Positions 1-64,000 of a DNA stretch of 64,000 bases are shown here, piece by piece; within the stretch, counting starts at the first letter, position 1, and the number at the start of each line of letters is the position of its first letter. Source of the stretch: Chiloscyllium plagiosum (Eukaryota); assembly GCF_004010195.1 (NCBI RefSeq), contig NC_057718.1:73717931-73781930 (forward strand), written 5' to 3'. The notes below the pieces were generated by a model. The model did no database searches and had not been told where the DNA came from. It saw only the letters and a program-made list of their open reading frames with translations. A program made the position numbers and the translations under genes.

Positions 1-533
1 GATGTTGCAACTGTACAGTACTTTGGTTAGGCCACATTTGGAGTACTGTGTGCAGTTCTGGTCGCCTCATTTTAGGAAAGATGTGGAAGCTTTGGAGAGG
101 GTGCAGAGGAGATTTACCAGGATGTTGCCTGGAATGGAGAATAGGTCGTACGAGGATAGGCTGAGAGTGCTAGGCCTTTTCTCATTGGAACGGCGAAGGA
201 TGAGAGGTGACTTGATAGAGGTTTATAAGATGATCCGGGGAATAGATAGAGTAGACAGTCAGAGACTTTTTCCCCGGGTACAACAGAGTGTTACAAGGGG
301 ACATAAATTTAAGGTGAAGGGTGGAAGGTATAGGAGGGATGTCAGGGGTAGTTTCTTTACCCAGAGAGTGGGTGGGGCATGGAATGTGTTGCCTGTGGGA
401 GTGGCAGAGTCAGAATCATTGGTGACCTTTAAGCAGCAATTGGATTGATACATGGATAGGTGCTTCAGCTAGGACAAATGTTCGGCACAACATCGTGGGC
501 CGAAGGGCCTGTTCTGTGCTGTATCGTTCTATG
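1..533 (+). mobile_element. CR1 LINE 3' end (ORF2 RT C-terminus + 3' UTR)
   Basis: ORF 2..448 has CR1 C-terminal motifs LVRPHLEYCVQFWSP and LERRRMRGDLIEVYK; tail gggccgaagggcctgttctgtgctgtat...ctatg. Confidence 0.93.
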
Positions 534-3500
534 TAGAACACACATCCTATAATTCTGGAGAGACGTCTGGAGAGAGATAAAGTACATCATTTTCATTGTT
601 GTACTCTGTTAGGAAAAGAGAGCAGTGGTGAATCTGGTGTCTAGTGGGTAAGATTGTATAATCAGTTCCTGGATTGTTGTCTGTAGTTGATAGGGTTCAA
701 ATTGGCAGGAGAACCTGGCTCCGTGGAATGCTCCTCCTGCAATATGTGGGAAATTTTCCGGTGTCCATGCTGACTACATATACACGAAGTGTGTTCAGCT
801 GCAGCTCCTGTTTCACTGTGGAGCACCTGGAGTTGCGGATGGACTCATTATAGCATATCCATGAGGCTGACAATGTTGTGGATATTACATTTAGGGAGTT
901 GGCCACACCATCAGTGATGGTTACACAGACAGAGAAGAGTTGGGTAACCACCAGGAAAATGAGTAGGCTTGGGCAAGTAGTGGAGGAATCCTTGAGGCCA
1001 TTCCACTCTCAAACAGTTATATCATTTGGATATTGTTGCTGGGGGATGGGGGGATGACCTCTCAGCAGCAGCGCCATCAATGGCACAATGACTAGTGCTG
1101 TTGTACAACAGGGAGAGTCAAAGTGTGTGTGAGCAATATTGATAGGGGATTCCGTAGTCAGAGGCACAGGTAAGTGTTTCTGTAGCTACAACAAGACTCC
1201 AGGATGGTGTGTTGCCTCTCTAGTGCCAGGGTCAAGGATGTCTCTGAACAGGCACAGGATATTCTGATGGGCAGGGTGAACAGCCAGAGGTTATGGCCCA
1301 TATTGGTACAATTGAAAGAGGGAGAAGGAAAGATGAGCTCCTGCAAAGTGACTTCAGGGAGTTAGGTAGGAAATTGAAAAGCAGAATCCCTAAAGTTATA
1401 ATCTCCGGATTACAAGTTGTGCTATGTGCATGTGCCACTAAAACTCAAAAGCAGAAGATAGTTTGTGGCGAAAGAGCTGTGTAGCATTGAGGGCTTCAGG
1501 TTTGTGGATCATTAGGATGTCTTTCAGGGCAGATGAGACTTGTACAAGAAGGACAAATTGCACCTAATCTGGAGGGGCACCAATAATCTTGGAGGGAGGT
1601 TTGCTTGTGCCGCTTGGGAGAATTTAAATTAGTGTCATAGTGGGGTGTGGGAAGTAGACAATAGGTTAGCAAGTAAAATGACCAAGGAGGAGTCAGATAC
1701 AAAGGCCAGTCAGACTAAGACAGGGAGATGTTAATGTGAGGAGTGGGTAAGGCAGATGAACTTAGAGCATGAATTAATAAACATTTTTTATTTATTCATG
1801 AAATGTGGGCATCACTGGCTAGATCAATACTTACCATCCATCCCTAATTGTCCAGATGGCAGTTAAGAATCAACCACTTTATTGTGGGTCTAGAGTCGTT
1901 TTTCAGGGAGATGGAGCTGAAAGAGGTGAGAGAGCTGTGTTATTGATAAGGGAGAATATCACAGCTAGTACTGAGGGAGGGCACCTCAGAAGGCTCATCC
2001 AGCAAGGCCACTTGGGTAGATCTCAGGGAAAGGAGGGGCGGAATCACTTAGATGGGATTGTACTACAGGCCTCCCAACAGCCAACAGGTGATAAAGGAAC
2101 AGATATGTGGACAGATTATGGAAAAGTGTAAAAACAAAGTGGTTGTAATGGTGGGTGATTTTAGCTTCTCTTGTGTTGACTAACACTCGTTTAGTGCCAG
2201 GGCTTAGGATGAGGGGGAATTTGTTAGATGTGTCAAGGATTTTTTTTGAAGTAACATGTAAATAATCCAACTTGAGAAGGGGCCATGATTGACCTGGAAT
2301 TGGGCAATGAGCTGATCTCAAGTCTCAATGGGGGAGCATTTCGAGAACAGTGATCATATTTCCATAAGTTTTAAGTTACTTATGGATCAGCACAAGAGTA
2401 GTCCTTGGATGAGAGTACTAAATCGGGGGAAGGCTAACAACCACAATATTATACAGGAACTGAGAAGTGTAGATTGGGAGTGGCTCTTTGAGGGTGAATT
2501 CACATCTGGCATGTGGGAATCTTTTAAAGAGTTCAGGACCAGCATGTTCCTATGAAAATGAAGGAAAAGGATAGCAAGATTCGGAAACCAGGGATGACAA
2601 GAGAAATTCAGAGTTAGTCAAAAAGAAACATGAGGCATTCATAAGGTAGATTGGGCAGATAGAGCCCTAAAACAATACAAACATAGCAAGAAGGAACTCA
2701 AACAGGAATTAGAAGGGCCAAAGGGGGCCATGAAATGTCTTTGGCAAACAGGATTAAGTAAAATCCCAAGGCATTTTATACTTATACAAGGAACAAGAGG
2801 GTAGCTAGGGAAAGGGTAGGTCCAATCAAGGACAAAGGACCATATTTATGTGTGGAGCCGGATGAAGTGAGTGAGGTCCTTAACAAATACTTTGCATTGG
2901 TATTCACAAAGGAGAAGATTCTGATGGATGGTGAATCTTGGAGAGGTATACTCTGTATTGACATTCTAGCACATGTCAATTCAAAAAAAGGAGGTGGTGT
3001 TGGGTAGTTTGAAAAGTATTAAGGTAGACACATCCTCACATTCTGATTGGATCTATCCAGAATGCAGATTGAGGCAAGAGAGAAAATTGCTGTGGCCTTG
3101 TATGATATCTTTGTAATCTTATTATCACAGGAGAGGTCTCAGAGGACTGGAGTATAGCTAATGTTGTTCCTTTGTTTAAGAAGAGCAATTACGATAATCT
3201 GGGAAATTACAGGCCGGGGATCCTTAGGTCAGCATTGGGAATATATTGGAGAAGATTCTTTGGCATAGGATTTACTCACATTTAGAATGAAATGAACTTA
3301 TTAGTAATAAGCAGCATGGTTTGTGTGGGGAAAGTTGTATCTCACAAAATTAAGAGATTTTTGAAGAAGTGATGAAGATGATTGATGAGAGCAGGGTGGT
3401 AGATTTTGTCTGTATGGACTTAGGCAAGGCTTTTGACAAAGTTCCTCATGGCAGGCTGATCCAAAAGGTGAAGTCACGTGGGATCCACAGTGAGCTGGTA

Positions 3501-3599
3501 CAATGGATATAAAATTGCCTTAATATAAGACAAAGAGTGATGGAAGGATGCTTTTCTGACTGAAGATCTGTGATCAGTGGTGTTCCACAGGAATCAGCG

Positions 3600-3999
3600 T
3601 GGAGCGTGGTGGTAGCCCAGTGCGGAGCATGGCGGTGGCAAATGAGCAGACCATGTGGAGGCCTTCTGTGCTGGTCTGCTGCAGAGAGCCCTTGGAGAGA
3701 GACTGCAATGTGTCTTTTTAACTTTGCTTCTTGTTGCTCTGACCTATACTGTGATTAGCTGTAATGTAATCTTCATTTTATTCTTCATTTCTTTAGTCTG
3801 TAACTAATGATTGTGTACCTAGATATCTGTACCAAAGATGGTGCCATATGTTGGTGACATTGTTACACTGTAACAAATCTTGTAACTGAAGAAGCTGTAC
3901 CTAGATACCATTGTAGTGAAGATGGCGCTATAAGTGATGACTTATAAACTCATTTGAGTACTCATTTGAGTACATGTGACAAAAAAGCTAATTCAATTC
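3600..3999 (+). mobile_element. Unclassified non-coding insertion with a Rex1/Babar-like 3' tail
   Basis: Interrupts CR1 RT just after GVPQ; ends gtacatgtgacaaaaaagctaattcaattc, resembling the Rex-type tail at 7857-7950 (- strand); internal duplication tgtacctagata...aagatgg. Confidence 0.55.
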
Positions 4000-4828
4000 C
4001 TGTTGTTTGTAATATATATAAATGATTTGGAGAAGAATGTTGGTGACCTGATTAGTAAGTTTAAGAACAAAGATTGCAGAAACTGTGGGTAGTGAGAACG
4101 ATTAGCAGAAGATACAACAGGATACAGATAGGCTAGAGACTTGAGCAAAGAAATAGCAGATAGAGTATAATCCAAATAAATGTGATGTGATGCATCTTGG
4201 AATATCTAATACAGGAGGGAAGTATATAGTAAATGGTAGAACCCTTAGTTGCAACAACATATAGATGGATCTAGGCATAAAGATCCATAGTTTCCTGAAA
4301 GTTGAAACACAAGTGGATAAGGTGGTCAAGAAGGCAAAAGGCATGCCAGCCTTTTTCAGTTGGGGTACAGAGTATAAAAATTGACAAGTCATGTTGCGGC
4401 TGTATAGAACTTTAGTTAGGCCAGATTTGAAATATTGTGTCCAGTTATGATCGCTACAGTACCAGAAATATGTAGAGACTTTGGAGAGGGTAAAGAAATG
4501 GTTTACCAGGACATTGCCTGGTATCTTAGCTATTGAAGTATCTTAGCTATGAGGAGAGATTGGACAAACCTGTTTTGTTTTCACCTGAACATCAAAGGAT
4601 AGGGGTCGATCTGATAGAAATTTATAAAATTATGACAAGCATCAATAGAATGGATAGTCTGTATTCTTCCCAAGGTAGAAATATCAACTTGAACGGATCA
4701 TAAGTTTAAGGTGAGAGGGGGAAAATTTAAAACAGATGTGTGAGGCAAGTACTTTATACAAAGGGTAGTGTCTGGAATGCACTGCCAGAGGACGGGGTGG
4801 AGGCAGATACAATAACAATGTTTAGGAG

Positions 4829-5083
4829 ATTAAAAATCACACAACACCAGGTTATAGTCCAACAGGTTTAATTGGAAGCACACTAGCTTCCAAAGTTTGA
4901 AACCTCAACATCCGCGTTTTTGCCTGCCGCGTTTTTGTCAGGTGACAATCAGGTGACAATCACCTGATGAAGAAGCGTTGCTCCGAAAGCTAGTGTGCTT
5001 CCAATTAAACCTGTTGGACTATAACCTGGTGTTGTGTGATTTTTAACTTTGTACACCCCAGTCCAACACCGGCATCTCCAAAT
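4829..5083. mobile_element. Short fold-back Penelope-type element (family B) with 12-bp TSD
   Basis: Arm 4831-4890 is the reverse complement of ~4987-5045; TSD aatgtttaggag at 4817-4828 and 5084-5095. Confidence 0.8.
4961..4995 (+). ncRNA. Minimal type I hammerhead ribozyme motif (family B)
   Basis: CAC-CTGATGA-A-GAAGC-GTT-GCTCC-GAAA-GCTA-GTG: core, stem II with one mismatch, palindromic AGCT stem III, CAC/GTG stem I. Confidence 0.7.
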
Positions 5084-6149
5084 AATGTTTAGGAGGCATT
5101 TGACACATATGAATAGGCAGGGGATAGAGGCATATGGATTGCATAGAGGCAAAAGGTTTCTAGTTTAGAAAGGATCATGTCTTGTTGCAGTCTTGGTGGG
5201 CTGAAGGTTACTGTTTTGTACTTTTTTTGTTCTTTGTGAATGAGTAAATAATTATGGGAAAGGGGAGAGGTCACATAATCAGAAGACCAAGCATAATTGG
5301 AAATAAAGTGAGGTGACAGGTCATTTCAACATGTAACAATGGAGTAAGAACAGATGATTTTAAATTATCCACCTATTAAACATTCGTCCAATTGTCCTTT
5401 CAATTGATATCAAGTAATAGGAAATTCAGTACAATAGGTAGATCATTGCTCATCATATACCTTCACTTAATGTCACTCTCAAAGTGAATGACGTCACTGT
5501 GGAAAAATCTGAATTGAGCAGGCAAAAACGCGGATGTTGAGGTTTCAAACTTTGGAAGCAATTGAACACAGAATGGAGTGAAATTTGACAGGTACTAGAT
5601 TCAAAATCACAATATTACATCAGTTGCCCATTACATGCCCCACCCGATACCCAATTCTTTCAATATCCGTGGATACTAATACTGGAAGCGGAGCTTGTTT
5701 GTAAGGGCGATTATTGTAAAACATTTTTACGGCCAAGGGAAAAGATCAGAAATGTAATGAACTGGTGGCAGTAGTTTATAGCCTCTGACTGTAGCTAATG
5801 ATGGGAGTAGCGTACAGGCTCTTTACAGCAGCTGTTTTGTAAGACAGAGAATAAATCATGAGATAATGAGGGTATAGGTCTTTCTACTATAATGTGCATT
5901 TCGTTAATGAGAATTCACCTTAGCACAATTGATGAATTGGTGACATTGTTTCCAAAGCACAAACTTTTAAAACATGTATTGGCTGTAATGCGAATACATT
6001 GCCTACACTTCAAGTGCTGTTTCTAAAGCGTAATTTTTCTACAATGCAGGGCTTCACAAGAACGTAATCATCACATTATAGAAGAACTACCTGTATGTAA
6101 AAAAGGTAGTTCCCTAATGATTGATAAGTGCAATCTTCATGTAGATTGA

Positions 6150-6925
6150 GAAAATCAAATTGAAAAAGGTGGTCATGAGGAAGAATTCATTCAATCTGTC
6201 TGGGGCAGTTTCTTGGAATGATAAGTTATGCATCCAACCAGGAATCAGACTATTTTGAATCTGGTAATATGTAATGCGGCATGTTTAATAAATTGTCTCA
6301 AAGTAAGAGAGGTGCCTCTGAATCAGTGATCCTAATATCGTAGAATTTAGCATTCAGTTTGAGATTGAGAAATTTGGTTTGGAAACAACTGTGCTTAAAA
6401 AAAAGGATAATTATATTGGGTGGTAAGGTGACTGAGTGATTAGCACGGCTACCTCACAGTACCAGGGACCTGGGCTTCATTCCAGCTTTGGGTCTGTCTG
6501 TATGGAGATTGCATGCTCTGAATGGTGCACCGTGCTTGGGGTTAAGGATAGTATCAAATTGAAAGAAAACGTGTACGTTATGGGAAGCCATAGGATAGAG
6601 TAAGTTTTAAAAGCCAACAGAGTATGAGCCGAGAAAAACCTGTAAGGACAAACTGAAATAATATCAAAATAGACAGCAAGAAATTCTTTAGATATATCAA
6701 AAGGAAAAGAGAGACAAAGTGAACATAAAGAATGTAACAGCAGAGCATTTGAAAAGACTAAGAAATAAAGTAGTGTCAGCATAGCGTCACAAAGGAGAAA
6801 TCATGCCTGACAAATTTATTACAGTTCTTTGAGAAGGTAACAAGCAGGGTCAATAAAGTGGAACTAGTGGATATAATATATTTGGATTTCCACAAGGCAT
6901 TCAACAAAGACCCACACAAACAGTG
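6150..6925 (+). mobile_element. Highly decayed CR1 ORF2 fragments with a degenerate SINE head (~6420-6510)
   Basis: APE-like ILNLV and SD remnants; RT VDIIYLDFHKAFNK at 6858-6910. Confidence 0.65.
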
Positions 6926-7856
6926 TTATCAGATTAGCCATGATCTCATCAAATGGCAGAGCAAACTCGATGGGCCAAAAGTCCTATTTCTGTGTTCTAC
7001 AGTGTGTAGTCTAATGGGTCAAACAAAGGTTCTGGAGAAACTTCTGGAGATATTTGCAATATGCTACAATTTACCCATCCACTGTTGTGCAAGCTTTGTG
7101 CTCCACAGAGTTACTACCAATCCCATAGAATGGAAACATCACTTTACTATCCTTTCTATCCTAGGAATAGTATTGCAGAGAAACTAACTAAGGTTAAAGA
7201 AATGGAATATACCACAGGAGACAAAAGGAATCAAATAAAGGTAAGGTGACATTATCAATCACCATTATTAAGAATGGACAAAAGTCCATCAACACCCGAG
7301 ATATGATGATGTTAAGGTACTTATCAAGCAATGCATCTGTGAGGGGACATTGCACTTACCAAATAAAAACACAACACCAAGTGGACCTTCATGATACATA
7401 ATTTTGTCATTGAGTTTCACCACCACAGGTTGTTTTTCTATGTAAAGTGCGAGGACTGTTAAAGTAATTTGGTAGTAGTCAGTAAGAGGCTTCTCAGTCA
7501 ACTCTGTAACATTAAGGCAAGGTGTTTCATTGCAGCAAAACAGTTTAACCAAATTTGGCTTCTGACAATATTACAAGTATACATGAGAATACAAAAGTGA
7601 ACAATGCAAGTGACAAGAGTAAGCTTGCCGAAAATATAAAAACTGACTACAAAAGCTTCTGTAGATATGTGAAGAGAAAAAGACTATTGAAGATAAATGT
7701 AGGCCCCTCAGAAGGGCCTACAGTTAGAATCAGGTGAATTCTTAATGGACAACAGAGATGGCAGATCAATTGAACAAATACTTTCGATCTGTCCAACGAG
7801 GAGGACACAAATAACCTTTCAGAAATGCAAGGGGATGGGGGGGGCGGGGTCAAGTA

Positions 7857-8508
7857 TGAATTGAATTGAATTGAATTTATTGTCATTTGTACCGAGGCAC
7901 ATTGAATTGAATTTATTGTCATTTGTACCGAGGCACAGTGAAAAGCTTTGTCTTGCGAGCAATACAAGCAGATCACAGAGTTAAGTATTATAGATACGTA
8001 AATAATAGGTAAACAGCAGCAAAAACAAAAATACAGGTATAGGCGAATGTTAAGGGTTTGTGAGTCCATTCAGTATTCTAACAACAATAGGGTAGAAACT
8101 GTTTCAAAACCGGCTGGTGCGTGTGTTAAGGCTTCTGTACCTTCTCCCAGATGGTAGAGGTTGTAGAAAAACATTGCCACTGTGGAATGGATCTTTGAGA
8201 ATGCTGGCGGCCTTTCCTTGACAGCGGGCCTGATAGATGGATTTTATAGATGGGAGGTTGCCCTTTCTGGGTAAAAACAAGGACTGCAGATGCTGGAAAC
8301 CAGAGTATAGATTAGAGTGGTGCTGGAAAAGCACAGCAGGACAGGCAGAAACCAAGGAGCATGAAAATCGAGAGCTGGAAGGTTGGAGCTGGGGTGAGGT
8401 GGGGGAAGGGGAAATGAGGAAACTGGTGAAATCCACCAGTTGCTCTTTCTGTTACTGTCTCCGATCTTGAATGGTGCAGTTGCCATACCAAGTAGTGATA
8501 CATCCAGA
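7857..8508 (-). mobile_element. Rex1/Babar-clade LINE 3' end inside a CR1 fragment (7600-8830), itself interrupted by a Penelope-type piece (8268-8440)
   Basis: LPSIKSIYQARC..KAASILKDPFHSGN.FLQPLPSGRRYRS..RTSRF and SGCITTWYGNCT; (TCAAT)n tail with a ~36-bp tandem duplication at 7866-7937. Confidence 0.82.
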
Positions 8509-8949
8509 AATAAATCCTTATCAGTCAGGAAATAATATTGGGGCAACTGTTGGAATTAAAACCCAACAAGTCCCTAGGGCACAATGCTCTGCATTCTGGA
8601 GTACTTAAGGAACTGGCCCTAAAAATAGTGGACACATTGGTGATCATTCTATAGGCTCTGGAAGAGTTCCCATGGACTGAAGGGTTGCTAATGTCATGCC
8701 GTTTTTCATAAAAAAAAGGAGTGTGAAAATGGAGTATTATAGTCTGGTTAGTCTGACATCAGGGGTGCAGAAAATGCTGGAGTCAATTATTAGGTGAGCA
8801 TTTGGAAAGCAGTGATAGGATGTTTCTAATACAAATACTGTAATTACCACAGTTTCTAAACCACAAAATGAAACTAAAACAACAAAGTCACAAAACAGAA
8901 TTCAAAAATGTAGACAAAAAAACATGAAATAGATGTTGTCATAGACAAG

Positions 8950-9153
8950 GTAGAGTCACCTTAGTCACCAGACTATGAGGCTGCTCTCTCATTGGAGAGA
9001 GAGTTGCCTGGTGACAGTTTAACAGGAAGCTCACCATGCCTCAGGTGAGGGGAGAGCTTGAAAAGGCGAGTCTTTCACAATCACCTCCATGGTATCGGAA
9101 TTGAACCCATGCTGTTGGCATCACTGTGCATTGCAAACTGGCTGTCCAGCCAA
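8950..9153 (-). mobile_element. tRNA-derived SINE (non-HE1 family), decayed
   Basis: B-box-like gggttcaattcc on the - strand at ~9097-9108, downstream of a tRNA-like head. Confidence 0.55.
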
Positions 9154-9374
9154 GAGGGAGTCATAGCCAAGAAGGAGTGTTAAAATTGAATACTTTTTCT
9201 GGTTGACCTATGCTGTTACATACCAGAGAGAAGAGGATTTAGCTTTTGTCCTGGTAATTGTTAATAAAATGGTTCAATAGCAACCATTTTAACTCCAACA
9301 AGAGTCATTTTTTAAAAAGGAAAATCTATTTAAACAAGATATAGCTTTCACAAAAAAAATTAGGATCTTCCTTT

Positions 9375-9810
9375 TTTATTGCATACAGTTCTGGTCACCA
9401 CACTACCAGAAAGATATGGATGGTTTGGAGAGGGTACAGAAAAGGTTTACCAGGATGTTGCCTGGTTGGGGAATTTTAGCTTTGAAGAAAGGCTGATAGA
9501 CTGGAAGACAGGATGCTGAGGGGTGGCCTAATAGAAGTTTATAAGATTCTGAATAGCAAGAATAGAATGCAAAGTATGAAGCTTTTTTCCCCAGGGTGGA
9601 GGGGTGGAGGAGTCAATTATTATGGGACACAGTTTCAAGGTGTGAGGGATGGGGGAGGGGGAATTTAAAAGAGAAATGCAAGGCAAGTTTTCACATAAAG
9701 GGTGGTGAGTGCTTGAAACATGCTGCCAGAGGAGATGGTGGAAGCAGACACAATAACAGCATTCAAGAAGCACCTGAACGAACACGTGAATTGGAAGGGA
9801 AGAGCCGTAT
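9375..9810 (+). mobile_element. CR1 3' fragment
   Basis: YCIQFWSPHYQK...RVQKRFTRMLPG, decayed. Confidence 0.85.
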
Positions 9811-10017
9811 TGCTCTTGTTCTTGTTCCTTCATGCCTTCTGGGCATGACAATATAGAAAATAGAGACAGAAATTGATAGCTAAAATTTTAAGTGCTGGTT
9901 CTGGGTGCATTAAAATTTTTTCTTACAATAAAATAGATGTCCATCTTGAACATCAAAGAAAATACAATTTAAAATTAAAGGCATTCAAAATGTCTCGTCC
10001 ATGCCTTTCTCACCCAT

Positions 10018-10248
10018 AGTCAAGAGTGTGGTGCTGGAAAAGCACAGCAGGTCAGGCAGCATCCGAAGAGTAGGAGAATTGACATTTCAAGCACAAGCCC
10101 TTCATCAGGAATGGAAGGCTCTTATGAAGGGCGTATGCCCGAAATGTCGATTCTCCTGCTCCTTGGAAGCTGCCTGACCTGCTCTGCTTTTCCAGCACCA
10201 CATTCTTGACTCTAATCCCCAGTATATGCAGTCCTCACTTTCTCTTCT
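10018..10248. mobile_element. Short fold-back Penelope-type element (family A) with 12-bp TSD
   Basis: Inverted arms meet at ~10110-10120; degenerate hammerhead cores on both arms; TSD tttctcacccat at 10006-10017 and 10249-10260. Confidence 0.8.
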
Positions 10249-10669
10249 TTTCTCACCCATTGTCCCATTCACCCATCATCATTGTACACATTGATGTACA
10301 CTGGGCAATCAGTCAAGCAATGCCTCTATTTTGGACCAAATTTGTCAAATTTATCTATGCCCTTGCTGCGTCTGTAACCTTCTCCAGTCTTACAACTCTC
10401 ATCTATTTGTAAGATTGTGAGCAGTTTAGATCCTCATACTTAAGAACAGATGGCCATGGAGGGGATCCAAAGGAATGAAAGAAGGGATGAAGGGCTTGTC
10501 ATGTGAGGAGAACTTGAGGATTCTGGCTCTGTACCAGATGGAGTTTAGAAGGATTAGGAGGGAATTGCATTCAAACTTATAAAATACTGAGATGCTGGGA
10601 TTGAGTGGAGAAGATGTTTCCTCTACCAGGAGAGTTAGGACCTAAGGGCATAGCGTCAGAGTAAGGGAC

Positions 10670-12260
10670 AAGAAGAACAAGGAACAAAGGAAAATACAGC
10701 ACAGGAACAGGTCCTTCTGCCCTCCAAGCCTGTGCCGACACATTTTGCCCTTCCAAACTAAACCTGTCTTCACTTACAGGATCCATACCCCTCTATTCTC
10801 TTCCTATTCATGTATTCATCCAGGTGTTTCTTGAATGCTGCTATTGTGCCTGCTTCCACCACCTTCTCTGGCAGCATATTCTCAGCACTCATCACCCTTT
10901 GTCTGTCGCCTTGCACATCTCTTTTAAACTTCATTGAACTTTGAACCTATGTCCCTTAGTACGTGACCTGGAGAAAGTGAGGACTGCAGATGCTGGAGAT
11001 CAGAGTCAAAACATGTGGCACTGGAAAAGGACAGCAGGTCAGCCCTTCACGATGGAGGACTTATGCCCGAAACGTCGATTCTCTTGCCCCTCAGAGGCTG
11101 CCTGACCTGCTGTGCTTTTCTAGCACCACACTTTTCAACTTAGTAATTGACACCTCCACCCTGGGAAAAAGCTTCATACTTTCCACTCTACTCATACCAC
11201 TCACAATCTTATAAACTTGCATCAGATCGGCACTCAACCTCCTGTGTTCCTGTGAAAACAAACCCAGTCTATCCAACCTTTCTTCAGAGTTAAAATTCCC
11301 CACATCAGGCAACATCCTGATAAATCTTTTCTGTACCCTCTCTAAAGCATCCACAGCCTTCTGGTAGTGTAGTGACCACTATTATGTGTATCGTCTGCAA
11401 ACTTACTAATTTGACCAGCTACATTTTCCTCCAAATCATTAATGTAGACTACAAACCTCAGAGGTCCTAGCAGTGATCCCTATGGAACACCACTAGTCAT
11501 AGTCCTCCATTCTGAAAAGCATCTTTTCTCAGCTAACCTCTGTTTCCTATGATTAAGCCAGTTCTGTATTCATCTTGCCAGCTCACCCAGATACGATTTG
11601 ACTTCACCTGTTGTACCAGTCTGTAATGAGGAACTTTATCAAAGGCATTACTGAATTCCATGTAGGCAGTAATGGAGTTTGCACGTTCTCCCCGTGTCTG
11701 CGTGGGTTTCCTCCGGGTGCTCCGGTTTCCTCCCACAGTCCAAAGATGTGCAGGTCAGGTGAATTGGCCATGCTAAATTGTCCGTAGTGTTAGGTAAGGG
11801 GTAAATGTCGTGGTCTGGGTGGGTTGTGCTTCGGTGGGTCGGTGTGGACTTGTTGGGCCGAAGGGCCTGTTTCCACACTGTAATGTAATCTAATCTAATA
11901 ATCTAATCTGTCAAACATCAACTGCTTTTCCATCAATCATCTTCGTCACCTCCTCAAATAATTTGTACAAGTCAGTGAGGCACGACCTCTGCCCTGCTCA
12001 AAACCTGTCTATCACTTATAAATCCATTTGCTTCTAAATGTATAGATCTTGTCTCTGAGAATCTTATCCAATAGTTTCCATACCACTAACGTGAGGCTCA
12101 CATGCCTGTAATTTCCTAGATTATCCCTGTTACCTTTCTGAAGCAATGGGAGAACATTGGCGAATCTTCAGTTCTCTGGGACCTCGCCTTTGGCCATATA
12201 GGACACAAAGGTGTCTGCCAATGCTTCAGCAATTTGTTCTCTTGCCTTCCTCAGTATCAT
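10670..12260 (-). mobile_element. CR1 RT/3' end with nested family A element (10970-11140) and HE1 SINE
   Basis: ORF 11091..11354 LERVQKRFIRMLP; YMEFSNAFDKVPH near 11640; 3' UTR at ~10670-10790. Confidence 0.85.
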
Positions 12261-13880
12261 AAAACATATAGAACATAGAACATTACAGTGCAGTACAGGC
12301 TCTTTAGCCCTCGATTTTGTGCTGACCCGTGAAACCAATCTGAAACCTATCTATCTTACACTATTCCATTTCCATCCATATGTTTATCCAATGACCATTT
12401 AAATGCCCTTACAATTGGCGAGTCTACTACTGTTGCAGGCAGTGTGTTCCACACCCCTACTACTCTGAGTAAAGAAACTACCTCTGACATCTGTCTTATA
12501 TCTATCACCCCTTAACTTAGAGTTATGTCTCCTCATGTTAGCCATCGCCAGCTGTGGAAAAAGGTTCTCACCATCCATCGTATCTAATCTTCTGATGATC
12601 TTCTATGCCTTTATTAAGTCACCTCTCAACCTTCCTCTCTCGAACGAAAACAGCTTCAAGTCCCTCCACTTTTCCTTGTAAAACTTTCGCTCCATACCAG
12701 GCAACATCCTAGTAGATCTCTTCTGAACCCTCTCCGAAACATCCACACCCTTCTGATAATGTGGTGACCACCATTATTTGTATCGTCTGCAAACTTACTA
12801 ATTAGACCAGCTACATTTTCCTCCAAATCATTTATGTAGACTACAAACCTCAGAGGTCCTAGCAGTGATCCCTATGGAACACCAGTAGTCATAGTCCTCC
12901 ATTCTGAAAAGCATCTTTCCACAGCTAACCTGTTTCCTACGATTAAGCCAGCTCTGTATTCATCTTACCAGCTCACCCAGATATCTTTTGTACCAGTCTG
13001 TTATGAGGGACCTTAACAAATGCATTACTGAAGTCCATGTAGACAACATCTAACTGCTTTTCCATCAATCATCTTCGTCACCTCCTCAAATAATTTGTAC
13101 AAGTCAGTGAGGCACGACCTCTGCCCTGTTCAAAACCATTCTGTCTATCACTTATAAGTCCACTTTCTTCTAAATGTATAGATCTTGTCTCTGAGAATCT
13201 TTTCCAATAGTTTCCATACCACTAACGTGAGGCTCACATGCCCGTAATTTCCTGGATTATCCCTGTTACCTTTCTTAAGCAATGGGAGAACATTGGCGAA
13301 TCTTCAGTTCTCTGGGACCTCACCTTTGGCCATATAGGACACAAAGGTGTCTGCCAATGCTTCAGCAATTTGTTCTCTTGCCTTCCTCAGTATCATAAAA
13401 CATATAGAACATAGAACATTACAGGCCCTTCAGCCCTCGATTTTGCGCTGACCTGTGAAACCAATCTGAAACCTATCTGTCTTACACTATTCATTTTCAT
13501 CCATATGTTTATCCAATGACCATTTAAATGCCCTTAAAATTGGCAAATCTACTACTATTGGAGGCAGGCCATTCCACACCCCTACTACTCTCAAAATAAA
13601 GAAACTACCTCTGATATCTGTCCTATATCTATCACCCTTCAATTTAGAGTTATGTCCCCTCATGTTAGCCATCGCCATCTCACTGTCCCTCATATCTAAT
13701 TTTCTGATGATCTTCTATGTCTCTATTAAGTCACCTCTCAACCTTCTTCTCTCAAATGAAAAAAGCCTCAAGTCCCTCCGCATTTCCTCGTAAAACTTTC
13801 ATTCCATACCAGGCAACATCCTAGTAAATCTCCTCTGATCCCTCTCCCAAGCTTCCACATACTTCCTATAATGTGGTGAT
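11381..13880. repeat. Tandem duplication of a composite CR1/CR1 block (~11381-12770 and ~12771-13880)
   Basis: Both copies share the same junctions (gtgaccac|attat.tgtatcgtctgc and ctcagtatcat|aaaacatatagaacatagaac); the HE1 SINE is only in copy 1. Confidence 0.85.
11673..11908 (+). mobile_element. HE1-type V-SINE, 5' truncated
   Basis: V-domain tggagtttgcacgttctccccgtgtctgcgtgggtttcctccgggtgctccggtttcctccca; CR1-like tail gggccgaagggcctgtttccacactgta; (aatct)n end. Confidence 0.9.
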
Positions 13881-14552
13881 CAGAACTGTATGCAATACTC
13901 CAAGTGCACCAAAGTTTTGTACAGCTGCAGCATGACCTCATGGCTCTGAAACTCAGTCATAGAGTCATAGAGTCATAGAGTCATAGAGATATACAGCATG
14001 GAAATAGATCCTTCGGTCCAATTCGTCCATGCAAACCAGATATCCCAACCCAATCTAGTCCCAAGTCCCATCCAGTTCAAGGCACTTATCTATTTTCACA
14101 CTTGCCAGAATTGCTAACACCTCCTCCTTGTGAACCTCAATCCCATCTAGTCTAAGAGCCTGTATCTCAGTACTCTCCTTGACAACATTGTCTTTTTCCA
14201 AAATGACGAAAAATATTAATTTAGCATTTCCCCTACCTCCTTAGAATCCACACACAACTTCCCATTACTATCCTTGATTGGCCCTAATCTTACTCTACTC
14301 ATTCTTTTATTCCTGATATACCTGTAGAAAGTTTTAGGTTTTTCTTGATCCTATCTGCCAATGACTTCTCATGTCCCCACACAGCTCCTCTTAGCTCTCT
14401 CTTTAGGTCCTTCCGGGCTAACTCATAACTCTCAAGCGCCCTAACTGAGCTTTCATGTCTCATCCTAACATAATTTGGAGATGCCGGTGTTGGACTGGGG
14501 TGTACAAAGTTAAAAATCACACAACACCAGGTTATAGGTTTAATTGGAAGCA

Positions 14553-14587
14553 CACTAGCTTTCAGAGCGACGCTCCTTCATCAGGTG
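14553..14587 (-). ncRNA. Minimal hammerhead ribozyme motif (family B)
   Basis: Reverse complement reads CAC-CTGATGA-A-GGAGC-GTC-GCTCT-GAAA-GCTA-GTG. Confidence 0.72.
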
Positions 14588-14682
14588 ATAGTGGAGAGCT
14601 CGATCGTAACACAGAATTTATAGCAAAAATTTACAGTGTGATGTAACTGAAATTATACATTGAAAAATTGATTGTCTGTTAA

Positions 14683-15033
14683 NNNNNNNNNNNNNNNNNN
14701 NNNNNNNNNNNNNNNNNNNNNNNNNNNNNNNNNNNNNNNNNNNNNNNNNNNNNNNNNNNNNNNNNNNNNNNNNNNNNNNNNNNNNNNNNNNNNNNNNNNN
14801 NNNNNNNNNNNNNNNNNNNNNNNNNNNNNNNNNNNNNNNNNNNNNNNNNNNNNNNNNNNNNNNNNNNNNNNNNNNNNNNNNNNNNNNNNNNNNNNNNNNN
14901 NNNNNNNNNNNNNNNNNNNNNNNNNNNNNNNNNNNNNNNNNNNNNNNNNNNNNNNNNNNNNNNNNNNNNNNNNNNNNNNNNNNNNNNNNNNNNNNNNNNN
15001 NNNNNNNNNNNNNNNNNNNNNNNNNNNNNNNNN
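14683..15033. other. Assembly gap (N run)
   Basis: Run of N. Confidence 0.99.
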
Positions 15034-15164
15034 AGTGAAACTATCACTGTATTCTAACAGATGAAAGGCTTAACAGACAATCAATTTTTCAATGTATAAT
15101 TTCAGTTACATCACACTGTAAATTTTTGCTATAAATTCTGTGTTACGATCGAGCTCTCCACTAT

Positions 15165-15199
15165 CACCTGATGAAGGAGCGTCGCTCTGAAAGCTAGTG
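15165..15199 (+). ncRNA. Minimal hammerhead ribozyme motif (family B)
   Basis: CAC-CTGATGA-A-GGAGC-GTC-GCTCT-GAAA-GCTA-GTG; stem II has 5 pairs, closing pair G.U. Confidence 0.72.
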
Positions 15200-15671
15200 T
15201 GCTTCCAATTAAACCTGTTGGACTGGAACCTGGTGTTGTGTGATTTTTAACTTTGTACATCCTAACATAAGCCTTCTTCTTCCTCTTGACAAGAGATTCA
15301 ACTTCTTTAGTAAACCATGGCTCCCTCACTCAACTATTTCCTCCCTGCTTGACATACTTATCAAGGATATACAGTAGCTGTTCCTTGAATAAGCTCCATA
15401 TTTCAAATTGTGCCCATCCCCTGCAGTTTCCTTCCCCATCCTATGCATCCTAAACCTTGCCTAATCACATCATATTTGCCTTTACCCCAGCAATGACTCT
15501 TGTCCTGTGTCACGTACCTATCCCTTTCTATCACTAAAGTAATCATAACCAAATTGTGGTCACTATCACCAAAGTGCTCACCTACTTCCAAATCTAACAA
15601 CTGACCTGGTTCATTACCCAGTACCAAATCCAATTTGGCCTCAACCCTTGTTGGCTTGTCTGGATAATGTG

Positions 15672-15861
15672 GAGAAAGTAAGGACTGCAGATGCTGGAGA
15701 CCAGAGTTGAAAAGTGTGGTGCTGGAAAAACACAGCAGGCCAGGCAGCATCCAAGGAGCAGGAGAATTGATATTTCGGGCATAAGCCCTTCTTCAGGAAG
15801 GGCTTATGGCTGGAAAGTCGATTCTCCTGCTCCTTGGATGCTGCCTGGCCTGCTGTGTTTT
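15672..15861. mobile_element. Short fold-back Penelope-type element (family A)
   Basis: Inverted arms; TSD tct(g/a)gataatgtg at 15659-15671 and 15862-15874. Confidence 0.78.
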
Positions 15862-17419
15862 TCTAGATAATGTGTCAGGAAACCATTATGCACACCTTGA
15901 ACAAAATCTGGCCCATCTAATGTACTCAAACTATAGTATTTCTAGTCAATATATGGAAATTTAAAGTCCACCATAACAACTACCCTGTTACTCTCGCTCT
16001 TATCCAGAATTATCTTTGCTATCTTTTCCTCTACATCTCTGGAACTTTTCGGAGGCTATAAAAAACTCCCAACAGGGTGACCTCTCCTTTCCTGTTTCTA
16101 ACCTCAGCCCATACTACCTCAGTAGATGAGCCCTCAAACCTTTTTCTGCCACTATAATACTGTCCTTGACTAACAATGTCACACCTCCCCCTCTTTTACC
16201 ATCTTCTCTGTTCTTACTGAAATATCTAAAACCTGGAACCTGCAACAACCATTCCTATGCCTGCTCTATCCATGTCTCTGAAATGGCCGCAACATGGAAC
16301 TCATAGATTCCAACCCATGCTGCAAATTCAACTACTTTATTCTAGATGCTCTTGGTGTTGAAGTAGACACACCACCAACCATCTTCCTGCTTGCAAGTAA
16401 ACTCTTGTAACTTTGAAACCTCATTTCTGACCTCATTACTCTCAACCTCTTGGACACTGGAACTACAATTTAGGTTCCAATCCCCTTGCTGAATTAGTTT
16501 AAACCCTCCCGAACAGCTTTGGCAAATTTCCCCAATTATCCAGGTATCTGAAACCTTCCCTCCTGCACCATCCCTGTAGCCACGTGTTCAACTCCTCTCT
16601 CTCCCTATTCCTCGCCTTGCTAGCATGTGGCATGAGCAACAAACCAGAAATAACAACACTGTTTGTTCTAGCACTAAGCCTCCACCCTAGCTCTCTGAAT
16701 TTCTGCCTTAAATCCCCATCATTTTTCCTACCTATATCATTAGTACCTATGAGGACCACGAGTTGGGGCTGCTCCCCCTCCTCCTCAGGGATCCAGAAAC
16801 ACAATCGGAGACATCACGAACCCTGGCACCTGGGAGGCAACACACCAAACGTGAGTCTCTCTCATTCCCACAGAACCTCTATCTGTCCCCTTAACTATGG
16901 AGTCCGCAATAACTAATGCTCTGCTCCTCTCCCCACTTGCCTTCTGAGCAATAGGGACAGACTCTGTGCCAGAGACTTGTATCCCATTACTTATCCTTGG
17001 TAAGTTATTTTCCTCCCCCAACAATATCCAAAATGGTATACTTGTTATTGAGGGGACCGGCCACAAGGGTTCCTTGCATTACCTGCTGGTTCCCTTTCCG
17101 TCCCCTGACTGTAACCCATCTGCTTCCCGAGGTGTGACTACCTTCCTGTAACTCCTCTCAATGACCCCCTCTGCCTCCCGAATGATCCGAACGTCATCCA
17201 GCTCCAGCTCCAGTTCCCTAATGTGGTTTTCAAAGACCCTCACCTCCCACATTATGCAGGAGGAACATTCAACTGCCACCATTCCCACTATTCTAAATTC
17301 CCAAAGAGACCATTGAGAAACAAAGAATTTTAAAAAACTAGTAACCTTACCAATCTGGCACATTGAACTTTTTTTTTGGTTGGAGGAGGAGGATGGGTGG
17401 GAGACACTATTTAAGTAGT

Positions 17420-20075
17420 GTATCCTGGGATAGATCCCATCAGGTTCCACGGAGTTATCTACCTTAATACTTTTGAAGACACAAAACATCTCTTCCTTTA
17501 TAATAGCAACTTGGATTAGAGATCTGACACCCCCTTCCCTGAGATCATCCTCCACCAATTCCTTCTCTTTGGTGAACACCGACACAAAATATTTGTGTAG
17601 GACCTCACCTTTCTCTTTGGGCTGTATATATAGATTCCCTTTGTCCTCGAGTAGGTCAATTTTTTCCTTGGCTACCCTATTGCTTGTTATATATGTATAA
17701 AAAGCCTTTGGATTCTCCTTAATCCTGTTTGCTAATAACTTTTCATGATCCTTTTTAGCCCTTCTAATTCTTTGTTTAAGTTTTTTCCTTTTTTCCTTAT
17801 ATACTTCAAGGGTTTTATCAGTTCCCATCCTCTTAGACCTAACATATGCTTCCTTTTTCTTTTTGACCAAGGTTGTAACATCCTGGTCATCCAAGGTTCA
17901 CATAACTTGCCATACCTATCCTTAATTCTTGCAGGAACATGCCACTCCTGAACTCTTGTCAACTGTCGTTTGAAATGCTCCTATATGTCCGATGTGGATT
18001 TCCCCTCAAATAGCCACCTCCAATCAACATTCTTCACTTCCTGTCTAATATTGTTGTAGTTTGCCTTCCCCCAGTTTAACAGCTTCACCCGAGGACTGCT
18101 GTTATCTTGAGTATCTTAAAACTCACTGTATTATGGTCACCCTTCCCAACATGCTCCCCACTGAAACGTCACTCACCTGGTTGGGCTCATTTCCCAAAAC
18201 CAGATGCTGTATGCTGTGTCAAGAAACCTTACTGAATGGTCCTTACAAATTTTGCCCCATCCAAACCCCAGCATAAAGTGAGTCCCAGTCAATATAGGGG
18301 AAGTTAACATCACCCACTACAACAACCTTGCTGTTTTTACATCTTCCAAAATCTGTCTACAAATTCTCTCTTCTTTCTCCCAATGGCTGTTGGGAGGCTG
18401 TAATCTACCCCCAGCATTGTGATTTCACCTTTCCTGTTCCTGAGTTCTACCCATATTGCCTCGCTGCATGAGTTCTCTGATGTATCCTCCCTCAGCACAG
18501 CTATGAGATATTCCTTTACCAGTAATGCAAATCCCCCACTTCTTTTACATCCCTTTCTATCACACCTGAAACATCTAAATCCTGGAATATTCAGTCCTGT
18601 CCCTCTTTCAGCCAAGTCTCCATAACTGCAATAATGTCATAGTTCCAAGTACTAACCAAAGCTCTAAGTTCATCTCCCTTTCCCATTATACTTTTTTGTA
18701 TAGAAACAGCTCCACTTCAGGTGACTTCACCTGCTTTTTTCAGCAGTATTTCCTGCCTGTTCTTGTTCTTAGTTATGCTTGCCTTGGTTTCTACCTCTCC
18801 CCCAGTTTCTGCATCTACTGGCCTACTCCTCTGGATCCCATATTCCTGCCATACCACTTTAAACCCTCTCCACCCACTTTACCAAGTACCCTCCCAAGGA
18901 CACTAGTTCCGGTCCTGGCCAGGTATAATCCTTCCAGTTTGTATAGGTCCCAGCTCCCCCAGAACCAGTCCCAATGCTCAACAAATCTGAAACCCTCCCC
19001 TTCACACCATCTTTTAAGCCACCATCTGTTAGTTAAATTTATTCCACTGTTTCTACACTGACTAGTTTGTGGCACTTGTCATAATAACTGCATTTAGATT
19101 AGATTACTTACAGTGTGGAAACAGGCCCTTCGGCCCAACAAGTCCACACCGACCCACCGAAGAGCAACCCACCCAGACCTATTCCCCTACATTTACCCCT
19201 TCACCTAATACTATGAGCAATTTAGCATGGCCAATTCACCTAACCTGCACATTTTTGGACTGTGGGAGGAAACCAATGCAGACACGGGGAGAATGTGCAA
19301 ACTCCACACAGACAGTTGCCTGAGGCGGGAATTGAACCCGGGTCTCTGGCGCTGTGAGGCAGCAGTGCTAACCACTGTGCCACCATGCCGCCCATGATTT
19401 GAGATCCTACATTTCAGCTTTCTTCCCAGTTGTCTATATTCTGCTTTTAGGACCTTATACCTTTTATTACCTATATTGTTAGTACCGATGTGTACCACAA
19501 CCACTGGCTGTTGGTCTTTCCTCTCCAGAATGTCCTGCAACTGCTCTGAGACATCCAGGACCCTAGCATTAGGGATGCAACACATCCATGTTGGACTCTT
19601 GTTTGCAGTTACAGAAAAGCCTATCTGTTACTGGTATGATTGAATCTTCGACAACTATAGCATTTGTATGCCTATTTCTCCATCCCTCTGCAGTAGAGCC
19701 AACCATGGTGCCATGAATTTGGCTGCTGCTGTATTGTCCTGAGAGGCCATTCTTCTCAACAGTATCCAAAATAGTATATCTGTTTTGCAGGGGGAATAGC
19801 CAGAGATTCCACACTTCCTGCTTAGCCCTCCTGCTCTGACTGGTGGTCACCCATTCCTTTCCCTCCTGTGGAGTCTGAGTTTGCAGTTTGATTACCTCTC
19901 TATACGTGCTATCCACAATACTCTCTGCCTCGCGAATGCTCCACAGTGTCCCCAGATGCTGCTGGAACTCCAAATCTTGGGCTTTCAAGAGCTGCAGCTG
20001 GAAACACATCTTGCACATATGCAAATCCTTGGCACTGGAAATATGCCTGGCTTCCCTCATGGAGCAAGAGGAGCA
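17420..20075 (-). mobile_element. CR1 LINE (ORF1 + APE + start of RT)
   Basis: HMCKMCFQLQLL; VEDSII; VVVHIGTNNIG; HWDWFWGSWDLYKLEGLYLARTG; WVELRNRKGEITMLGV; ENPKAFYTYI. Confidence 0.88.
19094..19393 (-). mobile_element. HE1-type V-SINE, full length
   Basis: tRNA-like head ggcggcatggtggcacagtggttagcac...gggttcaattcc; V-domain; (aatct)n tail. Confidence 0.92.
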
Positions 20076-20084
20076 GACACTATG

Positions 20085-20340
20085 GAGATGATGAGGAATT
20101 TCTTCAGCCGGAGACTGGTGACCCTGTGGAACTCATTGCCACAGAAGGCCATGGAGGCCAATTCATTTAGTACATTTAAGACAGAAATAGATAGGTTCTT
20201 GATTATTAAGGGGATCAAAGGTTACGGGAAAAAGGCAGGAGAATGAAATTGAGAAATATATTAGCCATGATCAAATGGTGGTGCTGTCTTGATGGGTATA
20301 ATGACCTAATTCTGCTACTTTATCTTATAGTTTTATGGAC
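20085..20340 (+). mobile_element. CR1 3' end (different subfamily)
   Basis: MRNFFSRRLVTLWNSLPQKAMEANSFSTFKTEIDRFL + 3' UTR. Confidence 0.85.
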
Positions 20341-21407
20341 TTAAATGAACACTTATCTCTTCGACCAAACATTATTCAATTTGCCACCTTGTGTCACAGT
20401 GCCAGGTTTAGCTCCTATGAATAACAGTTTCTATTTCATGATAAATGCTGAACAAATGCAAATTAATACATCGTATTTTGTCTGCCAATTAGTTGAATTT
20501 GGATCTCATGAATATGTAATGAGCACGTGTGATTACATAGACAGTGTTTGAAAATTTAAGTTGGACAAGCTTTCTTTACAGAACTCCAAGGAACTTATTT
20601 GACCAAAACAATCTTATGTTTCATTATAGACATTTCTGAAGAATACTTAAAATGTACTGTTGCTTTACTAAAAGTTGAATTTCCTCTGAGGTAATGTTGT
20701 TTCTCCATTAATCCAAGAATACAATTTGAATCTCTTATTACATTGCATCTTTGGATCTCTTGCGTTAACTTGATACTGAGAAGTTTCACCAGTTTAATCT
20801 GATTGTTTCCATCTGATATGTAGGCCAGGTTAAGGCAGGCAGACCTGAAAGATAAAGTGTAGAGTGCAGTAGTGCTAATGGACAAATCTTCACCCTCAGG
20901 GAAAGAAGGAAAAGCACAGTTCAAGAATGCATTCACATCTATAGCAGTCTCTGTTACAATCTGCAATTGCTTGTTTAATTTCTATTTTCATAGAACCATG
21001 GATTCCTTGCAGATCCATCATGTCCATGTTAGCCCTAAGGAAGGATTCACTGCTACTCACCACTGCCCGCTCCATCCCCAACACCCACCGTCCCCACCTC
21101 CTTAAACATTCCTTCTCTATAGTTATTTTGAAAGAAATATATAAAAATTAAAACATCATGGAGGCCTCTCTGTCCATTATTTCTATGCCAACTGAGAAAC
21201 AAATCACCCAGCCTCATTCCTTTTCCAGCACTTAGTCTGTAACCCTGAGGCTATGGAACTTCAGGTGCAAAATCTAGACACCTTTTAAACGAGTTGAGAA
21301 TTTTTCCTCTATGCCTTTTTCAACCAGTGGGTTCCAGACATACACCCACCACCACCACCACACTCTTTGATGAAGTGACCAGAACTGCAAACCGTTTTCA
21401 AGTTGTA

Positions 21408-21573
21408 GTCCAACAGGTTTATTTGGAAGGACTAGTTTCGGAGCGGTGCGTATCTGATGAAGAAGCAGCCCTCCAAAAGCTAGTGCTTCCAAATAAACCT
21501 GTCAGACTATAACCTGGTGTTGTGTATTTTTAACTTTGTACACCCCAGTCCAACACGGCTCCTCCACATTATG
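21408..21573. mobile_element. Short fold-back Penelope-type element (family B), 14-bp TSD
   Basis: TSD gttttcaagttgta at 21394-21407 and 21574-21587; degenerate core ctgatgaagaagcagccctccaaaagctagtg. Confidence 0.8.
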
Positions 21574-23234
21574 GTTTTCAAGTTGTAACCTAACTAGCGT
21601 TTAAACTCCAGCATAACCTAATGGGAATCATTGTAAAGACTTTTAAGGTCTCCGTTTTGTTATTCTTCCATTCATCCATACATTCATTAGTAACTCAAAC
21701 ATCAGTGGCAATGTGAGAGTCATGCATGTAAGTGATACTAAATCTAATTAGGTATGGAATTTGACTCAAAATGTAAAGTCGGAAGAGATAGTAATTTCTG
21801 AAACACCAGTGATAAGTGCCACCTAATATTTTTATTCCCCTGGCTTTATTAGGACTGAGTTGGAGCAGTCCATGTTTGGTCAGCTGATGTAACTAAACCT
21901 GATTTGTGTCCCCACCCATGCCCAATTTCATTTTCTTCTGTGTCTTCAAATGAGTATTTAAATGGTAAACCCTTACTTTCTATCATTTTTTCTGATGACA
22001 GCTGCCTGACCTGCTGTGCTTTTCCAGCACCACACTCTCAACTCTGATCACCAGCATCTGCAGTCCCTACCTTCTCCTTGAATTGGGGTGGACAAAGTTA
22101 AAAATCACACAACACCAGCATTCCAGTCTGTAAAATGTCCCAACAGGTGGAAGGTGTTTGAGATGAATCGGTGCCAGATAAAAGCCCTCAAGCATTATTA
22201 TTAAATAAAGCATTAGAAGCAGCATAGTTACTAAGATATATTTGTAAAATTAGAATATTTGACCTATTGAGTCAGTTCCACATTTATTGAAATGTAAATA
22301 AATACATTTCTTTACTACATCCCAGAAACAAAATGAGATATCCAGAATCTGGATTCTTACTTATAAAACCAGTTTCATGTTGATTAACCCCAAGTGCAAA
22401 ATTGCTGATAGTACAGTTTAAAAATAAATCTACCTATTCAGGGATGTTATGACAGACCACTTAATTAGATGGGACTCGATGTTGTGCTTCCTAGTTCAGC
22501 CATAGAGAGATGTCACTGCGCCACAAGAGCTCGCATCATTCAAAGTATAAATGAAGCCTGGAAGTTCCATTCACATGCACGACATTGCAGTGGTTCAGCC
22601 TCCACCACATTGGAAAGATGTGTGACATGGAAACGCCAATGTTGGACTGGGGTGGACAAAGTCAAAAATCACAAAATTAATTACTCACTGGGGTGGACAA
22701 AAGTCAAAAAAGTAAAGATAACCTGGCGTTGTGTGAGTTTTCACGTTGGAAAGAGTCTGAGAGATGCCAGTTTTATATAGTGAAAACTCAAACATCGTAG
22801 AATTATACAGTGCAGAAAATATTTATTCGGCCTCCCTGTGAGTGCCAGCCCTTTGAAAGGACTTCCCAGCTTATCCATGACCTCTCCCATAACCTGTCCC
22901 TATAGTGCTGAACTAATATTAATCTTAAAGTATTCATTTTGTGAGAATTATTGATTCAACATACCCTATTGTTCAAGCAGTGTTTTCCTGAGAATAACTT
23001 TATGTAGAAAATGCCCATGCCATATCTCTACTGATTCTTTTTCAAACACTATGGCCAATTTCTCTGCATCAGACAATGTGTCTCAGCAGGGATCCTGACC
23101 TGTATATCTCAGGGAGCATAGCAAACAGTGCTTGGCAATTTTGAGAGCATCTTCTGATTCAGACAAAGACACTTCAAATAGATGAAACAAGGAGTTTCAT
23201 ATCAGAGGATAAGTGAATAATTATAAAATGTATT

Positions 23235-23620
23235 AAGAACATAAGAACTAGGAGCAGGAGTAGGCCATTTGGCCTTTTGAGCCTGCTCTGCCATTCAATA
23301 AGATCACGGCTGATCTTTTCGTGGACTCAGATCCACTTACCTGTGCTCTCACCATATCCCTTTGTTCTTTTATTTGTCAAATAAAATCTGTCTTAGCTTT
23401 AAAAACATTTACTCGTCAACTACTTCACTGGGCAGGGAATTCCATAGATTTACAACCTACTGGGTGAAGAAGTTCCTTCTCAAGTTAGTCCTAAATCTGC
23501 TCTGTCTTGAGGCTATGCCCTCTTGTCCTAGTTTCACCTGCCAGTGGGAACATCCTCTCTACTTCTGTCTTACCTATTCCCTTCATAATTGTATATGTTT
23601 CTATAAGATCCCCCCTCATT
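23235..23620 (-). mobile_element. CR1 3' end flanked by a 107-bp direct repeat
   Basis: Tail aagaacataagaactaggagcaggagtaggcc; flanks 23128-23234 and 23630-23736 differ at about 4 positions. Confidence 0.85.
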
Positions 23621-24351
23621 CAGAAGAATGTGCTTGGCAATTTTGAGAGCATCTTCTGATTTAGACAAAGACACTTCAAACAGATGAAACAGGGAGTTTC
23701 ATATCAGAGGATGAGTGAATAATTATAAAATGTATTTATTAAGGTATAGCCAACGTGTTAATTAATGGAATATGGCGGATGATGAGTCTAGTCTAGCCAT
23801 ATTGTATGCCTTGACCTAAAATTATTCAAATTGAACAATATCCTGTTTTGTACTATAGTGCTTCAATGAAATGCCTTAGTACATTTTATTCCTTCAAATG
23901 CATTACATATATAATAGTTGTTATCGTTTTGTTTTAACATTATCCGCTGAGACTATAGATTAAGCAAAGAGACAATTTGATCTCACAGATATGTATAACC
24001 ATAGAAAATTTAGTGTAATAGGGAAAGCAGGGCAATTAAAAGAAAGATAATCAGTAATATACCTAATCAACTTAAAAGTTTGGCTACAGCCAGAGTATTA
24101 CAGCAATTTCTGCTTCGCATCTTGGGAAATATGTTAAATTCTTGGAAATATGTCAAATTCTTTCAGTGGTGCAGAGGAGATTTACCTGAAAGCTTCCAAA
24201 AGTGAGGGACTTTATCCACATGGTCAGTTTCAAACTGGGTTTTTTTCCCCCTAGGATGAAAAGGAGATTAAGGAGAAAGATAACGGGGTCATACTTGATC
24301 ACAGTGGCTTTCTGAAAGATACACACATATAGGAAAAAAAAGTTCCCTTCA

Positions 24352-25050
24352 ATTCATAGATCCTTGAAAGTGGAGTTGTAGAGAGATAGGATAGTGAAGA
24401 AGGCGTTTGGCATGCTTTCCTTTATTGCTCAGAGTATCGAGTACAAGAGTTGGGAGGTCGTGCTGCGGCTGTACAAGACATTGGTTAGGTCACTTTTGGA
24501 ATATTGCATGCAATTCTGGTCTCCTTCGTATCAGAAGGATGTTATGAAACTTGAAAGGGTTCAGAAAAGATTTACAAGGATGTTGCCAGGGTTGGAGGAT
24601 TTGAGCTATAGGGAGAGGTTAAATAGGCTGGGGCTGTTTTCCCTGGGGTGTCGAAGGCAGAGGGGTGACCTTATAGATGTCTGCAAAATCATGAAGGGCA
24701 TGGATAGGATAAATAGACAAAGTCTCTTCCCTGGGTTGAGGGAGTCCAGAACTAGAGGGCATAGGTTTAGGGTGAGCGGGAAAAGATATAAAAGAGACCT
24801 AAGGGGTAACGTTTTCACGCAGGGGTTGGTAGGTGTATGGAATGAGCTGCCAGAGGAAGTGGTGGAGGTTAATACAATTGTAACATTTAATAAGCATCTG
24901 GACAGGTATATGAATAGGAAGGGTTTGAGGGATATGGGCCAGGTGCTGGCAGGTGGGACTAGATTCGGTTGGGATATCTGGTCGGCATGGATGAGTTGGA
25001 TCAAAGGGTCTCTTTCCATGCTGTACATCTCTATGACTCTATCACTCTAT
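24352..25050 (+). mobile_element. CR1 3' end, relatively young
   Basis: ORF 24394.. KKAFGMLSFI...LEYCMQFWSP...WNELPEEVV; (gactctat)n-like tail. Confidence 0.92.
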
Positions 25051-25814
25051 GACAATCTGAGCCAGGTGTTGTTGAATTGGTTGCTCCCTTCTCAGGTTAT
25101 GATAGTCTGCCATCAGGTTATGATGCATAGCAAGGGAGGCAGCAGGATTAAGATCACTAGACTCATCATCCGCCATATTGCCCAGGAGCTTCTTGTGGAG
25201 TGGAGTGACCAATGACTTTTTGTTCTCTGCAACATCTGCCATAACCAATGGTGGCAATTTTAATTGTAGCTTTAAATGAGATTTAGAAAAGACATATAAA
25301 CTCTCCTGATCAATTAGCCATGATCGATCTCTTTCTCTTATCATCGAAGGAGTACCCCTTCAAGAAATGTTTTCAACTGCATGTGCAAGCCATTTACGTT
25401 GTGTGCAATGCAGATACTAATATGCTGATAGCCACCCTGGCTATTCTGGGAATGTGCAAACATATGTAGGTCACTCAGCCCTTCTGACCTGCTCTGCTCC
25501 TCAATCAGATCATGCCTGCTAATTATCCCCAATTATCTGCCTCGACAAATTCATGATGCTCCTTGTCTTGCAAGCCTGCAATGGTCCTAAAATGCACAAA
25601 CCTTTAGAGGAATGACTTCTAAATTTTAGATCCATTACTATGTCTAAAATTGATTTTTCTCTTTTCTTCCAAACTTTCTGAATATAATTTGTGTCCTTTG
25701 CTGAGTAAACAGTTCATTATGGTTTTTAATAGTCCATCAAGTTTGTTTGTTTGATCGTTTGGCATTATTGAGCAAGTAATGAATTTTATATCAATGTTTA
25801 CCATAGCTTAACAT

Positions 25815-26240
25815 TCTTGTTTCCTGGTCAAAAGAATGTGATTTCAAATCACATTCCAGAGATTTGAGCACAAAATCTAGACTGACACACGAGTATAGTA
25901 CTGAGGAATAGCTATATTATCAGAGGTACCACTTTCAGGGTGGCATGTTAAGACCATAAAACTGAGGCTTCATCTACTTTTACACAAAAGCAAAATTTCC
26001 ATTGCATTATTCAAAGATCAGCATGCTCCCTTCCCATTTTCCAGTCAATACTTATTCTTCAACAACATCACTAAAAAAGAGTACCTAGTTAGAAGCACGT
26101 TGCTGTTTGTGGGATCTTGTCTCCTGGGTTTTCTGAACTGTGACCAACAGTACCCTACAGTTCAATTACTTAACATTCTGTACAGTGCTTTTTGTATTCC
26201 TGTGGCCATGAGTAGCATAGAAATCATGAATGTTCTTTCT
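25815..26240 (+). mobile_element. Decayed Deu-domain SINE (SacSINE1/AmnSINE2-like)
   Basis: ttccagagatttgagcacaaaatctagactgacac...gtactgagg...agaggtaccactttcag...aaactgaggc...caacaacatcactaaaa...ttgctgtttgtgggatcttg resembles the Deu-SINE layout as I recall it. Confidence 0.65.
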
Positions 26241-26269
26241 CCCTATCAAAAAGCAAACCCACTGTTTAA

Positions 26270-27480
26270 AAATTTGTTCATAGAATGTGAGTTACACTGG
26301 CTGGGCTAGCATTTATTACCCATCCCTTGTTTTCTATGTTGTCTTTGTTGTCCTTGAGAAGATTATGATAAGTTGCCTTCTTGAACTGCTACAGCCTGTC
26401 TGCAGCAGGTAGATCTACAATGACGTTAGGAAGGATTTTGACCAAGCGACACTAAATGAGCAACAAGGATTGTGAGTGGCTCCAAGGTGGTCACATTCCC
26501 TTGTATCTGTTGCCCTTATTCTTTTAGAAGGAAGTGGTTATGGGTTTGGAAATTGCTGTCTAATGAACCTCGGGAATTTCTGCAGTGTATCTTGTAGATG
26601 ATGCACACTGCTGTGATCGATCATTGGTGGTGGAGGAGTCAAACTCCTTTGTCCTGGATGGTGGAAAGTTTCCTGAATGTTATTCAAGCTGCACTCATCC
26701 AGGCAAGTGGGGAGTATTCCATAATATTCCTGATTTTGCTGACAGCATTTGGAGACTCAGGAGGTGAGTTACTCCTCCAGGATTCCTAGCCTGTAATATC
26801 TCTTGTTGGAGATGGTCCTTGTCTGGCATTTATGTGGCATGAATGTTACTTGCCACTTTTCAGCCCAAGTCTGATATTGCTAATATCATGTTGCATTTGG
26901 ACATGGAGCTTTAGCATCTGAGGAGTCATGAATGATGCTGAATATTGTGCAATAATTGGCAGAAATCCCCATTTCAGACCTAATGATGGAGGGAAGGTCA
27001 TTGATGAAACAGCTGAAGATGTTTGGGCTTAGGGCACTCCCTTGAGGAATACCTGAAGAGATTTCCCAGAACTGAAGTGACTAACATTCAACAACCACAA
27101 TCATTTTTCTTTGTGGCAAGTATGGTTCCTACCAGCAGAGAGTTCGCCCTTGATTCCCCTTGGCTCCAGAGGGGCTGCTCGATGCCACACTCAGTCAAAT
27201 CCGGCTTGATATCAGGTGCAGTCTCCTCTGAAATTCAGCTGTTTTTATCCACATTTGAACAAAGGTTGTAATGAGGTCAGGAGCTGAGAGGGCCCTGCAG
27301 AACCCAAAACTAAACATCAGAGATCAGGTAATTGCAGAGCAGATTCTGCTTGATAGCACTGTTGATGACACCTTCCATCACTTTACTAATGGTTGAGAGT
27401 AAACTGATGGAGCAGCAATTGACAGAGTCGGATTTCTCCTGACTTTTGTGTACTGGAAGTGCCCGGACAATTTTCTACTT
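26270..27480 (-). mobile_element. Old CR1/L2-group LINE 3' portion (distinct family; related short piece at ~1785-1900)
   Basis: RT remnants on the - strand (ALDIK..FD.VWH-like ~27180-27212; VPQG-like ~27040-27053); shared tail gtg.g...cactggct.g...a.tta...ccatccct. Confidence 0.65.
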
Positions 27481-27856
27481 CTTCAACATTTAATGATGGC
27501 ATTGGCAAATCTTTTTCTTCTTCACTTCTCTGGCTTCTCAGTGTTAACTATGATGAAGTGACTGAGATGCTGGGGTTGACATTCAATTGAATTCAACAAC
27601 ACTTAATATCAAATTGGATTTATAATGGGCAACAGGTGAAATACCCATGGATTTGTATCCCTGCTCATGCTGAATTTCACACACTCAGTTTCAAACTGTT
27701 GCTTTTTGGTCAATACTATAGCTTTTAAAATAGCAATTGTTCTAGTCTAATACTATGTGAATCTGGTCAAGACTTTCTTTGCTGAATTCCTTCTACCCAG
27801 TTTTCAGGAAAACAGTAACCAAGACACCGCATAACCCTGTCCTGGCAACCTCTGCA

Positions 27857-28740
27857 AGTCATAGAGTCATAGAGATGTACAGCATGGAAACAGACGCTTC
27901 GCTCCAACCTGTCCATGCCGACCAGATATCCCAACCCAATCTAGTCCCACCTGCCAGCACCCAGCCCATATCCCTCCAAACCCTTCCTATTCATTTTCCA
28001 ATCCAAATGCCTCTTAAATGTTGCAATTGTACCAGCCTCCACCACATCCTCTGGCAACTCGTTCCATACACGTACCATCCTCTGCATGAAAACGTTGTCC
28101 CTTAGGTCTCTTTTGTATCTATCACTCTAAACGTATGCCCTCTACTTCTGGACTCCCCGACCCCAGGGAAAAGGCTTTGCCTATTTATCCTATCCATGCC
28201 CCTCATAATTTTGTAAACCTCTATAAGGTCACCCCTCAGCCTCCGATGCTCCAGGGAAAACAGCCCCAGCCTCTTCAGCCTCTCCCTATAGCTCAGATCT
28301 TCCAACCCTGGCAACATCCTTCTAACTCTTTTTTGAACCCTTTCAAGTTTCACAACATCTTTCCGATAGGAAGGAGACCAGAATTGCATGCAATATTCCA
28401 ACAGTGGCCTAACCAATGTCCTGTACAGCCGCAACATGACCTCCCAACTCCTGTACTCAATACTCTGACCAATAAAGGAAAGCATGCCAAATGCCTTCTT
28501 CACGATCCTATCTACCTGTGACTTCACTTTCAAGGAGCTATGAACCTGCACTCCAAGGTCTCTTTGTTCAGCAACATTCCCGAAGACCTTACCATTAAGT
28601 GTATAAGTCCTGCTAAGTTTTGCTTTCCCAAAATGCAGCACCTTGCATTTATCTGAATTAAACTCCATCTGCCACTTCTCAGCCCATTGGCCCATCTGGT
28701 CCAGATCCTGTTATAATCTGAGGTAACCTTCTTCACTGTC
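27857..28740 (-). mobile_element. CR1 RT C-terminus + 3' UTR, young
   Basis: Open 197-aa frame WQMEFNSDKCKVLHFG...RDLGV...LEYCMQFWSP; (agtcatag)n tail. Confidence 0.95.
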
Positions 28741-29030
28741 AAGTCATCAACTATCACATAGATACTACCATCACGCATGAGAACATCATCCATCAAGTAC
28801 ATGGTACGCACTCATGATTGAAACTTTATTGCTGGAACAGCACAGCAGGTCAGGCAGCATCCAGGGAACAGGAGATTCGACGTTTCGGGCACAGGCCCTT
28901 CCTCAGGACTCATGAGACTCAGCCAACATTGTCTACATTAAATGCTGCAGGAAAAGATGCCCTGAGGCATGGTACATCAGCAAGACCATGCAGACCCTAC
29001 AACAATGCATGAACCTTGCAACAATCACCA
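28741..29030 (+). mobile_element. Penelope-like GIY-YIG endonuclease remnant, interrupted by a family A piece (28818-28907)
   Basis: DTTIT.EN..HQVHGT.S.DSANIVYI(fs)CRKRCPEAWYISKTMQTLQQCMN; TSD actcatga at 28810-28817 and 28908-28915. Confidence 0.7.
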
Positions 29031-31656
29031 GGTAGGAGTGAGGTAAACTATTTAGTAAGGACGCCAGGCAGAAAGAAATCTCACGAGTGTGTCATGGGAA
29101 TATGCTGAAAGGATATTTTGATAGGGAAGGAAGGCAAAAGGAGACTGTGTTACTGGTTACAACACAGAGTGAAGAACCAAGTTCAGAGGATTCTGAATTG
29201 GAAATTCCTCAAATTAAATTGGACAGCGAGGAAGTTGGCCAAAATTGGGATAAATTGCAGACATACCTTCCAGAGGAAAATCAAAATGACCTGAAAGAGT
29301 TATTGCTATTGCATGAGGAAATATGTAGAAATAATTTGGGAAGTACTAACCTAATTATGCATGATGTAGACAAAGGAAATGCTGTTCTAATTAAGCAACA
29401 TCCTTTAACCCTCTAAAGTTGTCACAGGTTCAAAAAGAGATTGAACGCATGCTCCAAGACAACATAATCAAAGTGAGTAGCAATGACTAGAGTTCACCCA
29501 TAGTAATGTTGTCAAAACCAAATGATACCCAATGGTTATGTGCAATCAATTGCAAAGTCAATGCAATTACAAAGTCTGATTCATATCCAATTGAAAGATT
29601 GTATTGAGAAGGTAGGACAAGCAATGTATATTTCTAAGCTGGGCTTACTCAGATGATACTGGCAGATACCTTTATTCGAAAGGCAAAGACAATTTCAGCT
29701 TTCATAACACCGAATGGACTATATCAAATTAAATTCATGCTATTTGGTAGGAAAAATGCACTAGCTACATTTCAAAGACTAACCAATAAAGCTGGATTAG
29801 ACAATTGTGTGTATACATCTACGACCTGGTGGTTTTAGTCACACATGGAAGGAACATTTGCATAATTTATCAGAATTATTCGATCAACTTCAGGAGGCAG
29901 GCTTGGTGATAAACCTGGCTAAGAGTGAATTTGCCAAAAACCCAAGTCATATTCCTGGGCCATGTTATCGGACATGGACAGATGGCCCCACAGAATGTGA
30001 AAACAAAGGTTATTGGGGAGTTTCCCATACCATTAATGAAGAGAGCAATACTACAATTGTTAGGATTGAATGGGTTTTATCGGAAATTCGTACCGAATTT
30101 TAGCAATGTGGCTGCTTCACTCACTGAATTACTAAAGATAAACAAGAAGTTCCAGTGGACGGCAGACTGTCAGAAGGCATTTGACAGCCTGAAAACCGTG
30201 TTAACCACTACTCCAATATTAGCCACACCTAATTATGCAAAGCCATTCAAGGTGGCTATCAATGCTAGGGATGTGGGTCTCAGTGCTGAACTCTTACAGG
30301 AAGAGGACAAGAAGGTAGAAGGACCTATCGGATACGTCTCCAGGAAATTGAACATTTATCAACAGATTTATATTCAACCATTGAGAAGAAGACCTTGAGC
30401 TTGGTGTTGGCGTTACAACATTTCAACATTTATGTTGCCAGTAATGTGTCTGAGACAATCATATACACTGATCATAACCTATTAAAATTTTTGGAAAAAT
30501 TTAAGGATAAAAGTTCTGGACTGTTTAGATGGAGCTTAATATTGCAGTCATTCAATTTGAAAATTATACATGTGGCAAGACGAGAAAATGTAATTGCCCA
30601 TGCATTGTTGAGACTGGGTGAAAACCCTTTGGCGGCAGGAGTAAACGGACTTTAGGGCAGCATGGTGACTCAGTGGTTAGCACTGCTGCCTCACAGGGAC
30701 ACGGTTTCAATTCCTGACTCGGGTGACTTCCTGTGTGGAGTTTGCACATTCTCCCTGTGTCTGCGTGGGTTTCCTCCGGGTGCTCCGGTTTCCTCCCACA
30801 GTCTAAAGATGTGCAGGTCAGGTGAATTGGCCATGCTAAATTGCCCATAGTGTTAGGTGCATTAGTCAGAGTGAAATGGCTCTGGGTGGGTTACTCTTTG
30901 GAGAATTGGTGTGGACTTGTTGGGCCAAAGGGCCTGTTTCCACACTGTAGGGAATCTAATCTAAAATAGAATGCAACAGTGAATGTTTGCAGGTTTATAT
31001 TCATTGTAATGTATATGTATTAACAGAATAAGACTAAGGTTTAAAATTAAGCCATCTTTGTGTATTGATGATTTTTTTTTAAGGAGGGAGTTGGAACACT
31101 GCTGTCACTTTTAAAAGATTATTTTGTCTTCAGTACTTTTCAAGAGAGTTCGTAAAGGCAGAGGTGTAGTTTAACAATGGCAGGAGAGTGGCCAGTTCTC
31201 CCAGTTCAGGTTCTTCTCTTTGGTTTAGTTGTGTCAGTCACAAGATGCTGAAGTCCAGAGAAAGTTTCTAAGGTTCAACAGATGATTCCTGACTGATTTT
31301 TCTCTCTGAAAGTTCTTTGGAAGTTGTTCCCTCCTGCCTGTAAGAATCTGTGTTTCAATTTACCTTTTTGCCAAAGGGTGTGTTTATGGGATGTTAATGG
31401 ATTGGAATGGCTCCTTAGTTAAGCTGCTACATTGGGTCAGTTACATTTTCCAATAGTTACATATTCTAAATTCCATTTTCTTTTGTTGGTTTTTCAATTG
31501 TAGTGTTTAAATAAATTCTGATTTGCTTGAAGTCGAGTGGCTTGACCAGCTGCATCACACCTGATCCAGATTTCACATCTGCCTTTAAAATAAGATAAAG
31601 GTAGGGTCTAGGCTACCTTCTTAAAATATTCTGATGGATCTGGCCTGATCAATAAT
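29031..31656 (+). mobile_element. Gmr1-like Gypsy LTR retrotransposon, 5' deleted (IN C-terminus, RT, RNase H, PPT, 3' LTR)
   Basis: VNYLVRTPGRKK..VCHGNMLKGY at 29040-29120 precedes RT ([28 protein letters not shown]) and RH (FKVAINA, YTDHNLLKFL, HVARRENVIAHAL); PPT aaggagggag at 31081; LTR ~31092-31656. Confidence 0.82.
30655..30964 (+). mobile_element. HE1-type V-SINE
   Basis: tRNA-like head, V-domain, aatctaatctaa tail. Confidence 0.9.
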
Positions 31657-31942
31657 AACTCACATGGTTTGAATCAGTCTGTTGACACTATTGATTACAT
31701 ATAAAGACTTGCTATTCAACCTGTCAACACTCTATTCACACTTACTGTTGATATTCTTAACAACATGGAATTATCTAGATACTATCTCACTGCCTATATA
31801 TTCTGTGCTTGTGCATTTCCTTCCACTTCACCTGATGAAGAAACAGTGTTCCAAAAGCTTGTGATTTTAAATAAAACTATTGGACCTGGTGTCATGTGAG
31901 TTGACTTTGTCCACCCCAGTCCAACACTGGCATCTTCACATC
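31657..31942 (+). mobile_element. Penelope-type terminal region (family B) with degenerate hammerhead at ~31829-31863
   Basis: cacctgatgaagaaacagtgttccaaaagcttgtg followed by the family B end ccaccccagtccaacactggcatc. Confidence 0.7.
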
Positions 31943-32337
31943 AATTCCTACATCCAGTTATATTTAGTGATCACAGTGCAAGCAAATTTGCAGTTGATTT
32001 AACGGTAGAGAGACAGATAAAATAACTGGCAACGAAAAGACAAAATACAGTCCCATAATAGAAATTGCTTGAAATCGTTTTGAGCATAATGACAGAAAAG
32101 TGAAAGACATCAAAGAGCAAGCATATGATGTGCCATTTCACCCATGAAATACTTCAAGGCTATTCTGAATCTTATTTCTATTTACCCACTTTTGTTCCAT
32201 AACCCTAAATGCTTTTGCCTAACAATATTTGACTTGTCAATCTCAGTTTTCAAGTCTTCATCTGAACTAGCCTAGCAGCATTTTGGAGGAAAGTGTTCCA
32301 AATTTTTCCTTGTTCCTGAACTATAACAGTATGAGCT

Positions 32338-32474
32338 GAAGGGCTCATTCCTGAAGAAGGGCTCATGCCCGAAACGTCGATTCTCCTGCTCCTTGGATGT
32401 TGCCTGACCTGCTGTGCTTTTCCAGCAACACATTTTCAGCTCTGATCTCCAGCATCTGTAGTCCTCACTTTCTC
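32338..32474 (+). mobile_element. Short Penelope-type element (family A), 17-bp TSD
   Basis: TSD ctataacagtatgagct at 32321-32337 and 32475-32491. Confidence 0.85.
32347..32382 (+). ncRNA. Minimal hammerhead ribozyme motif (family A)
   Basis: ATTC-CTGAAGA-A-GGGC-TCAT-GCCC-GAAA-CGTC-GATT; GUC triplet; ACGT palindromic stem III. Confidence 0.72.
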
Positions 32475-33111
32475 CTATAACAGTATGAGCTCCAGTTTTA
32501 TGATTGTGTCCCTTTATTCTGAAGTGTACTATAATAGAAAGTTGTTTTTCTCCATCTACCCTATTTAAAAATTTTATCCAGCTTTTCTTGTCAATACCAG
32601 AGTGCATATATTAAACAAGAACACCAGATTGTTTCAGCACTGCAGTTACTTGGCTACTTTAAACATTCCTCTCAGTTGTTCTTCTCAGCTTCAAAACATT
32701 TCTTCTTTTTCTAATAGTGAGGTTTGGCTTTTTCTTTATGCTTCTCTTCGAGAGTGTTTGTAACTGCCTGGTATTTCTAGCCAACTTAATGAGCAAGGAG
32801 ACTAGGGAGAGCAACCTTCCAGGTTGACTTCAAACATACAAACTTCAAGGCTGTTGGTATGACATGCATTTCCTCATGTCATATGGACAAGGGATCACAT
32901 CAAAGACCTTCAGTCTGTCCAAAGTAACCTGATCTTGCTTTGTCTTGCTGCTCTAGCAACATACCTTACAGTCCTCCAGAAGGTTCGGTTTGGTGCTCTG
33001 AAGTGATATGGGCACCAAGGTAAGTTAGTATTTATCCTCTTGCAAAAAAAAGCAAGATATTTGTATTTATTCCAGTAAAAGTTGCCAGAGATATTAATCC
33101 CTTCACACCTC

Positions 33112-33313
33112 TAAAATAACTCCATGGAGGTTGGTATTCCAACACTAAGTCACCCTTTATATAAATGTGGAGAGTCCTTGACACTGATCCATCTTTCTCA
33201 GAGCCAGCTCTCAGAGTGTTTACACTCTGTCAGCTAGGACTCCCTAATTGGACCAGATTAACAGCCCCATATTCTATGACATCCACCTGGTTGAACTTGT
33301 TACAACCACTACA
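33112..33313 (-). mobile_element. Solo LTR, same family as 63424-63639
   Basis: Reverse complement matches the LTR at 63424 (ggggctgttaatct.gtccaat.agggag.cct.gctgacaga); 5-bp TSD acctc at 33107-33111 and 33314-33318. Confidence 0.85.
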
Positions 33314-35539
33314 ACCTCAGCACCATCATGTTATGGCCTTGTGTGGGCAAATTTGAGTCAGATGGCCAAGGAGATGGTCTTGGCCACTGAGGATTAGGAC
33401 TTTATTGAATCAGTCCACCATGGCAATAAAAAGCCCTATAAAATAATTTAATTATCTTACAATCTATATTCAAGGAAACACTTACTCAGTCTGTCTACTG
33501 TATTCTCATGGTTTACTCCATTTAGCCCGGGTATCATTCTGATAAGTATCCATCCATTCCAAATCCAAGATCAATAAAACAGATACTTTCTCCCCAGCGT
33601 TAACTGAAGCATCGGTTTACTCAGTTGAAGTAGACTTTACATCGCTGCAATAATGAAAAGAATGTACCATGGTGCAAGGTGCAACTATGCAGCAATCCAG
33701 ACTAGCAATTCCTAGTTCCAGAAAAAACCCATGAATTGCACAATCAGAAATACAATTCACAGTTATTACATGAGACATATTGAATATTACAAGGTTTGTT
33801 TTGTCCTTATTTGGGTCATCTGTGAGCTTTCACAGCCTCTGATCCACTGTCAAGCCATATAACCAAACACCACAAGGGAGAAACGTTTGGGTCAGATTGC
33901 CTATAGAGCTGATTACTAAAACCTAAATTGTTGGGTAGGATCCTATACAATTGAGTAGAAATGACAATTTTACTTCTGCTCAATACTACTCTCCAGTAAC
34001 TTTGTCAACATAACTACTTCATGAAAAAACACCAGGGTAGGAGGTTACAGACAGACATTTGAGTGGTGAACCAACTGGAATATAAATGTTCCATGCTTAT
34101 ATTTTTCATCTTGTAGAAGATATAGAGAAAGAAAAACAAATAAAAATTAATTTTAAAAATCAAATGAAATACTCAGGAATTACTTAAGCAACCACCAATG
34201 GAATGTCCAACAATAATTAGAATTTGGAAGATGATAACTCGCGAAATAGGCATTGTCAAATTAAAGCTTCTTGTTCTGTCACCTTTACACTGCTGAACAG
34301 AAAGAAAGTGACAAAAAATTGTAAAATGTATTCCTTTAGATTGAAATCAACAATTTTCAGATCATGTGAATTTACTATCTACAAATGCAGAAGTGATGAA
34401 CAGGACTGGTTAGAGGACTACAAGACATTATGATAGAGAGATGATCAGAACTAGTAAGATACGTATATTGTCTCCCAGACATGTGCCTCACCAGAGTAGC
34501 TATTGAATGGATATCACCCCAGGTGGAAAAAGAAGGTAGGACTACCAAAAAGGACCTCACAAAGTTTCTACAGAGAATGAGCAGGATTTAATCTCTGCTG
34601 GAGCAAAAGAGATTGCAGCAGACTAGGCCCAGTAGCAGGGTCTTTCTGTCCAGTACCCCCTCTGGGAGTGGATGAACCAGGTCAAAGTAAGGTATCTGTA
34701 CTAAAACATAAAATGCTGTAGACATTCAGCAGGTCTGGCAATATCCATGTAGAGAAAAAATAAGTTAATGTTGAGTCCAATGACCATTTATCAACACTGC
34801 AATCTGTACTGCCTGCTCTGAACTTGCCTACAGTCATGAAGTGAATTGTGGCATTAGATTTTGTTTCCAAAAATCTATAATCCAACTTTAACTGGACACA
34901 AGAAGCTAAAAGCATGGTGATTACAAACCATCTGACTATACACTTACCAATCCTGAGCGAAGGTAGACTTGACCAGATGTGTAAAGATGTTTGAAGTGCT
35001 TGGAATTTACAAACAGACAATCTAGGTGTGAGAATTCAAGCTCGCGCGAGAATAGCACACAAGATGAAAACTAGAAAGAGATGCTGCATAAGTGATTTCT
35101 TTGTGTTGTGGAGTCTTTGAATCTTCAATGAAAAACATACTAGCATTTGAGCTTTGAAATAGGTGAGAACAGGTAATGTGCAAAACTCTAGTAGGAAGAG
35201 TCTGAGAATTTCCCTCAAAGAGAGATTTTTGACTGAGAAAGGACAAAGAAAGGTATACAGAAATCAAATTCTGTTTTTTAATGAAGGAAAGTCAGGTAAC
35301 ATGCAAATGCTGGGTTACACAGTAAAAGACATGGAATCTTCTATCCTTCTCAAAATCTGCTGACTTGCTGAATCCACCTAAACAACAAAACACTTTGCAG
35401 AAACCATTGCAGCTCTGGATCTGACTTCTCGGGTTAACCAATTCATTTCAGTAAGGAGGAACCTAAGCAACAGACTGAACAGTAAACCACAGAGATTCTT
35501 TGGGACTTTCTCTTTATGTATTATTTTTCTTCTCTATCA

Positions 35540-36005
35540 GCAAAATACTGCAGATGCTGGAAATCTCAAATAAAAAAGAACTGTGGAGAAATGCAGCAGA
35601 TCTGACAGCATCTGTGGACAGTGAGGCAGAGTTAAAAGTTCAAGTTCAATATGACTTCTTTGGAACTAAAAGTTGACGAAAAATAATAGGTTTTATTCTG
35701 TTGACAAGGTACAGATGGAACAAGTAGAACAGATCGTGAGGTTGCCCAGAGCAAAAGGAAAAGGGGGTACTACTGGAGAAAGCTGGAAAAACTCAGCCAG
35801 TCTGGAAAGTTCAATGGAGAGAGAAAAACAGGACTAACATTTTGAGTCTGGTATGCCTCTCCCCCTCAGAACTGTAGTACTGAAGTCATACTAGACTCAA
35901 AAGGCATTGCATCTCTCTTCAGAGATGCTGCAACAACTGTGGAGTTTCTCCAGTGTTCTTGTATTTGTTTCAGATTTCCAGCATCCATAATATTTTGCAT
36001 TTATT
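35540..36005. mobile_element. Old Penelope-type termini related to family A (also ~34700-34800)
   Basis: aaaatactgcagatgctggaaatct...cagcagatctgacagcatctgtgg, and a decayed fold-back at 35775-36005. Confidence 0.6.
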
Positions 36006-36335
36006 CGCATGCTTATTGTCATTAGGAGAGCTGCACATAATAAATTTTGCAGGTTGATAGGTATGTTCTCACTGTGGAATCTCTTATGCTTAATGTAATC
36101 TTGTCTTTAATTACAATACCATTTGCATGAATTCAGATTCTGCGAGCTGACTGAATGAAGTCACATATTGACGAATGGATACTTTTTCACCTTGGGCCTT
36201 AATGTTGAACATGTACATTCAAAAGTTTTGCTCACTTGAGCTTCAAAAGAATGTCTTCAAGGTTTTTAAAATTTCTGAAGTCTTATTTCTTCTGTTCTTT
36301 AGAAAGATTTAGGGTGGAATATACTTTGAAACAAT

Positions 36336-37269
36336 GAGTTTTGAGAAGATTTGTAGCTCAGGTTGAGGTTTTGGATGTAGATTTGCTGAGTGGCAAGGTT
36401 CATTTCCAGACATTTCGTTACCCTACTAAGTAACATCTTTAGTGGCCCTCAGGTGAAGCAATGCTGAAAATTCCTGCTTTCTATTTATATGGCTGGGTTT
36501 CTTTGGGTTGGTGATGTCCTTTCCTGTGGTGAAGTCACTTCCTGTTCCTTTTCTCAGGGGGTGGTAGATGGAGTCTAACTCGATGTGTTTGTTGATAGAG
36601 TTTCTGTTGGAATGCTATGCTTCTAGGAATTCTCATGCATATCTTTGTTTGGCTTGTCCTCGGATGGATATGTTGTCCTAGTCGAAGTGGTGTCCTTCCT
36701 CATCCGTATACCAACACACTAAAACAGCAGCCTAATGAACTTGAAAGACCCTATACAGACAACAAGCAAAACTAATGTCATTTACAAAATACAATGCAAG
36801 GACTGCAACAAACACTACATTGGACGAACAGGCAGAAAACTAGCCACCAGGATACGTGAACTCCAACTAGCCGCAAAAAGACATGATCCTCTCTCACTAG
36901 TATCCTCACATACAGATGAGGAAGGACACCACTTCGAATGGAACAAAACATCCATCCTAGGACAAGCCAAACAAAGGCATGCATGAGAATTCCTAGAAGC
37001 ATGGCATTCCAATAAGAATTCTATCAACAAACACATTAAGATAGACCCCCATCTACCACCCCCTGAGAAAAGGAACAGGAATGACTTCACCACAGGAAAT
37101 AACATCACCACATGAAATTACATCACTGACCCAAAGAAACCCAAACATATAAATAGCAAGCAGGAATTTTCAGCATTGCTTTGCCTGAGGCCCACTGAAG
37201 ATATTATCTAGTAGGGTAACGAAACGTCTGGAAATGAACCTTGCAGCTCAGTGAGCAAACCTACATCCA
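36336..37269. mobile_element. Penelope-like element (GIY-YIG) with inverted terminal arms
   Basis: ORF 36735..36986 NVIYKIQCKDCNKHYIGRTGRKLATRIREL; arm 36336-36709 is the reverse complement of ~36910-37269 plus an extension; TSD-like ata(c/t)tttgaaa(c/t)aat at 36321-36335 and 37270-37284. Confidence 0.9.
37192..37231 (+). ncRNA. Minimal hammerhead ribozyme motif (family C); inverted copy at 36406-36445
   Basis: CCA-CTGAAGA-T-ATTATC-TAGTAG-GGTAAC-GAAA-CGTC-TGG; the - strand copy has GTTAC/GTAAC stem II but a mutated core. Confidence 0.72.
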
Positions 37270-37360
37270 ATATTTTGAAATAATCTCTTCCTAACAGTGA
37301 AAAGTGTACATATACTCCTAGTTGCTGTGTTTGGTTCAACAGATCTCTTGCCATTTTGTA

Positions 37361-37652
37361 ATCATAGAATCTAGACAGTACCGATAGAGGCCTATCGTCC
37401 CATCAAGTCTACACTGACCCTTCAAAGAGCATCCAACCCAAACCCACCCCATCCCCATAACTCCACATTTGCTATAGCTAATCCACCTAGCTTGCACATC
37501 CAAGGCAATTCATCTAACATATCTGTGGACTGTGGGAGGAAACCCACACAGAATCAGGGAGAATGCACAAACCCGATACAGTCATCCAAAGCTGGAATCA
37601 AACTTGGGTCCCTGGTGCTGTGAGGCAGCAATACTAACCACCATGTCACCAT
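37361..37652 (-). mobile_element. Decayed HE1-like V-SINE
   Basis: ggactgtgggaggaaacccacacaga...ctgtgaggcagcaatactaaccac. Confidence 0.75.
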
Positions 37653-39379
37653 TGCCAATTTTGCTTCATATCAACTTTCATTTTGACCATAGTTAGGTGG
37701 GAAAAATTGCAGCCATTGTTTCTTATCCAATATGTCAGCTTGTTTCTTTGCTTTAAAAAAAATTTCCATTGCTTATTAGATTTAGATTTCAACCCTGATC
37801 AAAATCACAATTCAAATCACATACCTAGAGAGCCCTCTTGTGGTGCAGTAGTTGAGTCCCTACCTCTGCACCAAAAGATCCTGGTTCAAGTCCCACCAGC
37901 TCCAGTGTTATATAATAATATCTTTGAACAAATTGATTAGGAAAAATAGGTTAAAAAGAGAAGCTTATAATGTATATTTATGATAGCATTATTTAATGTA
38001 ACCGCTTTTGTAATATAGAACTCTTGTAAGAAAACTCATCATGAAATTCCTTTTTAGCTGAAATTGCTACTTAAAAACAACAATTTTGGAAAGGAAACAA
38101 AACATAAACCAATTGTTTGATAATACAAAGCTCAAGAAAAAGCACAATTTAATGCAAGTTTTCATCTTGCACTTTCAGGACAAAATGGAAGAAATACCAA
38201 TTTAAGAGGAAAATTAACATTTATACTGTATGAGAGGTGAGTGGTGACTGGTAAGCAAATGGACTCCAATTGGTGGAGGTGTTTCCATGAAAAATGCTTC
38301 AATTAAAGCTATTTGACTGTTAACTGCCAGACATTATTTAAATTTTAAAATCAGGCAGGTAGACTGATTGATCAGGATATTGCCCTTAGAAATTAACCTG
38401 CAAATGAGTGTCACCTACTTTGTTTAGTTCAAACAGGTGCAATGCATACACATGTTATTTTACGAATGTATGGGGCTTCCAGTATACACAAGTCTGCTGT
38501 ACTGTGAGCTCAATTGACAATTTTAAATTGGTTCCCGGGATAAATCTTTGCACATTCAGCACTATGTAACAAATGTTGTCCAATTGCAGAATTACATTTA
38601 ACATGTACAGTGTTTTAAACGTTTTGTAAGTGAATATGATTAGAATCTTACTTGCTATCAACAGCCAAAAGGATGTACAGTTTTGCCAGCACTGCTATGT
38701 TTGCTGTTATGATCTTAGACAAGATCACCAAATCATGCTTGAGATTTGGCGAGGCAACAATAACCTTTATTTTTGAAGTAGGCAAAATGGGAGACCAAAA
38801 GAATGAAGCCACAACATTTCATGGTTTTAAACAAATAATGCTTTACTATACAAACTAGTATAATACAATAAAGCTTCTTAAGGGTGATGGTCATAACTTC
38901 CTGTTATCTCCTGACTCATTTCTGGGACCATCTATTCCATTAAAACAATCCTTGTTGTTTTGTTAAATTTATAGCTTTCTACTAAGATAATGAGGCACCA
39001 CAAAGCAATTTGTCTGTCTGCTCAGATGATATTTATATCATGCCATAATGATTAGTATCATCCCAAATGTCTAACTGATACATTTGAATGATCTGGAGAG
39101 TTCAAGAGTCAAAGAACCAATTATTAATGTGTGACTCACAGTGATTACTGGTGCATGGAGCAAGTTAAAAATAATAAAATATTACAAGTTGATTCAATAT
39201 AAAATCTATGCAGAAATATGTAAAAATAGTCAATTCATAGAGACAACTAGTTTATTAAAACTAAAAAAGCAAGCTACACGTGATATAGAATAATACATTC
39301 AATTAATATGTATGGAAGTAGTAATGGTGGCAAACAGCCCAGCAGAAAGTGCCACACTGTGCTACATTGTGCACCAGAA

Positions 39380-40830
39380 AAAAATACCTGAGCAGTGGGA
39401 TCAGTCACTGCGGCAATGTTAGCACAGCACAGCAGAGCAAACCTGGGAGTGAACAGCAGCAGGAGCTACTAAATACATACCTGAGGAGTGGGGTCAGTCA
39501 GTGCAGAGATGTCAGCACTGCACAGCACAGCATAGCGAAGCTCAATCCTGAGGCGGAGCTCTGGAGCTGATGATATGACTCAAAAAATGAGTTTGACTGC
39601 TCAGGAACCACGTCTAGAGACTGAGTGAGTCGTGTCAGGAGGGAAGTAAAATATAATGTACATACTTTTATCATTGTAGTTTGTTAAGAGTAGAGAGCAA
39701 GAGTGACAAATCTGATTTTGGTGAGTAGTGTGTAAGGTTGTGTAATCGATTCCTGGATAATTGGCTGCATTTGGTAATGTTCAAAATGGCAGGAGGACTC
39801 AGCCCCATGGAATACACCTCCTGCAATATGTGGGAAATCAGGAACATTTCCAATGTCCATGGTAATATGACTACGCATGCAGCAAGTGTGTTCAGCTGCA
39901 GCTCCTGATTTGCATGGACCCTTGGAGATGCGACAGACTCACCATGGAGCATCCATGAGGCTGACAGCGTTGTGGGTAGCACATGTAATAAGTTGGTCAT
40001 GCCACTACTAAGGGCTACACAGATAGAAAAGAGTTGGGTGACCACCAGGAGGCTAGAAGCCTGGGTAGTAAGTGCAGGAGACCCCTGTGGCCATTCTCTT
40101 CTGAAACAGATGTACCGTTTTGGATACTGTTGGGGGATACGGCCTCTTGGGGAAAAACTATAGCAGCAGCTACATCAGTGGCACCACAACTGGTTTTATT
40201 GTACACCAGGAAGAGTCGATGGTTAGACAAGTGATAATGATTGGGGACTCTATAGTCAGGGCACAGACAGGTGTATCTGCAGTCACAAATGAGACTCCAG
40301 GATGGTGTGTTACCTCCCTGCTGCCAGGGTCAAGGATGTCTCTGAGTGGGCACAGGATATTCTGAAGAGAAAGGTGAGCAGCCAGTGGTTGCCATCCATA
40401 TTGATACTAATGACATAGGCAGAAAAAGAGATGAGCTCCTGCATGGGGAATTTAGGAAGTTAGGTAGGAAGCTGAAAAGAAAGACCTCTAGGATGGTAAT
40501 CTTGGATTACATCTTGTGCCACATGCTAGTCAGGACAGAGTTACAAAGATTATATAGTTGAATGCATGGCTAAGAAACTAGTGAAGGAGGGAAAGATTCA
40601 TTTATCTGGATTAGTGGAATATTTTCCTGGACCAATGGACCTGGACAAGGAAGACAGGTTACACCTGGAGGGGCATCAATATCCTTGCAGGGAAGTTTGT
40701 TAGGGCCACTCAGAAAGGTTTAAATTAGTGCGGCAGTCAGGTGGGAATTAGAGCAATAGGTCAGCACTTGGAGCATTTAAAGAAAAGAGAGGGGCTATCT
40801 GAAATAAGTCAAGTAGGAGGAACAGAAAGG
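39380..40830 (+). mobile_element. CR1 5' region (5' UTR repeats + ORF1 Zn-finger/esterase)
   Basis: MAGGLSPMEYTSCNMWEI at 39787; MIGDSIVR; IHIDTNDIGRKRDELL. Confidence 0.85.
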
Positions 40831-40834
40831 ACCA

Positions 40835-43800
40835 GAGGGTGCTGAGATGTCACTTGTTTGCATTCTGGGAGTAGACGTCTCTTCACTGGGTTGTGAGCAG
40901 AACCTGGAAGATCATCAGTTGAGCTGAGCTACATTTGGTAGAACATTATGCTGGCTTCAGCCTAACACCAATTCAGTGACTGACCAGCCAACCAGAGCCA
41001 TGGACTTTTCCAGTACCCACACCCCCAGCCAGTGATTGTGATGAAGGTGGAGGAAGAATTGCCAGTCAACCAGACCTATTTTGTGAAGAGAGTTCTCCTG
41101 CATTGCTGAAGGTTCCAAGCAACAGATATTTTCTGTCTGTAGGATTTCCCCAGCGGGGACTACTTCGATGTGACCTTCAGGATCATGAAGCAATGTGAGA
41201 AATAACCAGAAAAAGGAAACATTTCAGGCCCCCGAATCCCCACAATGAAATGGAAAGAGGCAGCTGCACTATGCCGACAACAGCAGCTCCTCTGATGATA
41301 AATACGTACTGAAATATGGTCATCAACAAAAAAAAGAGACAAAATATCATGGGGGAGAAGGACAGCAGCACCCGCTAACCCAGAAATGCCAGACGTCCCG
41401 AGGGGCCCAGTGAAGACGAATCACCAGCCGTCAGGAACCAAGGGGTACCCACCACATCACAGCTCCAGACAACTAGGAGCAGTGACTCTCTGACAGTCCC
41501 TCTGTCAGACTCATAACTGGGCCCTGCTAGCTTCGTTCTTGCCCTGACGTCACCAGAGCAGAGAAATCCTCCCCAAGGACAAACAGGACAGCTACCTCAG
41601 TGCTGAGAGTGTTCAACAATTTACCCACACTACGGGGATGAGGGAGTACCTCAGTGACAAGACTGCAAGTGAATGAACATTCGGTAATTCCAGAAGCTAT
41701 TAAAATGGGTGCTAAAATTGGCACTATTAATGGGTGGAGCATTAAATTTACAATTCAATGTTTCCACATTGGCTTACCTGGCCAATTTCAAAGAAGACTT
41801 CCTGTTTCTGCAAGAGTATGAGATATGGACCTTATGGACCCATGGGCCTTCAATTTGGTCAGGGGATGTGATAGCCATTCCTCCAGCCAGGAAATTCTGT
41901 TGAGGAAGAAACTTCACCATCTCTGAAGTTAAGTAGGTGGGGTCCGAACTTGGAGTATATGTCATCCGCTGAAACTAATTAATATGTACACCTTGATGGT
42001 AAAGAGTGGGCGGCTGGCCACCCTGCAGCAGCTCCCATTGTTGCTTGTGACATCCAGGCTAGTCATTATGGCCAGAGTCTGCAAATGAATCATCACCAGG
42101 CTGTATAACATTTCAGCATCCCTGCAGACAGATGGAGCACAATGTAGATACACCTGGTTGCAGCCAGATGTGTCTATCCACTCAAGGATAGATTTTCTGT
42201 TTGCATCCTGCACGTTCACAGTCAGATCCACAAAGGTCAAGCCAGTGTTCTTCTCAGACCACTGCCTCCGAATGTCACATACAGCATGACCAGCAGGCTG
42301 GCAAGGAAAGGTAGAGCTGAATGTGAAATTGTTGACCCCAGAAAACATCGAGGAACTCAAAAGGTGTTACGTACGTTGGAGAAACGTGAAGTCCACCTGT
42401 GTCTCCAGTGGACTGGTTGGTAACAGTCAAGGGTTAGCATCAAGAGGTTCTTCATCCTCAAAGGTATTCAGAAGGCAAGATAGAGGTGCACAAAACTCCA
42501 GAAAAACCTGCAGAACCTATTCCTTCTGCAGACAATGGGGGTTGATGTCATGGAAGATCTTCAGGAGGTCTTTGTCTCAGAGGCTTCCAAGATCATCTTC
42601 CAGTCCAGAGTCTGCACCGTGGAACAAGATCAGATGTGCTTGCATTTCTTCTTCCAGAAGGTGCACAAGGAGAGCTCTGTGCTCAGCAGCCTGAAGGAAG
42701 AAGGTGGTTCATTAATGTCATCTCAATCTGACATCCTGAGAATCAGCAAATCATTTTATGCCAGTCATTATGGCTTGAAGCCTCCAATGGCACAGCCTCC
42801 CAGTCATTCCTGTTCTCTATCATGGAGGTCTTAGATGAAAGAGAGGCTGGAGGAGTTGACCAAGGTCCTCGACTCCTTAGAAATGAATATAACTCCTGGA
42901 AGTGACAGCTTACCAGCCAAGTTGTATTCGGCACTATGGGACTTGATTGGCCAGGACCTGCTGGAGGTATATGACAGTATGCTTCTGGCAGGTACCATGA
43001 GGACATTTATCATCACCCTCATCTACAAGCAAAAGGGAGAGAGGGAGGAAATTATAATTTAGTGACCAATATCATTACTGAATGCAAACTACAAAATCTT
43101 GTCGAAGGTTATGACCAACCAGGTCAGGTCTGCTCTGGAATCAGTGATCAAACCTGTACTGTGCTGTGTGGTGTCAGCATGATCTCTGAGAGCCTTGTGC
43201 TCTTCATAGATACAATCATTCTTGTGCAGATGGGAGCGGTGAACGCCTGCTTCACCAACGTTTGACAGGATATAGCACTCATACATGTGAGACTTGGTCC
43301 ACAAAATGGGGAGGGAATCTACAACTGGATCTGACTACTCTACATCAACATCATTAGCACAGTTTCAGTTTTTGGGTGGGAATCAGCAAGCTTCCTGATC
43401 AGATCCGGAATCATGCAGGTCTGCCCACTTTCTTCTGTCTTGTTTGTATGTTGTAAAGAACCCTTTGCTGAGTCCAACAGGAGGATGTGAGCCTGAGAAG
43501 GATGACTATTCCAGGCAGTAGAGGACAGCAGGTCAAAGCCCCACTGTAAATGGATGATGTTGCCATTTTCTGCTCAGATCCGCTGTCAATGTGCAACCCA
43601 TGAGCATCTGTGACCAGTTTAAACTGGCCTCGGGAGCCAAGGTAAATTGAGGCAAGAACGAGGCCATGTTCTTTGGGAACTGGACTGTCCGACCTTTCAT
43701 TTTCTTCACTATCAGGACAGATTACCTGAAGATGCTGGGAATATGGTTTGGAGGGGCTGGGCATGCACAAAATCTTGGGAGAAGCTCACTGTCAAACAAA

Positions 43801-44851
43801 CTGGCCTTTTTGGAGGACCTCTCCTCTCCATTGTGAGCAAAAACCTGGTCATCAGGTGTGAGACACTCTCTCTGCTGTTGTATGTGGCACAGATCTGATA
43901 CATTCTCCAAAACTGCGCTGTTTCTGTTAGCCGAGCCATCTTCCATTTCATCTGGAAGCCTAAGATAGTCTGCAGGGACTTCATGTACAAAACTCTGAAG
44001 AACACACCCAACATTGCCCTCATCCTGATGGCCTGCTTTGTGTGTGGTTGCATCAAGCCATACGTAGACCCTCGATATGTAAACACCAAGTGTCACTAAA
44101 TACAGAGGTTCTACTGTCGCTGGTGTTGCGAAGGATGGGACCAGCCTTGCTGCCATGGAACACTCCGAGTAGTTGGACCATCCCGTATCACCCGTTCTTC
44201 ATCGAGAAATTTTCAAAGAAAAACATCTTTGACCACCAGTTCATCAGGAAGTGGTCAGCACTCAGCATCCTCAAGACCCTGAGAGAAAAGGAGAGGGAGG
44301 ATCCTGTCACATGGTTCCCTCAGCAGACTATCAAAGTCACTGGGCAGAACTTTCTAACAAGACATTGCTTGGCTGGTGGTATGAAGGGGATTTCATTGAG
44401 ATCTTTTATGTACACCCAGTCAGTCTACGCCACCGCATGCTGTCCTTGAAGTCACACATCTCGTTCCTTTGCAAAGGAAGTCTGGAGGAAAATGCAGTGG
44501 TTTGTGTTGAGTGTTGCGGACCGGCACATTCCAAGGTCCAGCACTTTGTATTCAAGGACACAATAAAACGTGGGGTGGCTGCTGCCAAGACACAGTGGAG
44601 AAAGACCACTATCTGACGTCTTCCTGCAGAAGGTAAATAAGGGTCCGTTCAGTTAGTGGACCCTCCCAGTGCCTCAAATGTATGTAAATATTAGTATATT
44701 ATGTGTAAGAAAGGTCTTTGGCTTTTTTTAATAGAGTCAAAGTCTAACGTTTTTATTTACTTGATATGCAGCTGTACAGAACATAACTGCTCTTGTGACA
44801 ATGCATACAAAGAGTTTTTATGAATAAAGTATATTTTGAAATGTAAAAAAA
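40835..44851 (+). mobile_element. Tx1-like (L1 clade) non-LTR retrotransposon, near full length, decayed
   Basis: ORF1 remnant PSGDYFDVTF ~41150; ORF2 MGAKIGTIN at 41705, FLFLQE, FSDH, PGSDSLPAKLY, LIYKQKGERE, LLNANYKILSK, MDDV; AATAAA at 44823 and A-tail to 44851. Confidence 0.85.
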
Positions 44852-45314
44852 TTTCTGAGAGTGGACTTCACAGTCAGTACACATGTGAAGGGCATCGTGG
44901 AAGAACCTGGTGTTAAGGAATGGTCAGCCTCAAACACGACACAAACACGACAATACTGTTGTGTTTCCATTACTCCTTCCTTCTCTAACCAGAAAAAAAA
45001 GAGAGGCGTGGCTCAGAGGAGAGGAGACAGAACATTGTGACAGGAAGGTTGGCACCGAGAGTTCCAGTGGGTAAAGCAGCCTAAGCCTAAACAGCTTCTG
45101 GAAACTGTTGTTGGCCAGTAGCAGGTAGGTTTTGAGAAATTGTTATCAGAACAGCGAGCATAAGCAGCTTCAATTTAGTATTAAAAATAGTTGACATTGT
45201 AAGGATTACATTAAAGGGGTAGGACATAGTAGGAGAACTCCAAATCATAAACAGCTCATATTGCTTGATGTGCCTGGACCTGCAGGTCTACAAGAGGTGT
45301 CTCCAGCAGCATAA

Positions 45315-45878
45315 TCATAGTCATAGAGATGTATAGCATGGAAACAGACCCTTCGGTCCAACTTATCCATGCCAACCAGATATCTCAACCCAATCTAGTC
45401 CCACCTGCCAGCACCTGGCCCATATCCCTCCAAACCCTTCCTATTTATATACCCATCTAGATGCCTTTTAAATGTTGCACTTGTACCAGTCTCCACCACT
45501 TCCTCTGGCAGCTCATTCCATACACGTACCATCCTTTGCATGAAAAGGTTGCCCCTTAGGTCTCTTTTAGGTCTTTCCCCTCTCACCCTAAACCTATGCC
45601 CTCTAGTTCTGGACTCCCCCACCCCAGGGAGAAGACTTTGTCTATTTATCCTATCCATGCCCCTCATGATTTTATAAACCTCTATAAGGTCACCCCTCAG
45701 TCTCCAAAGCTCCAGGGAAAACAGCCCCAGCCTATTCAACCTCTCATTATAGCTCAAATCCTCCAACCCTGGCAACATCCTTGTAAATCTTTTCTGAACC
45801 CTTTCAAGTTTCACAACATCTTTCTGATAGAAAGGAGACAAGAAAAGATGTTGTGAAACTTGAAAGGATTCAGAAAAG
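45315..45878 (-). mobile_element. Young CR1 3' end with a short 5' inversion
   Basis: ORF 45395..45841; 45841-45878 is an inverted copy of 45789-45824. Confidence 0.9.
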
Positions 45879-46586
45879 CAGCTGCTAGAAGTTTGAGTTT
45901 CAGATTGTGGAGATGTCTGGGCACACTGGAGTATTCACGAGGTGGAGAGTATCATGGATATTACGTATAGAGAGATGGTCACACTGCAGACTCAGATTCC
46001 ACAGGCAGGAAGGGAATGGTTGACCACCAGGCAGAGCAGGGGGCTAAGAGGTAGAGTAGGAATTTCCTGTACGATAGCCTGGCAAAACAGATATATTGTT
46101 GAGGGAACAGCCTCTTGGGATAACAGCAGCAGCCAAATTTATGGCACCATGGTTGGCTCTGCTGCAGAGGGAGGGAGAAATAAGCATAGAAATGCTATCA
46201 TTCACAGAGGATTCAATCATTAAGAGAGTATAGACGTTTCTGTGTCCACAAACGAGAGACACCTTGGTGTATTGCTTCCCTGGTGCTATGTTTCTGGATG
46301 TTTCAGAGCAGTTGCAACACATTTTTGAGGGGGAAGGACAAACAGACAGTGATCGTGATACATGTTGGTACAAATGACATTGGTTAAAAAAAATGAATGA
46401 GGTAGTTAACTCAAGATTACTACCAGTGCCACAAGCTAGTCAGAGTAGAAACAGCAGGATATATCAGATTAACATGTGGCTGAAAAGATTGTGTGTTGGG
46501 GAGGGTTTAAACTAGTGTGGCCAGGAATGGGAACCAGAGTAGTAGTATATGCAGAAATTGACGGCAACGTAGAAACCGAAACAAAT

Positions 46587-46695
46587 ACCTGATGAAGGGC
46601 TTATACCCAAAATGTCGAGTCTTCTGCTCCTCGGATGCCTTTCCAGCACCACACTCTTGACTCGGATCTCCAGCATCTGCAGTCCTCTCTTTCTC
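46587..46695 (+). mobile_element. Family A Penelope-type fragment
   Basis: cctgatgaagggcttatacccaaaatgtcga...ctccagcatctgcagtcctctctttctc. Confidence 0.75.
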
Positions 46696-48060
46696 TTGGC
46701 TGAAAAGTATAATAGGCAAGGTAGATGAACTTAAATCTTTGGTTGGTACTTGGAATTATCAATTATGGAGACTTGGCTGAAAGAGGGACAGGACTGGCAG
46801 CTGAATATCCCAGGATTAAAATGTTTCAGGTGTGATAGAAGGGGATGTAAAAGGGGTGGGGGAGTTGCATTACTGGTAAAGGAATATCTCAAAGCTGTAC
46901 TGAGGGAGGATACATCAGAGGGCTCATGCAATGAGGTAATATGGGTAGAACTCAGGAACAGGAAAGGTGAAATCACAATGCTGGGGCTATATTACAGGCC
47001 TCCCAACAGCTGATGGGAGATAGAGGAGAGAATTATATGGACAGATGTTTGGAAAGATATAAAAACAATAGGGTTGTTATGGTGGGTGATTTTAACTTCC
47101 GACATATCGACTGGGACTCATTTTGTGCTCGGGGCTTGGATGGGGCAAAATTTGGAAGGACCATTCAGGAGGGTTTCTTGACACAGTATATAAACAGTCC
47201 AACCAGGGAAGGGTTATACTGCACCTGGTTTTGGGAAATGAGTCCAGCCAAGAGAGTGACATTTCAGTGGGGAGCATTTGGGAATAGTGACCATAATACA
47301 GTGAGTTTTAAGATATTCGTGATAACAGCAGTCCTCGGGTAAAGTTGTTAAATTGGGGGAAGGCAAACTTCAACAATATTAGACAGAAAGTGAAGAATGT
47401 TGTTTGGAGCTGGCTATTTGAGGGGAAATCCACATCGAACATATGGGAGCCTTTCAAACAGCAGTTGATAAGAGTTCAGGAGCGGCATGTTCTTGCGCGA
47501 ATGAATGATAGGTATAGCAAGTTATGTGAACCTTGGATGACCAGGATGTTATGGCCTTAGTTAAAAAGGAAAATGAAGCATATGCAAGGTAAGGATGATC
47601 AGAACTTACAAAGCCCTCAAAGTATTTAAGGGAAGTAGGAAAGAACTTAAACAAGGAATTAGAAGGGCTTAGAAGAGTTATACTTGCAAACCCCAGACCG
47701 GGGACAAAGACTCAGGAGGCAGGCATAATTCAGGCACATGGCAGTTTTTAATTCAAGCAGTCACCACATCATGTAGGGAGAGAGCCAGAGACTACTTCCA
47801 AATCTGGCCTTGACATGAGGACACAACTATCCCCCTAATCTTTGGCTCAGATCGGAAGAGACGTCAATGACACGCTCTGACTTTCACAATAAGATACAGT
47901 ATTTTTATACGTTTTGTGTTACAATAATCACATATTATTGAATTTGTTTGATCCACTAGATTCTTACAAGCCATAATCCCATTAATTTATCTGTTTGTAA
48001 TTATGGGAGCTTACTTTTCTTGTTACAAATCATCAACTTGTCTGTCCTTGGATGTTTCTT

Positions 48061-48912
48061 TGAGGAGAAAGTGAGGTCTGCAGATGCTGGAGATCAGAGC
48101 TGGAAATGTGTTTCTGGAAAAGCGCAGCAGGTCAGGCAGCATCTAGGGAACAGGAGAATCGACGTATCGGGCATTAGCCCTTCTTCAGGAATGAGGAAAG
48201 TTGGTCCAGCAGGCTAAGATATTCCATATTCCCTATCTTTTATCTTAGCCTGCTGGACCAACTTTCCTCATTCCTGAAGAAGGGCTAATGCCCGAAACGT
48301 CGATTCTCCTGTTCCCTNNNNNNNNNNNNNNNNNNNNNNNNNNNNNNNNNNNNNNNNNNNNNNNNNNNNNNNNNNNNNNNNNNNNNNNNNNNNNNNNNNN
48401 NNNNNNNNNNNNNNNNNNNNNNNNNNNNNNNNNNNNNNNNNNNNNNNNNNNNNNNNNNNNNNNNNNNNNNNNNNNNNNNNNNNNNNNNNNNNNNNNNNNN
48501 NNNNNNNNNNNNNNNNNNNNNNNNNNNNNNNNNNNNNNNNNNNNNNNNNNNNNNNNNNNNNNNNNNNNNNNNNNNNNNNNNNNNNNNNNNNNNNNNNNNN
48601 NNNNNNNNNNNNNNNNNNNNNNNNNNNNNNNNNNNNNNNNNNNNNNNNNNNNNNNNNNNNNNNNNNNNNNNNNNNNNNNNNNNNNNNNNNNNNNNNNNNN
48701 NNNNNNNNNNNNNNNNNNNNNNNNNNNNNNNNNNNNNNNNNNNNNNNNNNNNNNNNNCGCTCCTCCCCCAAGTCCCTCCTCCCTATCTTTTATCTTAGCC
48801 TGCTGGACCAACTTTCCTCATTCCTGAAGAAGGGCTAATGCCCGAAACGTCGATTCTCCTGTTCCCTAGATGCTGCCTGACCTGCTGCGCTTTTCCAGCA
48901 ACACATTTCCAT
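48061..48912. mobile_element. Fold-back family A element spanning an N gap, 14-bp TSD, three hammerhead motifs
   Basis: TSD cttggatgtttctt at 48047-48060 and 48913-48926; cores CTGAAGA-A-GGGC-TAAT-GCCC-GAAACGTC at 48274-48301 and 48824-48851 (+), and a mutated copy at ~48161-48188 (-). Confidence 0.85.
48318..48757. other. Assembly gap (N run)
   Basis: Run of N. Confidence 0.99.
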
Positions 48913-50292
48913 CTTGGATGTTTCTTGTCAAACTGTCTCAAGCAAACCTTTTGCAATGGTTTTGTGCAGGGCTCCATTTCACATTGGAATAACCCCTGTT
49001 CAAAGGCACCATTATGTCAACTCATGATATCACTTAAATGCTGGATCAGATTTTTAATCCTGTTCAACCACTTGTCGGCCATTTTGTGTCTCTCAGCTAT
49101 GGACAGCCCTAAGAGAGTCATGAAGTCATTAGCAAACAGGATAAAAGAGAATTCAAAGGCTTTTTACACATATATAAAAAGCAAAAGGGTAACCAGGGAA
49201 AGAGTTGAACCACTCAAAGACAAAGGAGGAAATCAGTATATGGAGCCACAGGAGGTAGGTGAGGTCATAAACAAATATTTTGTATTGGTATTGACCAAAC
49301 AGAAGGAATTGGTGGAGGATGTGTCAAATTTCTAAGCCACGTTGCTATTGAAAAGGAAGAAATGTTGTGTGTCTTATAAAGTATTGAGGTAGATAAGTCC
49401 ATGGATCGTGATGGGATTTTTCCAGAATATTAAGGGAAGCAAGAAAACAAGTTGCTGGAACATTGATAGACATCTTTGTATTCTCTTTGGTCACAGATGA
49501 GGATCCAGAAGACTGAAGAATAGCCAATGTTATCCCGTTGTTTAAGAAGAGTGACAGGGATAATCCAAGAAGTTACGAGTCTGTGAGTCTCACATCGGTG
49601 GCAGGGAAATAATTGGAAAAGATTCTCAGGAATAAGATCTATACACATTTAGAAGCAGATTGACATGGTTTTGTCTACAGGGAGGTCATACCTTACCAAC
49701 TTGATCGAGTTTTTTGGATTGTTGATGAAGATGATTGACCGAGGCAAAAGCGGTTGATGTTGTCTACATGGACTCAGTAAAATCTTTGACAAGTTGTCTC
49801 ATGGCAGACAGGTACAGAAGATGGAGTCACATGGTATCAGTGGTAAGCTGGCATGATGGATACAGAACTTGCTTAGTCATAGGAGACAGAGGGTAGCGGT
49901 GGAAGGATGCTTTTTTGGAATGAAGGGTTGTGACTGGTGGTGTTCCACAGGGATCAGCGCTGGGGCCTCTGCTGTTCATGTTCTACATGGATCAGTTGGA
50001 GAAAAATGTGGCTGGTCTAAAGAGTACACTTGAGGATGATACAAAGATTGGCGGAGTTTCAGATAGTGAGGAGGATTGTCAGAGGATACAACAGGATATA
50101 GATCATTTGGAAACATTGGCAGGAAAATGGCAGATAGCATTTAAACCAGACACATTTGAGGTGATACATTTTGAAGGTCGAGTATAGAAGGAAATTATAC
50201 AGTGAATGGCAGAACCCTTTCGAGTATTGATATGCAGAGGGATCTGGGTGTGCAGGTCTACAGATCACTGAAGATGGTAGCGCAGGTAGATA

Positions 50293-50490
50293 GGGTGGTG
50301 AGGGCATTACCTTTGAGATCCTTTATATACTGCCCTCGAAGAGGCTGCAGGGGGGAGCAGACTGTCACACATCTCCTGCTGGAATGTAACTTTCCGAAGG
50401 AAGTTTGGAAAGAGATGCAGTGGTTTTTATTGAAGTGCATCCTGCACAGCTCTATGAGACAGGACTCTGTACTCTACGGGCTGCTATCGT
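50293..50490 (+). mobile_element. Internal Tx1-like fragment embedded in CR1 RT
   Basis: VRALPLRSFIYCPRRGCRGEQTVTHLLLECNF..EVWKEMQWFL closely matches 53107-53300. Confidence 0.85.
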
Positions 50491-51866
50491 AAGACAGACC
50501 TAGGCATGCTTGTTTTCATTGGAAGGGGCATCGAGTATAAAGATAGACAAGTTATGCTGCGGCTTCCTCAAACTTTAGTTAGGCCACACTTGGAATATTG
50601 CATACAGTTCTGGTCACCACACAACCAGAAGGGTGTGGATGCTTTGGAGAGGGTACAGAAAATGTTTATCAGGATGATCCCTAGTGAGGGATTTTAGCTA
50701 TGAAGAAAGATTGGATATATTGGGTTTGTTTTCACTAGAACGCAGGAGCTTGAGAAGTGACTTGATAGAAGTTTATAAGATTGTGAATGGTATGGGTAGA
50801 GTGGAAAGTATGAGGCTTTTTCCCAAGGTGGAGGGGTCTATTACGAAGGGGACCCAGGTTCAGGTGAAGTTGGGAAAGTTTAAAAGAGATGTGCAAGGCA
50901 CGTTTTCCACACAAAGGGTGGTGAGTGTCTGGAACAAACTGTCAGAGGAGGTGGTGAAAGCAGGCACAATAGCAGTATTCAAGAAGCACCTGTACAAACA
51001 CATGAATAAGAAAGGAATAGAGGGATACAGATTCTGTAAGTGAAGACAGGTTTTGTATGGAAGGGCAAAATGTGTCAGCACAGGCTTGACGAGCGAAAGT
51101 ACCTGTTCCTATGCTGTATTGTTCTTTGTTCCAGGACCAGGTTAATCAACACAGCAGGACTAGTAGTCTGAAGTGTATTTATTTTAATATAAGGAACATA
51201 ACAGATAAGGCGGGTGAGCTTAGAGCCTGGATTAGTACATAGGATATGATGTGATAACTATTACAGGAACTGGATTGAAAAAAAAGGCATGACTGGTAAC
51301 TCAATGTTCCGTGGTTAAGATTTAAGATTTAAGGTGAGATGGAGATGTAAAATTGGTGAGAGAGTTGCATTACTGACTAAGGACAAGGTACAGCTATATT
51401 AAGAGGACATCTTGAAGAGCTCATCCAGCAATACAATATGGGTAGAACTTAAAAATGAGAATGGTGCAGTCTCTATGATGGAGTTATATTATAGGCCTCC
51501 CGGTAGCCAGCAGGAATTAGAGGAACAGGTATGTAAGATGGTCATAGAAAGATTTTGTAGTCGCAGAATTTGCTAGGTGTATCCAGAGGGTTTCTTGAAA
51601 TAATATGCAGATAGTCCAACTTGGGAAGAGGCCATTTTAATCCTTGTATTGGAGATTCAACCTGGCTAAGTGATTTAAGTTTCAGTAGGGAAGCATTTTG
51701 GAAACAGTAATTGTAATTCTGTAGGTTTTAAGATAGCTTTTAAAAAGGATAAGGCTGGTCTTCTGGTGAAAGTGCTAAATTGGGGGAAGGCTAATTATGA
51801 CAGTATTAGACAGGATCTTCAAAAATTGGATTAGAAACAGCTGTTTGAAGGTAGATCCACATTTGT

Positions 51867-52180
51867 GGGTGGCATGGTGGCACAGTGGTTAGCGCTGCTG
51901 CCTCACAGTGCCAGAGACCCGGGTTCAATTCCCGCCTCAGGCAACTGACTGTGGAGTTTGCACATTCTCCCCGTGTCTGCGTGGGTTTCCTCCGGGTGCT
52001 CCGGTTTCCTCCCACAGTCCAAAAATGTGCAGGTTAGGGAATTGGTCATGCTAAATTGCCCGTAAAGTTAGGTGAAGGGGTAAATGTAGGGGAATAGGTC
52101 TGGGTGGGTTGCGCTTCGGCAGGTCGGTATGGACTTGTTGGGCCAAAAGGCCTGTTTCCACACTGTAAGTAATTTAATCT
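51867..52180 (+). mobile_element. HE1-type V-SINE, full length
   Basis: tRNA-like head, V-domain, tail. Confidence 0.92.
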
Positions 52181-52869
52181 GGCATGTGGTAGTCTTGAAA
52201 AAGCCAGCTGACCACTCCCAGGACCAGCAAGTGAGTTTGAAAGAAATAAAAAGCAAGATTCAAGAACCTTGGATGACAAGAGATATATTAAGTTTAAGTC
52301 AAAAAGAAAAAAGAAGCATATGTAAGACTTAGGAAACAGACCCTTGAGGATTATAAAGGAAGCAGAAAATATCCTTGGCAAGTAGGATGAAGGCATTTTG
52401 TCTAAATAATAGGAGCAAGAGAGTAATAATAGAAAGGGTATATCCATTCAAGGACAAGCAAGAGAACGTATGTGTGGAGCCTGTGGAATTCCATAAAGTC
52501 CTTAATGGGAACTTTGCATCAGTATTCACCAAGAGGACAAAGATGTTTAGTTAGGGGTTTGTTGATTTCTATGGCATGTTGATATTGAGGTGGTCGTGTT
52601 GGGTGCCTCGAAAATCATTAAGGTAGCTAAGTCCCCAGGATCTGATAGGATCTATCCCAGAACACTGAAGGAAACAAAGGAGGAGATTGCTGGGGCCTTG
52701 GCAGAGATCTTTGCATCCCCTTTAGCCACAGCCAAGGTCCCAGAAGACCAGAAGAAAGCCAATGTTGTTCAAGAGGACAACAGAAGTAATATAGGAAATT
52801 ATAGGCCAATAAGCCTTACACCAGTGGTAGGGAAATTATTGGAGAGGTTTTTTAGAGACATTATAAAAG

Positions 52870-53763
52870 ATAGGCCTGGCTTCGCTGCCACAGAATGCTC
52901 CAAATAGTTGGGTCATTTCATATCACCTGTCCCTCATGGAAAACTTTGGAAAGGAAAACACCTTTGACCACAAGTCCATCAAGAAGTGGTCAACATGAAG
53001 CATTCTCAAGACCTTACATGAAAAGGAGAATGTTGATCCTGTCAGGTAAAGTGATTTAGCAGAATGCCTCATTGCCAGAACTTTCGAACAAACACAAGAC
53101 ATCACTTTGCTGGTGGTGAGGGCACTACCTGTGAGATCCTATATATACTGCCCTCAAAGAAGCTGCATAGGGGAACAGACTGTCACACATCTCTTGCTGG
53201 AGTGTATCTTTGCAAAGGAAGTTTGGAAAGAGATGCAGTGGTTTTTGTTGAGGTGCATCCTGAGCAGCTCTGTGAGGCAGGACTCTGTGCTCTACGGACT
53301 GTTCACTGGGACGCACACCAAGACAAACATCAACTGCACCATCAACTGAATGAAAGATGCTTTTTGGTCTGCCCAAAACTTGTTGGTCTTCCAATGCAAG
53401 GAGTTGACCTTAACCGAGTGTTGCAGACTGGCACATTCCAAGGGCCAGGACTACATACTAAGGAATGCATTAAAGCTTCTAGCAACTGCTGCCAAGGCAC
53501 AGTGGGGAAAGATCACTGTCTAAGGTATTTCTGCAAAGTATAATGAGAGTCCATTCAGTTATCAGAGCCTCTTGGTGCCTCAAATGTATGTAAATATTGT
53601 CCTGCACAAGCAAGAAATACCATGGTTTTTTTTCAACAGCAGGCAATGCCAAATTCCAATGTTTGTGTGTTTTTAATGTGCAAAGACTGTACAGAACTGC
53701 TTCAGTAACTATGTATACAAAGGTTCTTCTATGAATAAAGAATATCTTTGAAATTTAAAAAAA
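52870..53763 (+). mobile_element. Tx1-like element 3' end
   Basis: CCHC-type CP..SC.GEQTVTHLLLEC; 3' UTR similar to 44620-44851; AATAAA at 53734 and A-tail. Confidence 0.85.
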
Positions 53764-54321
53764 TTCCTAACACAGACAAGGCCTTTCACATGGAAGCTAG
53801 AGCTACAAGTACATAATTCAGGTACGTAATTCTTTGAAGTTTGGAACACATATAGATAAGGTGATTATGAAGGCATTTAACTTGTTTGGCTTCTTTGCTC
53901 AGACCTTTGAGTATAGAAGTTAGGACATGATGTTGAAACCATACAGGATGTTAGTGAGGCAGTTTCTGAACACTGTGTTCAGTCCTGGTCTCCCTGTTAT
54001 AGGAAGGATATTATTAAGCTGGAGAGGTTCAGAAGTGAGGGGAGGCTGCTCCCATCATAGTTGCCTCCTGAATTCTGAGAGAAATTGAATGACTTTCTCT
54101 GCATGTGAGAGACATTTGCTAACCACATTTTGAGCTATCAAGCATTTTACTTACTTCACAGGCTTTAGTAAGGTGATATTCTGTAGTCTACATACTCCCC
54201 TGAATCTCCTGCTCAGGCTATTATCTGCTCAAATAAGCTTTTGGACACTGGAATTGACCCAATGCAACTCAGGGGTAATACATAAACAGACTACTTACTT
54301 CAGCATCTTGTGTATAATGGA

Positions 54322-54508
54322 GAAAATGAGGACTTGAAGATGCTGGAGAACAGAGTCGAAGAGTGTGGTGCTGGAAAAGCACAGCTGGTCAGGCAGCATC
54401 TGAGAAGCAGGAGATGCCTGATGAAAGGCATATGCCCGAAACGTTGATTCTCCTGCTCCTTGGATGCTGCCTGGCCAACTGTTCTTTTCCAGCACTACAC
54501 TCTTTGAC
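54322..54508. mobile_element. Short fold-back family A element, 16-bp TSD
   Basis: TSD tcttgtgtat(a/g)atgga at 54306-54321 and 54509-54524; core ctgatgaaaggcatatgcccgaaacgtt. Confidence 0.82.
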
Positions 54509-55680
54509 TCTTGTGTATGATGGACCAGTTCACAAATGTCCATTACCCATAAATAGATTTCTCTACCTGGAGAAATCGAGGGAGCACCAGATACCTTCAT
54601 CAATGTATCTCATTTCAGAAGGATGGTAAACTACACTCCAGCTTTGTTTTTGTTACACCAGTTAAGATTATTCAGTGACATTCTGCTCAACATGCTAAGA
54701 TGCCTACACTCCTTTCAGGTTTCTAATTGTCAAAGTGTTAACATCTGGTCTGCCAATGCCTACAGTTTTCTATACTTGCTTTTATGACCATTATATGGAT
54801 GGAATAAATTTTGTATATTGACGGTAAACCCCTTTTGCACTTAAACCAGTTCTGAACCCTTTTTGCGATGTTAAGGAATTGTACAAGACTTGTTTTGTAG
54901 GCAGGTTGAGGTCCTATTCCCACTCCCCAGATCCCCTTACTGAAGGTAATCTTGCAGCAGATTGGTAGCTAGACAAGCCACAATAACAGCTCCCACCCAG
55001 ATAAAACTGCCAGTTCCTAACTTGTTACCAATAGTGTTGGTCAATCGGGATAGTGAACTCACTACCTTGCAAGTAATATTTGATCCCACTGCAATCATCT
55101 GAAACCATAGGTCAGCCTCTGCTGACATTGATACCTTGGGCCCAACGTATCTGCATCAGGCTGACCACAAGACGTCAAGCTTGTACTCAAACCAGATAAC
55201 TAATTGCTTATATTCACCTGACTATGGCAGAAGAATTGTTAAAGTTATGAAACATCCAGCCCATTGGAACACACTATTAAGCAAAAGCCACCCTGGACAA
55301 ACTCTGCATCTGGCATCCAGATTGTAAAAAGGCATTAAGGCCAAGACTCAGAGGTGTCTCCCATCTCCAGCATAATCCAAGCAACTGTACAATCTGAGCA
55401 CTGTTACATGAGACACCTCCACCTGAAGTGCCCTGGACACACATCTAGATAGAATTTAATGGGCTTCTACCTACCACATCTTTATCTTACATACACTGCC
55501 TAGTCTTAAATACACTAGATGAATCAAAACTGGTAAAAAAAAAAGGTCTTCACTCCAGCCAAGCTATTACTGGGTGAGGTGCTATGCAGATGGGGATTTC
55601 CACTCCACTTTGACAGTGACCAGGACTCCCAATTCACCAGAAAGACCTTTTTTGAACTCAACCACCTAATGAAAATTGAT

Positions 55681-55804
55681 TCCTGAAGAAAGGCTTATGC
55701 CCGAAACGTCGATTCTCCTGTTCCCTGGATGCTGCCTGACCTGCTGCGCTGTTCCAGCAACACATTTCAGCTCTGATCTCCAGCATCTGCAGACCTCACT
55801 TTCT
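55681..55804 (+). mobile_element. Short family A element starting at the hammerhead core, 16-bp TSD
   Basis: TSD cctaatgaaaattgat at 55665-55680 and 55805-55820; ctgaagaaaggcttatgcccgaaacgtc. Confidence 0.85.
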
Positions 55805-56164
55805 CCTAATGAAAATTGATCACAAGTCACATGTGACATACTACCCTCAGTCATCTGGGGTGCTGGAAAGGGACATCCAAACCCTCAAAACAATGCTGAC
55901 AAAATTTCTGAGAGAATTATCCCATACAATGGGTGGACTTATTGCCAATGTGCCTCAGAGCCATAGAAGCAACTCCAAGTACAATTGGCATCAACCCTTA
56001 TTGGTATTTTCTACTCAATCTGTTCAGAAAAATTATTAAAACCAGCAGGTGGGATATGAACAGAGGCCTCCTGTCTCAGAGATAATGCCTCCCATTATCA
56101 AACTATAAAGGGTCAGCTGTTAAGAATTCCCGCCTACCTGCTCATTCACCCACTCATCCAGTCA

Positions 56165-56468
56165 AGGGGTGGGGGAGTCCAGATTTAGAGGGCATAGGTT
56201 TGGGATCAGAGGGTAAACATTTAAAAGGGACCTAAGGAGCAACATTTTCACATAAAAGGTGGTGCATGTATGGAATGAGCTGCCAAAGGAATTAGTGGAG
56301 GTCGGTACAATTACAACATTTAAAAGGCATCTGGATAGGAAAGATTTAGAGGGATATGGGCCAAGTGCTGACAGATGGGACTAGATTACAACATCTGATT
56401 GGCATGGACGAGTTGGACCAAAGGGTCTGTTTCCGTGCTGTACATCTCCATGATTCTATGACTCTAAA
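56165..56468 (+). mobile_element. CR1 3' end (followed by a family A fragment at ~56525-56632)
   Basis: GESRFRGHRF...WNELP; ctatgactct tail. Confidence 0.88.
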
Positions 56469-57686
56469 TGTAGATAAATGGAATTGGAGTTTGTTGGTCG
56501 GCATAGACATGGTGAGCCAAAAGGTGAAAGTGAGGACTGCAGATGCTGGAGATTAGAGTCAAGCATGTGGTGCTGGAAAAGCTCAGTGGGTCACGCGGCA
56601 TCCAAGGAGCAGGAAATCAATGTTTCGGGCAAAATGGTGAGCTATAAGGCCAGTTTCTATGCTGTATGACTCTACTGCAAGATCTGGTTACCAGAAATAG
56701 TAGAAATCCATGGTAAAATATCCAGGAAATGAATGAATTCATAGCCAAATACACTGGGAAAAGGCAACACCAAATGAAGACGTACTTCAACTAAAAAGGT
56801 AGGCCATTTGAGTATCACATGGGGGAAATGTTCATAATCCTGAACGACTTAAAGAGAGAACACATCTTTGAACCCAAGTGGGTAGGACCCTATCCAATAA
56901 TTTATAGAGTAAGTCCGCAGTGTAGTTAATTCAGTCAAAAATGGTGGGAAAAGACCTAAATGATTTTATATGAATCAGTTGAAAACCGTAAAGCAATAAA
57001 TACTACACAGCTTTCATGTAGTGTCAACTGGAAGATGCCACCATCCAGACCCATACCAGGATTAATAATACTTATCAAAATCACCTGAATGACCAATATC
57101 GCCACTATCATGAAGCAGGGATCAGCTGAATTGCATGGAAATACAAATAAACCAAATGGATTGAAAACATTACAAGTGTTCAGGTTGCAAAATTCTTATG
57201 ACATGACTATTTATTATGATCAGTGTAGATAGGTAAGATTCACTACTAACAAGTCATTCAGAATGGGGTTCCTGCGGGAAGAAGAATTTTAAAAAGGCAC
57301 AGCAATGCATTAGAGTAAAAGGGTGATACTGAGATTCCAACAAGGATGGGTAAAATTGATAGACCTTGGGTTTGATTTCATAAATCACACCAAAGTCACA
57401 CGAAGAGATGTGGGGATACCACATTTAGGATTATTTCAACAAACAGTGAACTAGCCAATGATGAGCCAAAGATTCCAGGGAATGATAGGATATTTCAGTG
57501 AAAAAAATAATGGAATTCACAGCTGACCATGGAGAAAGTGCGTGGTGGAGCTCACACCATGTGAACAGCTAAGTGGTTAGTTTTAAAGTGTTAGTGCTTG
57601 TTTTTGTAAATCTATAACAGTGAGTGGAGTAACTTTTTGTCATTATATGTTTTTATTGACAGGAAGGTTATAGAAAGAAAAAAAGT

Positions 57687-57956
57687 GGGCGGCACAGTGG
57701 TTAGCACTGCTGCCTCACAGCACCAGAGACCCGGGTTCAATTCCCAACTCAGGCGACTAACTGTGTGGAGTTTGCACATTCTCCCCGTGTCTGCGTGGGT
57801 TTCCTCCCACAGTCCAAAGATGTGCAGGTCAGGTGAATTGGCCATGCTAAATTTCCCATAGTTTTAGGTGAAGGGGTATGGGTGGGTTGAGCTTTGGTGG
57901 GTCGGTGTGGACTTGTTGGGCCGAAGGGCCTGTTTCCACACTGTAAGTAATCTAAA
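57687..57956 (+). mobile_element. HE1-type V-SINE
   Basis: tRNA-like head, V-domain, tail. Confidence 0.92.
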
Positions 57957-57989
57957 CTATAAAATATAGGTACCAAGTTAGCCTGGAGC

Positions 57990-60900
57990 ATGTTTTTAGA
58001 GTTTTCTGGGTGTGTAGATTGTTAAGGTGCAAAGATGGCCTTGAGTAGAGTGATGTGCTCTTCCTGTCAAATGTGGGAGATGAGGAAGAATTTCCATGTT
58101 ATTGATGTTCATGTCTGCAGAAGTGTGTTTTGTTGCAAATCCTGTTGGATTGCATGGATCAGTTGGAGCTGCAGTTAGAGGCAATGAGGAATTTATAGGA
58201 ATTTACAGGAGCTAAGGGGTGTGCTGGATAGCAGTTGCAGGAAGGTTAAAAAAAAAACTGTGGGTACAGACAGTCATCTTCAAGAAAGGTAGTGTAGGAT
58301 TCTCCTAAGGCTATCCCCTATCTCAAACAAGTATGGTATTTTGAAAAATGTAGGGGGTGATGGATTCTCAGGGAAATGTAGCATGCACAGCTAAGTTTCT
58401 GGTACCAAGACCGGCTCAAATGTAATGAGAGATAGGTCAGGTTGCAAGTGATCAATTGTGATAGGAGACTCTTTAGTCAGAGGCACAGATGGACGTTTCT
58501 GTGGGTAACAATGAGATATCAGTATGCTGTGTTGCCTCCCTGGTGCCAGGATGAAGGATATCTTGGAGACGGTGCAGAATATTCTCAAAGTGACCAGCAG
58601 TAGGTTGTTGTATAAATTGGAACTAATGACATAGGAAGAGAAAAAGACAAGATTATAAGGAGAGAATATAAGAAGTTAGGCAGGAATTTAAAAAGGAGGT
58701 CCTCAAGGGTAGTCTATCTCAATTATTCTTGGTGCCATGGGCTCCTGAGGGTAGGAATAGGATAAAGCAAATGAATGCATGGCTGAGGAGCTAGTACAGG
58801 GAAGAAGGATTCACATTTTTGGATCTTTGGATTCTCTTCTGGAGTAGAAGTAATATGTATAAGGAGGACAGATTGCACCTGAATTGGAATTGACTAATAT
58901 ACTGGCAGGGAAATAAGCTAGAGCTGCTCAAGAGGATTTAGACTAGTCAGGGATGGGGGTGGGGGGGGGGGGGACCCAGAGAGATAGTGAAGAAAGAGGT
59001 CAATCTGAGACTGATACAGTTGAGAAAAGGAACAAATCATACAGTCAGGGCAAACAGGAACAAAGAGCAAGGTAAGACTGATGAATTAAACTGCAATTTA
59101 TTTCAATGCAACAGGCATAACAGGTAAGGCAGACAAACTCAGAGCATGGTTGGGAACATGGGACTGGGATATCATAGTGATTACAGAGACATGGCTCAGG
59201 GATGGACGGGACTGGAAGCTTAATGCTCTAGGGTATAAATGCTATAGAAAGGATAGAAAGGGGAGCAAGAGAGGAGGCGGAGTACCATTTCTGATTAGGG
59301 ATAACATTACAGCTGTACCTATTCCTGAGAAAATGTCCAGGGAAGTTATTTGGGTGTAACTAAGAAATAAGAAAGGAATAATCATCTTATTTGAACTGTA
59401 CTAGATATTGCTCACTAGCCAGCAGGAAATTGAGATCAAATTTGTGAGGAGATCTCAGTTATCTGTGGGCGGCACGGTGGCACAGTGGTTAGCACTGCTG
59501 CCTCACAGCGCCAGAGACCCGGGTTCAATTCCCGACTCAGGCGACTGTGGAGTTTGCACGTTCTCCCCGTGTCTGCGTGGGTTTCCTCCGGGTGCTCCGG
59601 TTTCCTCCCACAATCCAAAAAATGTGCGGGTCAGGTGAATTGGCCATGCTAAATTGCCCGTAGTGTTAGGTTAAAGGGGTAAATGTAGGGGTATGGGTGG
59701 GTTGCGCTTCGGCGGGTCGGTGTGGACTTGTTGGGCTGAAGGGCCTGTTTCCACACTGTAAGTAATCTAATCTAATCTGTAAGACTAATAGAGATGTTAT
59801 GGCAGGGGATTTCAACTTTCCAAACATGGTACTGCCACAGTGTTAAAGGCTTGGATGGAGAGGAATTTAAGTGTGTACAAGAAGAATTTTCTGAATCTAT
59901 ATACAGATGCACCGACTAGAGAACTTGAAAAACTTGACCTACGCTTGGAAAATAGGGCAGGTGACTGAGGTGTCAGTGGGGGAGCACATTCAGGACAGTG
60001 ACCATAGCTCTGTTAGTTTTAAAATGGTGATGGAAAAGAATAGACCAGATCTAAAAGTTAAAGTTCTATATTGGAGGAAGGTCAATTTTGATGGTATTAA
60101 GCAAGAGATTTTAAACGTTGATTGGACAGATGTTCGCAGGTAAAGGGACAGCTGGAAAATGTGAAGCCTTCAAAAATGAGGTAATCAGAGTCCATAGACA
60201 GTATGTTCCTATTAGGGTGAAGGGCAAGGCTGGTAGGTGCAGGGAATGCTGGATGACTAGAAAAATTAAGATGTTAATCAAAGAAAGCATGTGTCAGATA
60301 TAGACAGCAGGGATGGAGTGAATCGCTAGAAGAGTATAAAGGTAGTAGGAATATACTTAAGAGGGAAATCAGGAGGGCAAAAAGGGAACATGAGATAGCT
60401 TTGGCAAATAGGGTTAAAAAGATTCTACAAATGCATTAAGGACAAAAGAGTAACTAAGGAGAGAATAGGGCCCCTCAAAGATCAGCAAGGAAGCCTATGT
60501 GTGGAACCAAAGGAGATAGTGGGAGATACTAAACAAGTATTTCGCATCAGTATTTACTGAGAGAATGTGTCATTTTGAAAAATGTCCATATTACAGAGGT
60601 AGTGGCGTTGGATATGTTAAAATGCATAAAGGTGGATAAATCCCTGGGACCTGATCATGTCTACCGTAGAACTCTGTGGGAAGCTAGGGAAGTGATCACT
60701 GGACCCCTTGCTGAGATATTTGTATCATCAGTGGTCACAGGTGAGAGCCATTAGACTGGAGGTTGGCTAACATGATGCCACTATTTTAAAAAGGTGGTGA
60801 GGAAAAGCCAGGGAGCTATAGACCAGTGAGCCTGACATTGGTGGTGGGCAAATTGTTGGAGGAAATCTTGAGGGCTAGGATTTACTTGGACTTAGAAAGG

Positions 60901-62116
60901 CAAGGAATTTGATTAGGGAAGTCAACATGGCTCTGTACATGGGAAATCGTGTCTCACGAACTTGAGTGTTTTGAGGAAGTAATGAAAAGGATTGATAAGT
61001 GCAGAGCGGTGGACATGATCTATATGGACTTCAGTAATGCCTTCAACAAGGTTCCTCATGGTAGACTGGTTAGTAAGTATAGGTCACGTGGAATACAGGG
61101 AGAACTAGCCATTTGCATTCAGAACTGGCTCAAAGGTAAAAGACAGAGGGTGGTGGTGGAGGGTTGCTTTTCAGACTAGAGGCCTGTAACCAGCGGTGTG
61201 CCACAAAGATCGGTGCTGGGTCCACTGCTTTTTGTTATTTATACAAATGGTTTAGATGTGAACATAGCAGATATGGTTAGTAAGCTTCCAGATGACACCA
61301 AAATTGGAGATGTAATTGATAATGAAGAAGGTTACCTCAGAGTACAACAAGATCTTGATCAGATGGGCCAATGGGGTCGAGGAGTGTCAGATGGAGTTTG
61401 ATTTAGATAAATGTGGCAGGACCTATACACTTAATGGTAAGATCCTGGGATATGTTGCTAAATAAAGAGATCTTAGAGTGCAGGTTCATAGTTCATTGAA
61501 AGTTAAGTTCCAGATAGACAGAACAGTGAAGAAGGTCAGTGTACGGACTATAGGAGTTGGGACTTCACATTGCGGCTGTACAGGTCACTGGTTAGGAATA
61601 CTTCATGCAATTCTGGTTGTTCTGAAGGATGTTGTGAAACCTGAAAGGGTTCAGAAAAGACTTACAGGGATATTGCCACGGTTGGAAGGTTGAGTTACAG
61701 GGAGAGGCTGAATAAGCTGGGGCTATTTTCCTTTGACCTTCGAGGCTGAGGGGTGACCTTGCAAGGTTTATAAGATCATGAGGGGCATGGATAGGGTGGA
61801 TGGACAAGCTCTTTTCCCTGGGTGGGAGTCCAAAACTACAGGACATAGGTTTAAGGGGAGAGGGGAAAGATTTAAAAGGGATCTAATAGGAAAATGTTTC
61901 ATGCAGAGGATGGTATGTGTATGGAATGAGCTGCCAGAGGAAGTGGTGGAGGCTGCTACATTTAAAAGGCACCTGGACGGGTGTATGAATAGGAAGGATT
62001 TAGAGGAATATGGGCCAAATGCAGCAAATGGGACTAGATCTATTTAGGGTATTTGTTCAGTATAGATGAGTTAGACCAAAGAGTCAGTTTCCATGCTGTA
62101 CAGCTATATGACTCTA
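57990..62116 (+). mobile_element. Near full-length decayed CR1 LINE
   Basis: CSSCQMWE ~58055; IGDSLVRGTD ~58460; IGTNDIG; APE YFNA, ITETWL, GDFNF, SDH; RT YMDFSNAFNKVPH, PDDTKIG; 3' tail at 62116. Confidence 0.9.
59467..59778 (+). mobile_element. HE1-type V-SINE, full length
   Basis: ggcggcacggtggcacagtggttagcactgctgcctcacagcgccagagacccgggttcaattcc; V-domain; (aatct)n. Confidence 0.93.
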
Positions 62117-62992
62117 GAAACCTGGGGAAGAGAGAGACAACTCCATCAACTTGATGTAAGGAAAAAGAAAGTAAAAGCAAGGAGACCAAGGGAAGAATAC
62201 ATGTAGAAAAAAAAACAGGCCTACAGTTTGGTGTGGGGGGCCTGTGAATGGACTGGTGGTCACCGAAGCTTAAACAACTGCACAGTGGTGTAAGATTTGA
62301 AATAGTGCTAGTTGTATTATGCTTTGGGATCATAACCCCCTCTTCAGAATTATGCCCATCTAAAAATCTGAAATACTATTGCCAACTGATGGGGAAAGTC
62401 ATGAGGGATTTCCTGGCCAAGTTCCAGGAGCAAGACAACTAGGGAATCTGGAATGAAAATGAAAACCAAATAAAGCGGACCTGACAAAAGAAGGAAATAG
62501 GAGGTAAGGCACTTGGGGCAATAGATTGGGATAGGAGAAATAGCAGGAACTGCTGCCTAGAAACAGGTAGATTTAGAAAGTATGTGGGGGCACAAAGAAA
62601 TCACCAGGAGGTAACTGAATGCATTACTATCTAGAACAAACAAATGTTAATTTCATTCAGCACCACTCTCATTAGACCCTTGCAACTTGAACAATTCAGG
62701 GAAACATCTTGAATCTTCTTTGAAAACAGAAACAAAGTCCTTATTGAACGTCACTGCCATTTCTCCATTTCCTATTACATGTTCTCAGGTCTCCGCTAAT
62801 AATGGACCCACAATTCTCTTTGCTAATTTTTTTCCTTTTTCACATACCTGTCATACCTGTTGAAGATATTACAAATTCTTTGAATGTTTCTTACTATGTA
62901 TATTCATATTCTATTCTCTCTTTCTGTAAAAATTCCGTTATACCCTTTTGTTGAATTCTAGAATTCTTCCTATCTTCAGGCTTCCAACTTTT

Positions 62993-63397
62993 TGGAAAGA
63001 CTGAGACACTTGGGGCTGTTTTCATTAGAGAAAAGAAGGTTTAGGGGTGACTTGATTGAGGTGTACAAGATGATTAGGGGGTTAGATAGGGTTGACAGTG
63101 TGAACCTTTTCCCGCTTATGGAGTCGGGTATTACAAGGGGGCATAGCTTTAAATTAAGGGGGGGTAGATATAGGACTGAAGTTGGGGTAGGTTCTTCACT
63201 CAGCGAGTCGTAAGTTCATGGAATGCCTTGCCAGTAGCAGTGGTGGACTCTCCCTCTTTATGGGCATTTAAGCGGGCATTGGATAGGCATATGGAGGATA
63301 GTGGTCTCGTGTAGGTTAGGTGGGCTTGGATCGGCGCAACATCGAGGGCCAAAGGGCCTGTACTGCGCTGTATTCTTCTATGTTCTATGTTCTATGT
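62993..63397 (+). mobile_element. CR1 3' end inserted into a - strand CR1 fragment (62720-63420)
   Basis: LGLFSLEKRRFRGDLIEVYKMIRG; (ctatgtt)n tail. Confidence 0.9.
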
Positions 63398-63423
63398 TTT
63401 TAGCAACGTTATAAACATCTCCC

Positions 63424-64000
63424 TGTTGTGATTGTAACAAGATAAGCCAGGTGGACCTCACAGAATATGAGTTCCCTAATTGGGGCTGTTAATCTAGTCC
63501 AATCAGGGAGCCCTGGCTGACAGATAAAAAGAGGAAATTGAGCTGGCTTTGAACAAGTTGGAACAATGTCAAGGACTTCCCACATGTAAATAAAGGATGA
63601 CTTGGTGACGGGATACCAGCCTTCAGTGGAATTATTACAGTGCCAACGAGAGTGGGATGTTCCTGGCGAAACTCGCTCGCAAAGGTCATCTTTGAGTTTG
63701 GATAAGCGTTATAGACATCATGCTGTTATTTAGAGAGCTTGACTTGTTCAACATTGCCATCGAAGACTGGGCCTTGAAAATGGAAAGAATGCATTATTCT
63801 TTTCCAGGCAAATAACATTGGGGCAGATGAAAAGCAATAAGTAATTCACCTGTTAGATTGTGGGTCCACAGCTTTTTTAATTATTAGAAGCCTAATTGCC
63901 TCAGAGGCACCAAACACAAAAACCTTTCAAACATTGATGGATTAGTTCAGGAATATTACGACCTCAACTCTCCTGTAATTCTGAGACACTACTCGGCAAG
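63424..64000 (+). mobile_element. Gypsy LTR retrotransposon 5' end: LTR 63424-63639, PBS-like site 63640-63650, decayed gag from 63720
   Basis: TG...CA LTR with AATAAA; gtgccaacgag after the LTR; MLLFRELDLF..AIEDW...ERM..(fs)FQANNIGADEK..CGSTAF.IIRSL..EAPNTKTF. Confidence 0.82.

Follow-up and report, generated by a model that had tools for sequence, protein, structure and literature searches.

The window, a 64,000-nt stretch of Chiloscyllium plagiosum DNA (contig NC_057718.1), holds dispersed copies of three families (A, B and C) of minimal hammerhead ribozyme motifs, together with the broken endonuclease end of a family C reading frame (Table 1). All 15 motifs listed by the initial annotation were recovered at their coordinates and the motif families were borne out. 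Independent copies are fewer than that list implied, the 15 motifs belonging to 11 insertions, and the list was incomplete for family A, of which about seven further fragments in the window had been overlooked. Six of the 15 motifs are intact (15165, 14553, 32351, 48274, 48824 and 28906), and neither family C copy is among them. Motifs 48274 and 48824, on either side of an N gap, have upstream sequence in common and so are perhaps a single copy that was assembled twice.

Table 1. Hammerhead-bearing insertions and related features in the window
Feature	Coordinates	Strand	Motif	Remarks
Family B inverted pair	4830-5086		4961-4995 (+)	one stem II pair broken; 12-nt duplicated flank
Family A fragment	8270-8371	-		begins near cut site, without core; overlooked earlier
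Family A inverted pair	10015-10244		10081-10108 (-)	motif decayed; overlooked earlier
Family A inverted pair	10970-11132			core lost; overlooked earlier
Family B single inverted insertion	14470-15262		14553-14587 (-); 15165-15199 (+)	spans N gap 14683-15033; cores intact, closing pair G-U; predicted cut after 15196; 13-nt duplicated flank
Family A inverted pair	15671-15866		15769-15796 (-)	joined at hammerhead 5' edge; decayed at CpG sites; stem I pairing lost
Family B inverted pair	21399-21572		21451-21485	motif degenerate
Family A 3' fragment	22002-22076	+		overlooked earlier
Family A stub	28818-28908	-	28879-28906	without tail; motif intact, loop CTGT
Family B stub	31829-31941	+		old; motif degenerate
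Family A stub	32340-32477	+	32351-32378	intact, loop TCAT; predicted cut after 32378; 17-nt duplicated flank
Family C (Poseidon-type) single inverted insertion	36371-37270		36406-36445 (-); 37192-37231 (+)	(-) core broken; (+) first stem II pair broken
Family C ORF, broken GIY-YIG endonuclease end	36723-37115	+		directly 5' of hammerhead; Pfam GIY-YIG on 36723-36983, E 0.00097, below curated cut-off
Family A stub	46585-46696	+		old, 76% identity; overlooked earlier
Family A inverted insertion	48061-48913		48161 (-); 48274-48301 (+); 48824-48851 (+)	one insertion holding all three motifs; minus arm 48061-48221, core broken; intact (+) motifs either side of N gap 48318-48757; 14-nt duplicated flank
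Family A inverted pair	54320-54513		54418-54445 (+)	motif decayed, stem II pair broken
Family A stub	55679-55812	+	55683-55710	begins 4 nt before core; first stem II pair broken; 16-nt duplicated flank
Family A fragment	56522-56631	-		begins inside stem II; overlooked earlier

A strict descriptor matched the window 8 times, against a mean of 0.1 (maximum 1) in 100 dinucleotide shuffles; when the palindrome and a stem I of at least 2 bp were added, 6 matches were retained in the window and none in the shuffles. The core, CUGANGA ... GAAA ... NUH in type I order, is kept in the majority sequence of all main subfamilies. The initial annotation had described a conserved core and stems with a variable loop and position 7, and this holds in an unbiased sample of 180 family A copies, where non-CpG core positions diverge by 0.029 and stem II by 0.07, as against 0.25 for the loop and 0.45 for position 7. 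The extra base after A9, which it had also reported, is used by 59 of 63 descriptor matches, though the descriptor permitted its absence as well, and the palindromic loopless stem III is present in 42 of the 63, departures from it being CpG transitions. G10.1-C11.1 is the majority pair in families A and B; in family C position 11.1, a CpG site, has C in 15 of 38 copies and T in 22. Family A has a weak stem I, with 2 bp and a mismatch in the majority of its subfamilies and 4 bp in one of them.

Covariation, proposed earlier as a check, was found in family C, where 87.9% of cells are paired across 19 distinct rows compared with 34-47% when the alignment is slid. One stem I pair occurs as GC (9 rows), UA (6) or CG (4) and is never unpaired, and stem II pairs alternate between CG, UG and UA; the independent events behind this are few, and 9 of the 19 rows lack pairing in one stem II column. 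Selection on the hammerhead shape is supported. An Rfam scan returned no hammerhead model among 14 matches up to E 5; its microRNA matches, all below the gathering score, fell on inverted pairs and hairpins and were rejected. Monomers folded no more stably than shuffles (z-scores -0.8 to +0.5), both stems forming the lowest-energy structure in one of six short folds (locus L065); folding support for monomers is not expected in this hammerhead class.

The link to Penelope-like elements, inferred in the initial annotation, gained direct backing from longer copies, in which a GIY-YIG frame immediately precedes each motif. In families A and C a reverse transcriptase (RT) with YIDD/YVDD is found further 5', and the full succession of RT, C-terminal GIY-YIG and a hammerhead-bearing repeat behind was seen for A in L095 and L098 and for C in L066, L073 and L074; for family B the endonuclease only was recovered (L035, L042, L050). 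Pfam RVT_1 exceeded its cut-off for L074, and GIY-YIG reached E ~0.001, below the curated cut-off, in 4 of 6 endonuclease pieces. A C-X4-CxxC linker precedes GIY-YIG in families A (L098, L134) and B (L042), and C has none; a CX2-5CxxC linker is common to Neptune and Nematis (PMC8557442), so that A and B have this trait in common with Neptune. Judged from these sequences, the three families represent the end repeats (pLTRs) of Penelope-like elements, putatively Neptune-type for A and B and Poseidon-type for C, the clade names resting on the linker and on resemblance to PAc (Poseidon of Anolis carolinensis). Taken alone, this family identity is, in our judgement, close to certain. The element families may already carry names in Repbase or Dfam.

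The copies also behave as Penelope-like insertions. Relative to the first core base, each family has two alternative 3' ends about 35 nt apart, at +85 to +92 and +121 to +128 in A, +82 to +89 and +120 to +124 in B, and +73 and +111 to +115 in C. The 5' truncation, adjoining inverted 5'-truncated partner and 30-40 bp tail of EN+ Penelope-like insertions (Craig et al. 2021, PMC8557442) are all present, the inverted partner lying at the 5' end of 96 of 261 A copies and 40 of 74 B copies. Clear target duplications of 8-17 nt are a difference from the insertions described there. Duplications of at least 8 nt flank 27 of 71 non-inverted A stubs, compared with 4 of 695 mismatched pairs, and thus the 5' edges of these stubs are original. 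Partial tandems, a pLTR followed by the start of an ORF, were found for family A at L210 and 39 further places, and its N-terminus is collinear with RT loci L165, L174 and L181.

Minimal hammerheads are known from metazoan Penelope-like pLTRs, in fish from Xena, Poseidon and Neptune (Cervera and De la Pena 2014, PMC4209133). The present motifs agree with that class in being type I, in the extra base between 9 and 10.1, in G10.1-C11.1, in the palindromic loopless 15.2-16.2 and in the short stem I, and likewise in the presence of several families per genome, mostly as singles or opposite-strand pairs 100-700 bp apart (PMC4209133). They differ in stem II, which has 4 bp in A and 5 bp in B against 7-8 bp in Schistosoma (PMC4209133), and in number. 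There are about 42 intact motifs per Mb, which extrapolates to ~1e5 per genome, compared with ~4,000 in coelacanth and ~9,000 in Xenopus obtained with another descriptor (PMC4209133). No shark is named among the hosts in the accessible portion of that article, and a literature search for sharks with these motifs returned nothing specific.

The families differ in where translation would begin. In family C an ATG at +6, inside the hammerhead, occurs in 45 of 49 copies, a count to be read knowing that the search pattern favours two of its three letters; its frame has no stop across 22 codons in 40 of 49 copies, compared with 7 and 5 in the other frames. Family C thereby resembles PAc, whose start codon lies at the start of stem II with the cut within the first codons, and which likewise has two 3' ends giving a tail and copies templated by uncut RNA (Frangieh et al. 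2024, PMC11167929). Unlike PAc, families A and B are Neptune-type and the family A hammerhead lies ~165 nt before its likely start codon. This distance varies between 163 and 166 nt in 17 ORF-linked copies, and hence the stretch between is not coding.

A further difference concerns the 5' ends of the short copies, or stubs. For copies starting at +55 or before and ending at +60 or after (27 of 288 A, 0 of 74 B and 3 of 46 C having been dropped at stretch edges or N), those reaching the motif stop at -12 to +9 of the first core base in 135 of 200 cases for A, 38 of 60 for B and 2 of 42 for C in 1.54 Mb of genome sampled at even spacing. The density of 5' ends there is 0.051 per nt in A against 0.002-0.006 elsewhere, 0.046 in B against 0.001-0.008, and 0.002 in C. 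Such a pile-up at the hammerhead front edge is not described for PAc in the available text of PMC11167929; that of PMC8557442 does not mention a preferred truncation point at the hammerhead, and our literature search gave no title on it. Diverged upstream sequence was rejected as its main cause, since copies with at least 90% identity and stubs with duplicated flanks still show the pile-up. Also rejected was the joining of a spliced leader at the motif, short-stub flanks being unique and carrying target duplications. The stop point is independent of which 3' start was used, and 5' ends spread over ~20 nt, the mode (-4/-3) taking 40 of 261. Only 3 of 261 A copies begin exactly at the cut site (+28), and the RNA that served as template for insertion had evidently not been cut there. 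Viewed as a possible footprint of cleavage, these 3 stand against ~1.4 per position expected locally, in a small sample.

The best explanation of these observations, in our view somewhat more probable than all others combined, is that the motifs are pLTR hammerheads of three Penelope-like families, carried in short, mostly decayed stubs primed on uncut RNA, with run-off in A and B. Reverse transcription of this RNA would begin 70-100 nt behind the hammerhead, and in A and B copying would run off the RNA 5' end at the hammerhead front edge, with transcripts presumably starting clustered around -12 to -3. Copying is reported to initiate internally and to proceed from both cut strands (PMC11167929), and cleavage to be weak, taking place in dimers or with the aid of protein (PMC4209133, PMC11167929). 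Element RNA is predicted to cut itself slowly, either by dimerizing through the ACGU/AGCU palindrome or once the element's protein has bound it, and the ribozyme would not be required for insertion. For the run-off step itself, that A and B stubs are copies of uncut RNA ending at its 5' end, we put the chances at about even. The contrast between front-edge starts in A and B and none in C likely marks where each element's RNA begins: with its start codon in the hammerhead, the family C transcript would have to start further upstream to give that codon a leader. A cap-derived extra G found no support, 4 of 15 filler stretches ending in G in a small sample. One RNA run, single-cell poly(A) and so unsuited to mapping ends, gave reads from both strands across the motif and no clustered molecule ends or starts.

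The same identity would hold if a folded or protein-bound hammerhead blocked or released the RT on a longer RNA, a template-boundary effect that we regard as unlikely. It accommodates the missing cap G and ends that scatter across 20 nt instead of falling on a single base, and the related PAc hammerhead cuts only with bound protein (PMC11167929). Moreover, of 16 ORF-linked upstream A pLTRs reaching the motif, 6 stop at -12 to +9 and 10 extend further upstream; longer templates therefore exist, which is at odds with a single start site. Yet a block would be expected to affect ORF-linked copies just as much, and their stopping rate differs from that of solo copies (p 0.026). The ends also lie past the whole copied motif, not at the 3' foot of a stem, and family C has the longest stem II without a pile-up, which argues against a plain hairpin stall.

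Less probable again is that the pile-up was made at joining, cDNAs being trimmed by annealing or fold-back at self-complementary bases (stem II, TTC-CT-GAA) or by ATT microhomology to AT-rich targets. The frequent inverted 5' partners of A and B would fit, as would several junctions centred on short palindromes (e.g., L142) and the short fold-back fillers in some non-inverted stubs. However, non-inverted copies considered separately stop at -12 to +9 in 65 of 126 cases for A, 15 of 32 for B and 1 of 32 for C; duplication-flanked non-inverted stubs pile up at the same place, and C, equally self-complementary, has only 1 of its 10 inverted junctions at the motif. Very improbable is a separate non-autonomous element, SINE-like or retrozyme-like, excised by its own hammerhead and self-spreading: units of 90-135 nt are indeed very many (187 copies per Mb for A), and non-LTR retrozymes, also non-coding, pLTR-derived and with a type I hammerhead, are reported, including in one cartilaginous fish (Li et al. 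2026, 10.64898/2026.07.22.740005), but retrozymes are tandem arrays with a hammerhead per unit (10.64898/2026.07.22.740005), whereas copies in the window are singles or inverted pairs with no tandem hammerhead units, only the few noted above begin at the cut site, and the same subfamily sequences also occur in copies joined to 3' UTR and ORF.

The motif class and the host elements are already described, and the find is in itself ordinary. The role of the hammerhead for Penelope-like elements is still undecided in the available accounts (PMC8557442, PMC11167929), and stub boundaries constitute a large natural data set on their insertion. They indicate that insertion drew on ribozyme-uncut RNA and that the stop point differs by clade, following the position of the start codon. 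Returning to run-off, we propose tentatively, at somewhat below even probability, that Neptune RNAs begin at the first hammerhead bases, as would be recorded by hundreds of thousands of run-off stubs with priming sites in that very end repeat, and that Poseidon leaves none, a clade contrast drawn from one Poseidon group (several subfamilies) and two Neptune families. If true, the clades would use the ribozyme differently, Neptune shedding a 30-nt capped leader and Poseidon cutting its reading frame. The boundaries thus open a way to asking at which point the RNA begins, and whether regulation by the ribozyme falls on translation or on the supply of template.

All 15 hammerhead motifs of the initial annotation were found at their coordinates, but several pair up as opposite arms of a single inverted insertion, which leaves 11 insertions in total. 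Flanks duplicated over 8-17 nt were recognized at 10 of the 11 insertions examined, and the intact motifs, six of the 15, lie in four insertions. The family A motifs listed were all present, although about seven further family A fragments had been overlooked. A strict minimal-hammerhead descriptor gave 8 matches in the window; 100 shuffles averaged 0.1. The Rfam hammerhead models gave no match there. Across 771 kb of N-free sequence, sampled as 80 evenly spaced stretches of 10 kb, the strict descriptor matched 63 times, vs 1-3 in 5 shuffles. A larger sample, 160 stretches of contigs C1-C8 totalling 1.537 Mb outside N, yielded fragments of all three families (A, 288; B, 74; C, 46) and 65 intact motifs, i.e., 42 per Mb (bootstrap 32-54), which extrapolates to about 140,000 in a genome of assumed size 3.4 Gb. 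Older variants with differing stem II sequences occur in the unbiased sample (L143, L084, L106, L121 and other loci); one forms a group of 3 copies and the remainder are single matches.

Each motif starts, or sits within, a repeat of 90-135 nt. The link to Penelope-like elements inferred by the initial annotation is borne out by longer genomic copies joining these repeats to a 3' UTR and a GIY-YIG frame (see table). Pfam RVT_1 scored above cut-off for L074, a family C copy, and GIY-YIG was matched below cut-off (E ~0.001) in 4 of 6 endonuclease pieces, while no Pfam match was obtained for the family A reverse transcriptase (RT) piece. Families A and B contain a C-X4-CxxC linker, which family C lacks; such linkers mark Neptune and Nematis (PMC8557442), and only Neptune and Poseidon are reported among vertebrate Penelope-like clades (10.64898/2026.07.22.740005). 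Copies in the genome sample show two 3' ends per family, about 35 nt apart, and the tail between such ends is traced to two internal reverse-transcription start sites in PMC11167929. An inverted partner accompanies 96/261 A, 40/74 B and 10/43 C copies. The family A end repeat is followed by an ORF start at L210 and 39 further places. Target duplications (window; L001-L030) often open with TATAA, TAATG or AATG on the element strand. This agrees with PAc, the Poseidon element of Anolis carolinensis, for which cutting at an AT-rich ATT motif is reported.

Judged by sequence, with every feature tested present, the window motifs are minimal hammerheads of Penelope-like elements; in this window they do not form retrozyme arrays. 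Literature searches gave no specific paper reporting them in sharks; families A-C may be contained in the supplements of 10.64898/2026.07.22.740005, which include one cartilaginous fish.

Coordinates of element copies and other features (L-numbers, loci outside the window)
Feature	Location	Remark
GIY-YIG-linked copies, family A	L095, L098, L134	RT further 5' in L095
GIY-YIG-linked copies, family B	L035, L042, L050	
GIY-YIG-linked copies, family C	window 36723-37115; L066, L073, L074	RT in L066, L073, L074
Family A stubs nested in other Penelope-like copies	L009:2848-3136, L255, L210:5180-5790, L035, L073	some in the ORF's first codons; may reflect preference for own sequence
Identical family A copies	window 48274-48317, 48824-48867	one insertion, shared upstream sequence, flanking a 440-nt N gap; possibly a single copy assembled twice
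LINE-like remnants	window 2-448, 24382-25215, 28102-28710, 45395-45934, 50678-51043	resemble CR1-type LINE RT (C-terminus)
Broken frames	window 29042-30655	resemble LTR-retroelement pol (RT and RNase H)
Hairpin, 90 nt, almost perfect	window 45789-45878	within LINE remnant; several sub-threshold microRNA matches (Rfam)
Weak U6 match	window 24522-24630	19.4 bits vs gathering score 44; probably chance or old pseudogene

The initial annotation had noted for family A that core and stem are mostly kept while the loop and core position 7 vary. Relative to the majority base, divergence in 180 unbiased family A copies rises from 0.029 in the non-CpG core through 0.07 (stem II) and 0.25 (loop) to 0.45 (position 7); the same loop order was found in B and C, but position 7 is nearly invariant in B. 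Much of what lies 3' of the motif is well kept too (mean divergence 0.098), and conservation by itself is therefore unspecific for a hammerhead. Covariation was found at one family C stem I pair (GC 9, UA 6, CG 4, unpaired 0 in 19 distinct rows, with few, subfamily-inherited events), in a stem overlapping coding sequence. Across these rows 87.9% of helix cells are paired vs 34-47% when slid. Monomer folds of the motifs were not more stable than shuffles, which is expected for this class according to PMC4209133, where dimers also show low cleavage activity. Cleavage of the PAc hammerhead is described in PMC11167929 as protein-assisted and dispensable for insertion in vitro.

Stubs, short copies of the end repeat, begin preferentially at the hammerhead in A and B. 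With the initial core C numbered 0, 5' ends fall within -12..+9 in 135/200 A, 38/60 B and 2/42 C copies reaching the motif (Fisher p vs C of 7e-15 for A and 4e-10 for B, inverted-pair arms counted separately), at 0.051 (A) and 0.046 (B) ends per base vs 0.001-0.008 on the flanks. Once inverted copies were removed, the counts were 65/126, 15/32 and 1/32, respectively. Target duplications of at least 8 nt flank 27/71 non-inverted A stubs vs 4/695 mismatched pairs, and 4/15 B stubs vs 3/138, so that the stub 5' edges are original. Mixed flanks at -4 also appear in reads and contigs of public sequencing runs (180 reads in one run), which reflects genomic junctions rather than RNA starts. The 5' stop is independent of which 3' start was used. 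Only 3 of 261 A copies begin at the predicted cut site, after +27, and hence the templates were uncut there.

In families A and B, an RT starting 3' of the hammerhead on such uncut RNA probably ran off the RNA 5' end. Two less likely explanations of the pile-up are a bound protein blocking RT at the hammerhead and the joining of cDNA at short palindromes. Against run-off, stub 5' ends spread across 20 nt, and fillers gave no signal of a cap-derived G (4/15 end in G). Moreover, among ORF-linked upstream A repeats reaching the motif (from 39 of the 40 best matches, one A subfamily, 38 aligned), 6/16 stop at -12..+9 and 10/16 extend beyond, so that some templates start further upstream, or a second insertion or template jump occurred. 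By coarse positions, about 10 of the 39 ORF-linked repeats (L271-L309) begin at about +95..+120, within the tail that separates both RT start sites.

In 45 of 49 family C copies, the final base of the core, the extra base and the base that opens stem II together form an ATG, and its frame is open across 22 codons in 40/49 vs 7 and 5 for the other frames, the 49 including loci chosen by similarity. This start codon inside the hammerhead is the layout described for PAc in PMC11167929. In 17 family A copies, the likely start codon follows the core at 163-166 nt, with a spacing that is not frame-preserving. Given these start-codon positions, a transcript could begin at the hammerhead in A but could not in C. 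The bases 5' of the family A core may resemble an initiator consensus. For Drosophila Penelope, an internal promoter inside the end repeat was shown (PMC2377424). The pile-up of 5' ends in A and B, and its absence in C, may be tied to the place of the start codon.
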